A DNA stretch of 64,000 nucleotides from Scenedesmus sp. PABB004 (Eukaryota). Below the pieces are notes generated by a model. The model searched no databases. It was given only the letters and a program-made list of their open reading frames with translations, and was not told the origin of the DNA. Of the stretch, positions 1-64,000 are shown piece after piece; the stretch's first letter is position 1; each line of letters begins with the position of its first letter. The stretch covers positions 124,001 through 188,000 of the forward strand of contig JABVCE010000026.1 in the NCBI GenBank assembly GCA_014905635.1, read 5' to 3'. A program made the translations under genes and the position numbers.

Positions 1-1
1 T

Positions 2-1609
2 ATTGAGGCGGAGCTGACGCGCGAGATCACGCAGTTTGCCGGCCGCGTCGTGGCGCGGCACCGGGAGCAGCTGCTCGCCGAGATCACCGGCCTGGGCGCG
101 TGCGGCGCGCAGGCGGCGGCGGCCGCGGCGGGCGAGCTCCCGCCGTGCGGCGCGGGCGCGGGCCTGCGCGCGAGCTGCAGCAGCGCGAGCCTCATGGCCG
201 CGCCGCGCGCGGCCGGCGGCCGCGGCGGCGCGCCGCTGCTCGCGCTGGCGAGCGCGGGCAGCGGCGACTCGGCCGGCAGCGGCTGCGCGGCGCCGCGCCT
301 CGCGGCGGCCGCGTCGGACGCGTCGCAGCAGACGGCCGGGCTCGTGGCGGCGCGGCAGAGCTGCAGCGGCGCCTGGGCGCCCGCCGGCAGCGCCGGGCAC
401 GCGCAGTCGTGCGGCTCGCTGCGCGAGCAGGCGCCGAGCCCCGCGCTCTCGCTCGTGACGCTGCCGGGCGGCGGCGGCGACGCTGGCGCGTGCAGCGGCG
501 CGGGCACGCCCGCGAGCGCGCGCAGCCGCGCGGCCGGCTTCTCGCCGTTTGCGCGGCAGCAGCAGCAGGCGGCGGTGTGCGAGGCGCTCGCCGCGGACGA
601 GCGCGGCGCGCCGGCCTGCTCCGCCGCGGGCTGCAGCGGCTCCGCCGCGGGCACGCCCGCCAGCGCGCCCGCGCCCGCGCCGCCCGCGGGCGGCGGCGCG
701 GCGGGCTGCTGGGGCGCCGGCGCGGTGGGGCTGGACGACGACGACGTCGCGCAGCTGCTCGCGGCGATCGAGGGCGACGCGGCGTGCGGCGAGGCGGTCG
801 CGCCGAGCATCTTCGACGACATCGACGCGCTTCTGCTCGACGACGGGCCCGACGACGCCCTGGGCGCCTGCCTGGCGCCGCCGCACGACGCCCCGCGCGC
901 CGGCGGCGCCGGCGGCGCGGACGCCCAGCAGCGCCCGGCGCAGCAGCCCGCCCAGCAGGCGGCCCAGCAGGCGGCGGCGCAGCGCCCGGCGCCGGCGCCG
1001 CAGGCGCCCTGCGCGCCCCGGGCGTGCTCGCCCGCGGCGGCGGCGCAGGCGGCGGCGGCAGCGCAGGCGCAGGCGGCGCAGGCCGCGGCGGTCCAGGCCG
1101 CGCTCCAGCAGCAGCAGGCGCTGGTGCAGCACCACCTGCAGCAGGCGCTGCTGTGCCTGACCAAGAAGGCCAAGCCGGCGCAGCAGCAGCAGCACGCTGC
1201 GTACGCGGGGCTGTCGGTGCAGGTGCCGGCCAGCTGCGGCGGCGCGGGCCCCAGCCCGCTGCCGAGCCAGCCGCTGGCGCGCACGAGCAGCTGCCGCTCG
1301 CTGCTGAGCACGCACAGCACCAGCACCGGCGGCGCGACGCCCGCCGGCTCGTGCGGCAGCCCCGCGCCCGTGGTGCAGCGCAAGCGCACGTGGCCGGCCT
1401 GCGCCTCCGCCTGGCCGGCGGACCCGGCGACGCAGCCGCCGGCGTGCCCCGCGCCGAAGCGCCGCGCCGTCGCCGGCGGGTCGGCGGCGCGCGGCCAGCC
1501 GTGGCTGGCGCCGCAGGCGCAGGCGCTGCAGCCGGCCCCGCTCATGGCGCAGATGCCGCCCTGGCTGGCGCGCCAGGTCAGCGTCACGCACTCGCTGGGC
1601 AGCCGCTGA
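2..1609 (+). CDS. 3' part (terminal exon) of an unknown low-complexity protein, possibly a transcription regulator; 5' end lies outside the window
   Basis: Frame is open from base 2 (IEAELTREITQFAGRVVARHREQ...) to TGA at 1607-1609. Ala/Gln-rich, with acidic-hydrophobic patches (DDDDVAQLLAAIEGD, SIFDDIDALLLDD) and basic NLS-like motifs (QRKRTW, PAPKRR). Confidence 0.6.
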   Translation: MEAELTREITQFAGRVVARHREQLLAEITGLGACGAQAAAAAAGELPPCGAGAGLRASCSSASLMAAPRAAGGRGGAPLLALASAGSGDSAGSGCAAPRLAAAASDASQQTAGLVAARQSCSGAWAPAGSAGHAQSCGSLREQAPSPALSLVTLPGGGGDAGACSGAGTPASARSRAAGFSPFARQQQQAAVCEALAADERGAPACSAAGCSGSAAGTPASAPAPAPPAGGGAAGCWGAGAVGLDDDDVAQLLAAIEGDAACGEAVAPSIFDDIDALLLDDGPDDALGACLAPPHDAPRAGGAGGADAQQRPAQQPAQQAAQQAAAQRPAPAPQAPCAPRACSPAAAAQAAAAAQAQAAQAAAVQAALQQQQALVQHHLQQALLCLTKKAKPAQQQQHAAYAGLSVQVPASCGGAGPSPLPSQPLARTSSCRSLLSTHSTSTGGATPAGSCGSPAPVVQRKRTWPACASAWPADPATQPPACPAPKRRAVAGGSAARGQPWLAPQAQALQPAPLMAQMPPWLARQVSVTHSLGSR

Positions 1610-4281
1610 GCCGGCGAGCAACGACGGCGGCGGCCCCTGCGCCGCACCAACGTGCCACGGGCGCCGGATGGACGGGGAACGGACCACGGCTGGTTGACGC
1701 ACCAACGCGCAGCGCGCGAGCGCGCACGAGTGACGGTGATCGCTAGTTGCACGCACCACGCACTCCCTGGCACGCCTTGCGACACAGGCGAGCGTGCAGC
1801 TGCGCAGGAGAGGCTGCGAGCAGGGCGGCGGCCGCGGGGCGGCGGCGCGGTGCTGGCGCCTCGAGCGCTTGCTCCGCAGCGCGCCGCCGCTCCCCCGCGC
1901 CCTGGGTCCCTGTGCTCGTTTCCGAACGATCGGCCCGCGCGGCGGCCGTGTGATTGCGCCCGCCCGCCGGGCGGGCGAGTGGGTTCGTCCGCTGTTGCTG
2001 CAGCATCACGACTTGCGCGCACTGTCACGAGGAGGGGGCGCGGCCCCCTAGCAGCACCACGCATCGCCGGTCCGTCGCACACAGTGGCGCTTGGAGGCGG
2101 GCCGCACCGGCCCGCGCACGCCACTGCACGCACGCATGCAGGTGCACCCAACGGGGCCACGTCACAGCTCAGAACAGGCGGCGGCAGTGCTGTCTTGGCG
2201 GGCGGCTGTCTGCCAGCGCGCGCACCGCGCGCGGCGCGGCCCCCGCGTGTTTCGTTTTTCGCGTTTGTTGCACACACCTTTGATGTCGCCAGGCACGATC
2301 GATCGCGTGGCCGGCCCTTTCGTCCCGCGGGATGGAACACACACACTCAGGTTTTTCATGCATTCCCCACCAGCCGGGGGCTCTGTGTGCAGGTGTGTCG
2401 AGGTGCGGCGCGCCCCGGGCGCGGTGCCCCGACGTTCGTGGCGTGAAGAGCTGGGCATCTGTGCGCGCCTGCTGGCCTACGCCCCGGCGCCGATCAGTGT
2501 GGCTGGCCGCCGGCCAGGCGCGCGCCGGCTGCGGGCGCGCGTGAGCGGCGTGTTGGTGCGTCAGATGATTGCCACCGCGCGCTCCGCGCGCCCGCACGCT
2601 GCACGCGGCCCCGCGTGCGTGCGGCGGCGACGCGCGCGCTCCCGGCGCCGGCTCGCCGTGCAGCAGCGTCTTGACCGAATCGGTCCTGTTTGCGCGGCAC
2701 TGCTGACCCATCATTTGCTTCGTCTTGCCCTTTCATCGCATTTCACGCGGCCGCCGCGAGGGCAAGGCGCGCTACAGCCCTGCGCTGGCACGCGCGCCTG
2801 TGCACGCCCGTCGCTGGCGCGCCGCGGCGGCTCGGGGTGCGGCGCGGATGCGGACCACCAAACACCTGCTGCGCAAGCACGGTGCCATACCATCCGCGCC
2901 GCGCGAGGCCCCGGCCGCTTGAGCCACACTGACTGACGCTGCTGCACCCCTGACGCGCGCGTGCGGCGCGGCCGCCGCTCCGCGGCGCGCCGCGCCGCCG
3001 CGCCTGACCCGTTGACCACTCGCGAATACCTGGGCCCGGTGGTGGTCGCGAATAAGCACTCGCAGGGGACGACCAATGAGCAAGCCAGTGCCTGGCCTGG
3101 CACCAAACGACCCTCAAGCGCCGCGGGGTCCGGGCGGGCGCGCCGGCGCCTCCCGGGCACGCGTGTGCGTGGGACCCGGCGTCAACGGCGGCGGCCGCGC
3201 GCGGGCACGCGAGCTTGCCCGCAAGGGCTGCTGCTGCCCGCGCGACGGCGCCGCGCGGCGACTGCCCCTGACCGGCTCCGCCAGCGCCTTTGATTGCAGC
3301 GCGTCCCACGTGCTTGCGCAGGCGGACGAGAGAGATACCGTGGCTGGCTGGCGTGGCTGTGATATCGGGCCGCTGCGCGCCGGCCGGCCGGCCGCTGGGC
3401 CGTTTTGATCCCACGCCCAGCGCGCCGGGGGCGCGCAGACTACGTTCACGCACGCGCACTCCTCCCACCGCGCCGCCCCGCCGCCGGCCCTTCGCCGGGG
3501 CCGGCGGCGGGCGCGGCCCGCACACTCACTCCCTTGGCGGCTGCGCAGCCGCACCCTCACCCATGAGCACACACCGGGCCGACTGTGCGGCGCGGCCAGG
3601 CTGTGAGCTTCAGCGGACAGCCTGGCGCGCGGCCCGGACCCTCACTCACTGCACTGACGGCGGCGGGAGATCACACAAGAAGCTAAGAGCTAACCCAACC
3701 AGCCGTGGCGCGCTGGGCTGCGGCCCAGGCGCCCCGGCGGGGGCGCGTTGGTAGCCAGGCCGTGTGGGGCGACGACGACGGGGCGATAGCGTAGTGCGGC
3801 GGCCGGGATCTGCCTCTCGCTCTGGCCTCCAGTGTGCGTGAATGCTTGCGACAGCCGGGGCTGAGAACGCCTCAGGCCTGGCCCCACAAGCCGCCACTGC
3901 GACGGAGCCCGGCCCATGCTTTGATCTAGTACTTACGATTGCCTGTACTTACGATTACCGACGGTGCACGGGCGCGCAGTGGTAACTGCTACGGCACCCG
4001 ACGACGGCTGCTGCGCGGCGGCGATCGCGCGAGCGGCCTGGTCTGGCGGCGGGTGGGGCCGCCGTCGCGGGCAGAAGGAACGCCGTTTACCGCCGCCCAA
4101 TCGGGCAGCGACCCCCCTCTGCAGCAGCAGCACAAAACCTCCGCATGCGGTGCCTGGGCGCGGGCCCCGGCCGCTAGCGTCGCGACGCCCCCTCGCCCGA
4201 TCCCTGCAGGCCGCTGCGCCGCAGGCCGCCGCGGCGCGACTCGCCGCCGCCGCGCCGCCGGCGCCGCGCCCGCCGCGGGGC

Positions 4282-5551
4282 TCAGAACTCGAGGTCGGTC
4301 TCGAAGCTGCACGCGACGCGCGGCACGGGCTGGCTGGGGCTCTTGAGCGCCACGAGCTTGACCGCCTTGTACGCGTACTCGAGGCTGAGGTCGTCGGTCT
4401 TCAGGTTCCACCCAAACTTGTACTTGCCGCCGTGCAGCGGCCGGCTGACCGCAAGGCTCGGCGCCTTGCGCACGAGGTTGTAGCTCGGCTCGTACGTCCA
4501 CGGGCCGTCGCTCAGCGCGATCTTGGCGGCCGTGACCTGCGCGGGCACGCGCGGAGAGGGAGCGGCGCGCGGCGCGGGCGTGAGCGGCGCGGCGCGGCGC
4601 GCCCGCGGCCCCGGTCCCGCGCGCCACACGCCGCCCCCGCTGGCCCCCGCTGGCGCCGCGCCGCCCCCGCCCCGCTGGCCCCCGCCCCGCTGGCCCCCGC
4701 ACCGCCGGCCCCCGCCGCCCCCGCGCGCCGCGCCGCGCCTGCTTGTCTGTGAAGGCGACCGTGGCCTTCTTGTTAGGCGCGAGCGCGCTGATGACCTCGC
4801 CCATGACGCCGCGCGACTTGGTGAGGTAATTGAGCTTCAGCGTGCACTTCTTGCCCCCGACCTTGCGGTCGTGCGTGAGGCCGAGCTTGCTCGCCTTGCT
4901 CTGGATGTTGTGGCTGATGGAGAGCTTGGTGTCGCTGCGCGCCTGCGGGGCCGGCGAGAGGGGCGGGGGAGCGCGGCGCGCGGGGGAGCGCGGGGCGCGT
5001 GGGCGCGCGGCGACCCGCCGGCGCGGGCGCGGCGCCGCTGTCATCCCTGCTGCGCCTGCTGCCCCTGCTGCGCCTGCTGCGCCTGCTGCGCCCGCTGCCG
5101 GCGCCGCCCGCGCCGCGCCGCGCCGCGCTGGGCCCGACCTGCACGTCGGCCGAGAGCACAAGCCCCGGGATGGACTTGATCTTGCGGACGGTGTTGTCCT
5201 GCGAAGGGCGCCGGCGGCGCGCTGAGCAGCAGCGGGCGCGGCCGGCCGCCCCCGGGCTGCGCGGCGCGCCGCGTCGGCGGCGCAAGCAGCGGGCGCGGAC
5301 CGCCGCCGCCCGCCGCGCCGCGCCGGGGCCCCGCGGCGGGCCGCTGGCGCGCCCGATTGGGCGGCGGGGGTGCTGTGCGCCCGGGATTGGGGTCGCACCG
5401 AGAAGCCGACGCCCAGGGTGACCTTCTTGCCCATCTTTTGCTTGACGTTGAAGTCAGCGGCGCCGCTGGGGCTGTGGGCGAACTTCCAGCCGTCGTCCTT
5501 CTTCTCCACCAGCGTCAGGCTCGCCTTGGGCGTGGCCTTGCGGTTCGACAT
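4282..5551 (-). CDS. Lys-rich beta-barrel, plastid outer envelope pore OEP24-like (4 exons)
   Basis: Spliced product MSNRKATPKASLTLVEKKDDGWKF...GFS|DNTVRKIK...VQ|ARSDTKLSISHN...TDKQ|VTAAKIAL...WTYEPSYNLV...ACSFETDLEF*. Alternating amphipathic beta-strands and a terminal Phe; third intron is GC-AG (donor 4738). Family assignment is by recall only. Confidence 0.55.
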
Positions 5552-6139
5552 CGCGGCTGCGGCGAGAACGGCCCGGGTGCGGCGTGGGTGATTCGGGGCA
5601 CGGAGCGGTCCGCTGCGGGCGCGGAGCGGGGGGCGGGGGACGGGCGGTGCGCGAGTGGAGGCGTGCGCGGATCGCCCAGGAGGCGCGCGGCTGCGCCGGC
5701 GCGCCGGCGGCGCCGCGCCAGGGCCCGGCCGCCGCTGGGCCCCGCGCCCAGTTGGCACGCGCGCCGGCGGGTCGCCGCGCAGCGCCAGGGCCGCCGGCGG
5801 CCGCTCCGCGCGGCGGAGCTGCTGCCGTCATCGTCGCAGGGCGCTGCCACCGCGCGCGCAGCCCACACAGCGCGACGCAACTGGGCGCGTTGCACTGGCG
5901 ATCCGCCGCAGCGTGCGACCACGCACGCGGCCGCGCCATGGCAATGCCGCGAGCACCGACGCGCGGCAAAGCGCAAACCAACAACACCGGAACCAAGGTC
6001 CCACGGCTGCCCCATGCAGCCCCTGCTGCCGCGCACGCCGCGACGCCGGGCGGCACGCGCCGCCGCGTGCCCTCACGCCGCCTGCCCTGGGTTGACGAAC
6101 AGGCCCACTGGTGAGCAGAGGGCGGCGGCAGGAGCGGCG

Positions 6140-8203
6140 TCAGCACGGCGCCAGCGTGGGCCGCGGGCCCTGGCCTGGCGGCGCGGGACGCCCCGCCGCG
6201 CGACCGGCCGCCCCGGCTGCGCGCGCTGTGCCGCGCCCACCGTGCACGTGGTCGTGCACCGTCACGTCCAGCAGCACGCCGACAGCGGGCGCCTCGGCCG
6301 CGTGGCGGCGGCGTCGGGACCCGTATTTGGCGGCGCCGCCGGCGCAGGGGCTCGCGGCTGCGACGGACGGCACCTCGGCGCCGCCGCCGCCGCGACTGCC
6401 CCCGCCGACCGGCTGCTGCTGCTGCTGCTGCTGCTGTCCCGGCTGCCCCGGCTGCGCCTGCCCCTGCTGTGCCTGCTCCTCGCCCTGCTGCTGCCCCTGC
6501 TGCTCGTCGTCCCCCTCGCTGCTGCTGTCGCTGCAGTCGTCCAGCTGGAACGAGGCGACCTGGCCGCCGTTGCTCGCGCCGTTGCTCGCGCCGTTGGCGC
6601 CGCCCCCCTGCGTGCCGGCGCCGGCGCCGCCAGCGCTGCTGCCGGGGCGGTTCTCGGCCGACACCGTGCTGTGCCCGCGCTCGGCAGCGATGGCCGCAAT
6701 GACTGCGTCCAGGCGGCCGTGGTCCACGGCGCCCCCGCCCTCTCCGGCGGCGACGTACTGCGCGCGGCGGCCGGCGCGCGGCGGGGCGTGGGCGGCGGGC
6801 GGGCCGCTCTCTCGCGCCGCGGCGAGAGAGCGGGCGCGCCGCTGGGGCGCGGCGCGCGGGGCGCGGCGCGCGGGGCCACGCACGCGGTCGACGATGCCCA
6901 GGATGTCCTCCACCAGGCGCTGGATGGTGTTGAGGCTCACGCGGCGCAGCAGGCCGCCGAGCACGGGGAGGTGCGCGAAGAAGGAGGGCACGCCTGGGGC
7001 GCGCCAGCGCGGCGCCGGGTGGGCGGCCGGCGCGCGCGGCGCCGGGTGGCGCAGCGCGCGGCGCGGCGCGCGCGCGCCGCGCCGCGCCGGCGCACCCTTG
7101 GGCAGCACGTCCTGCTGCAGCACGGCATGGCAGCCCACGACGCGGCCGGCCGCGTCCCGCTTGGGCCGCAGCGCCCAGCTCCCGTGAAAGCGTGAGAGCA
7201 GGTCCTGCGTGTGCTCGCCGCGCAGCCGCCGGCGCCGCCGGCGTGGGCGGACGCTGGCAGCCGCGCGCCCCACAGACGCGGGCGCGGGCCCCCGCTGGCA
7301 GCCGCGCCCCGCGGCGGGCCCACCGAGCGCAGGAGGTCAAACTCGGTGCGCAGGCACGCGGGGTCGCGCGCGTCCTCTGTCACGTTGAGGTACGTCTTGA
7401 ACACGCGCCGCACCCACATCACGTGCAGCTGCGCCGCGGCGGCGGCGGCGGCGGCGGCGCAGCGCCGGCGCGTCTTGCCGCGGCGGCGCTGCCCAGGCGC
7501 AGGCGCGTGCACGCCCCAGGGGTCAGGGGCTTGAGGGCGGCGCGGCGCGGGCCGCACCTCGCCGCACTGCTCCACCTCGACGACCTTGAGCCCCGGCGCC
7601 TCCTGCCTGACGCGGCGGTAGCCGACGCACTTGATGTCGCGGAACGCGCCCGCGTTGTCTGCGGCGGCCGCCGCAGCGGCGGGCGCGCGAGGGGGCTCGG
7701 CCGGCGGCGGTCGCAGACCACGGGCGCGCGCAGCGCGCCGCGCCTGGGTGGCAGAAGATCGCAAAGATCACGTCGGGCGGCACGTTGAAGGTGCACTCGA
7801 GCTCGATGTGGCAGAGGTAGCCGGCCGCATTCGACACCTTGGCCGCGCGAGCCGCGGGCGCGCGGCGCGGCGCACGCAGCAGCGCGGCGGCGGCGGCGGC
7901 GGCCTCTCAACGCGCGGCCTGCGCGTCCCGGTGCCATCACGGGCATATATGGAGCGTGCAACCAGCCCTCGCACGCGCGTGCTGGCCGCCCCGCTCGGGA
8001 GAGGCCGAGGCAGCAGCAGCCCGCCCGCCCGCAGCGCCCCCGCCCGCCCGAGCAGCGCCCCTGCCCACCGCGGCGGTGTAGTTTGACTTTCGCGCCACGC
8101 TCGTCCCCTGCTGGCCGTCGGCGAGCTCCGGCAGGGGCTGAATCGTGTCCTCGCTGCCGGGCGCCCGCGCCTCGCTGCCGGTCGGAGCCTGCGCCGACGC
8201 CAT
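6140..8203 (-). CDS. START/SRPBCC (polyketide cyclase/lipid transport) superfamily protein, ~7 exons
   Basis: Exons give ...CHIELECTFNVPPDVIFAIFCHP|DNAGAFRDIK...VEVEQCGE|LHVMWVRRVFKTYLNVTED...FDLLRS|DLLSRFHGSWALRP...LQQDVLPK|GVPSFF..., followed by a low-complexity tail. Start and end are approximate. Confidence 0.65.
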
Positions 8204-8470
8204 GGCCCGCTGGGACGAGCGCGCCGGCAGCGCCGCGCAGGCCGTGCGCCTCCGCGCCCGCGCGCCTGCGCCGGCGCCGCTGCTGCTGACGGCGCGCGGC
8301 TGGCGGCTGACGGCGGCGGCGCGCAGAGGCAGACCAGTCCTTGCCGGTGGCGCGGCGCACGGACGTGAGTGGCGTGACAAGCGCACGGCGCGCGCGGTTC
8401 ACGGCTGCGTGACAGGTTTTGCCTCGGGCGCGCGAGCGCCCCCGCGCTGCCGCCCCAGCGCCCCAGCGCC

Positions 8471-9581
8471 TCACGCCCGGCCGCGCCCGCGCCCGCGCCC
8501 GCCGCGGCCGCCACGCCCGCCGCGGCCACCGCGCCCGCCGCGCCCGCCCGCGTCGCCGCCGCGCCCGCGCCCGCGGCCGCCGCCGCCGCCGGCCGCGGCG
8601 CGGCCGCGGCCGCGGCCCCGTCCCCGACCGCGGTTTGCCGGATCCTTCATCACATAGTCTGGGGGCCGGGGCCGGGGCAGGCGGCGGGCGGGGGCGAGGG
8701 CGTGAGGCCGGCGCGGCGCACGGCGCGCCCGCGGCGCTCCGGGCAGCCCCTCGCCGGCAGCCCCCTCGCCGCCGCCGCCGGCGGCAGCCGCCGCACCCGG
8801 GAAGAGGGCAAGGAGGCACTTGCGGTAGCTAAAGTCCTCGAGGCTGCCGTCGAGGGCCTGGATGTGGAAGCAGCTGCTGCTGCTCGTGCCCACGCGCATC
8901 TCGTCCACGCGGATGCTCTTGATGCCCTTGGCCAGCTGCGCCCAGGGGCGCGCGGCGGCGGGCACGCGGCGCGCGGCGCGCGGTGTGGGCGCCGGCGCGG
9001 CCGCGCGCGGCGCCGGGCCGGGCGGTCGCAATCGGCGCAGCGCGCCCCGCCGCGGGCGGCGGCGCACCTTTTCCGACGCGCGCGGGTGGCCCTTCTGCAG
9101 CAGGTCCAGCAGCAGCAGCAGCTCGTACTGCGCCGGGCGCGGCGCGACGGCGTCGACGCGCGGCGCGCGGGCGCGGCGCGAGCAGCACCGCCGCCGCGCG
9201 AGCACCACCGCCGCCGCCGCGCACCTCGTTCAGGTCCTCGCCCGGCTTGGCCTTCTTGAGGATGTCGGAGATGTAGTCGGACGCCTCGGTGCCGTTCTTG
9301 AAGGTGCGGTAGCCCAGCGTGACCGGCTCGACCGCGCGCTCGGGCGCCGCCGCCGCTGCGTCGCCGTCGGCGGCGCCGTCGCCGTCGCCCGCGTCGCCGT
9401 CGGCCTCGCCCAGCTCCTCATCCGACCCCGCGGCGCCCTCCGCGCCCTCCGCGCCCTCCGGCCCGCCCTGCGCGCCCTCGGCCTCGCCGGCGTCGGCCTT
9501 CACGCGCTTGGCGGCCGGCTGCGCCTCCTCCTCAGCCCCCTCCAGCCCGCGCTTGACCGCGTCGCCGCCCTCCTGCGCCAT
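8471..9581 (-). CDS. DUF3223 (DCL/DOMINO1/EMB514-like) protein with RGG tail, 4 exons
   Basis: PVTLGYRTFKNG...DLNE|YELLLLLDLLQKGHPRASEK|LAKGIKSIRV...SCFHIQALDGSLEDFSYRKC matches the DUF3223 motifs. Acidic N-terminus and C-terminal RGG repeats. Confidence 0.8.
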
Positions 9582-10903
9582 GGCAGCCGCGCAGGCGCTC
9601 CCGGGCGCCGAGCGGCGCGGGGGGCGGGGCGGATTGCGCGCGCCGACAGGACCGCCTGGCGCGGCGAGGGCGGGTCGGGGGGCGGACTGCGAGTGCCGGG
9701 GGCGTGGACCGTGGGCCGCTGCGCCTCTGGGCGCCGCGGCAGGGGGCGGCGGGTCAGGCGACGGCCGCGGCGGCGGCGCAACGGCAGAGAGCCCTCGCGC
9801 TCCGGGCCGGCAAGGCGCGCCGGCGGCGGGGACTGGGCCGTGCGCCGATCGCCGGTGGGCCGCTCCCACCGGCCGGCGCGGGCACACCGCCGCAGCAGCG
9901 CCGCTGTCTCGTGCGCAGCGGACACGGCGCGACCGCCGGCAGCAGCTCGGCGCGCGCCCACGCCCGCGCCGAAGCAAGAGGAGCAGCGGCAGCGTGGGGC
10001 GGCGCCGCTGCCGCCGCAGACCTGTGCCGGCGCTGATCAAAAAAAGAGGCAGAGACGCGAGGCCCGCCGGCGTTCGCTTGCGCCACGGCGGTTGCTGCTG
10101 CTGTCGCTGCGCGCGGCGGCGCTCCGCCGCCGGCGCGCGCCGCCCCCGGGGGCCGCCGCCGCCGCCGCCGCCGCCCCGGAGCCGCCGCTGCCGCCGTCGG
10201 GGCAGTCGCGCGCCGACCGGCCCCCGGCCGCCGCTGCTGCTGCGTGCGCGCGAACGGCGCTGGGCGGCGGCAGCGGCGCTGTCGGTCACGCGGCCAGCGG
10301 CCGGGTCGGGGCAGGGGCGCTGGATCATCCAGCCTGGATGCACATGGCAGGGGAGCGGACCGCGCCAGAAACCCCGCAACCGCCGCCCCGCGCCGCGCCT
10401 GCCCCCGCCGCCTGCTGCGCGGGCGCCCCGTCCTCGCGCACCCCTGGCCCACCCCAGCCGACCCTCAGCGACAGCCTGACGGGCCGCCCGCGCCCGGCCC
10501 GGATCGAAAAGGGTGGCGCGCGTCCGTTTCTCGCGCCGCGCGCCCGCCACGATGCCCCGCGCGCCCGTGAGCAGCCAGCGGACGCCCGCGTCCGCTGCGT
10601 AATGGGAGAGCGACTGCCGGTGCGGCGGCGGGCGCGGGCGCGGGCGCGGGCGGGCAGATGCCGGCGAGCCTTTGACCCGCGCCTGCAGCACCCGGGCGGG
10701 CCACGCGGACGGCCCGAGCGCCACAGCACAGTGCCGGCAACGCGCAGACCGTGGCATCGGGCCGCCAGGGCGCGGCTGCCGGGCGGGCTGGCGGGCAGCG
10801 AGCGCGGGCCGGCCCGCAGCGCGCGCGGTGCGGCCCCGGGGGCCGCGCGCGGGCGCTGGATGAGCAGCCCTCGCCGCCCCCCGCCCGACAGGCATCAGCA
10901 GTG

Positions 10904-11618
10904 ATGGGAAACGCGTACAGCGGCGCCAAACCCGCCCTCCCCTCGCTCAACCTGAACAAGGTGCGCGGCCGTGGGGGCGGCCGGGGGGCCCAAGGCAACG
11001 CGGCAGTGTGCCTGGTGGCTTCCCGGAACGCAGCGGCGGTGCCGGCGGCGCGCGGCGGCGAGCACGCGCGGCGGGCAGCGCAGCGCACGGCGCGCGGCGC
11101 CTTGACCGCCCCCGCCGCGCAGGTCAAGGCGTCGCCGGACGCGCCGGATGACCTCTACGCCGTCGGCAGCGCCCAGCGCAACGTGCTGCCCGCGGCGCGG
11201 CTGCCCGGCGGCGCGCGCAAGCTCCCGCAGCAGCTGATCGCGCCCGGCGGCGTGGGCCCGGACGGCACGCTCGACCACGGGCGCCTGCTGGCCAACAACA
11301 TCGTGCCCAAGCCCGTGCGCATGGAGCCGGACGCGCCGCACTCGGCGCGCGGCGCCGCCGGGTCGCTGCCGCACGTCGGCGCCCCGCCGCGCGTCGCGGC
11401 GACGAGCCGCCCCGCCGCCTACGCCGCGGCGGCGCCGCCGGCGGCGACGGACGCCATCCGCACGGCGCCGGCGGTGGAGACGGGGCCCATCACGCCCGCG
11501 CAGGCGCTCAAGCGCTACGGCGAGTACCTCACGCCGTTTGAGCAGAGCGAGATCCTGCAGTACAGCCAGGTGCGCGCGCGGGCTCGGCAGCCGCGCGGGC
11601 GGCGGTAGCTACCGCCGC

Positions 11619-11660
<42 letters not shown>

Positions 11661-14029
11661 CACACGCGCCTGCCGCTGCTGCCGCCGCCGTGGCGCGCGC
11701 GCAGGTCTGGTTCCTGGGCAAGGCCGACGTGGCCAAGGTGCGCGGCAACCCGCACCTCGCCAAGACCAACTACGGCTACGACGACGAGCGCGGCGACTAC
11801 GTGGCGGTGCCGCGCGACCACATCGCGTACCGCTACGAGGTCGCCGGCGTGCTCGGCAAGGGCAGCTTCGGCCAGGTCGGTCGGCCCGCGCGTGTGTGGC
11901 CGGGGCGGGGCCGGCGGCGGCGGCGGCGCTGGCGCGCGCTCGCCCCTGCCGACGCCTGGCCGCCTGCGCGCTCTCCTTCCTCGCGCGCGCGCGCAGGTGC
12001 TCAAGGTGCTCGACTACAAGACCGGCACCTACAAGGCGCTCAAGATCATCCGCAACAAGAAGCGCTTCCACCACCAGGCGCGCGCCCCTGCGCCGCGCCT
12101 GCGCCGGCCGCGGCCCGCCGCCCCGCGCCGGCTGCCGCGCTGACCCGCCCCGCCGCTCATGCGGCCGCCGCCGCCGCCGCGCAGGCCCAGGTGGAGCTCA
12201 AGGTGCTGGAGCACCTGCGCGCGAACGACGCCGGCGACACCAACCACGTCATCCACATCCAGGAGCACTTTACGTTCCGCAGCCACCTCTGCATCACGTT
12301 TGAGCTGCTCGGGTCCAACCTCTACGAGTTCATCAAGGCCAACAACTTTGCCGGCCTCGACCTCACGCTCATACACCGCTTCGCCGGCCAGATGCTCGTC
12401 GCGCTGCGGTGCGCGCCGCGCGGCCGCCGCGCGGCCGCCGCGCGCCGCCGCGGGCGCGGCCGCGCCGCGCTGACCAGCCGCTGACCGCGCGCTGACCGCC
12501 GCCGCCGCCGCCCGGCCGCCCGCGCCGCCCGCGCGCGCAGCTTCCTGAGCGACCACCGCCTGATCCACTGCGACCTGAAGCCGGAGAACGTGCTGCTGCT
12601 GGGGCACCGGCGCCCGGGCGTCAAGGTCATTGACTTTGGCAGCTCCTGCTTTGCGGGCGAGCAGCTCTACACGTACGTGCAGTCGCGCTTCTACCGCTCG
12701 CCCGAGGTCATCCTGGGGCTGCCGTACGGCGTGGAGATCGACATGTGGAGCTTTGGCTGCATCCTCGCGGAGCTCTTCATGGGCTACCCCCTCTTCCCCG
12801 GCGAGGACGAGACGGAGCAGCTCCTGTGCATCATGGAGGCCATGGGCCCGCCGCCGCCGCGCCTGCTCGAGGCGGCGAGCCGGCGCAAGACCTTTTTCGA
12901 CGCGTCCGGCGCGCCGACGGTCGTGCCCAACTCGCGCGGCAAGATCCGCACGCCCGGCAGCAAGTCGCTGTGGGGCGTGCTGCGCTGCCAGGACGCGGGC
13001 TTCGTCGACCTGCTCGAGCGCTGCCTGCGCTGGGACCCGGCGGAGCGGCTCACGCCGGCGCAGGCGGCCGCGCACCCCTGGATGGTGGAGCGGGCTGCCG
13101 CCGCCGCCGCCGCCGCCGCCGCGGCGGGCAGCCCCGCGGCGAGCCACCGCGGCCGCGGCCGCACCGACCAGGCGCACGCGTCGCCGGGCAGGCTGCAGCC
13201 GACGAGCGTCATCGCGGCGGCGCTGAGCGCGAGCGGGCCGGTCGGCAAGGCGGCCGCGCGGGCGATGGGCCTGGGCGCCGGCGGCGGGCGCGACGGCGGC
13301 GGCCCCAGCGCGCTGTGCAGCGGCGAGGCCGGCGCCGGCGCCGGCTTTGGCGGCGGCCTCGGCGCGCCCGCGGCGCACGCGGCCGGCGCCGGCGGCTGGG
13401 CGGCCGACGCGGGCGGCGCCGCGGGCAGCTCGCGCATGCCGCGCGCGCTGCACGGCGGCGGCGCGCCCGACACGGTGCAGAGCGGCTTTGACTGCACGCC
13501 GCGCCAGCTCAGCCAGACGGCGGCCGCGGCGCTGTCGGCCGCGGCGCCCGCGCTCGGCGCCGGCGGCGGCGGCCGGCCTGCGCCCGGCGGCGGCGGCGGC
13601 GGAGGCTTCACGCCGCGCTCGATGGAGACCAACGCGCCCGCCCTGCCGGGGCGGGGCTACGGCGCCAAGCAGGTCGCGGTGGGCGTGCTCGCGGCCGGCG
13701 GCGCGGCGCAGGTGGTGGTGGCGCAGCGCAGCAGCGGCGGCGGGCGCGACGTGCACGGCCCCGACCAGGCGGCGCTCGTGGCGGCGAGCAACGCGCTCAA
13801 GGTGCAGGCCGGCCCGGGAGCGTCGCTGGCGACGAAGCAGGCCGCGGCGGCGGCGCTGCAGGCACAGCTGGGCGCCGGCGGCCACCACCACGCCGCCGTC
13901 GGGTACCTGAGCGGCTCCGGCGGCGGCGGCGGCGGCGGCGCGCTGGGCCAGGCGCAGCAGCTGCTCCTCCTCCAGCTCCAGCAGCAACAGCAGCTGGGCG
14001 GCGGCGCGCTGCCGCGGCTGCAGAGGTGA
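10904..14029 (+). CDS. Class-2 DYRK family dual-specificity kinase, 6 exons
   Basis: NAPA-like LTPFEQSEILQY, DH box YGYDDERGDY, GKGSFGQV, HCDLKPEN, DFGSSC, activation loop YTYVQSRFYRSPEVIL. Introns at 10961-11122, 11570-11704, 11876-11996, 12078-12184 (GC-AG) and 12409-12540. Confidence 0.92.
11618..11659 (+). repeat. (CAG)n microsatellite in DYRK intron 2
   Basis: About 14 tandem CAG units, intronic. Confidence 0.9.
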
Positions 14030-15164
14030 CGCGCGCGCAGCGGCAGCGGGCGCGGGCGAGGGAGAGCGAGGGCCGCCGCCGGCGCGGCGCGCAGGCCAGT
14101 GCCCGCGTGGCGCGCCGGCGCCCTCGGCGGGGCCTGCGCGCCGCGGGACTGCCAAGTATGTCATTTATTCGTCTGCGCGGCCTTCTTAGCGCGCCAACGC
14201 ACGCGCGCGCGCTGCGCGGAGGCTGCCCGGCGCACGGGCGGCCCCGCGCGCGCGCGCGGCGAGGGCGGGGCGGGGTTGCGGTCTGGGCGCGCTGCAGCAA
14301 CGCGCGCGAGCGGGCGGGGCGGGGAGGGGCGGCGGCGCCGCGCAGGCGCTCGTGCGCCTCTCTCTCGCACGCACTCTCTGTGGCCGGTGCTGCGTGACTG
14401 ACACCTTGCTGGGGCGCAGCCCCCTGCCCCCGCCCAGCAACCCCGCTCGCAGGGCGCGCGCCCTGGCGTTGCTGCGACACGCAACGCCGCGCCGCGCGCC
14501 GCCGCGCGCGGGGCGCCTGGGCGGGGGCCCCTAGCAGGCAGGCGCGCGCGAGAGCTCTGCTGCAGCGTGCAGTGCTAGCTAGCTCGCAGGGCGCCGCGCG
14601 GCGCGACGGCGCGCCGCGCGAGCCTAGGTAGCGTCTGGGCGGCGCCGGTTGCGGCGCGGCTCGTGCAGGATGGCGGCGGCGTGATCGCACTGTGGCGCGC
14701 TCCGACGCGGGCGCAGGTAAAGGATGCTCTGCACGCACGTAGGGGCTCCTTGACCGCGGTCAAGGCAGCGCGGCAGTCCCCGCGCCAGGCTCGCGTCCCA
14801 GGCGCGCTCTCCAGGCCTGCGCGCGAGCTCTGGCAGCAGCAGGCCCTGGCCACCGCGGCGCCGCGCGCGTGAGCGGGGCGAGGCGGCGGGGGCAGCAGCG
14901 GGAGGGGCCACCACCACCGTTCCGCGCGCGCGCTGGCCTGCGCGGCTTGAGCGGCGTCGCGGCGGACGGGCTGCAGGACACGGTGCGCCTGGCGCGCGGC
15001 CCCGGAACCGCGCCCCCAGCAGTGGACCGCGCCCCTCGTGACTGCTGCCGGGGCCACGCCGCGCGCACAAAGCACCGTCGCCCCCCGCCGCCGTCACTCG
15101 CTCGCTCTCAGCCCCTCACCTCACCGCCGACCTCCCCTCCTCGGCCACGCGCCCACTCCTCGCG

Positions 15165-16818
15165 ATGGCGCGCGCCCCGATGCGCGTGCTGATCACGGGC
15201 GCCGCAGGTGCGGCGCCGCTTCCGCGTCCCAGCCTGCGCGTCGCGGCGCGCTGGCAGCTGAGCTTGCTCGCGTTCCCCCGCAGGCCAGATCGGGTACGCG
15301 CTGGTGGCCATGGTCGCGGGCGGGCAGATGCTCGGCCCCGACCAGCCCGTCGTGCTGCACCTGCTCGACATCGAGCCCGCCAAGACCGCGCTGGAGGGCG
15401 TGCGCATGGAGCTGCTGGACGCCGCGTTTCCGCTGCTCGTCGGTGCGACGCGCCGCCGCCGCGGCCGGCGGCAGCGCGCGGCGCTGCTGTTCGCCCGGCG
15501 AGCCGCCCGCCGCGCCCTTCCTCACGCACCTCCCTGCCCCGCCCCGCCCCTGCGCCGCGCAGACGTGGTCGCGACGACCGACCTCGCCGCCGCGTGCGCG
15601 GGCGTGGACGTCGCGGTCATGGTCGGCGGCTTCCCCCGCAAGGCGGGCATGGAGCGCAAGGACGTGATGTCCAAGAATGTCTCCATTTACGCCTCCCAGG
15701 CGCGCGCGCTCGAGGCGCACGCGAGCAAGGACGTCAAGGTGTGGCGGCGGCGGCCAGGGCAGGGCGCCCGCGGCCGCGGCGCGCCGGCCGGCGCGCGGGG
15801 CGCGCGCCGCGGCGGCGGGCGGCGCGCCGGCGCGGGCGCCGCCGGCTCTCACGTCGTCGACCCCTCGGGCGCAGGTCCTGGTCGTGGCCAACCCCGCCAA
15901 CACCAACGCGCTGATGCTGCACGAGGCCGCGCCCGGCATCACGGCGGCCAACATCACCGCGCTCACGCGGCTCGACCACAACCGCGCGCTCGCGCAGGTC
16001 GCGGAGCGCGCGGGCGTGCGCTCCACGGCCGTCTCCAACGTCATCATCTGGGGCAACCACTCCTCCACGCAGGCGCGCGGCGGACGGGCGGATGCGGCGG
16101 CGCCACATGGCACGCCGCAGCGCAGGGCGCAGCGGGGGCGCGCGCGCGCGCCCCCGCCTGCCCCGCCGCTGATGCCCGACTCCCCCACACCCACACCCAC
16201 ACCCACAACCTCACCCACACCCTCACACCGCACACGCACCCACCGCACGCCGCGCTCGCAGTACCCGGACGTCAACCACGGCACCATCGACGGCAAGCCC
16301 ATCCGGGAGGTGCTCTCCGCCGACGGCGCGTGGCTGGACGGCGAGTTTGTGGAGACCGTGCAGCAGCGCGGCGCGGCGATCATCAAGGCGCGGGGCCTGT
16401 CGTCGGCGTTGAGCGCGGCGAGCAGCGCGTGCAACCACGTGCGCGACTGGCTGCGCGGCACGCCCGAGGGCACCTGGGTGAGCATGGGCGTCATCAGCGA
16501 CGGCAGCTACGGCGCGCCGCCGGGCGTGGTCTTCTCCTTCCCCGTCACCTGCCGCGACGGCGCGTGGAGCATCGTGCAGGCGCGCCCCTGCGCGCGCGCG
16601 GGGCGCGGGGGCGCGCGGGGCGCGCGGGCGCGGGGGCGAGGGGCTCGCGCGCGGCGTGCAGGCGCGGCGGCGGCGGGCTGACGGGCGCGCTGCCGTGCGC
16701 GCGCGGGGGGGCGCAGGGCCTGACCATCGACGAGCGCAGCGCGGCCAAGCTCAAGGCGACGTCGGAGGAGCTGCTGGAGGAGCGCGACCTCGCGCGCGAG
16801 TGCATCGCCGCGCTGTGA
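15165..16818 (+). CDS. MDH: Cytosolic-type NAD malate dehydrogenase, 6 exons
   Basis: [96 protein letters not shown] introns at 16073-16261 and 16580-16716. Confidence 0.95.
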
Positions 16819-17462
16819 GCCGCGCCGCGCGCACGCACCGGGCAGCACTGCGCAGCGTGGCGGGGGCGGCGGCACTGAGTGTTGAGCGCGAGCCGGCGGG
16901 CGGGGCTTCTTTCATCCCGTAGCGCGGTAACGACGTGCAGTGGCCGACCGCGGCAGGCAGGCTCGCGGCCAGCCGCTGCCTGGCAGCGGCGCCGGCTGCC
17001 GCCACGCCGGTGACGCCGTCATGGCGGGCCGGGGAAGGCCGGGGGATCTCGGTTGAGCACCCAAGCACACCGCCAGCAGGCGCCGGGGCCAACGCTAGCC
17101 TCGAACGATCAGCGTTGCGCCGCCGTCAGTAGCGCACGCCACGTCAGCGCCGCGGGTGGGGGCGTTTTGCGGGTTGCAGGCGCCGCGAGCCTCCCCAGAC
17201 GAGAACGTGCGGCGTGCGAGCAGAATCCAGAGGGTCCCGGCGCAGAGCCGGCCTTGCGCACGCCGGGAGCCAGGCTCAACGCGAGCAGCAGCTGGCGAGG
17301 GCGCCCAGGAGAGTGCCGACGCCGCAGCCCGACCGCTCCCGAGCACGCTGGGGACGCGTTGAAGCTCACGCACGGGGCGACGGGCGGGGGCGGGTGCCAG
17401 GGCCGGCGCACGGCGGGCTGCGGCGGCACGAGACGCAGCGGCCGGCCGGTGCCGCCGCCGCG

Positions 17463-18884
17463 ATGGCGCGGGCAGCGCGGCGGCGGTCGTCTGCGGCCTG
17501 GCTGGCGTGCCTACTCGTGACCGCGCTGGCCGCGCCCGGCGGTGCGCGTGCGGCGCGCGCCAGGCGTAACCCCCGGCCCGCCGGCGCGCGCGCGCCCAAC
17601 CGCCCGCCCGCCCGCCCGCCGCCGCGCCCCAGGCGCCGCTGCGCGCCGCCTCGGTGCGGCGTCGGCGCCCTGCGCCGGCGCGTCGTCGGCGTCGGAGCTG
17701 CTGACCAACGGCTTCTTCGTCCCCGGGTCACCTGGGCACATGCACAACGTGCTGCTGACGGCGGCGATGTCAAACGATGCCTACCCCTGGGCCCGGCAGT
17801 ACGGCTACGCCATGATTGACGTGGCAGACGGCCTCACCGCACAGCAGGCGCGCGCGCGCGTGTGTGGGTGGGGGGGGGGGCGTGGGAGGAGGGCCGGGCG
17901 GAGAGGAGGGGGCCCCGCACGCGCGGCGCGCGGCCGCCGAGCCCGCGCCGCCGCCGAGGCCGCGCGCCCGCCGCCGCCGCGCGTGCAGACGGCGCGCTTC
18001 CAGGGCCTCTTTGCGGCCAAGTACCGCCGCCTGGGCGCGCGCAGCGTGCGGTTCGTGGACTGGCAGGAGGGGCCGCTCGGCGCGGCGGGCCACGCGGCGG
18101 TGCTGACCACGGGCACCGACGTCTGGGTCATCATCCGGTGAGCGCCGCGCCGCGCCGCGCCGCGCCGCGCCGCGGCGGCTTGCCCCGTGTGTTGAGCGCG
18201 CCGCGCGCCGCCCGCCGCACCCGCCACCACCCTCTCCGCGCCGCCGCCGCCGCGCGCGTGCGCCGCCGCAGCGGCACCGCCGACGTGGGCCAGGTGCGCA
18301 TCAGCGGCGTGTACGAGTCGCGCCCCTGGGCGCTGCCGGGCGGCAGCGGCAGCGTGGGACTGTTCTACCCCCTCCACCGCTCCATGTCCGGCCTCTGGCC
18401 GCGCCTCTCGGCCGCGGTCGCGGCGGCGGTGGCCGAGACGGCGGCGCCGCGCGCCGCGCGCGTCTTCCTCACGGGGCACAGCCTCGGCGCCGCGTCGGCG
18501 TGCCTCGCGGCGCTGCTGTGCCAGCTCGAGCTGGGGCTGACCGTCGGCGGCGTGTGGGCGTTTGACCCGTACAAGGCCGGCCGCGCCGACTGGGTCTCCC
18601 TCTACGACGCCCAGCTCGGCAACGTGACCTGGCTGGTCTGGAACAACCAGGACCCCATCCCACAGCTCCTCGACGCGCCGCCCGCGGCGGCGCGCGGCGG
18701 CGGGTGGGGGCACGTCCCCTCCGACCGGCACTGGATCCGCATCGTCGGCGACGCCTGCCTGCCCGCCGCGGGGACGCGGCTCATGGCGGCCTGCCCGCCC
18801 GAGGTCGACGCCGCCGACGGCGCGGCAGACGGCGTGTGCGCGAGCCCCTTTGGGGACCACCTGGTGCGTCACGCGCGCGCGCGC

Positions 18885-18946
<62 letters not shown>

Positions 18947-19279
18947 ATGCGTGTGTGCGTGCGCTCGGCGCCCATGCGCTCAGCTCACGCCTGCCCACCC
19001 GCCCGCCCGCCTGCCCGCCCGCCCGCCCCGCCCGCGCGGCAGCCCTGGAACATCCTGAAGCGAGTCGCGCGGTGCACGCTCCTCGCGCCCTCACCGCCGC
19101 CGGCCGCCCCCGGCGCGCCGGCCGGATGGGCACTCGACGCGCCGCGCGGCGCGGCGCGCGCCGCCAAGGAGGGCCGCGCCGCGGCACCGGCCCCGGCCGC
19201 CGCCGGCGACGCCTGCGGCGACGCGGCGGTGCGCGGCGCGGTGTGGAGCGTGCTGCTGGGCCTGCCCCCGCCCGGGTGA
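17463..19279 (+). CDS. Secreted class-3 (fungal-type) lipase, 5 exons
   Basis: Hydrophobic signal peptide, VWVIIR|GTAD oxyanion region, nucleophile elbow VFLTGHSLGAA, NNQDPIPQL and C-terminal GDHL His. Confidence 0.8.
18884..18962 (+). repeat. (GCGT)n tetranucleotide microsatellite in lipase intron
   Basis: Run of gcgtgcgtgcgt... immediately after the donor at 18864. Confidence 0.9.
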
Positions 19280-19746
19280 CGTCGCGGGGGCGCGCGGTCC
19301 CCTCGTTCTTTGTTGTTTTGTCTGTTGGCGCCGCAGCCGCGCCACTCACGCACCGCCATCCCACCATGCCCTTCTTGACCCCCCCTCCTCGCACGCACGC
19401 ACTGCGCCCCCGCGCGGCGGCCGCCGAGCCCGCACCGCGCCGCGCCGCACAGCGCGCGTCACCGCCCGTCTGCGACAGACGGGCGAGCCGGCTGCCCCGG
19501 CCCCAGCACTGTGTATTTCCTGCTGGGCCTGCAACCAATCCGCCTGCGCTCTCTTACGTGATCGCGCGGTTGCGCGCCCCGCCCTTGCACCGCCGCCGCC
19601 GCCCGCGCTTCGCCGCCGCGCTCTTCGCCGCCCGCGCTCCCGATCGCCGGCCCTCTCAGCGCACACCCGCCACGTCGGTGGCCCCGCCGTGCCGCCAGGC
19701 TCGCCGAGCAGCCAGCCCGCCCCAGCAGCCGCAGGCCGGGAGCAGC

Positions 19747-22700
19747 ATGGCGCTCTCCAGCCGCGCCCAGCGCGCGCGCGGTGCGTGGAGCCAGCCTGGG
19801 GCGCGGCTGCGGCGGGCCGCTGGGGCCGGGCGCGGCCAGCGGAGTGAGGGCCGCCTGCCGGGGCGCGCCAGGCGGCGAAATCGGGGCCCCTGAAGGCTCA
19901 GCGGCCAGCGCATTAGCTCGCTGGCCGTCATGACCGCGCCCAGCCGCGGCGGCAGGGGCAACGGAGGAGCATTGGGGCGGGGGCGGCCCTTGCATGCCGC
20001 GCTGCTGCTCCCACGCCCACGCCCGGCCGTCCCCGCCCGCCCGCAGGCGCCGCCGCCGCGGGCGCCTCGCGGCAGCAGGTCAAGGTCAACGCCGTGGTGG
20101 CGCCGCCAACCACGTCGCGCTCGCCCGCGAGCACCGGCTCGGTGCGTCGGCAGCAGCGGGCGGGCGGCGCCACGGGCGGCGGCTGCTGCGGCGCCGCCAG
20201 CAGCCGCAGCGCCAGGCTCGGCGCCTTTAGGATTCTGCAGGCGCAGCAGCAGCAGCAGCAGGCGCTGCCGGGCGCCGGGCGCCGGGCGCCGGACGCCGCT
20301 CGCCGCCGCGACCGGGCGCTGCGGCCCCGCGGACTCTTCCCACGCCCCCGGCCCCGGTCGCGTCGCGGCGCGCAGGTCAAGAGCCCCATGACCATGACCG
20401 AGAAGATCCTGGCCAAGCACAGCGATAACGCGGCGGTCGTGCCGGGGCAAAACATCTGGACGCGCGTCGACAAGCTCATGACCCACGACGTCTGCGGCCC
20501 CGGCACGTTCGGCATCTTCCAGAAGGAGTTTGGCCAGGACGCGCAGGCGCGGGCCGCGGGCGGGCGCGGGCGCACGGGCGGGCGCGGGCGCGCGACGGGC
20601 GCGGGCGCCGGCGGCGGGCGGTTCTGCGGGCGCCGGCGGCGGCGCGCGGCGCGCGGCGGCGCCGACGTGCGCCCGCGCCGCGCCGGGCCCACACAGGTGT
20701 GGGACAACGAGCGCGTGGTGCTCATCCCGGACCACTACATCTTCACCAGCGACCCGCGCGCCAACCGCAACGTCGACATCCTGCGGTGCGCGCCGCGCTC
20801 TGCGTCGTCGCGCCGCCGCGCCGGCCCCGACCCGTGCGCCGCGCCGGCCCTGACCCGCACCGCTCTCTCGCTCACGCGCGTCGCCCTCTCTCTCACTCTC
20901 ACGCGCTGCGCAGCGAGATGGCGGCCAAGTACAACATCAAGTACTTTTATGACATCCAGGACCGCTCCGACTTCAAGGCCAACCCCGACTACAAGGGCGT
21001 CTGCCACGTCGCGCTCGCGCAGGAGGGGCACTGCCGCCCCGGCGAGGTGCTGTTCGGCACCGACAGCCACACGTGCAACGCGGGCGCGTTTGGCCAGTTT
21101 GCCACGGGCGTGGGCAACACCGACGCCGGGTTCATCCTTGGCACCGGCAAGCTGCTCATCAAGGTGCGGGCCGCGCATGCCGGCGGCCACCGCGCTGCGG
21201 CCCCCGGCGCCGCCGCCAGCGCGCCGCGCAGCGCCTGGCGGACCCCGCGCGCGCCGCGCGCCGCGCGCCGACGCGCCGCCGCGCGCCGCACCCGCGCGCC
21301 GGCCAGGTTCCGCCGACGATGCGCTTTGTGCTGGACGGCGAGATGCCCGAGTATCTGCTGGCCAAGGACCTCATCCTCCAGGTGGGGCGGGGGGGGGGGG
21401 GGGGGGCGGGCGCAGGCGCGGCGCGGGCAGCGACGGCCCGCGCGGCCGCCGCCGCGCGCGGGCCGCGGCCGGGCGCCTGCGCCGCCGCCAACGCGCGCGC
21501 GCGCGCGCGGCCACGCGCGGCGCAGATCATCGGCGAGATCAGCGTCGCGGGCGCGACGTACAAGGCGATGGAGTTTGTGGGCAGCGCGGTGGAGGGCATG
21601 AACATGGACGAGCGCATGACCGTGTGCAACATGGTGGTCGAGGCCGGCGGCAAGAACGGCGTCATCGCGCCCGACGCGACGACGTTTGACTACGTCGACG
21701 CCCGCGCCGGCGGCGCGGCGTACGAGCCCGAGTACAGCGACGGCGCCGCGGCCTTCTGCGCCGACTACAAGTGAGGGAGACACCGCGGCGCGGCGGCGCG
21801 GTTGAGCGGGACGGCGGCGCGGCGGCGCGGTCGAGGGCCCAGGGCCCAGGGCGGAGCAGCGGCGCGCGGGCGGGCGTGTGCGGGGGCAGCGTGCGCGATG
21901 CGTGACGCGTGTGCCCGGGCGCGGCGCCGTGTGATTGGTGGTGGGCGCGCGTGATGACGCGTGCGGCGCGCCGTGGCGCCGTGCGGGGCCACACCTCACC
22001 CGCCGCCGCCGCGCGCGCGCGCGCGCGTGCCCAGGTGGGACGTGTCCAAGCTGGAGCCGCTCGTCGCCGCGCCGCACTCGCCGGACAACCGCAAGACCGC
22101 GCGCGAGTGCTCCGACGTCAAGATCGACCGCGTCTACATCGGCTCGTGCACCGGTGCGCCCGGGCACACCGGCGGCGGCGTGCAGGGGCAGCGCGGCGGG
22201 GGCGGCGCGGCGGGGCCGTCTCTGAGGGGCCCGCGCCGCGCGGCGCGCAAGGGGGCGGCGAGGCGTGCGCGCAAGCCCGCCAGCCCGCCAGCGTGCGAGC
22301 GCCCTGCCGCCGCCGCCGCCGCCGCCGCCGCCCCCTCCTCCCGTCCGCGCCGCCGCCAGGCGGCAAGACCGAGGACTTCCTGTCTGCCGCGAAGCTCTTC
22401 CACCGCGCGGGGCGGCAGGTCAAGGTGCCCACCTACCTCGTGCCAGCGACGCAAAAGGCGCGCTGCGCCGCGCCGCGCCGCGCCGCGCCGCGCCGCGCCG
22501 CGCCGCGCGCCCGCGCGCCGCCCTTGCTGCCGCCGCGCCGCCTGCGTACGCGCGCGGCGCCCCGCGCTCACGGCCCGCGCCGCGCGCCGCGCGCGCCGCG
22601 CGCAGGTGTGGGCGGATGTGTACACGCTGCCCGTGCCGGGCTGTGGCGGCAAGACGGCGGCCGAGATCTTTGAGGCCGCCGGCTGCACGACGCCGGCGGC

Positions 22701-22902
22701 GCCGAGCTGCGCCGCGTGCCTGGGCGGGCCGCGCGACACGTTTGCGCGCATGAACGAGCCCGAGGTGTGCGTGTCGACGACCAACCGCAACTTCCCCGGC
22801 CGCATGGGCCACAAGGAGGGCCAGGTCTACCTCGCCAGCCCCTACACCGCCGCCGCGTCGGCGCTCAAGGGCTTCGTGTGCGACCCGCGCGACTACATGT
22901 GA
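19747..22902 (+). CDS. LEU1L: 3-isopropylmalate dehydratase (isomerase) large subunit, plastid-targeted, 10 exons
   Basis: Transit-peptide exons, then [67 protein letters not shown] and [16 protein letters not shown] introns at 20547 and 22458. Confidence 0.95.
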
Positions 22903-23230
22903 GGCGAGCGGGGCGAGGCGGCGGCGGGAGGAGTAGGCAGCGTGCAGTGCGCGCCTGCTGTGGTGCGCGTGGTGTGCTGCCGCGCGCGCCGCGGCAACCG
23001 GCGGCGCGAGGGAGAACCGCGGCAGCCGCCTTGCGCTCCAGCCCAGCGCGTCCCGCCCCGACGGCGCGCGCCACAACGTGCCCGCATTCGCGCCACGGAG
23101 CGCGCGTCGAGCCAGCCCGCGCGTCGAGCGCAGAGCCAGCAGCAGTCGCGCCGTTCGCAGCTGCCGCCGCCGGCCAGGGAGCCAGCACCCGCGCGGCAGC
23201 GGCGCGCTGTGACCGCTCGACGGACACGCC

Positions 23231-25508
23231 ATGAACTGTAGACGCAACCAGGCTGCCGCGCTGCTGGCGGCCGCGCTGCTGCTGCTGCGCTGGTGCGGCG
23301 CGCCGCGGGCGGCCGGGCGCGGCGGCGGGCGGCGCGGCAGTTGCAACTGGGAGTCCACATGCGGCAGCTCGCGGCTGCCGGGCCCCGCCGCCGCCGCGCG
23401 GCCGGGACGCCCGCCCGCCGCCGCCGTGCTGCCGCCCCGCAGCGCCGCAGCGCAGCTGACCGACGGCGCCCCTGACCCCTCGCTACTGTCCGTGTCGGAG
23501 CCTGGGTTTGCCATCACCGTGTACGCCAAGGGCCTGCCGCGCGCGCGCAGCCTCGCGGCGGCGGCAGTCAACGGCAGCACCGTGGTCTACGTCGGCTCCG
23601 CGGGCGGCGGCGGCGAGGCGTCGGACGTGCGGCGCGGCGCCCGCCCTCGCGCGCCGCGCCCTCGGGCCGCACGCCGCCGGCGCCCGCCGCGCGGCAGCAC
23701 CGCGCCCCCGCCTGCGCAGCAGCGCCGCGACGTCCGCCCTCGCGCGCCCGCCCCCGCCGGCAGGTGTACTACGTCGTCGACGCCGACGGCGACGGCGCGC
23801 CCGACGGCCAGGGCGTGCTCTGGCGCGGCGTCGACACGCCCAACGGCGTCGCGCTGGCCCCCGACGGCGGCGACGCGCTGTTCGTGTCGGGCTTTGCCGG
23901 CGGGCGCGGCATGGTCTGGCGGCTGGACGGCGTGCACCGCTACGCCCTCGCCGGCGTGCCGCACGGCGAGCCGGTCGTCGTCACCGACGCGCTGCCGGGC
24001 GAGAGCTGGCACGGGCGGCGCTTCCTGCGCTTCGGGCCGTCGGGGGTGCTCCTCGCCGGCGTCGGCGCGCCGTGCAACACCTGCCCACTCGACACGACGC
24101 CGCGGGGCGTGCAGCTTGGCACCATCTACGCCATCAACGTCACCACCGGCGCCGTGCAAAAGGTGGCGACAGGTGCGCCGCCGCGCGCGCGCTGCCTGTG
24201 CGCGCCGCCCCAAACCACGCGCGCGCCGCCGCCGCGCGCCGCCGCACACGCGCGCCGCTGGATGCTCGCCCCTCACCGCCGGCCGCGCGCAGGCGTGCGC
24301 AACAGCGTCGGCTTTGACTGGCAGCCCGCCACCGGCCGGCTCTTTTTCACAGGCAGACGCATGCGCCGCACGGCCCGCCCCTGCCGCGCGCCGTGCGCCG
24401 CGCCCCAGCGCCTCGCGCCGCGCCCTGCCGCGCGCCCCCAGCACCGCCGCCGCGCCCCGCGCCGGGCCGCGCCGCGCCGCAGACAACGGGCGCGATGGCA
24501 TGGGCGACGACGCCCCCGACTGCGAGCTCAACGCGCTGCCGCCCGGCGCCGACGCGCCGGCCGCGCTGCACGGCGCCGGCGCGCCGCGCGGCGGCGTGCT
24601 GCCCGACCCCGCGCCCCTGCCGGACTTTGGCTTTCCTTTTTGCCATGCGGAGGGCGTCGGCGATCCCTACCGCCGCAGCCTGGCGGTGAGCCTGCCGCTC
24701 CCAGACCCGGACCTCAACCCTGGCGGCGCACGGCTCAACTGCTCAGGTGCGCGCGCGCGCCGCCGCCGCCGCGTGCCACCGCTGCCGCCGCGCGCCGCTG
24801 CCGCCGCCGCGCTGCCAAACTCGCGCTCGCCACGCGCGCGCGCGCGCGCAGCACCCGGCTCGCACATCCCCCCGGTCCAGGCGCTCGGGTCGCACACCGC
24901 CCCCCTCGGCATGCGCTTTTATGTCCGCAACGCCTCAGCGCCCGCCGCGCTGCCGCCGCGCTACGACGGCGCGGCGCTGATCGTGCAGCGCGGCAGCTGG
25001 AACCGCGCCATGAAGATAGGCGCGGCGGGGCTGAGCGCACGCGGCGGCACGCGCGCCGCGCCGGCCCGCGCCGGCCCGCGCCGCGCCGCGCCGCGCCGCG
25101 CCCCCCGGCGCCCGCGCGCGCTCTCCACCCCCCCCGCCGCACCGCCCTGCAGGGTACCGTGTGATGGTCCTGGAGCTGGCCCCGGGCGGGGGGCCGCCGA
25201 CGCCCACCGCGTACCGGGAGCTCGCCGGCGGCTGGCTGCAGAACGAGAACCGCCCGGGCAACTACTCCTGGGGCCGGCCGGTGGACGTGGAGCAGCTGCC
25301 CGACGGCAGCCTGCTGGTCAGCGACGACGCCAACGGCTGGCTGTTCCGCATTGCGCCGTCCGGCCCGACCGTGCGCGGCACGGGCAGCGAGGCCGAGGCG
25401 CCCCGCGCGGTCAGCGGCGCACTGTCAACACGCGCGCTGTCGGCGCGCGCGCTGCGCGGCGCCGCCGCGCTGCTGGCCGTCGCGGCGCTCGTCGCCGCGG
25501 CGCTGTGA
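23231..25508 (+). CDS. Glucose/L-sorbosone dehydrogenase (GSDH) family beta-propeller with signal peptide and hydrophobic C-terminal tail, 7 exons
   Basis: PNGVAL, GAPCNTC, GVRNSVGFDW, FFT|DNGRDGMGDDAPDCELN, FGFPFC, HTAPLGMRFY, GSWNR, WGRPVDVEQLPDGSLLVSDD. GC-AG introns at 24353 and 25020. Confidence 0.85.
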
Positions 25509-25837
25509 GGCTGATGTGTTGGCGCACTGGAGCCGCCCAAACCAGCACTGGATTTGGCCAAAACCAACCCAGGAGTGGAGGGGACAACCCAACAGGAATG
25601 TGGAGCAGCGCAGTTGACATTGAACCGCGCGTAACGCAGCCGCCGCGAAGCCCCTGCCCACGCCGCCCGGCGCGTTCCGCAATCAGCCACTCGCGCAACA
25701 GCTACACGCGGCCTGCGGCGCGCCACCGCCGCGTCCACGAGCTGCAGCAGCGCAGCAGCGGCACCGCAGCGAGCGCCGCCCCCGTTCCGCCTGCGCCGCC
25801 GGCCCACGCGCCCTGCGCCACACGAGCAGCTGCAACG

Positions 25838-27108
25838 ATGCAGGCGGTCGTTCTGCGCTCGACGGGAGGGCCAGAGGTCCTCACGCTCGTGCGCGACCAC
25901 CCCAAGCCGCAGCGGAAGGCGGGGCAGGTGCTGGTGCGGCTGGCGAGCACATCTGTCAACCCGGTGGACACCTACATCCGCGCCGGCGTGATGGCGCCCT
26001 GCAGCTTCCCCTTTGTGCTCGGCGGCGACGTGGCAGGCGTGGTCGCCGAGGCGGACGAGGGCGGCGCGTTCAAGCGCGGCGACCGCGTCGTCGCGCTCAC
26101 GCCGGGTCCGCGCCGCGCCGCGCCGCGCCGTGCCGCGGCCGCTCTCTGTGCTCTGCTTGCTGCAGCGGCCGCCCCCGACGCTGCCGCGCGCCCTCGGCGT
26201 CCCGCGCGGCCTGCCAGGGTACTGGACGGACACCCCCGACGGCACGTACTGCGAGTTTGCGGTGTGCGAGCCGTCGTGGCTGGCGGCGCTGCCAGAGTCG
26301 CTGCCGCTCGAGACCGCGGGCGGGCTGCCGCTCGTGGGGCTCACCGCGTGGCAGGCGCTCATGGCGGTGCGGCGCGCGCGTGCGTGGGGGCGCGCCGGGC
26401 CTCGCTGCTGCGCGTGACGCGCCGCGCCGCGCCACGCCGCGCCGCGCCGCGCGCCAGGCGTCGCCGGTGCTGGGCCAGCGCGTGCTCGTGTTCGCGGCGG
26501 CGGGCGGCGTGGGCCACATCGCGGTGCAGACGGCCAAGGCGCTGGGGCTGCACGTGACCGCGGTGTGCGGGCCTGCCAACACGGTGCGCGGCGGCGGCCG
26601 CCGGCGCTCCGGCCTGCGTGTGCGCGCCGGCATGCGCGCGCCGACACGCCTGACCAGACCCGCGCGCCGGCCGCAGGCGTGGGTGGCCGAGGCGCTCGGC
26701 GCCGACGAGGTGCTGGACTACACGTCGCAGGACTTTGCGGCCGCGTTCAAGGGCCGGCCCTTCGACATCATCGTGGACTGCCTCGGCAACCCGCCCGACC
26801 GCCAGGCGGCGCTGCTGAGCGTGCTCCAGCCATCGGGGCACTACGCGGCCATCGCCAACGCGGGCACCGACCGGGCGGGGCTCGACGCGATGCGCGCCGC
26901 GCACGACGCGGGCGCGGGGCCGGGCGCGAGCCTGACGCTCGTGACGCCCAACGGCGCGCAGCTCGCGGAGCTCGTCGCGCTGTGGGCGGCGGGCAAGCTG
27001 CGGCTGGAGGTCGCGGCGGCGCTGCCGCTCGCCGAGGCGGCCGAGGCGCACCGGCGCGTGGAGAGCCGGCACACGCGCGGCAAGGTGGTGCTGACCGTCC
27101 CGGCGTGA
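25838..27108 (+). CDS. MDR-family (zinc-independent) NADPH:quinone oxidoreductase, 4 exons
   Basis: MQAVVLRSTGGPEVL, SVNPVDTYIRAG, VLGGDVAGVV, LPLVGLTAWQAL, AAAGGVGHIAVQ and EAHRRVESRHTRGKVVL. Confidence 0.9.
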
Positions 27109-27702
27109 GCGGCTGCGGCGCGAGGGAGGGAGGGCGGCGGGCGCAGAGCTGAGGGGGAGGTGACGGAGCTGAGGGGGAGTGACGCCGCGAGTTGCTGGCG
27201 GGCGCAGGCTGCATATGCGCGCGGCGAGCGCTCGCTCGGGGGCCGACAACGTAATGGTTTCCGTGGCGGCTCGTGTGGTTATGGCATACAACACACTTGG
27301 TAGCACAACGGGCGGCCGCAGCCGCCGACCCGAGCCGGGGCTCAGAGAGCGCGCCGGTGTGCGGCAGCGCATGGAGGTGGGCGAGCAAGTCCTGCGGTCC
27401 CCAATCACGCCAGAGGTGGGAGGTGGCACCCGTGGCACCCGTAAAACCCCGCGAAAATGCAGCGAGCCATTTGATTGGGGCGGCGCGGCAGCCGCAGCCG
27501 CAGCACACAGCGCGCCGCGCAGCAGCAGTCAGGCCCACAGTTCAGGCCCCAGCACGTGCCGTGCAATCGCCGCCCCGCCGGCGGCGGCGCGGCGGCCGCC
27601 GGCCCGCGCCGGCGACGCCGCCGCGCGCGCGCGCGCGGCCCCGAGCGCGCCCCGCGGCGGGCGCCTCCGTTGGCTGGAGTCGCTCCGCCCCGCGGAGCCG
27701 CC

Positions 27703-29912
27703 TCACATGAGCAGCGTGGTCTCGACGAGCAGCTTGGTGACGACGTAGGGGTCGAGGTTGGACGCGGGGCGGCGGTCCTCGTAGTAGCCGCACTTGTCGA
27801 CCGGCACCATGCGCCCCACGCGCACGCTGCAGCCGCGGTTGGCCACGCCCCAGCTGAAGTCGTTGATGCTGCTCGTCTCGTGCTTGCCCGTCAGGCGGCG
27901 CTCGTTGCCCTGCGGCGCGCGGCGGGGCGCGGCGCGCGGGGCGCAGGGCGCGGTCAGCAGGCGGGCCGGCGAGGCCGGCGGGCGGCGCGGGCGCCCGGGC
28001 AGCCCCGGCGCGCGGGGGCCGCGGCCAGCCCCGGCGCGCGCGCGCGGGCGGCGGAGCTCCTCACCTCGCCGTACTGCGCGATGTGGATGGCGTGGCGCTT
28101 CTCGAGCTTGGCGATCTGGGCCTGGATCGCGTCCCAGCCGGTGCCCTCGGCGCGCGTGGCGTTGTTGGAGTAGTTGACGTGCCCGCCAGCGCCGTTCCAG
28201 TCGCCTGCACGCGGCGCGCGGGGCGCAGCGCGCGCGCGGGGGCACGCGTGAGTCGGGCGCGGCGCAGCGCCGGGAGGGCAGGGCGGGGCGGGGCGGGGCG
28301 GCGGGAGGCCGCCGCGCCGCGACCGGGCCCGCGCCGCGACCGGGCCCGCGCCGCGACCGGGCCCGCACCCGGGATGGGCTTGGGGTCGAACGTGACCTCC
28401 ACGTTGTACGTCTCGGCCAGGCGGTACAGGATGTAGCGGGACATCCACATGTGGTCGCCGCCGTCCATGCCCAGGCAGGGGCCCACCTGCGCGGCCGCGC
28501 GCGGGCGGCGCGGGCGCGGGCTCAGCGCGCGGCGCCGCGCCCCCGCCTCTCCGACTGGAACCCCCCACCCACACCCGCCGACCCGCGCCCACCCACACAA
28601 ACTTTCCCGCCCACCCCAGCGCCCGCCCACGCGCGCCCACGCGCGCGCACCTGGTACTCCCACTGCGCGGGCATGACCTCCGCGTTGACGCCGCTGATGT
28701 TGATGCCGGCGAAGAGGCACATCTTGTAGTGCACGTCCGCGAGGTCGCGCCCGATCGCGCAGCCGGTGCCGGCGGAGCAGTAGTAGGGGCCCTGCGGCGC
28801 GGGGTAGCCGTTGTCGGGCCAGCCGAGCGGCCACTTGGTCAGCGGGTTGAGCAGCGTGTACTCCTGCTCGATGCCAAACCTGGGTGCGCGTGTGTGGGTG
28901 TGGTGTGTGGGCGTGCGCGTGGGTGCGGTGTGCGTGTTTGGGGCGGTCGGGAGCAGCGCGCGGCGCGGCGGGGCGAGCGGCGCGGCGGGGGCCGGGGCAG
29001 CCGGGGCCGGGGGCAGCCGGGGGCCGGGGGCAGGCGCGGGCGGAGGAGGCGAAGCGGGGCGCACCAGGGCTCCTCGGCCTTGGCCTTCTCCATCACGGCG
29101 GCGCAGGAGAAGCGGGAGTTGGTGGGGATGGGCTTCGGCGCGCCGACGGTGCCGTCGGGCTGCACCTTGGGCGGCTCGTACGCGTCGCAGAGCACCAGGA
29201 TGTTGTCGCCCATGCGGAAGGGGTCCCTGCGCGCGCCACGCGGCGGCGGCGGTGCGCAGCGGCGGCACGCGCGGGGGTTGAGAGGCGCGGGGGCGCGGGG
29301 CGCGCGGGGCTGCGCCGGCGCGCGCGGGCGCGGCGGCCGGGCGGCAGCGCGGCGGCCGGGCGGCAGGCGGCGGCGGCGGCGCGTGCTGCGCGCGCCTGAA
29401 GATGCAGCGGGGGATGAGGTAAACCTCGCTGTCGGTGCCGGGGGCCTGGCCCGTGGAGGAGCCGTCGTAGTTCCAGTGCGGCAGGTCCTCCGGCTTCTCA
29501 GGCACCTGCGCGCGCGACGCGCACGCGCGGGCGGGCGGCCGCGGCGCGTGAGCGCGCGGGCGCGCGGCGGGCGGGCGCGGGGCGGGCGTGCGCGGCGGCG
29601 CGCGCGCGCGCGCGCGCGCGCGCGCGCACGCCCACCTTGGCGAGCGTGCGCGACTTGGAGCGCAGGTCGGCGCCGCTGCCGCCGATCCACACGTACTCGG
29701 CGATGATCTTGCCGCCCTGGTCGGGCACGGTGTCGAGGTAGAAGCGGGTGATGCTGTGGTCCAGGAACGGCTCAATCTTGCCTGCGCACCGGCGGCGGCG
29801 CGCGGGCGGGCGGCGCGCTCGGGCGGCCGCGGCGGCGGCGCGCGCGCCGGCGGCGGCGGCGCGGCGCGGCGGGGCACGCACCCACAGGCCCGTAGACCTT
29901 GGGGCCCGACAT
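27703..29912 (-). CDS. GLN1: Cytosolic glutamine synthetase (GSII), 8 coding exons
   Basis: [99 protein letters not shown]. No transit peptide, resembling Chlamydomonas GLN1. Probable 5'UTR intron ~29918-30348. Confidence 0.95.
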
Positions 29913-30419
29913 CGCGCCTGCGCGCGGCGGCGGCGGGCAGCGCGCGCGCGCGGTCAGCCCAAACCCTAGCATGGGCGTCAATTGCGCGCCCGCCCGCGAC
30001 GAGGCGGCCTCGACGCTGGCGGCGCGTCGCGGCATCGCGCGGCGCGGGCTGGCGCGGCGCGGGCTGGACGGGGCGGGTCAGCGATGAGCCTAGGGTTGTC
30101 CAGCTGCCGTGCAGCGCCGCGCGCCGCGCTGGCTGTGTGCCCGGGCGCATCGTCTGACCCCGCCGCATCCGTCCCGCCGGCATCTGCCACCGGATCGACC
30201 CCGCCGGCGCGCCAGGGCTTGCTGCCGGCGGGCGATGGGCCGTCTGCCGGCCGTCGGCTGCCCGGCAGCCTCTGGCGCTGCGCCCCCGCGGCGCCTCGCA
30301 GTCGCTGGGCACCACGGGCAGATGCGGCGGGCCCGCCAGCGCGCGCACCTGGTTGGGAGAGGGCTGTTGCGGGGCGGGGGCGCGCGCGGAGGCGCGAGGA
30401 GGGATGCTGTGGAGGCGGG

Positions 30420-30750
30420 TGCGGGGGCGGGAGTGCGGGTGCCGGCGGCGCGCGCGCCCGGCCTCCCCGGCCGCGGTGCGCAGCTGCCGGGACGTGAAGC
30501 GGTTTCGTCACCGAACCCTAGCGCCGCATCAACACGCCGCGCGACGCGCGCTGACGGCCCGCGCTCGGGGCGCACCCGCGCGGCGCCGCGCACCGCCGCC
30601 GGCCGCCCGGCTGCTGCCGCCGGCAGTCGCGCGCCCGCCGCCGCCGCCGCTGCGCTTGGGCGGGCGCGTCAGCGCTTGCCCTTCTGCGCGTAGCCCTTTG
30701 CCGCGTAGCCCTGCGGCGGCCGCGCGGCGAGGCGGGGGTCGCCCCGCTGC
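30420..30750 (-). repeat. Inverted diverged copy (A') of 32037-32394: EAF6 last-intron end, last exon and 3' flank
   Basis: The reverse complement reads ...gccgccgcag GGC TAC GCG GCA AAG GGC TAC GCG CAG AAG GGC AAG CGC TGA ... ctagggttcggtgacgaaaccgcttcacgtcccggcagctgcgcaccgcgg... and matches 32037-32394 with a few substitutions and indels. Confidence 0.92.
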
Positions 30751-30775
30751 GGCGGGGGCCGCGCAGCGCCGCGCA

Positions 30776-30890
30776 GCGCGTGGGGGCGCGCACGGCGGCC
30801 TGCGGCGCGGCCGCGGCTATGGCGCCGGCGCCGCGACTGCCCAGGCGACTGCAGCGACCAGAGCATTGGCGGGCACAGCGGGCGCGTCCT
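30776..30890 (-). repeat. Second inverted diverged copy (B') of ~32594-32712
   Basis: atggcgccggcgccgcgactgcccaggcgactgcagcgacc is the near reverse complement of ggtcgctgcagtcgcccgagcagtcgcggcgccgg...cgccat at 32628-32677. Confidence 0.75.
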
Positions 30891-31243
30891 TCCAACGCGG
30901 GGCGACCGCCGACCAGGGCCCAGCGGCGGCGCTCGAACCGCGCGCGCCCGGCGGACCTGAACGACCCGCGCATGGCGTGCCCGGCCCACCCGCTGCCCAG
31001 CCCCGCGCGCCGCTCGCTCTGCTGAACGCTCGGTCCGGCCCCGCGGAGCAGCATCGGAGTTGCCCCCGCCCGATTGCGGGCGCCCCGCCCGCCCGGCGCC
31101 CGGCTCGGCCGCCCCCCACGCGCCCGGCCTCTCCTGCGGTCGCCCGCGGCGCGGCGCGCCCGGCGGCCCGAGCGCCAGCGCGCTCAGGCCGCCGCGCCGC
31201 GGCGAGCAGCGGCGCGGCGAGCAGCGGCGCGGCCGGCGCCGCG

Positions 31244-32137
31244 ATGCAGCACAAGCAGGTGCCCGCCTTTGACCAGCTGGTGCAGTACCGCGAGCAGCTG
31301 GCCAACGACCTGGCCCGCGTGGAGAATCAGGCACGCGGCGGGGCTTGCGACCGGGCGGCGCAGCCGCGGGCGACGGCGCGGTGCGACGCCGCCCCGCCGC
31401 CGCCGCCGCCGCCGCTTTGTCGCGCCGTCGCGCGAGCAGATCGCGGACCTGGAGTATGCCTACTTCACCGCGGAGCACTCGCAGGCGGGCAACGTGCTCA
31501 AGGTGCGGCGCGGCGGCAGGGGCGGCAGCGTCAGCGGCGCATGCGCGCGCGCGCCACCCGAGCGCCCCCCCCCCCACCACCACCACCCCTGCCACGCGCG
31601 CTGCTGGGCGCCGCGGGGCCAGGGGTTTGAGGGCTACCTGTCGTCCAAGGAGGCGCTGCGCAAGCGCCAGTCGCGCGCGTGGAAGCCGGAGGACCGGCTC
31701 TTCAGCCTCAGCAGCCGCACCTCGCCCGTGGTGCGCGCCTGCGGGGCGCGCGCGCGGGGGCCGGGGACGGCGCGGCGGCGGCGGTGCGCGGCGGGTGGCT
31801 GGCGGGGGGCGGCCGGGCGGCGGCAGGGCGCGCCCCGCACGCGCGCCGCCGACCCACCACCACCGCGCGCGCGCGCGCCGCAGAGCAAGGAGCTTGGCGA
31901 GCCGGAGGCAGTGGACGCGCTCGGCGGCGGCGGCGGTTTCGGCAAGAAGGTGCGGCGCGCCACGCGCGCGCTCTGCAGCGCGGAGCGGCCGCTGGACGCT
32001 GGCCCCCGGCGCCCCGGCGCTCCCGGCCCCCGCCGCGCAGCGGGCGGGCCGACCCCCGCCGCGCCGCGCGGCCGCCGCAGGGCTACGCGGCCAAGGGCTA
32101 CGCGCAGAAGGGCTACGCGCAGAAGGGCAAGCGCTGA
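31244..32137 (+). CDS. EAF6: NuA4/MOZ histone acetyltransferase subunit Eaf6/MEAF6, 5 exons
   Basis: QLANDLARVENQ|IADLEYAYF...GNVLK|GFEGYLSS...EDRLFSLSSRTSP matches the Eaf6 motifs. First intron is GC-AG (31331); last exon is GYAAKGYAQKGYAQKGKR*. Confidence 0.85.
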
Positions 32138-32394
32138 CGCGCCCGCCCAAGTGCAGCGGCGGCGGCGGCGGGCGCGCGACTGCCAGCGGCAGCAGCCGGG
32201 CGGCCGGCGGCGGTGCGGGCGCCGCGCGGGTGCGCCCCGAGCGCGGGCCGTCAGCGCGCGTCGGGACAGCGGCGCGGCGTGTTGATGCGGCGCTAGGGTT
32301 CGGTGACGAAACCGCTTCACGTCCCGGCAGCTGCGCACCGCGGTCGGGGAGGCCGGGCGCGCGCGCCGCCGGCACCCGCACTCCCGCCCCCGCA
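32037..32394 (+). repeat. Right-hand arm (A) of the inverted duplication
   Basis: Pairs with 30420-30750. Confidence 0.92.
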
Positions 32395-32771
32395 ACCCCG
32401 CATCCAAGCATCTGCCCCCCGCGCGGCGCACCGCTCGCCCAGCTGCGCCGTCAGCGTGGGCGAGGGCCGCACGCGCCCTCGGCCAGGCGTCGCCCCGCGG
32501 CAGGCGAGCGGGCGGCGAGCGGCGCGGCGGCACGCCGCCGCGCAGCGGCGCGGTGTGCTCGCACCTCCGCCGTGGTCGCCGCGCCCCGAGTTGCACGCCC
32601 CCGCCGTGCCGCCAACGCGCGTGCGCCGGTCGCTGCAGTCGCCCGAGCAGTCGCGGCGCCGGCGGGCCGGCGCCATGGCCGCGCCTGCGGCCGCCTAGGC
32701 GGGCCCACGCGACGCGCGGCGCCTGTCTCGCGCTCCCGGACCGCCGGCGGGCCGCGCGGGAGGCTGGCGCG

Positions 32772-35700
32772 ATGCTGAAAAAGCTGAAAAAGCTCAAGGC
32801 GGAGCTCAAGGCCGCGTTCAAGCCCAAGAGCGCCGCCCGGAAGGATGCGGCCGCGATCACGCACGGCGCCTGCGATCCACCGCCCCAGGCGGCGCCGCAG
32901 GCCGCGGACGGCACCGCCGGCCCGCTCTCCCGGCCCCGTGCGTGGCGGACGGGCGCCGACGCGACGCGCGTCGCGGCGCACGCGCGGCGCCGCTGCCGAG
33001 GCGGCCTGCTGCGGCGCGGGCGCGGCGCGGGGACCGGCCGCGGATCATTTCGCCCGCTGCCGCTGCCGGCGCAGGCGGCTCCGTGGGCCTGCGCACCTCC
33101 ATCGACCTTCCCCTGCCGCCGGGCGTGAGGGACCCCGCAGGCGAGCCGCGGACGGGCGGCGCCGCGCCGGCGCGGCGGCGAGCGGGCGGCGCCAGCGCCG
33201 CGCGGCGCGGCCGCCGCGCGGCGCGCCTCGCGCCGACGCGCGCCTGGCGCACCTCCGGCGGGTGCATTGGCGTGAGCCCGCGACCCCACGCGCTCCGCGC
33301 GGCCGCCACCCCGCAGGCGAGGCGCGGCCGAGCGACGTCGGCGGCGGCGCCGGCGCGGCGGTGCTGCAGCCGGTGATGGAGCACGGCCACAGCCAGCAGC
33401 CTCAGGAGCCACAGCCGCCGCAGCAGCCGCAGCAGCAGCAGCAGCAGGAGCAGGAGCAGCAGCAGCAGGAGCAGCAGCAGCAGGAGCACGTGCGGCAGCA
33501 GCAGCACGACCACGCGCGTCAGCCGCGGCAGCACCAACACGCCGCGCCGCTCTCGCCGCGCGCGCACCGTGCGTCGCCGACCGCGGCGGCGGGCACGAGC
33601 ACGGCCGCAGGCGACGAGGCGGCTGCCAGCGTTGGGCACGGCGCCGCGCACGGCGCCGGCCACGGCGCCGCGCACGGCCGCGGGCGGCACAGCAGCAGCC
33701 GGCAGCACGCGCATGCCGCCGCCGCCGACGACGCCGGCGGGCCGCGCGGGCCCGAGCCCAGCCGCACGCCGCGCGACGAGGACCTGGACGGCTGCCCGCC
33801 CTACGCGACCAAGGCGGTCTGGGGCCTCCGCTACACGATGGAGGACAAGTGGGCAGCGGTGCCCAACCTCATCCAGGCGCGCGCACGGCCTGGCCTGGCC
33901 TGGCGGGGCCGCGCGCGACTGTGGCGGGGCGCCCCGCGCTGCTGGCGCGCGCCGCCGCCACGCGCCGACGCGCCCCGCCGCCCGCCGCGCGGCGCCCCGC
34001 CCCGCGCAGCTGCCTGCGGTGCTTACCACGGCTGCGCGCAAGCCGTGCGCGGCGGCGGCGGGCAAGGCCCAGGGCTGCGGCTGCATGGCGACCACCAGCA
34101 AGGTGCTGGCCAAGGTGTGCGGCCGCGCACACGCGGGAGCATGGCCGCCGCGCGCGGCTCTGCTCGCGCCGCGCGGGCTGCGAGCGCGCCCCGGCCGCCG
34201 CCGCGTCCGCGTCCGCGCAGGTGTCGCCCGGCGGCGGGCGCGACCGCGCGCCGGACCGCGTGCCGCTCATGGCGACGCACCACGGCAGCGACGCGCTCGC
34301 GGAGCCGCCGGGCGCCTACGGCAGCAGCGACGCCGCGTCGGGCGCGTCGGGCAGCGCGCCGGGCGGCGGCGAGGACAGCCTGCACTACTTCGGCGTGTTT
34401 GACGGCCACGGCGGCGCCGACGCGGCGCGGCACTGCGCCGCGCGCATGCACGAGGTGCGCCCGCGCAGCGCCGGGGTGTCGCGCGCCCGCGGCGCTCGGT
34501 GCCGACGGCCCGCCCGCCGGCCGGCCGCGCAGGTCGTGCTGGAGACCTTGCGCAGCATGCTCAGCCCCGAGGGCGCGGAGGCGGCGGCGGCGGCGGCTGC
34601 CGCGGCCACGTCGGAGGCGGCCGCGAACGAGGACGCGGGCGGCGCGATCGCCGCGGCGGCGGGCGCGCAGCAGCCAGCGCAGCCGGCGCAGGAGGGGCAG
34701 CCGGCGCAGCGGGCGGCGGAGCAGGCGTCGCAGCCGCAGCAGGCGGCGGAGCAGGCGGCGCAGCCGCAGCAGGACGCGCAGGCGGCAGCAGCGGAGGCGG
34801 CGCCGCCGCCAGCGCCGCCGCCGGCGCCTGCAGCCGCAGGCGCCAAGGCCGCCGCCGTCGCGCCGCCCTCGCCTGCGGCCATCAGCGCGCTCGCCTCCTC
34901 GGACGGCAGCTGGCTGCTACTGGCGCTCAGCAGGTGCGGTGCTGCGCCGCCGGGCGCGCAGTTGCCGCTGCCGCCCGCTGCCGCGGGCGGCTGCCCACCC
35001 CGGGGGCGGCGGCGCCGCCGCGGCGCAGGGCGTTCGTGTCGCTGGACCGTGAGTTTGGCGTCCTCAGCGAGGGCAGCTACGTCGGCAGCACCGCGGTCGT
35101 CGTGCTGCTCGGCGCCACGCGGCTGTGGGTCGCGCACGCGGGCGACTCGCGCGCTGTGCTCGGCCGCCGCGGCACCGCGATCGTGCTCACGAGCGACCAC
35201 AAGGCCTCGCGCGGCGACGAGGTCGCGCGCGTGCAGGTGACGCCGCGGCGGCGCCGCGGCGGCGCCCGCAGACGCGCCGCCGCGCCGCCGCGCCGCCGCG
35301 CCGATGCGGTGGCGCACAGCCGCGCCGCGCTCACCGCTGCCGCCGCTGCTGCTGCGCGCAGGCGGCGGGCGGGCATGTGTGGTGGGACCGCGTGATGGGC
35401 GAGCTGGCGGTCAGCCGTGCGATCGGCGACCACTGCCTGCGCCCGTACGTCATCCCGGAGCCCGAGGTGCGGCGCCGCCGTCCGCGCGGCGCGGCGCCGC
35501 GCGCCGCCCCTGCTCGCGCGTGCCCGCGCGTCACGGCGCCGCCGCCGCGCCGCCGCGTCCCGCGTGCCCGCGCAGGTGTCGATGCTGGAGCGCAGCCCCG
35601 ACGACGACGTGCTGGTCATGGCCAGCGACGGGCTGTGGGACGTGCTGGGCAACCAGGAGGCCGCCGACATGGCGCTGCACAGCCTGCAGGCCGCCGAGGC

Positions 35701-36001
35701 GGCGGGGCACGCCGGCGTCGCGGCGGCGAAGCGCGCCGCCACGGCGCTGACCAAGACCGCGCTGGACCGTGGCACGCGGGACAACGTGACGGTCCTCGTC
35801 GTCGACCTGCGCAGCGGCGCCGGCGCCGGCGGCGGCGCGCGCGCCGCCGCGCCCGCGGCGGTGCGGGCCGACGCCTGCAGCGCGGCGCCGCGCGGCGCGG
35901 GCGGCGCGGCGCCGGGCGGCGCCGCGGCGGCGCCCGCGCCGGACGGCGGCGGCTCGCCCGCGGGCGAGCGGCCCAGCGGCGGCGCCGCGGGGGCCATTTG
36001 A
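32772..36001 (+). CDS. PP2C/PPM protein phosphatase with long N-terminal extension, ~9 exons
   Basis: GLRYTMED, YFGVFDGHGG, GSTAVV, AHAGDSRAVL, SDHK, LAVSRAIGD, MASDGLWDVL, GTRDNVTVLVVDL. The N-terminal exon structure is less certain (GC donors at 33141 and 33877). Confidence 0.9.
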
Positions 36002-36605
36002 GCGTGCGCCATCCATCGGCCACTCGCCACCAGCCATGCGCCACCCCGTGGCGCACCGTCGGGCACACACTGAACCGCGCGCGCCGCGCTCCTGCGGGGC
36101 GGCGGCTCCCAAACGCACGGGCCCGCGCCGGCGGCGCGCTGCGGCCTTCTTCACTGCACACTGCGCACCTGTCGCTCGGGCCCGCGGGCCCGCTGTTGAA
36201 ATGCCGGGGAGGGCCTTGCCGGCACCGGGGCGTTTGACTGAAACGAAACCGGCGCGCCCGGCGCGCTGCGCAGTCTGGTCGTCACTCTGTGGCGGCGGAT
36301 TGACGAGTCTGGCGTTGGTTGGTTGGTTTTGGTGTGAGGCTGGAGCGGAGGGGGGTCGAGGCGGCCTCGGGCCGGGTCGGCGGCAACTCGGGCCGGCGCG
36401 CGCACGCGGCAGCGGCGGCAGCAGCGGCGCAACTGGGCAGCGGCGGCGGTGGGGCCGAGCTTGCCTCGGACTGCCACAGGGCTGCGGGGCTCAGAGCCTC
36501 GCGAGCCCCGGAGCAGAAACCGGTCGGCCTCTGCAACCGTCGTCCTCCGCTTGCCCGCCCGCCCCCGCCCGCGCCGCCCAGCGCCTCGCCGGGAGTGTGA
36601 GCACC

Positions 36606-39600
36606 ATGGCGCGCCCAGCGCTGCGGGCGGCGACGGCCGCGGCCGTGCTGCTGGCGCTGCTGGCGGGCGCGGCCGGGGAGGGCGCCAAGGCGCCCGCTGC
36701 CCGCAAGAGCGCCATCATCGCCAGCGCCGGCGAGACGGCGCTGCCCAACGGCATTGGCGACGTCGCGCCCGACGGTGCGGGCCGCGCCAGGCCTGCCCGA
36801 GGCCTGCGGGGCGCCCCTCCTGAGCGCCGCGCGCCGCAGGCGCCTGCAAGCCGGACGTCAAGTCGTTCTGCAAGGACGTGACCCCCGGAGACGGCCGGCT
36901 GGTGCTCTGCCTCACCAAGCGCATCAGGCAGGAGCGGCAGGGCAACATCGCAGGTGGGCCCCTCTCTCGCCCGCCCTGGGCGCCCGCGGGTCCCCGCGCC
37001 CACGCACACCGCGCCCCGCAGGCCGGGCGGTGCGGGAGCAGTGCCAGGAGGCCGTGGCGGAGTACAAGCGCCAGCGCGCGCAGCACATCAACCGCGACCC
37101 GGCGCTCGGTGCGGCGCGGCGGCGCCGCGGCGGCGGCCAGCTGGGCGGCACCGCGGCCAGCAGCAGCAGCAGTGTCCCTGGCTGCACACGCGGCGGGCAT
37201 GCGCGCTCTGGCCCCGGCGGCGCGGCCCGCGCGCAGGAGTGCAACAGCAGCAGCAGCAGCGTCGGCGGCAGCAGCAGCGTCGGCGCCAGCAGCGCCCGCT
37301 GCAGCAGCGGCAGCGGCGGCGCCGGCGGCACGGGGCGGTAGCGAGCGCCTGCCCGCCTGCGCCGTGACGCGACGCGCCGGGCGCCCGCCCGCCTGCCGCC
37401 GCCGCGCAGCGCGCGCGTGCAAGGACGACGCGGCCAAGCTGTGCAAGGGCGCCGACGACAACAAGACCCCCGGCGCAGCGCTCGTCTGCCTCAGGTGCGC
37501 CGCGGCGGCAGCAGCGCCGCCGGCGGCGGCACCGGTGGCTCCCCGGGGCGGCGCGCGACCGCCGCCGCGCCGCGCCGCGCCGCACCGCAGGGCCAACCAG
37601 AAGAAGGCCAGCACGCCCTGCAAGGGGGAGATCCTGCGCGCGCAGGCAGAGGTGCGGCGCGCGGCCCCCGGGGCCCCCGCGGCGCGGCCAGCTGGCTGCA
37701 TGCGCCCGCCGCGCGCCGCCGCCTGCGCGCGCGCCGCCCACGCCCCTCGCCCACGCCCCCTGCTGCCGCGCCCGCTGCTGCTGCTGCCGCCGCCGCCGCC
37801 GCTGCCGTGGGTGTGATCAGATCGCTGAGGACTACCGCCTGGACCCGGCGCTCTACGCGGCGTGCAGCGACAGCGTGGCCAAGGTCTGCGGCGACCTCGA
37901 GCCGGGGCAGGGCCTCGAGCTCGACTGCCTGGTGCGCGGCGCGGCGGCGCGCGGCGCGCGGCCGCGCGGCAGCGGGCTCGGCGGGCAGCGGCGCGGCCGC
38001 GGGCGCAGCCGGCGCGGCCGCGGGCGCAGCCGGCGCAGCCGCGGGCGCAGCTGGTGTGCCGGCCGCCCGCGACGCCGCGCCGCGCGCGCCGGCGCGCGCC
38101 GCAGGCGGAGAACAGCAAGGCGCTGGGCTGGGAGTGCCTCGCGCACGTGGTGCGCGTGGAGCGCGAGGCGTCTGACGACATACGGCTCAACGTTGCGCTC
38201 TTCAGGGCGTGTCAGAACGACCAGAAGAAGTTCTGCGCCGACGTGGAGCCGGGGCACATGCGCGTGCAGGTGCGCGGCGGCGGCGTGGCGCGCGGCGCGG
38301 CACACGCACAGCACGCGCGCGCACAGCGCGCGCACTCACACACGCACGCGCGCACGCGCGTGCAGGAGTGCCTGGAGGACCACCTGGACGCGGCCGGGTT
38401 CAGCGGCGGCTGCAAGGCCAAGCTGGAGGAGGTCATCGCGGCGCGCGTGGCTGACTTCAGGCGCGGCGGCGCAGGGCGCGGCGGCGCGGCGGCGCGGCGC
38501 GGGGAGGGCCAGGGCGGAGGGCGGGAGGTGGGCGGGAGGGAGGGGCAACGGAGCGGCGGCAGCAGCGCGCGCCGCGCCGACGCCGGCGCCGGCGCCGCGC
38601 CCTGCGCGCCGCAGGCTCGACGCGGGGCTGCAGGAGGCGTGCGAGGAGGAGCTGGCGGTGACGTGCAGCACGACGCTGAAGGAGATGCAGGACGACGCGG
38701 GCAAGCGCGCGAGCGGGCTCAACTGCCTGCAGCAGTTCAAGGAGGAGCTCAAGAGCCAGGAGTGCAGGCGAGCTGCGGCGCGCGCGGCGCGCGGCGTGGG
38801 GCACGGGCGCGGGCGCGGCGCACGCCCGGAGGGCGTGCGGAGGAGGAGGCCGCGGCGCAGGCGGCCCGCCCCGCGTGCGCGGGCGGCCTGCCAGCGGGCG
38901 CCGCCCGCCGAGCGCCGCCCGCCCCGCCTGCCCCCCCCCCCCCCCCCCCCCCGTACTCGTGCAGGGACAAGGTCCACCGCAAGATGGTCCGCGCGTCGCG
39001 TGACATCCGCTTCGACGACGTCCTTGCCAACGCCTGCCAGGAGGACCGGCGCTCGTACTGCAACGACGTGCAGCCGGTGCGCGCGCGGCGCGGCGCGCGG
39101 CGCGGCGCGCGCGGCGCGCGGAGGGAGGGCGGGCGGGGCGCGGCCCGGGCGCGGGCGGGGGCGGGCGCGCGGCGGCGGCGGGCGCGCGGGCCCGACGCCG
39201 CGCCCCGCGCCCGCGCGCGCGGCGCAGGGCTCGGCGCGCGTCATCCGCTGCCTGCAGGACCACAGCCCCAACCTGAGCCAGCGCTGCGCGGCGGCGCTGT
39301 TCGACCACGAGGCGCGCCGCGCCGCGCGCCGCGCCGCGCGCCCGCGGGGCTGGGCTCGGCGCGTTCCCAACCTCGCGCCGCGCCGCTCCCCTCTGCTGCG
39401 CCGCCGCCGCCTCACCTCGCCTCACCCCCCCCCCCCCCCCACCTCACCCACACCCACACCCACACACACACTGCCCCCACGCCCACCCACCCAGGTCAAG
39501 ATGGCGGAGGACATCGACTTCAAGTACCCCACCCGCAAGGCGTGCGCGTGGGAGATCAGCAACTTCTGCCGCAACGTGCCCCACGGCCACGCGCGCGTCA

Positions 39601-39974
39601 TACGCTGCCTCCAGGCGCGCGCGCGCGCGACGCGGCGCCCGCGCCGCAGCGCCCGCGCCGTCCCGTCCGCCCTCATGCTCCCCCCCCCCCTCGCGCTCCC
39701 CCCTCGCGCTCCCCCCTCACGCTCCCTCCCTCACGCTCCCTCGCGCGCTGCTCCCTCACTGCCCGTCGCTCTGCCCGTCGCCCACGCGCCGCAGAACCAC
39801 CTTGACGAGGAGGACATGTCGACCGAGTGCAAGGCCGAGGTGGTGCGCGACCAGAACCGCATGGCACAGGTGCGCGCCCCCTCGCCCGCGCCCGCCGCCC
39901 GCCCACGCCCGCACGCCACACACCCGCGCCCGCACGCCCGCACCCGCTCCCCCACACGCCACACCTAACGCCCC

Positions 39975-40069
<95 letters not shown>

Positions 40070-41317
40070 GCACGCCACATGCCGCACCTAACGCCCCCCC
40101 CCCCCCCCCACACACACCCACACCCACACACCCACACCCGCGCCCACATGCCGCACCTAACGCCCCCCCCCCCCGGGACCAGGACTACCGCCTCAACTGG
40201 CGCCTCAACAAGGCCTGCACGCCCGACATCAACCGCCTCTGCGCGGGCCTCTGCGACGCGCCCGCGGGCCAGATGTGCGGCGGCGTCGTGCTGCAGTGCC
40301 TCCAGGTGCGCCCTGCCCGCCGCCGCGCCCTGCCCTCCGCCGCCCTGCCCTCCGCCGCCCTGCCCTCCGCCGCCCTGCCCTCCGCTGCCCTGCCCTCCCC
40401 CGCCGCCCTCCCCCGCCGCCCTCCCCCCCTTTCTCACCTCCCCCCCCCCTCACCTCACCTCACCCACCCACCCCGCGCACCCCGCGCACCGTCCAGGACA
40501 AGGCGGACAACATCACGTCGCAGGCGTGCGCGGACGAGGTGTTTTACTACGTGCTCATGGAGGTGACCGACTTCCGCAACGACGTCATCCTCGCAGAGGC
40601 CTGCCGCGCCGACGTCGACAAGTACTGCCGCGACGTCACGCCCGGTGCGCCGCGCCGCGGCGCAGGAGGGAGGGAGGGAGGGAGGGGAGGGGCGAGCGCG
40701 CGGGAGGGGGGAGGGGCGCGCGCGCGGGAGGGACGCCGCACGCGCAGGAAGGACCGCGGCCGCGCCCCGGCGCCGCCCGGCGCGCCGACCCCGCCGCCGC
40801 GCCGACCCCGCCGCGCCGCCGCGCCGCCGCCGCCTGCACGCGCCCAGGCGAGGGCCGCGTGCACGCGTGCCTGCGCTTCCACAAGTCCTACCTGAGCCCG
40901 CGCTGCGGCGCGGAGGAGGCCAAGCTCGCGGCGCTCGAGTACCGCGACATACGGCTGCGCCCCAAGCTCGCAAAGGTCTGCAGCGAGGAGCGCGCCGTGT
41001 ACTGCAGGGTGAGGGCAGAGCCAAAGGGCGCGCCGGGCGCACGACGTGTTTGGGGGGGGGGTGCGCGGCGCGGCGCGGCGCGGCGCGCGGAGGGAGGCGC
41101 GGCGCTGACGCGCGCGCGTCCGCGCCGGCCGCGCCCCGGCGCGGCAGGACGTGAAGCCGGGCAAGGCGCGCGTGGTGACGTGCCTCATGGAGGCGATGGC
41201 GCAGCCCAACTTTGGGGAGGAGTGCCGCGCGGAGCTGCAGAAGCGCGAGGAGGTGGTCAAGAACGACTACAGGCGCGCGCGCGGCCGCGCACGCACCGCA
41301 CCACGCACGCGCACGCG

Positions 41318-41397
<80 letters not shown>

Positions 41398-42449
41398 ACG
41401 CACGCGCGCCGCCCGCGCCGCCCCCTGGCCACTGCGGCGCCTCACCCGCGCCGCCCCCTCGCTCCCTCGCACCCGCCGCGCCTCACCACCCCTCACCGCC
41501 GCCGCGCGTCGCCCCCGCCGCCAGGTATGACATCGGCGTGCTGACCGGCTGCGGGGCCGACATCGACCGCCTGTGCGCCGAGGAGAAGACGCGGCTGCGC
41601 GGCAACGCGACCGTGCTCAAGTGCCTGGTCGCCAACTTTGACAAGACCGGTGCGCCGCGGGGGCGACGGCGCGGCAGGAGCGCCGCTGGGCCCTCGGGCG
41701 CCCCGCGCCCCGCGCCCCCGGGCGCGGCCGCCCGCGCCGACCTGCGCACCCACCCACCTGCCGCCCGCGCCCGCCCGCGCCCGCCCGGCCGCCCGCGTGC
41801 GCGCCAGGCGAGGCGTGCCAGGCTGAGATGAGCCGCGCGGTGCGCTTTGCGCTGTGGGACTACCAGAGCGGCCAGGCGCTCACGCAGGTGCGACGCGCCG
41901 GCCGCGGCGGCAGCGGCGGCGCGCGCGGGCGGGCGGGCGCCGCGCCCGGCGGGGCGCTCCCCCCCCCCCCCCCCCCCTCACACACGCACCACCCCGCCGC
42001 CGCGGTCAGGTGTGCGACGGCGACGTTGCGTCGCTGTGCCCCAAGGGCGCGCGGTCGCGCCCGGGCGGCGTGTTCACGATCGGCGCGGTCGGGCGCTGCC
42101 TGAGCAAGGCGCTGGTGCAGGGCCGGGGCTCGCGGCGGGGTGCCGCGGGCTCGTGCTCGTCGCGGCGCCCAAGGACGCGCGGCTGTACCTCACATACCCC
42201 GAGTCGACGAGCGCGCTGGTGGCCAAGGTCGCGGAGCTTCAGCGCGCGGCGGGGCTCGAGTCGGTGCTGGTCGACCCCTACCGCCGCGACGGCGGGTCGG
42301 TCACCGTCACGGGGTGGGTCGCGCTCGCGTGCATACTCAGCCTGGTGCTCGTGAGCGTGGGCGGGCTCGTCGCGCTCGTGCGGCGCCTCGGCGGCGCGGC
42401 CGCCGGCGAGCGGCCGCACACGCAGTACGTCAAGTCGGGCGACGCGTGA
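36606..42449 (+). CDS. GLG1: Golgi apparatus protein 1 (GLG1/ESL-1/MG-160) homologue with cysteine-rich repeats, ~20 exons; apparent frameshift near 42125
   Basis: Signal peptide, many repeats of the type D(I/Y)RL....ACxxDxxxFCxDVxPGxGRVxxCL, and a C-terminal TM (WVALACILSLVLVSVGGLVALV) with a short tail. 5 of 19 introns are GC-AG. Confidence 0.88.
39971..40067 (+). repeat. poly(C) plus (CA)n microsatellite in a GLG1 intron
   Basis: About 20 C followed by about 38 CA units. Confidence 0.9.
41326..41396 (+). repeat. (CA)n microsatellite in a GLG1 intron
   Basis: About 35 CA units. Confidence 0.9.
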
Positions 42450-43050
42450 CGCGCGTGACCCCGGGACGGCGGCGGCGGCCGGAGGGGGAGCACTGCAGCG
42501 CAGCGGCGGGCGGGTAGGCAGGCGGGGCGGGGCGCACGTGTGGCGGCAACATCGACCGCTGAACCCTGAGCCGCCTGAGTCCCGCCGCGGAGAGAGCAGC
42601 GCTCGGCGGTGGCCACCGCCTTTCCACTCCCCTGCGCGCCGCTGCCCAGCCCCGCACGCGCGCGCACGCGGCAGCCGCCGGCGCAGCAGCGCAGCAGCCC
42701 GCCGCCGCCGCCGCGCGGCCGTCGCCGCTCGGCGCCGCACGGTCGCGGTCGCCGCTCGGCGCAGGCTTTACGCCGGGAAGGTGCGCGCCGCCCCAGGAGC
42801 ACGGCTGCGTCGCCGGCGGGCCGGCGCCCGCCGCTGCTCGCCGGTCGTGCGGCGCCGGCCGGCCGCGACGCGCGCCAGGCCGCGCCATGCGCTGCGCTCG
42901 TGATGCACGCGCAACATCTGCAGCTGCTCCGCGGCGTGCGCTGGCCGCCGGCCCAGCGCCGCCGCCGGCCCGCCGCTGCTCGCCGGCCGACGACCGCTGC
43001 CGCCGCGCGCGCGCCGCAGCCCCCAGGCCCGCAGCAGCTGGTGCTCGACA

Positions 43051-44872
43051 ATGGGCAAGACGCTGAAGCGCCAGCGCGCGCGTGCGGCGCGCGAGGCGGC
43101 GGCCGAGGCCGAGGCGCGGCCGGCGAAGCAGGCGCGCGTGGTCGCGGGCGTTCCCGGTCTGACGGCTGCCGCGAGCAGCAGCAAGTTCACGGCCGCCGTG
43201 AGCGCGGCGCTGGCGGCGCGTGACTGGCTGGCCGCGCACACGAGGCTGCAGGTGCGAGCCCGCCCGCCGGCGCTCCGGCGCGTGCGCTCGGCGCCCCGCG
43301 CGGGCCCCGCCCGCCGCCGGCGAGCCGCCGCCGCTGCCGCCGCCGCAGGCCATGGCGTCGCTGGGCAAGGTGCCCAAGCTCGGCGCGGTGCAGCGTTGGG
43401 TGCGCGACGCCGACCAGGCGGGCGACGAGGCCGTGACAGCGGCGCTCATCGACGCCGTGCTGCGCTGCTGCGAGCCGCCGCCCGCCGGCGCCGCCAAGGC
43501 GGCACCCCCGGCGCCGGCCGCGCAGGGCGGCGAGGCGGGCGCCGCGGCGGCCCTGCGCGGCCGCGTGCGGCGGCACCCGCCGTGGCGGCCGACGGCCGAC
43601 GCCGACGGCGCGCCGCCGCCGGAGCAGCCGGAGCAGCCGCAGACGCAGCAGCAGCAGCAGCCGGCGAGCGCCGGCGCCGGCGCGGGCCCACGGGGCAGGA
43701 GCAGGCCCGCGCGCGGCCCGACTATGCCACGCTGGCGCGGCGCGTGCCCTACGCCCCCGGCGCGGGCGGGCCGGACGTCATACACACCTTCGCTCCCGGC
43801 ACGCTGCGCCTCGCGGCCGACCACCCGCCGGTCGTGTCCGTGCCGGTGCCCTTTGCCGGCCCCGGCGCGCGCTGCCTGCTGGGCGTGCTGAGCGCGGAGG
43901 AGTGCGCGGAGGTCATCGCCGCCGCCGACGCGCTCGGCTGGGCGGGCGACGTCGACTACACCTTTGGCGGCGTGCCCGGCGGCGGCGACGGCGCGGAGCG
44001 CGCCGCCGCCGCGGCGTCGCAGCGCGGCGGCGCGGCGCCGCCCGCGCTGGGCGCCGGCGCGGCGGGGCCCGCGGCGCTCGCGCGCAGCGCGGCGCGCGGC
44101 GCCGCGGCGGCCGCGGCCGGCCTGCTGGGCGGCGGCCCCGCCGCGGGCGTGGTGTGGCTCGCGGACGAGGGCCTGCTGGGGCCGCTCTTCGGCCGCGTGG
44201 CGCACCTGCTGCCGCAGGAGCTCGGCGGCGGCGCGCTCGCTGGCATCAACGCTCGCTTCCGCCTCTACCGCTACACGCCCGGTGCGCGCGCCCGGCTGCG
44301 CCGCTGCCACGCAGCCGCGCGCCGCCGCCACCGGCGGGGGCCGCGCGCAGCGGCAGTCGGCCCACGGGGCTCAAAGGCGCGGCGCGGCGCGGCGCGGCGC
44401 GCAGGCAACGTGTACCGCCCGCACGTCGATGGCGCGTGGCCGGGCAGCGGGCTGGACGCGGGCACCGGGGAGTATGTGTTTGACGCCTTCGGCGATCGCT
44501 GGTCACAGATGACCTTTCTCATCTACGTGAGCATGTGCTTGATGCCGGCGCGCTGTGTGCCGCACTGTGCCGCGCGCTGGCGCCTGGCCCCTCCCCTCCC
44601 ACCCACCCACCCACACGCGCACTGTCACGCCGCGCACGCGCAGCTGAACGAGGGCTTCACCGGCGGCGCCACCACGTACTACACGCCCGCCCCGGGCGAG
44701 CCGGGCGTGCTCGACGCGCGCGGCGTGCGGCCGGTCGCGGGCGCGGCGCTCGTGTTCCCGCACGGCGGCGCGCGCGGCAGCCTCGTGCACGAGGGCAGCG
44801 CCGTCGTCGCGGGGACCAAGTACGTCATCCGCACCGACGTCCTCTACATGACCCCGCCCCAGCCCGCGCAGC

Positions 44873-44911
<39 letters not shown>

Positions 44912-44931
44912 GCCGGCGCGGCGCGGCGTGA
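43051..44931 (+). CDS. 2-oxoglutarate/Fe(II) dioxygenase (prolyl-4-hydroxylase-like), 4 exons; apparent frameshift near 43692
   Basis: INARFRLYRY, RPHVDG (HxD), TFLIY|LNEGFTGGAT, ALVFPHG, VHEGSAVVAGTKYVIRTDVLY. Confidence 0.82.
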
Positions 44932-45193
44932 CGGGGCAGGGACGCGGCGCGCAGCGGCGGCGGTCGGCGGACTCGAGCGGCGGTCGCTGGCACCCGCGCG
45001 GGGGACGGCGCCAGCTTGGTGAGCACGCAGCAGCGTGAGTAACAGGCCTGTTTGCTCTTGTCAGAACACCAAGGTGGGCGCCACACAGGGCCGCCCGCCG
45101 CTGCGGCGCGCGCTCAGCGCCGCCCGGGTCAGCGGGCGCGCGCTGGCGCCGGCGCGACACACGCAGCACGCGCCACCCACGAGCGCTGGCAGG

Positions 45194-46225
45194 TCAGTCG
45201 GCGCACGCCAGGCCCTCCGCCTGCATCGCCGCCAGCGCCTGCGATGCCGCGCTCGCCGCCAGCCCCGCGTCGGCGTGCGGCACGGCGCGGATGGCCACCG
45301 CAAACAGGCTGGCGAACAGCGCCCGCACGCCGCGCCCGCTCGCCGCCGACACCTGCGCGCAGGGGGCATTGGCGGCGGCGGCGGCGGCGGCGGCGCGCTC
45401 GGCGCCCAGGCCCGCACAGGCCGGCCGACCGCGCGCGGGGCGGGATCGCGGCGGCGGCGCGCGCCTCAAAGAATGGCAGGCCCCGCGCGGCCGCCCACGC
45501 GCGGCCCTCGGCCTCGCCCACGCGGCGCCCCGGCTGGTCGGTCTTGGTCGCCGCCACAAACGTCGCCTGCGCCGCAGCGGCGGCGGGGCGCGTCGGCGCG
45601 GCGCGGGGCGCCTCTGGGCGCCGCGGCCCGCCCCCGCGCCCGCGCCGCTGCCGCACCATGCCCGGCGGCGCGCCGTGCGCCGCGGCCTCGTCGAGCCAGC
45701 GCGGCAGCGCCTCGAAGCTCGGCCGGCTGCACGCGTCGTAGACCAGCAGCGCCGCCTGGCCGTCGCGGTAAAACTCGGTGCGCACCGCCGCGTACTCGGG
45801 CGGCCCGGCGAGGTCCCACAGGTTCACGCGCACCTGCGCGCCGCGCCGGCGGCGGCGGCGGTGCAGCGGGTGGGCGGGGCGTGCGGGATGTGGCGCACGG
45901 GCCAGCTGGCAGCGGCCCGCGCTGCCGGCGCCGCGCGCTGCCCGACCTCGTGGTCGCCAAAGGGCACGGGCTTGACGCCGTAGTCGACGCCGATGGTGGG
46001 GATGTAGCGGCTGACAAACTTCTCCTCGCAGTACCTGGCGGCGGCGGGGCGGCGGCGACAGCTGATTCGCCGCCTGCAGGCGGCGCCGCGCGCGGCAGCA
46101 GCGTGGCGCTCGAGGAGCGCGGTGCCGCTGGCGCCGCCGCACCGCTTGATGAGGCAGGACTTGCCCACGCCCGTGTCGCCCATGGAGAGGACCTTGAGCC
46201 GCAGCACGCGCCCGCGCGGCCCCAT
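45194..46225 (-). CDS. RJL: RJL-family (RBJ/DNAJC27-like, no J domain) small GTPase, 5 exons
   Basis: LKVLSMGDTGVGKSCLIKR|YCEEKFVSRYIPTIGVDYGVK is the RJL signature; also WDLAGP, VRTEFYRD and E|VSA. GC donor at 45464. Confidence 0.8.
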
Positions 46226-46761
46226 GCGGTCAACGCCGCGCGCCGCGCCGCTCGCCGCACCGAGCGCCGAGCCCGCGCACTTTCCGCGGGCGGTGGCGTC
46301 GCCGCGGCCAGCCGGGTCAGCGGTGGCGGCGGCGGCCGTGCCGGCGGCGGCACAGCGCGGCTGCGCGGCGGCGGGGCCGGCGAGCTGCGGCGCTGCGGGG
46401 CCGGCGGCGCCGATCGCCGGGCGGAAGCGAGGCGTGCCACGTCGCTCACGGTGCCACGCCTGAGCTCCGCCGCGATTCAGGGCGCTCAAGCCCCGCGGGG
46501 CCGTGCTGCCGGCCGCCTCAGCGCGCCCGGCGCCCAGACCGGACCGGCGTCGACGACGACGGCGACGGCTAGCCCGCCTGGCGCGCGAGAGGCAGGCCGA
46601 CAGCAGCTCGCGCACGCCGGCAGCGAGGCGCCGCTGCTGCCGCCCTGCGCGCGCCCCGGCGCCCCTGTGCACGCACGTTCGCAGCAGCCTCGGGACGATC
46701 CGCATGCGCCCGCCGCCGCCGCGCGGGGGGCGGTGCTGACGCGGCCCCGGGGGCAGCCGAG

Positions 46762-49700
46762 ATGGGGCTTCGAGCGGTGCGTGCGCGGCGAGCGGGCGCG
46801 CTGCCGCCCCGGCCGCGGGCGCTGCGGGCGGGGGACGCGCGGGGTCACCCCTGGGCGCCGCGGGCGGGCGCAGCGGGCCCGTTGGGGGGCGGGGCGGCCC
46901 GCATTCGCGTCGTTGCTGCTGCCGCGGGGCCCCTCATTGCCGCCGCCTCGCTCGCCGCAGGCGCCCGGCGTGACGGGCGCCCGCCCCGCGCCGGCGCACG
47001 CCCTGCGGCCGCTGGGCTGCGGCGCGGGCGCGGCGCCGCTGCTGCGCGGCCGCCGGCCGGGCCTGCCGCGCGGCGCGGCGCCGCTGCCGCTGCCGCTACC
47101 GCAGCGCCGCGGCTGCGCCGTGGCGGTCGCCGCCACCGGGGCCGGCGGCGTGTGCGGCAGCCCCGCCCTGCGCGGCCCACAGGCGTGCGACGGCAGCAGC
47201 CATCGCCGCAGCGGCCAGGAGCAGTCGCAGCAGCAGCCGCAGCAGCCGCAGCAGCCGCAGCAGCAGCCGCGCCCCGCCGCAGACGCGGCGGCGCGCGGCG
47301 CGCCATCACGCCCGCGCGCGCACGCGCCCGCCGCGTGCGCGGCCGGCCCGCCGCCGGCATGGGGCCTGGGCGGCGGCAGCGGCCTGCCACTGCCGTGCGG
47401 GGGGCACCGGCGCGCCGCGCGGCAGCGGCGCGCGGGCGTGCGCACCGCAGCGCTCGGCGCGGCGGCTGTGGCGGCGTCCGCCAGTCCGCCATGGCACCAG
47501 GCGCTGGGGTGAGCGCGCCCCGCCGCGCGCGCGGCTCGGCGCGCCTGGGGGTCGCAGGGTGCGCGCGCGGGCGGCCCCCGGCCCGCCCCGACCCCCGCCC
47601 CGCCGCCGCCGCCGCCGCCGCAGGCTGTCGCTGCGCGGCGTGCTCTGGGGCGTCGCGCTGACGCTGGGCGCGCAGCTGCTGCTCGCGCTGGTGCTGCGCA
47701 CGCTGTGGGCGCGGCGCGCCATGAGCGCGGTCGACGCCTGGCTGACGGCCGTGTTTGGCGTCTCGCTGCGCAGCGGGCGCGGCGCGAGCAGCGTGCTGGG
47801 CAGCATGGACGACGAGAGCGACACGGGCAGCAGCGCCGGCGGCGGCGACGCCGGCCGCGCCGCGGCCGCGGCGGCCGCGGCCGCGGCGATCGCGGCGGGC
47901 CTCCCCCGCGCGTTCTCGTCGTCGTCGTCCAGCAGCGCGGGCAGCAGCAGCAGCAGCGCCGCCGCCACGGCCGCCGCGGCCGCGGCGGTGCCGCCGGCGC
48001 GCGGGCGGCGCGGCGCAAAGGACGCGCGCGCAGCGGAGCGCGCCGCGAGCGCGGCGCTCGTGCACAACGCGCCGGGCGAGAGCGTCGAGTGGGTCAACAT
48101 GTGCTTCCGCAAGATCTGGCGCGTCTACCAGCGCGGCCTGGAGAGCTGGATCACGGACCTGCTGCAGCCCGTCTTTGACGGCCTCATACAGGTGCGTGTG
48201 GGTGTGTGGGTGCGCGTGTGGGTGGGTATTTGGCGGGGACACACACAGCGGCGGCAGCTGGGGGGAGGGCGCGCGCGAGAGACGCGCCGACGCGCCCACG
48301 TGGTCCGCGCGGTGCGCAGGCAGGTACGCTGCCGACGTGGCTGCTGCGGCTGCGCATCGTGGAGCTCACGCTCGACCACGAGGCGCCCTACTTCAGCAAC
48401 ATGCGGCGCCGCAACAGCCGCAAGGACAGCGACCTCACCGGCGTCGTCGACCTGCGCTACACCGGCGGCGCGCGGCTGCTGCTCATGCTCGAGCTCGGCC
48501 AGGGGCGCTGGCGGTTCAAGATCCCGGTGCTCGTCTCCGACCTCGACGTCCAGTGCGCGCTCTGGCTCAAGCTGCGCCTCGCGCCGATGTGCCCCTGGAT
48601 CGGCACCATCTCGCTCGCCTTTGTCTCCCCGCCCGCGGTCAAGGTGCAGCTCTCGCCGTACAACCGCGTGCGCCTCATGCGCATCCCCGTCGTCCAGGTG
48701 CGGCCCGCCGCCGCCGCCGCCGCCGCCGCGCCGCCCGGCTGGCGCCGCCGCCGCCGCCGCCGCCGCCGCGCACCTCCCACCGCCGCGCCCGCGCCGCCGC
48801 CGCGCCGGCGCCAGGCGCTGCTGAACCGGCTGCTCACGGTGGACCTGCCGGGGCTGATGGTGCTGCCGGAGCGGCTGGAGATCAGCGTGCCCCCGAGCGT
48901 GACGAGCATCGCCGAGGCGGCGGTCGGGCGCGACACCATCATGCGCGCCGTCGCGTCGGCGGTGCTTCAGGTCGACAGCCTCGAGCAGGCGCTGCTCGCG
49001 GCGCTGCCGCTCGGCCCCCAGGGCGCCGCCGGCGGCGTGAGCCTGCCGGAGCTGTTCCGGGTGCGGCGCGCGCCCCGCCGCGCCGCCTGTGGCCTGCGCG
49101 CCGCAGCCCGGCCCGCGCACGCGCCGCCTGGCCCGCGCGCGGCCGCAGCCGCTCACGCGCCGCCGCTGCTGCTCATGCGCATCCGTGCGCAGGGCGAGCT
49201 GAGCGTGATGCTGCGCGAGGGGCGGGACCTGCCGGTGTGGGGCATGCCGTGGCAGAGCAACCCCTGGGTGCGGCTGGTGCTCGGCGAGCAGGCGGTCGCG
49301 TCGCGGCGGGACAGCGAGACGAGCACCGCGAGCCGGCACGGCGCGCCGGTGTGGAACCAGGAGGTGCAGTTCCTCGTGGAGGACCCGGACAAGCAGGTGG
49401 GCGGGCAGGGGGCCGCGGGGCGCGGGGCGCGGGACGCGCTGCGCCGGGCGGCGGCGGCGCGCTGGCGGGCGCGTGCGCGGCGGGCGCGCCGCCGCGGCGC
49501 CGAGGGACTGCAGCGGGGCGCTCACGCGCGCGCTGTCTGCCGCACCGCGCCGCGGCTCTGTCGCGGCCAGGTGCTGGAGGTGTACGTCAACGACAGCCAC
49601 CTCACCGGCCGCGCCAAGGTCGGGCGCGCGGTGCTGCGCCTCGCCGACCTGCCGCCCGACGGCCGCGCGAGCGTGTGGCTGCCGCTGCAGGGCGTGGCGC

Positions 49701-52394
49701 CGGGGCAGCCCCCGCAGGGCGAGGTGCTGCTGGACGTCACGTTCAAGGCGTTCGAGGACGACGAGCAGGCGCGCAGGGCGCCGCCGCGCGCAGGGCGCCG
49801 CCGCGCGCAGGGCGCGGCGGCAGCGGCGGCGCGGCAGCAGCAGGGCGCGGCGGGCGCGCCGCCTGACGCGCCGCGCACCGCCTGGCGCGCCGCGCACCCC
49901 TGCCTGACAGGACTCTGGGTACCGCGAGGCGCAGGAGTATGCGCGCGCCGTGGCGGCGCAGAGCGAGGCGATCACCGACATCCGCAGTGCCGCGGCGGCG
50001 AGCAGCCGCGCCGCGGTCGCCGCGTCGGCGGCGATCAGCGCCATTGCCATGACCAAGGCGGCCGCGGCGCGCGCGGCGGCGCGCGCGGCGCAGGCCGCCA
50101 AGGACGCCGGCGCGGCGGCGCTCAGCACGGCGGCCGCGGTCGCGCAGCAGGGACAGCAGGCCGCGCAGGGGCAGGGGCAGCAGCAGCAGCAGCAGCAGCA
50201 GTCGCAGCAGCAGCAGCCGGAGGCCGGCGCCGACGAGCAGGCGGCGCCGCTGGCGCTGCCGCCGCCGGGCGGCTCGGCGGCATCGCAGGAGCTGCTCGCG
50301 CGCCGGCGCGCAGCCGAGGCGGCGGGCGGCAACGGCGCGGCCAAGCGCCGCGCGGCCGGCGGCGACCGCGACGGCGACGGCGGCGGCGGCGGGCCACCCG
50401 CGGGCGGCAACGGCGCCGCGCTGGCCTCGCTCGACGCGTCCGAAGCCGAGGCCGCCGCGGCGGTCAAGGCGCGTGAGGAGGCGCTGATTGAAGCGCTGGA
50501 GGCGCGCATGGCGTTCCGCGTGCGCAGCACCAGCGGCACGCCCAAGCCGCCGGCCCCGCCCGCGGCGCCCGGCGCCGCGCCCGACGAGGCCGCGCCGGCG
50601 CGCGGCGCCAGCCCCGAGCTCGGCGGCGCGGCGCCGGCGCTCGACGTGACCGCGACGCTGCCGGCGGACGGGCTGGAGAGCGACAGCAGCGGCGAGGAGG
50701 ACGACGGCCGCGCGGTCGAGCGCGCGCACCGGGCGGTGGCGGACATCCTCGAGAAGTGAGCTGAAGGGCGGCGGCCGGCGCGCGCACGGGGGAGCGAGGG
50801 GGCGGGCAGGCACACGTCGCGGGGCCGCTGCGCGCCGCGCCCGGCAGCGGCAGCAGGGGGCCGCGGCAGCTGGCTGAGCGCCGCCCGCGCCCGCAGGTCG
50901 AAGCGCATGGAGGCGGCCGTGGCGGAGCTCGCCGCGCTCACCGCCGGCAGCGCGACCGAGGCGGCGCTGCAGCAGGGCGCCGTCAAGGCCGCGCAGGACA
51001 CGGTCGCGGCGCTGTCGGCGCTGGCGCCCAAGGAGGCGGCCACGGTGTCGAGCGGCAGCGGCGGCGGCGGCGGCGGCACGGCCGTCAGGGCGGCGGCGGG
51101 CGCGGTCGGCACCGCGACCATCGCGCCGCCGCCCGCGCCGGGCGGCGGCCACGGTCACGGCGCCGGCAACGGCAGCAGCGGCAGCGGCAGCGGCAGCAGC
51201 TTTGCGAGCGGCTACAGCATATGGGGCGAGGAGCTGCTGCCCGGCGGCGGCGCCGACGCCAGCGAGCCCGGCGCCGGCGCGGGCGCGCCGCCCGAGCAGC
51301 ACGCGGCGGCGGCGGTGGCGGCGGCGCGCGAGGCGGCGGCGCTGCTGCAGCAGCTGCCGGCGGACGCGGGCGCGGCGCCAATGCCGGCCATCGTCGTGCG
51401 GGTGCGGGACGGCGAGCACGTGCTGTCCGAGGTCGTCGGCGGCGGGCACGGGCACGCGCGCGACACGGGCGTGCAGACGGACGGCGGCGGCCGCGCCGAC
51501 GCCGCGGTGCAGGCGGCGCTCACCGACGGGCGGCCCGCGGCGGCGGCCGAGGCCGCGGCCGCGGCCGCGGCGGCCGGCGAGGAGCGGCCGTGGTGGGCGC
51601 CGGTCGTGTTCTGGCTGCCCGGCCAGCGGCCCGGCGGCGCGCCGGCCGACGCGGCCGCGGGCGGCGCCGGCGCCGCCGGCGCGGGCGCGCGCGAGGCGGA
51701 GCCTGAGCCGGCGCCGCGCGAGGGCGAGGGCGCCGACGACGCCGCCGCCGCGTCGGCGGCGCGGCCGTGGTGGGCGCCGCTCGCCGACAGCGGCCTCGTG
51801 CGCGGCCTGCTGGGCGCCGCGCCGCGCGCCGGCGGCGCCGAGCCCGGCGCCGCCGCGCCCGGCGCGGCCGCGCCGAGCGGCGACGAGCCGGCCGCCGACG
51901 CCGCGCCGGCGGCGGCGCCGCCGCGGCGCGCGTGGTGGGAGGCGCTGCTGCCGCGGCGCGACGCGCCGCCGTCGGGCGACGACGACGACGCCGCTGCCGG
52001 CGCGGCGCCGGGGTCGGGGCCCGCCGGCGGCGGCGGCGCGCCGATGGGCGAGATCGTGATCCCCCCGGACCTGCCGCTCGAGGAGATTGCGCGCGAGGTG
52101 GCCAAGATCAAGGAGGACGCGTGGCGCAGCAAGGAGGAGCGGCTGGAGAACCTGTGGGCCAAGACGGTCGAGCGCAACGACCGCAGCTGGCTCATGCTCA
52201 TCGTGTTCCTCCTCGCCGTCGCGGTGGGGCTGCTCGCGGTCGTCGCGTACCGCATCGCCGCGATGCAGGGCGGCGGCGACGCGGACGCCGCCGCCGCGGG
52301 CGCCGCCGCCGCGACGGCGGGGCAGCTGCCGCTGATGCTGCTCGGCCTCGCGGCCGCGGCCGCGGCGGCGCTCACGGGCGGCGCGGAGCTGTGA
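46762..52394 (+). CDS. SMP + C2 domain lipid-transfer protein, plant NTMC2T5/tricalbin-like, 9 exons
   Basis: Transit-like N-terminus and a TM, then ESVEWVNMCFRKIWRVYQRGLESWITDLLQPVFD (SMP) and GELSVMLREGRDL...NPWVRLVLGEQ...PVWNQEVQFLV (C2). Long low-complexity region and C-terminal TM (WLMLIVFLLAVAVGLLAVVAY). Confidence 0.82.
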
Positions 52395-52800
52395 GCCCCT
52401 CCGCTCCGCGCGGGGCGCGCGCCTGGAAGGGGGGGGGCATTTGGTGGTGGTGGTGGTGTGCAGCAGCGCAGGCGCAGGCGCAGACGCAGCTGTGGGGGCA
52501 GCCAGGCCAGTTGGGGATTCCTTTCGTCCGGGCCGGGCCGCGCCACGGCGACTTTTTGGTGGGCTGCGGGGGCCCACGTACTAGGCGCCGCGTGTGGCGG
52601 CGTGCGCGCGAGCGTCGGGAGCGCCGGACGCGCAGGGCGCGCCTGCGCCTGCTGCAACGAGCGCTGCTGTGCGGCGCCGGCGCCGCCGCTGCGCGAGAGC
52701 GCAAGCGCTGCAGAGCCCGGCGACCGAGCGCGGTGCGTTCGCGCGGGGCGATCGCGGCCCGGCCGCTCCGGCGCTGCGATCGCGGTGCGATGGCTGGTGA

Positions 52801-55625
<2,825 letters not shown>

Positions 55626-55710
55626 GCGCGGCGCGCTGCGGCGCGGCATGGCGGTGTTCGTCCGCCCGGCGCTGCCCGGGCCTCTGTTGCGTTGGTCGCG
55701 GCGCGCGGCG

Positions 55711-55715
55711 TGTAA
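55711..55715 (+). terminator. Chlorophyte polyadenylation signal TGTAA (GAPA)
   Basis: TGTAA 86 nt after the stop codon. Confidence 0.6.
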
Positions 55716-56140
55716 CCCAGAGCGCCCTCCGGCGAGCGCGTGGCCCGGCGCGACAGCAGCGCGTCTCAGCAGGCGCCGCCGGCCGCGCCGCTGCCGGCAT
55801 GCTGCCGTGCCGCTGCCCGCACTCCGCGCTCAGCGGCAGATCGCGCGCGCCGCGCCGGCCGCGGGCTCGCGCGGTTGTTTTTAATCGAACGCGCGTGCGC
55901 GCGCGCTGTTTGGCGATGCCCACGGGCGCGGCCCGCGGGAGGCGGGCGCAGAACCCGCCCGCGGCCCGCGCGCGCGGCCTTCCCGCCGCTGTCCCGCCCG
56001 CCGGGGCACTTCCCCCCGCCCCGACACGCCCCGTGGGCGCCCGGCAGCGCCTCGCCGGCGCCTCGCCGGCCCCGGCCTGCGCCGGTCAATCGCGCGCCGC
56101 CGCGGCGGCCCGCCCGCGCCGCCAGCGCGCCGGCGCAGCC

Positions 56141-57248
56141 ATGTCGGGCATCCCCACGTCCGGCAACCCGCGCCGGGCGTTTCCCTGTACGAAGGCCGCG
56201 CGCACCGACGAGCGGGAGAACATCGACATGGGCACGCCCGGCTTTGGCGAGGACGTGCCCCGCGCGTCGCACACGACCCTGCACCCCGCCCTGCAGCCGC
56301 CCAGCGTCAACTCGGAGAACTGCATGGCCGCGCGCAACGCGCTCGCCTGCTGGCGCGAGGCGGCGACAGTCAAGGCGATGCGCGCCGTGCTGGCCGGCCC
56401 CGACGGCGCCCCGATGCTCGCGCGCCGCGGCCTGGCCGCCGCGCGCGTCGTGCCGCGGTGCGCGCGGCGCCGCTGCGACCGCTGCCGCGTGCCGCCGCTG
56501 ACCGCGCGCGCTGACCGCCGCTGGCCGCGCGCGCTGACCGCCGCGGCGCGCGCCGCCCGCGCGCAGGCGGTTCCCGTGGGAGGCGTACGACTTCTACGCC
56601 GCCCTCACGCGCGTCGCCGGCGGCCCCGAGCGCTGGGTCGGGTTCGCGTTCCAGCACGGCGTGCGGCACGTGCGCGGCAGCGCGCGCTACGAGCGCACCG
56701 GTTTCAGCCGCCAGCCCGCGGCCGAGGCGCCCGGCGGCGTCGCGTGGCTCTTCACCGGCCGCACCATGTTTGTGCTCGGCAACCGCGAGCTCGAGAGCCT
56801 GCTGCGGCCGCCGGGCGGCGCCGGCGCGGCGGCCGCGGGCGCGGCCGCCGCCGAGGGGGAGCAGGGCGCCGGCGCGGGCGAGGGCGGCGACGGCGCCGCC
56901 GCCGAGGAGGAGGGCGCCGGCGCCAGCGAGGACGGCGAGGAGGACGCCGGCGAGGGCGCGGCCGACCTGCTCGGGCTCCCGCTGTCGGAGATGGACGAAC
57001 TCGAGGCGCGCCGCGCGCCGCCCGCGAGATACGACGTGCGCAGCCTGCTCGGCGACGCCTGGCGCGAGCGCGCGCTCAACAGTGTCGCGGCCGCGGTCGA
57101 CGAGACACTGCGCCTCGCAGCGGCCGGCGAGGTGCGCGCGCGCAGGGCGCCGCGCGCCGCCCGCCGCGCGCCGCCCACGCAGGTGGCGACGCTGCCGACG
57201 CGCGCCGGCACGAGCCTGCCGCACCCGCATGCGGTGCGCACCGCGTGA
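56141..57248 (+). CDS. Hypothetical protein, 2-3 exons
   Basis: ATG in GCCATG context. Intron 56458-56566 joins ...[43 protein letters not shown]..., followed by an acidic linker. Possible in-frame intron at 57132-57182. Confidence 0.6.
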
Positions 57249-57858
57249 CGCGCCGCGCATGCGCGGCGTCGAGGCGCGGTGCGGGCGTGAGGCGCATGCC
57301 GCGCAGCACGCGCAGCGGCCTGCCGCGCCGGCGAGGTCGTAGACGTGGCGCACAATGCCCTGCGCTTGGTCTTTGACCTCGCTGGCGGCAGGTCGCTGCG
57401 CGTGCGCGTGCTGCGCGTCGCCCACTCACCTCGCCTGATGTCGACGAGGGCTCGCGGGTTGCTCAGCGAGCCGTCGTCGACCTCGCGCGAGGCGAGGCGG
57501 GCACGCGCAGAAGTCGTGCGAGTCCCACGTCGTGGGACTTCTATCTCGCCTGCACCCCCGGCGGCGCCGAGCGCTGGCCTGGCCCGTGTGCCACCAGCAC
57601 TGGCGTGCAGCGGCACCAGCAGCGCACCTGGCGCACGTCGCGCACGCCCGAGCGCGACGTGACGGGCGTGCGTCAGGGCGTCGGGGGCGCGCGCGCGCCG
57701 GCCTGGCGAGTCGCAGGGGCGCCAGGATTCGCGCTTCAGCGCTGCCGCTGCCGCGCCGCCACACGGCAACAACAGGCCCTCGCAGGCCGCTCGCGCGTCA
57801 GCACCACCGCCAGAGCCGCACACACGCCGCGGCGCGGCGCCCCAGCCTGCGTGAAGCC

Positions 57859-59203
57859 ATGCTGCTGCGCCGCCCCGCTGCCGCTGCTGCCGCGGCACCG
57901 CAGGTGCGGCGAGCTCCCACGGCCCTGCGGCCGCCGGCCTCGCGCCAGCCGGCCGCCGTGGCACCAGCGCGACCGCCGCCGCCGCCGCCGCCGCCGTGCC
58001 CCGCCCGCCCCGCAGCGGCCGGCGCGCCGCGGCGCCGCGCTCGCTGCTCCCGCGCCCGCCGGCCCCCGCCCCCGCGCGGGCGTGGTGGCGCGCGCCAACC
58101 CGTTCGAGGACGCCCTCAACAGGTGCCCTGCGCGCGCCCCGCCCGCCCACGCGCCGCCCGTGCCCCGCTCACGCCCGCGCGCCGCCCACCCACACCCGCG
58201 CGCCCACGCGGCGCAGCCTCACCGTCGCGCTGAAGAACAGCCCCGTCAACGCGGGCAAGAAGGCGCTCGCGCGCGCGCAGGCGGGCGACTACGACGGCGC
58301 CGCGGTGCGGGCCAGGATCGAAGGCCTCATCCGGGACAACCAGGCGCGCCCACGCCCAGCCTGGGACGCCGTCCCACCACGCGCTGCGCGGCGCGGCCCT
58401 GCTCTGCCGCCGCGGGGGGGGGGGGGGGGGGGCGTCGCTGGCGCCCCGCGCTGCGCCGCCGCGCGCGCGCCCGCGGCGGCGCCGGCCCCCAGCACCCGGC
58501 GCCGCCGGCGCCGCCGCAGGTGCTGGTGTTCAGCTGGTCGGGCTGCCCTTTCTGCAAGAAGGCCAAGGCCCTGCTGGCCGACGTCGGCGCGCAGGTGCGC
58601 CGACGCGGCGCTGGGGCGGGGGCTGCCCGCGCTGCCCCCGCCCGCCCGCCCGCGCCGGCGGCTGGCGGCGGGGCCGGCGAGCGGAGCGGAGCGACGGCGC
58701 GGCGCGTGCCCCGCCCTGTCGCGCCTGCCTGCCGCTGTCACAGTTCACCGCGCTCGAGCTCGACACCATGGGCGCCGAGGGCAAGGCCATCCGCGCGGAG
58801 CTGGCCGAGGTGGGGGCGCGCGGCGCGGCGCGGCCGGCCCAGCCAGCGGCGCGGCCGGGCCGGCGCACGCGCAGCCCGCGCCCGCACGCACGCCGGGCCG
58901 CGCCGTGCCGCGCCGCGCCGCGTGTCTCGCAGATGACCGACCGCACGAGCGTGCCCAACATCTGGATCGCCGGGCGCAACGTGGGCGGCTGCAACGACGG
59001 TGCGCGGCCCGCCGGGCGGCCGGCCGCCCGGCGGGGCGCGCGCGGGCCGGCGCGGCGGGCGCGGGCGCGGGCCGGCCTGCAGCTGCCTCGTGACGCCCCC
59101 TTGCCGTGCCGCTCCCCCTGCTGCAGGCCCCGGGGTGATGACGCTTCACTCCAAGGGCGAGCTGCTGCCGCTGCTCAAGGCCGCCGGCGCGCTGGCGGCC
59201 TGA
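57859..59203 (+). CDS. Plastid-targeted class I (CPFC) glutaredoxin, 7 exons
   Basis: Transit peptide, VLVFSWSGCPFCKKAKALL, TSVPNIWIAG, VGGCND. GC donor at 58344. Confidence 0.9.
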
Positions 59204-59441
59204 GCGGCGCGAGGGGGCGCGAGCGGGCGCGGGCGGGCGCGAGCGGGCGGTGGCGAGGCGCGGCGGCGTTCCGTTCACGGGGGAACGCCGGCCGCAGAGC
59301 ACGCTCGGGCGCGCGTCACCCCGAGATCCGAGAGCAGTTGGGCACCGTTTGGCAGGGTTTGTGGGGAAATTGGATGCAGTGCGTTGGCGTTCACGAGCCG
59401 AGATGTGTGCACGTGGAAGCAGCGAGGCCCAGCAAACTTGG

Positions 59442-59446
59442 TGTAA
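59442..59446 (+). terminator. Polyadenylation signal TGTAA (glutaredoxin)
   Basis: TGTAA ~240 nt after the stop, in an AT-richer 3' flank. Confidence 0.5.
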
Positions 59447-59614
59447 TCGCGCCCTCCTCCCCATCTTCCCCGCCGGCAGTGCGTGCATGCTGGAGGTCGA
59501 TGCGCGATGCACAGTGCCCGCGCCGCCGCCGCCAGCGGTTCGAGACCCCCTCCCTCCCTCCCCCCCCCCTCCCCGCCCGGTTGGGTCGCAGCGCTTGAGT
59601 TCACTGCCCGTCGC

Positions 59615-62600
59615 TCACGCCTTGGCATCCACGGCGCCCTTGGCGTCCGCGGCGTCGGCGTCGCGGGGCGCCTTGGCGTCATCGTCGTCCGGGCGCGCCG
59701 CCGGCGCGCGCGCGGCCGCGGCCCCGCCGCCAGGCGGCGACGGCGGCGGCGGCGGCGGCCCGCCCGCCGGCGCGGCGCGACCGAGCGCGGCGGTGCGCGC
59801 CGCGGCGCTCGCGCGCGCCGCCGCGAGCGCGTGCGCCGCCGCCTTGCTCGCGCCGCCCTTGCGGCGCGGCGCGCCGGGCGCACGCCGGCGGCGGCCGCCG
59901 CCGGCGGGCGTGTCGGTGGGGAAGCCGTCGCGGCTCTCGGCGGGGCCCTTGGGCCGCCGCGCCGCGGCTGCGCGCGCGGCCGCGACGCGCGCGAGCAGCT
60001 CGCGCAGCAGGCCCAGCACGGTCCAGCCCGCCCACGCGACAAAGACCAGGTGCGCCGCGAGCACGAGCCCGCCCACGGCCACGCGGTACGCGCTGGCGCC
60101 GGCGCCGCCGCCGGGCGCGGCGTCGCCGGCCGCGCCGGGCGCCACAAAGGTGAGCCCCGCGTACGCGGTGACGCTGAGGCAGGCGAGCGCGCCGAGCGCG
60201 AGCCGCTGCAGCCGCGCCGCGCGGTACGGGCGCGCGAGGATGTGGGCGGCGAGCATCGCGGACAGCAGGAAACTCAGCAGCAGGCCCGCGTGCCAGGGGC
60301 CGAGGTTGGGCCCGAAGACCTGCACCAGCACGAGCGCCACGAGCTGCGCCGCGACGACCGCGTCCCACGCCGCCCAGCGCGGGCGGTAGAGGCGCAGCAG
60401 CACGCCGCCCGCGCCCGCCGGCGCGCCGCCGCCGCCGCCGCCGTCGCGCGCCGCCGCCGCGGCGGCACGGCGCGCGCGCAGCGCCGCGGCTGCGACGCAT
60501 GCCGGCACGCCGACGCAGACGAGCAGCGCGAGCGGCAGGCCCAGCCCGAGCGCCCAGCGCAGGTGCCAGCCCGCCCAGCAGGCTTGGGCCACGTCGGGCG
60601 ACCAGTACCCGCCGGCCGCGTCCGCGGTCGCGTAGCTCGCGTACGGCCCCCGCCCCGGCACGTCGAGGCGCACGCAGCCAAACCAGGCGAGCGAGAGGCG
60701 CACCAGGCTGGGATAGAAAAACGCACCAGTCACGAGCGCCGCGAGCGGCGCGCGCGCCGCGACGCCCGCGGCGACGCCCGGCGCGCCGGCGGGCGCGCGG
60801 CGGCGCCGCGCGGCGCGCGCGACGCGCGCGCCGGCCAGCGCGGCGGCGTCGAGCGCGAGCACCGCGGCGAGCGCGGCCGGTGGCGCGGCGAGGTAGGCGA
60901 GCTCCCGCGCGACCGCGCGCGGCACGGCGAGCGGCGCGCCCGCGGCGAGGCAGTCGAGGCTGAGCAGGCTGGAGCTGCCGGCGGAGAAGAGCCAGGCCAG
61001 CGCGGAGAGCGGGGCGTGCAGCGGGGAGGGCCAGTCGATGGGCATCGCGCCGAGGATGACGAGGCACTGCACATACACCAGGAGGACCTTCAGCACGTCG
61101 GACGCGCGCGGCTCGCGCCGCGACGCGCGGCGCGCCGCCCCGCCGGCGCCGGCGCCGGCGCCGGCGCCGGCGGCGGGCGCCGCGGCGTCGAGCCACGCGA
61201 CGTGCGCCGCGAGCGCGATGAGCGCCGTCAGCGCGGCAAAGGCGAGCGCGTAGAGCGCGGCCGACGCGCCCGCGCCGAGGCAGCGGCCGCAGCGGAACGG
61301 CGCGCGCAGGCCCCAGCCCGGCGCGCAGCCGCCGCACACGCGGCCGACGTAGCCCTCGCCGCACTGCCAGTCCATGGTGGCGCCGCCGCCGAGCGCCGCG
61401 GCGGCGCCGGCGTCCAGCAGCTGCGCCTGCTGCTGCTGCGGGACCTCCGGCGGCGGCGCCGCCGCCGCCGCGGCCGCCAGCCGCCGCAGCAGCCGCCGCG
61501 CCGGCGCGCGCGCCGGCGGCGCTGCCGCAAGCAGCGCGCGCGCCTTGCCGGCCGCGTCGCTGGCGAGCAGCTCGCTGACGACGCCGCCGCCACCGCCGCC
61601 GGCGGCCCGCGCCGCCGGCGCGCCGGCCCAGCCCGCGTCGAGCGGGCGTGGCGCGGCGCCGGCGCGGCCGCCGCCCGCCTGGCTGCACGCGGCGGGGTTG
61701 GGGCAGCGGTGGATCTGCACGCTCCGGGGGGTGCTGTGCCAGAAGCCCGGCCGCGGCACGACGCTCGCGCCGCCGGCGCACGTCGCGGCGGGCGGGCAGA
61801 TGTCGCAGGAGGCGTTGCCCGGGTTGAAGCTGTAGAGGCTGGCCCCGCACGCCTGGCACCACGCGCCCGCGCGCACCTCGCCCGGCGCGCACTCGGAGAG
61901 GAGCGAGAGGTCGGGGCCGAACGACGCGGCGTTGCCGCGCGCGGCGGCGCGCGCGCGCCCCGCGTCGAGCGACACGGCGGCCGAGTCGAGGTAGATCCCG
62001 CCGCCGGCGACGAGGGCGGTGTTGTTGGTGATCGCCGCGCCGGGCGACAGCTCGAGCGTCGCGTTGCACGACGGGCAGCCCTGGCTGATCGCGACGCCGC
62101 CGCCCTGGGCCGCCGCGTTGCGCGTGACGCGCACGCCGCCGCCCAGCACGGTCACGCCCGACGCGAGCGAGAGCCCGCCGCCGGTCGAGGCCGCGTTGTC
62201 GGCCACGAGGCAGGCGCCCGCCAGCTCCAGCCGGAAGCCGCGCCCCGCCGCGCCGCTCGACGCGGCCGCCAGCAGCCCGCCGCCCTGCGCCGCCCTGCGC
62301 GCGGCGGCGGCGCGCGGCGGCGGCGGCGGCGGCGCGCGCGCGCGTCTGCAGCCCGCGCCCGCGTCTGCAGCCCGCGCCCGCGCCCTGCGGCACACCGCGG
62401 CAGACCGCGCCCCGCGGCGCCCCCCCCCCCCCCCCCCCGCCGCCGCGCCGGCGCACCGGTTGCGCGTGATGTTTACGTCGCGCAGCGTCGCGTTGAAGCC
62501 GCCCTCCATGTAGAGCCCGCCGCCGCCGCCGAGCACCTCGTGCCCCGTCAGGCTCACGCCCGCCAGCAGGGCGTCCATGTCGCCGACGAGCGCGAGCCCG

Positions 62601-63940
62601 CCGCCCGAGCCCGCCGCGTTGCGCGCGAGCGCCGCGCCGCGCAAGTCGAGGGCGGCGCGCTGGCGCGCGTTGACGGCGCCGCCCTGCGAGTTGACGCCGA
62701 CCGCGGCGTTGTCCTCGAGCGCCACGGCGCCGTGCAGGGTCAGCGCCGCGTCGTTGGACGCGTAGATCGCGCCGCCCTGCGCGACGTCGCCGGTCGCGGT
62801 GTTGCCGGCAAAGCGCGCGCCGTGCGTCGCGAGCAGCGTCGCGGCGTCGCGCAGCAGCACCGCGCCGCCGCCGCAGTTGTCGCCCGCGACGGCGTTGCGC
62901 ACGAACGACACGCGCCGCGCGAGGCGCAGCGACGCGCCGTCCGCGGCCGCGACCGCGCCGCCCGCGGCGTTGTCGCCCACTACGGAGTTGTTCACAAACT
63001 CCACGCCGTCGGTGAGCGCCGCGCTGCAGGCGTCCTGCAGGTACAGCGCGCCGCCGGCGGCGTCGTAGCCCTCGACGCGGCCGCCGGCAAACGTGACGCG
63101 CCGCGCCGCGACGAGCCGGGCGCCGTCGCGGCAGTACACCGCCGCGCCGGCGGGGCTGTCGTCCCAGGACGACGCGGCGTTGGCCTCGAAGCGCGAGCCG
63201 TCGAGGGCGTACAGGGCGGCGCTGTCGCGCAGGCTGACGGCGCCGCCGTAGTCGGCGGTGTTGCGCGCCCACAGCGCGCCGACGCTCGCGAGCACGCCGC
63301 CGCCGCGCACGTGCGCGCCGCCGCCGCGCGTGCCGGCGCTGCCCGTCACGGCGCCGCCGAGCAGCGCGAGGCGGCCGCGCTCGCACACGTGCAGCGTGCC
63401 GTTGGCGGCGGCGTTGCGGGCAAACGCGCCGCCGCGCGCCGTCACGCGCGCCTCGCCCGACACGCACAGCACGCCCCTCGCGCCGGGCGTGAAGACGTCG
63501 GCGACGCGCGGGCCGAGGAGCGTCACGTCGCTCGCGCCGCAAAAGGTGAGCAGGCACTCGAGCCGCCCGCAGCCGCCCGGGTGCCACGCGACGCCGGTGA
63601 AGTTGGCGGCAAACGGCGCGAGGCGGCGCCCGACCGCGACCGCGAGCCGCCCCGCGGCGGCGCCGGTGCAGGCGACCGCCGCCGCCGCGATGCCGCGGTC
63701 GTCGGGGCCGCGGCCGCGGATGTCGACGGTGCACGCCGCGCCGGTGCCGCTCGCGGCCGCCCACTCGCGGGGGTCGGGCGGCGCCGCGGGGTCGCGTGGC
63801 GCCGGCGCGTCCGGCGCGTCCTCCGGCTCACTCGCCGCGGCCGCGCCGCAGGCCGCCGCCAGCAGCAGCGCCAGCGCGCAGCAGCAGGCCAGCCGCCGCC
63901 GCCGCCGCCGCCGCCGCCGTGTGGGCGCGGCGCGGGCCAT
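59615..63940 (-). CDS. Large surface protein: signal peptide, Pmp-like GGA/FxxN beta-helix repeats, Cys-rich (CxxC) segment and multi-pass TM domain; one in-frame intron 62295-62456
   Basis: Repeats FARN, WARN...YGGAV, FEAN, FVNN...AGGAV, FVRN...GGGAV, FAGN...QGGAIY. Then CQAC, CDICP and CGEGYVGRVCGGCAPGW, followed by about 7 or more hydrophobic segments (KVLLVYVQ..., RPY motif). Confidence 0.8.
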   Translation of the reverse strand: MARAAPTRRRRRRRRRLACCCALALLLAAACGAAAASEPEDAPDAPAPRDPAAPPDPREWAAASGTGAACTVDIRGRGPDDRGIAAAAVACTGAAAGRLAVAVGRRLAPFAANFTGVAWHPGGCGRLECLLTFCGASDVTLLGPRVADVFTPGARGVLCVSGEARVTARGGAFARNAAANGTLHVCERGRLALLGGAVTGSAGTRGGGAHVRGGGVLASVGALWARNTADYGGAVSLRDSAALYALDGSRFEANAASSWDDSPAGAAVYCRDGARLVAARRVTFAGGRVEGYDAAGGALYLQDACSAALTDGVEFVNNSVVGDNAAGGAVAAADGASLRLARRVSFVRNAVAGDNCGGGAVLLRDAATLLATHGARFAGNTATGDVAQGGAIYASNDAALTLHGAVALEDNAAVGVNSQGGAVNARQRAALDLRGAALARNAAGSGGGLALVGDMDALLAGVSLTGHEVLGGGGGLYMEGGFNATLRDVNITRNRCAGAAAGGGGGGRRGARSAAVCRRARARAADAGAGCRRARAPPPPPPRAAAARRAAQGGGLLAAASSGAAGRGFRLELAGACLVADNAASTGGGLSLASGVTVLGGGVRVTRNAAAQGGGVAISQGCPSCNATLELSPGAAITNNTALVAGGGIYLDSAAVSLDAGRARAAARGNAASFGPDLSLLSECAPGEVRAGAWCQACGASLYSFNPGNASCDICPPAATCAGGASVVPRPGFWHSTPRSVQIHRCPNPAACSQAGGGRAGAAPRPLDAGWAGAPAARAAGGGGGGVVSELLASDAAGKARALLAAAPPARAPARRLLRRLAAAAAAAPPPEVPQQQQAQLLDAGAAAALGGGATMDWQCGEGYVGRVCGGCAPGWGLRAPFRCGRCLGAGASAALYALAFAALTALIALAAHVAWLDAAAPAAGAGAGAGAGGAARRASRREPRASDVLKVLLVYVQCLVILGAMPIDWPSPLHAPLSALAWLFSAGSSSLLSLDCLAAGAPLAVPRAVARELAYLAAPPAALAAVLALDAAALAGARVARAARRRRAPAGAPGVAAGVAARAPLAALVTGAFFYPSLVRLSLAWFGCVRLDVPGRGPYASYATADAAGGYWSPDVAQACWAGWHLRWALGLGLPLALLVCVGVPACVAAAALRARRAAAAAARDGGGGGGAPAGAGGVLLRLYRPRWAAWDAVVAAQLVALVLVQVFGPNLGPWHAGLLLSFLLSAMLAAHILARPYRAARLQRLALGALACLSVTAYAGLTFVAPGAAGDAAPGGGAGASAYRVAVGGLVLAAHLVFVAWAGWTVLGLLRELLARVAAARAAAARRPKGPAESRDGFPTDTPAGGGRRRRAPGAPRRKGGASKAAAHALAAARASAAARTAALGRAAPAGGPPPPPPSPPGGGAAAARAPAARPDDDDAKAPRDADAADAKGAVDAKA

Positions 63941-64000
63941 CGCCGCCTGCTGGGCAGCGGCCGAGCAGCGGCGGCGTGCGTCGGCGGCGGCGGCGGCCGC

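Follow-up and report, generated by a model that had tools for sequence, protein, structure and literature searches.

GC-AG introns account for 24 of the 102 introns in our curated gene set for a 64-kb window of Scenedesmus sp. PABB004, the window being the whole stretch of DNA that was analyzed. This share is far above the norm of about 1%, and it rests on a single 64-kb window that may not represent the genome. An earlier note on this DNA had counted 24 GC donors among about 112 introns and concluded that about one intron in five uses a GC donor, a claim that the curated set bears out. In the best-resolved gene, which encodes a Golgi-apparatus-protein-1-like product, five of the 18 introns are of this kind. 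We consider it probable that these are ordinary U2-type introns of a chlorophycean alga in which between about a fifth and a quarter of the donors have shifted from GT to GC under GC pressure.

The sequence AG/GC (the slash indicates the splice junction) was read at all 24 donors, 20 on the plus strand and four (4738, 7743, 29395 and 45464) on the minus strand. All 24 introns start with GC and end with AG, as is characteristic of the U2-type GC-AG class, and the 3′ end is CAG in every case (Table 1). The donor strings are GCGCG, GCGAG, GCACG or GCAGA, and none of them has an extended U12-like word after +2. The introns were also modeled with an independent gene finder based on dynamic programming and codon log-odds, in which GT and GC donors were allowed with equal starting weight and the signal matrices were re-estimated in six rounds. 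All 24 listed GC donors were recovered. At 17 of the 24 sites, a family profile, orthologues or an intron-less homologue run across the splice junction without interruption, to the exact residue; the junctions that had been pinned by conserved motifs in MDH, GAPDH (two junctions), glutamine synthetase (GS) and LeuC (22458) proved contiguous in the profiles or homologues. Protein continuity shows the predicted GC donors to be real at these 17 sites and indicates that removal of the intron would yield the correct mature product. The other seven donors (7743, 17848, 31331, 33141, 45464, 49769 and 58344) were placed by coding potential. In each of these introns the GC donor ranks best among 57 to 139 frame-consistent, stop-free candidates, and the best GT alternative is 7 to 24 log-odds units lower with the +2 term excluded. 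Taking both kinds of evidence, protein homology and coding potential, we infer that splicing occurs at the GC donors.

Table 1. The 24 GC-AG introns of the window. A slash marks the splice junction; "model" denotes placement by the gene model only, and units are log-odds units.
Positions	Strand	Donor, phase	Gene (junction residues)	Evidence at the junction
4537..4738	-	CAG/GCGCGG	Small gene	202 nt; exons abut in intron-less homologue, related contig L001
7659..7743	-	CAG/GCGCGG, phase 1		85 nt; model; best of 60 frame-consistent candidates, top GT alternative 22.8 units lower
12078..12184	+		DYRK kinase (RFHHQ/AQVELK)	Contiguous in PDB chains of DYRK2 (residues 51/52) and DYRK1B (75/76); flanking exons abut in L001 at 17163/17164
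16073..16261	+		Cytosolic-type MDH (HSSTQ/YPDV)	TIGR01758 186/187 and Pfam Ldh_1_C 35/36 contiguous
16580..16716	+		MDH (WSIVQ/GLTID)	TIGR01758 296/297 contiguous; downstream exon match weak (E = 0.017)
17848..17988	+		Class-3 lipase	Model; top of 107 candidates, leading GT alternative 10 units below
20547..20696	+		LeuC-type isopropylmalate dehydratase (GQDAQ/VWDNE)	One clear homologue; two of 11 aligned sequences gap-free within 6 residues, a third with one gap (P0322), six stopping short; only P0286 clearly homologous (7/12 identities), P0316 with 1 identity
22458..22605	+		LeuC (PATQK/VWADV)	Contiguous in 19 spliced homologues
24353..24482	+	CAG/GCAGAC, phase 1	PQQ-type sugar dehydrogenase (LFFT/DNGRD)	No gap in 10 of 11 homologues, mostly bacterial and intron-less
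25020..25152	+	TAG/GCGCGG, phase 1	PQQ-type sugar dehydrogenase (RAMKI/GYRVM)	No gap in 11 of 11 homologues, mostly bacterial
29227..29395	-	Phase 2	Type II glutamine synthetase (RCIF-R-DPFR)	NF041605 position 60, split codon 61, position 62
31331..31439	+	CAG/GCACGC	EAF6/NuA4-like	Model; downstream exon weakly matches Pfam NuA4 positions 23-42 (E = 0.15); PDB searches gave no match
33141..33316	+	CAG/GCGAGC	PP2C, low-complexity N-terminus	Model
33877..34009	+		PP2C (VPNLIQ/LPAVLT)	No gap in 5 of 5 orthologues
38461..38614	+	Phase 2	Golgi-apparatus-protein-1-like	No gap in 12 of 13 orthologues
38768..38964	+	CAG/GCGAGC, phase 2	Golgi-apparatus-protein-1-like	No gap in 13 of 13 orthologues
39312..39494	+	GAG/GCGCGC	Golgi-apparatus-protein-1-like (LFDHE/VKMAED)	No gap in 13 of 13 orthologues; V-x-x-x-ED directly after the upstream motif in 41 of the 44 occurrences listed
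39615..39794	+		Golgi-apparatus-protein-1-like (VIRCLQ/NHLDEE)	No gap in 13 of 13 orthologues
41273..41524	+	Phase 2	Golgi-apparatus-protein-1-like (KNDY-R-YDIGV)	No gap in 13 of 13 orthologues
45353..45464	-	GAG/GCGCGC	Rab/RBJ-like GTPase	Model; end of upstream exon falls on residue 162 of chain 6jmg_A (weak match, E = 0.25); search with downstream exon gave no match
49769..49910	+		SMP/C2 gene, 3′ of C2 domain	Model; top GT alternative 24 units below
54031..54135	+		Plastid-type GAPDH	NF005641 41/42 contiguous
54640..54762	+	AAG/GCGCGG	GAPDH (APFVK/VLDEK)	NF005641 164/165 contiguous
58344..58519	+		Directly before glutaredoxin domain	Model; nearest rival a GT donor 39 nt upstream, 7.2 units lower; glutaredoxin profile starts at first residue of downstream exon, so junction not pinned

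The claim that every GC donor follows an exonic AG was upheld in the curated set, where AG precedes 24 of 24 GC donors compared with 40 of the 78 GT donors (Fisher p = 2e-6). The homology-verified subset gave a similar result (17 of 17 GC donors versus 24 of 38 GT donors, p = 0.0026), and the AG-less GT donors that had been offered as examples, 23627 (GAC/GT), 44527 (TAC/GT) and 39077 (CCG/GT), have the sequences described. The proportion of GC donors also varies with the nucleotide at -3: it is 48% after CAG (19 GC, 21 GT), 17% after AAG or GAG (4 GC, 19 GT) and 0% in donors that lack AG (0 GC, 38 GT), and TAG precedes one GC donor and no GT donor. These counts support a strict dependence of GC donors on exonic AG. 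The remaining donor positions, from -3 to -1 and from +3 to +5, are nearer the consensus in GC introns than in GT introns, with C at -3 in 19 of 24 versus 37 of 78 and GCG at +3 to +5 in 20 of 24 versus 53 of 78. For the intron with the AG-less donor at 44527, the gene finder favored a CCG/GC donor at 44548 by about 3.9 units. If this model is correct, the GC donor of this intron would lack AG and the rule would become 24 of 25.

The GC and GT forms predict a donor about equally well only when the full word is considered: 15 of the 19 copies of CAGGCGCG on the sense strand serve as donors, as do 13 of the 16 copies of CAGGTGCG. Equal use of C and T in the best context represents more tolerance than the textbook picture suggests.

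The exonic AG is retained despite an extreme codon bias. Where a GC intron is in phase 1, the nucleotide at -2 is the third position of a codon, and it is A in four of four cases compared with 0.92% A over 9,023 third positions; at donor 25020, this A completes the Ile codon ATA, while third-position A elsewhere stands at 0.9%. Where a GC intron is in phase 2, the codon that it splits starts with AG in four of four cases; elsewhere, 8 of 574 Arg codons are AGG or AGA. A stronger proposal of the earlier note, that T at +2 is dispensable whenever AG precedes it, stood only in part. All GC donors do follow AG, but the donors after AG comprise 24 with C and 40 with T, that is 37.5% C, well short of the 89% that the composition of the introns would give (binomial P = 1e-22). 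Far from being dispensable, T at +2 is still favored after AG, and the tolerance is graded by the nucleotide at -3. As a rough estimate from a mutation-selection model in which equilibrium is assumed, scaled selection for T would be about 2.6 after AG and above 5.7 without it.

The GC donors had been linked to extreme GC pressure. This link is plausible because the intron interiors are 87% GC, with 5.8% T, and GC3 is 97.1%, in a window that is 79.4% GC as a whole; composition is the presumed cause. A comparison of orthologous intron positions, which had been suggested as a check and covered three of the 24 GC introns, gave a divided answer. At the LeuC intron with donor 22458, the read-through open reading frames of six out of six relatives have an intron at this position that opens with a Val codon (GTN), which implies a GT donor, and the in-frame read-through of the window gives Ala (GCG) at the intron start. 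This points to a GT-to-GC conversion at this one intron. The positions of two other GC introns, 4738 and 12078, are intron-less in the related contig L001, and these introns may have been gained recently together with a GC donor.

In the explanation that we favor, strong GC-ward substitution pressure would have changed this share of the donors from GT to GC. A GC donor would survive only where the other donor positions are strong enough to make up for the missing contact at +2, which would require an exon ending in AG, with CAG as the best end, followed by the lineage intron consensus G-Y-G-C-G. Elsewhere, T at +2 would be maintained by selection. Presumably the direction was from GT to GC, with composition pressure as the cause and an unmodified spliceosome, the last being an assumption here.

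The high GC-AG share could instead reflect the splicing machinery as well as mutation pressure, if 5′ splice-site recognition (the U1 5′ end, U6, U1C or Prp8) were rewired in this lineage so that C is nearly as good as U at +2. The similar donor use of the two full words agrees with this idea, as does the lineage consensus G-Y-G-C-G-C, in which, for GC and GT donors alike, positions +4 and +6 do not match the textbook GTRAGT; C stands at +4 in 21 of 24 GC donors and 56 of 78 GT donors. We nevertheless regard it as unlikely, given the strong excess of T over the neutral expectation, the lack of any GC donor among the 38 AG-less donors and a dependence on -3 to -1 that is the one predicted by standard U1 pairing (PMC2490688). 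Other GC-rich algae have 14-56% GC-AG introns, and no altered machinery is proposed in the available portions of those accounts. No snRNA gene was found in the 64-kb window or in the related contig L001. A rewired spliceosome would not be required for the pattern, because the usual compensation rule and the composition-only precedents in GC-rich algae could account for it. It is similarly improbable that the spliceosome treats CAG/GC and CAG/GU as near-equivalent through, for example, a changed U1 base opposite +2 or a protein contact. If it did, GC-AG introns would form a second canonical class of donors rather than a defect that is tolerated, and in very GC-rich Sphaeropleales the 5′ splice-site code and the composition of the genome would have evolved together.

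It is hardly credible that the donors are a modeling artefact, in which AG/GC was picked by chance in 79%-GC DNA and the true donor is a nearby GT or there is no intron. The risk of such errors is real, since the gene finder called 19 further GC donors, of which four (5055, 33514, 37102 and 37328) are contradicted by homologues; most of the others bridge neighboring genes or flank exons of 1-30 nt. For the 24 introns in Table 1, however, homology largely refutes this explanation through the 17 sites fixed to the residue, and at the seven unpinned sites the nearest GT alternative is at least 7 units lower. In addition, gene spans contain 32 copies of the word AGGCGCG in the sense orientation versus 14 in the antisense orientation, and the listed GC donors account for 20 of the 32. 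Another explanation, which has been put forward for some genes of animals, is that weak donors are kept because they permit regulated or alternative splicing, and an association of GC donors with alternative splicing has been reported in other organisms (PMC2490688). This is very unlikely here: the GC donors lie in housekeeping enzymes such as GAPDH, MDH, GS and LeuC, where skipping or retention would destroy a conserved fold, and at about 24% their share far exceeds what a regulated subset could plausibly reach.

With about five introns per gene and one GC donor in every four or five, most multi-exon genes would carry at least one GC-AG intron. Annotation pipelines limited to GT-AG would produce frame shifts, skipped exons or intron read-through in such genomes. 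An annotated orthologue from a named Scenedesmus strain differs from nine other orthologues exactly at the junction matching the GC donor 38461, a departure that may be a GT-only annotation error. The window also serves as a natural experiment, graded by the exon end, on the amount of exonic pairing that a donor needs when U at +2 is absent. The grading of the GC share could be scaled to the whole genome and compared across the Sphaeropleales, whose genomes are reported to range from about 56% to above 72% GC (PMC12571836, PMC7354681).

The introns described here resemble ordinary U2-type GC-AG introns of plants and animals in having GC at +1/+2 and AG at the 3′ end, and in the usual rule that a GC donor is compensated by the rest of the donor (PMC2490688); the conversion from GT to GC at old intron positions that is seen in those introns is indicated here at the one LeuC intron. 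They differ in being about twenty-fold more common, GC-AG introns reportedly representing 1.2% of introns across 121 plant genomes (PMC6310983), and in a compensating consensus that is GCG at +3 to +5 and not RAG. A closer parallel is the haptophyte Emiliania huxleyi, another alga with a GC-rich nuclear genome and many GC donors, in which 135 of 241 curated junctions (56%) were GC-AG, the authors gave the 65% GC content as the cause, and GT-only gene predictors mis-annotated genes (PMC4028052). The acceptor stays AG in both, in 241 of 241 junctions there and as CAG in 24 of 24 here. The GC-AG share in E. huxleyi is 56-64% at 65% GC, compared with about 24% at 79% GC and a strict AG rule in this chlorophyte; a dependence on exonic AG is not described in the part of that paper available to us (PMC4028052). 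The pelagophytes Aureococcus and Pelagomonas have a similar share, 14-17%, also tied to high genome GC, and a low-GC relative has 0.32% (bioRxiv 10.1101/2024.10.30.620910). These algae are stramenopiles whose genes have few introns, the percentages were derived from predicted gene models, and the source, as far as it was available, gives no analysis of donor context (bioRxiv 10.1101/2024.10.30.620910). The same shift is thus already known from other GC-rich algae. A literature search found no report of a composition-driven GC-AG donor shift in green algae, and the present window would extend it to them from haptophytes and pelagophytes.

The G+C content is 79.4% over the 64,000 bases of the window and stays within 77-82% in every 4-kb block; a three-base periodicity scan revealed numerous short exons on each strand. 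G+C reaches 97.1% at third codon positions, where A accounts for 0.92%, and intron interiors are 87% G+C and 5.8% T. The proteins nearest to those encoded in the window belong to named Scenedesmus, Tetradesmus and Monoraphidium records, which places the window in the nuclear genome of a Sphaeropleales-like chlorophycean green alga. All splice inferences made here are based on sequence and protein homology and apply to this one 64-kb window.

An earlier note on this DNA had listed 24 GC-AG introns among about 112 (21%) in hand-made gene models. The reading AG|GC, where the bar marks the exon-intron boundary, was present at all 24 donors on the strand assigned to them. All 24 were also found again by a custom gene finder with codon log-odds trained on periodic segments, equal starting weights for GT and GC donors, obligatory AG acceptors and signal matrices re-estimated over six rounds. 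Its raw output merged neighbouring genes and comprised 141 introns (98 GT and 43 GC), 41 of which (22 GT and 19 GC) were removed by hand for bridging genes, having flanking exons of 1-30 nt, lying in in-frame low-complexity stretches or being contradicted by homologues. Two GT donors demanded by homologues or by the earlier model (37109 and 44527) were added and the acceptors of donors 5138 and 37932 were corrected; the curated list hinges on our judgement. Among the 19 extra GC donors, 5055 was ruled out by a homologue on L001, a metagenome contig with homologues of window genes, and 33514 (PP2C region), 37102 and 37328 were ruled out by homologues; most of the others connect separate genes or adjoin exons of 1-30 nt. 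The curated set contains 102 introns, 78 GT and 24 GC, and the resulting GC share of 23.5% upholds the earlier estimate. The share is 5/18 in the sole gene with every junction checked (Golgi-apparatus-protein-1-like) and 17/55 among homology-verified junctions, a subset skewed upward because the searches were concentrated on genes with GC donors. Seven of the 19 extra GC donors stay candidates, five after AG (971, 20262, 34782, 43535 and 61543) and two without it (44548 and 8638). Of these, 61543 may belong to a 25th GC-AG intron, in a repeat-rich membrane protein gene, or may lie in low-complexity coding sequence.

A junction was taken as verified when the translations of its two exons directly adjoin, to the residue, in a sequence that has no intron there. 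By this test, 17 of the 24 GC donors are contiguous by homology (table below). The other seven GC donors rank first in model scoring only: each is the best of 57-139 donor/acceptor pairs that keep the frame and are free of stops, and leads its best GT rival by 7-24 log-odds units when +2 is not scored. A Pfam scan of short exons at E <= 10 matched only NuA4 (E = 0.15), and PDB searches gave no usable match for the Rab downstream exon, both EAF6 exons or the 2OG-oxygenase exon.

GC donors and other features of the window, with the observation made at each
Gene	Position (strand)	Observation
	4738	flanking exons directly abut in L001
	7743	model scoring only
DYRK	12078	DYRK2 chain residues 51|52; DYRK1B residues 75|76; flanking exons directly abut in L001
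MDH	16073, 16580	exons at TIGR01758 positions 121-186, 187-296 and 297-322, both junctions exact; 16073 contiguous at Pfam Ldh_1_C positions 35|36
	17848	model scoring only
LeuC	20547	gap-free in 2/11 aligned sequences, with clear homology at the junction only in P0286 (a homologous protein); single gap in a third; 6/11 end short of the region
LeuC	22458	contiguous in 19 spliced sequences
PQQ-type sugar dehydrogenase	24353, 25020	gap-free in 10/11 and 11/11 homologues, mostly bacterial
Glutamine synthetase	29395	NF041605 position 60, split codon 61, then 62
	31331	model scoring only; weak match, E = 0.15
PP2C	33141	model scoring only; in non-conserved low complexity of the orthologue alignment
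PP2C	33317-33876 (+)	N-terminal part, single long open frame of low complexity (Q, H, A, G runs)
PP2C	33877	gap-free in 5/5 orthologues
Golgi-apparatus-protein-1-like	five GC junctions	gap-free within 6 residues in 12, 13, 13, 13 and 13 of 13 orthologues
Golgi-apparatus-protein-1-like	42115-42125	conserved 20-residue segment (VQ..GLAAGCRGLVLVAAPK) split across two frames by a 1-nt shift within a run of G
2OG-oxygenase	44527-44643 (+)	intron with two candidate donors, TAC|GT 44527 and CCG|GC 44548
	45464	model scoring only; weak match, E = 0.25
	49769	model scoring only
GAPDH	54031, 54640	NF005641 positions 41|42 and 164|165, respectively; PFVK|VLDE legible in sequence at 54640, the 54031 junction motif likewise
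GAPDH	55020-55095 (+)	fourth intron, opening unusually T-rich with a (CT)n run, against the 87%-GC intron average
	58344	model scoring only
Membrane protein	61445-61543 (-)	in-frame candidate intron, AAG|GCGCGCGC, with a GAG acceptor 99 nt further on
	11630-11694	chance-level match to a miRNA family

In the Golgi-apparatus-protein-1-like gene, 18 junctions were compared with 13 orthologues after two model corrections. The annotated orthologue of a named Scenedesmus strain (P0002) differs from 9 others precisely at the 38461 junction, where 5 residues are absent and the flanks are different; an intron may have been mis-annotated in the genome of that strain. The frame split in the same gene reflects an indel in the assembly or a genuine frameshift, and the finder had masked it with a 59-nt GT-AG intron that removes the conserved segment. 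An in-frame 267-nt GC 'intron' in the N-terminal part of PP2C was discarded as a wrong cut of the open frame; the PP2C orthologues also have long unalignable stretches in this part.

All GC donors had been said to follow an exonic AG, and this rule was borne out. In the curated set, AG occupies positions -2/-1 at 24/24 GC donors versus 40/78 GT donors (Fisher p = 2e-6), and in the homology-verified subset at 17/17 versus 24/38 (p = 0.0026). The strength of this dependence varies with position -3: the exon ends in CAG at 19 GC and 21 GT donors, in AAG or GAG at 4 and 19, and in TAG at one and none, while the 38 donors with no AG are all GT. The AG is kept against codon bias at GC donors. Four GC introns are in phase 1, so that -2 falls on a third codon position; A, which otherwise fills 0.92% of such positions, stands there in all four (ACA, ATA etc.). 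Four more are in phase 2 and interrupt a codon that starts with AG, although AGG and AGA together make up 8/574 Arg codons elsewhere. Six of these eight introns are homology-verified and, therefore, the AG is not an artefact of donor picking. The 2OG-oxygenase intron is a possible exception to the rule. The GC donor without AG (44548) outscores the GT donor of the earlier model (44527) by ~3.9 units in the finder model. Reading GT at 44527 yields ..FLIY|LNEGF..GG, which we take to be a motif of this oxygenase family, and residue 5 of the downstream exon corresponds to profile position 43 in a weak Pfam match (E = 0.21).

The claim that T at +2 is dispensable after AG was only partly sustained. 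While GC is tolerated there, free exchange is contradicted, since C/(C+T) at +2 after AG is 24/64 = 0.375 versus 0.89 expected from intron composition (binomial P = 1e-22). Under a simple mutation-selection model with equilibrium assumed, scaled selection for T at +2 would be ~2.6 after AG and >5.7 without it. Beyond +2, the counts confirm the proposed dominant donor GYGCGC in both classes: G at +3 in 72/78 GT and 22/24 GC donors, C at +4 in 56/78 and 21/24, G at +5 in 76/78 and 23/24, and C at +6 in 42/78 and 18/24.

The simplest account of these data would be an ordinary major spliceosome under strong GC-ward pressure. A U-to-C change at +2 would cost one contact, and its tolerance would scale with the remaining pairing, that is, the exon side (C-3, A-2, G-1) and G+5. 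The intron consensus of this lineage mismatches textbook U1 at +4 and +6, so the exon side would weigh more, and this would explain the absolute AG rule. A change in U1, U6 or a protein contact could also underlie GC donor use. A hint of such unusual tolerance comes from donor words counted in 35.2 kb of gene spans (sense strand): CAGGTGCG is used as a donor in 13/16 occurrences, CAGGCGCG in 15/19, AGGTGCG in 22/26 and AGGCGCG in 20/32, the full-word C and T forms being about equal predictors of donor use. However, no observation in the window calls for an altered U1, U6 or protein contact, and the change is not required. The word alone is insufficient to define an intron, as two perfect donor-like words, CAG|GCGCGCGC at 15700 (MDH) and AAG|GTGCGCGG at 11738 (DYRK), lie unspliced inside homology-verified exons. 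No snRNA gene was detected at Rfam gathering scores in the window or in L001, and at E <= 0.1 the window gave a single match (11630-11694).

As for the origin of the GC donors, the LeuC exon retrieved 25 proteins that hold both motifs flanking 22458. Besides the 19 contiguous ones, the set includes six read-through ORFs in which 22-54 extra residues are inserted exactly at this junction, and such insertions indicate an intron in the genomic DNA of the relatives. The insertions open with Val (GTN) in 6/6 cases where the window has GCG, which suggests that this one intron is old and was formerly GT. L001 (20,159 nt, 71.7% G+C; window-gene homologues in 8165-20067) was the one locus examined among 80 metagenome loci, most of the others being taken as distant PP2C relatives of low identity. 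It carries homologues of 4282-5556(-), DYRK, MDH and PP2C in a neighbourhood similar to that of the window. Eight window intron positions are empty in L001, including those of GC introns 4738 and 12078; a single GT intron (window 5398) is common to both. L001 is probably from an intron-poorer relative, and the two GC introns may reflect gain or loss.

Over 121 plant genomes, the GC-AG mean is given as 1.2% (PMC6310983). GC donors are described as keeping closer to (A/C)AG|GT(A/G)AGT, the consensus that base-pairs with the 5' end of U1 (PMC2490688). Sphaeropleales GC contents range from ~56% to 72.4% (PMC12571836, PMC7354681), and a term search of the available text of these two genome papers returned no discussion of splice donors. 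The literature searched held no report of a large GC-AG share in green algae; the supplementary per-species tables of PMC6310983 may hold algal figures. In E. huxleyi, GC-AG accounts for 135/241 curated junctions and ~60% in ESTs and RNA-seq, a share that its authors attributed to 65% GC (PMC4028052), and Aureococcus and Pelagomonas have 14-17% GC-AG versus 0.32% in a low-GC relative (bioRxiv 10.1101/2024.10.30.620910). Large GC-AG shares are already on record in GC-rich algae of other lineages.
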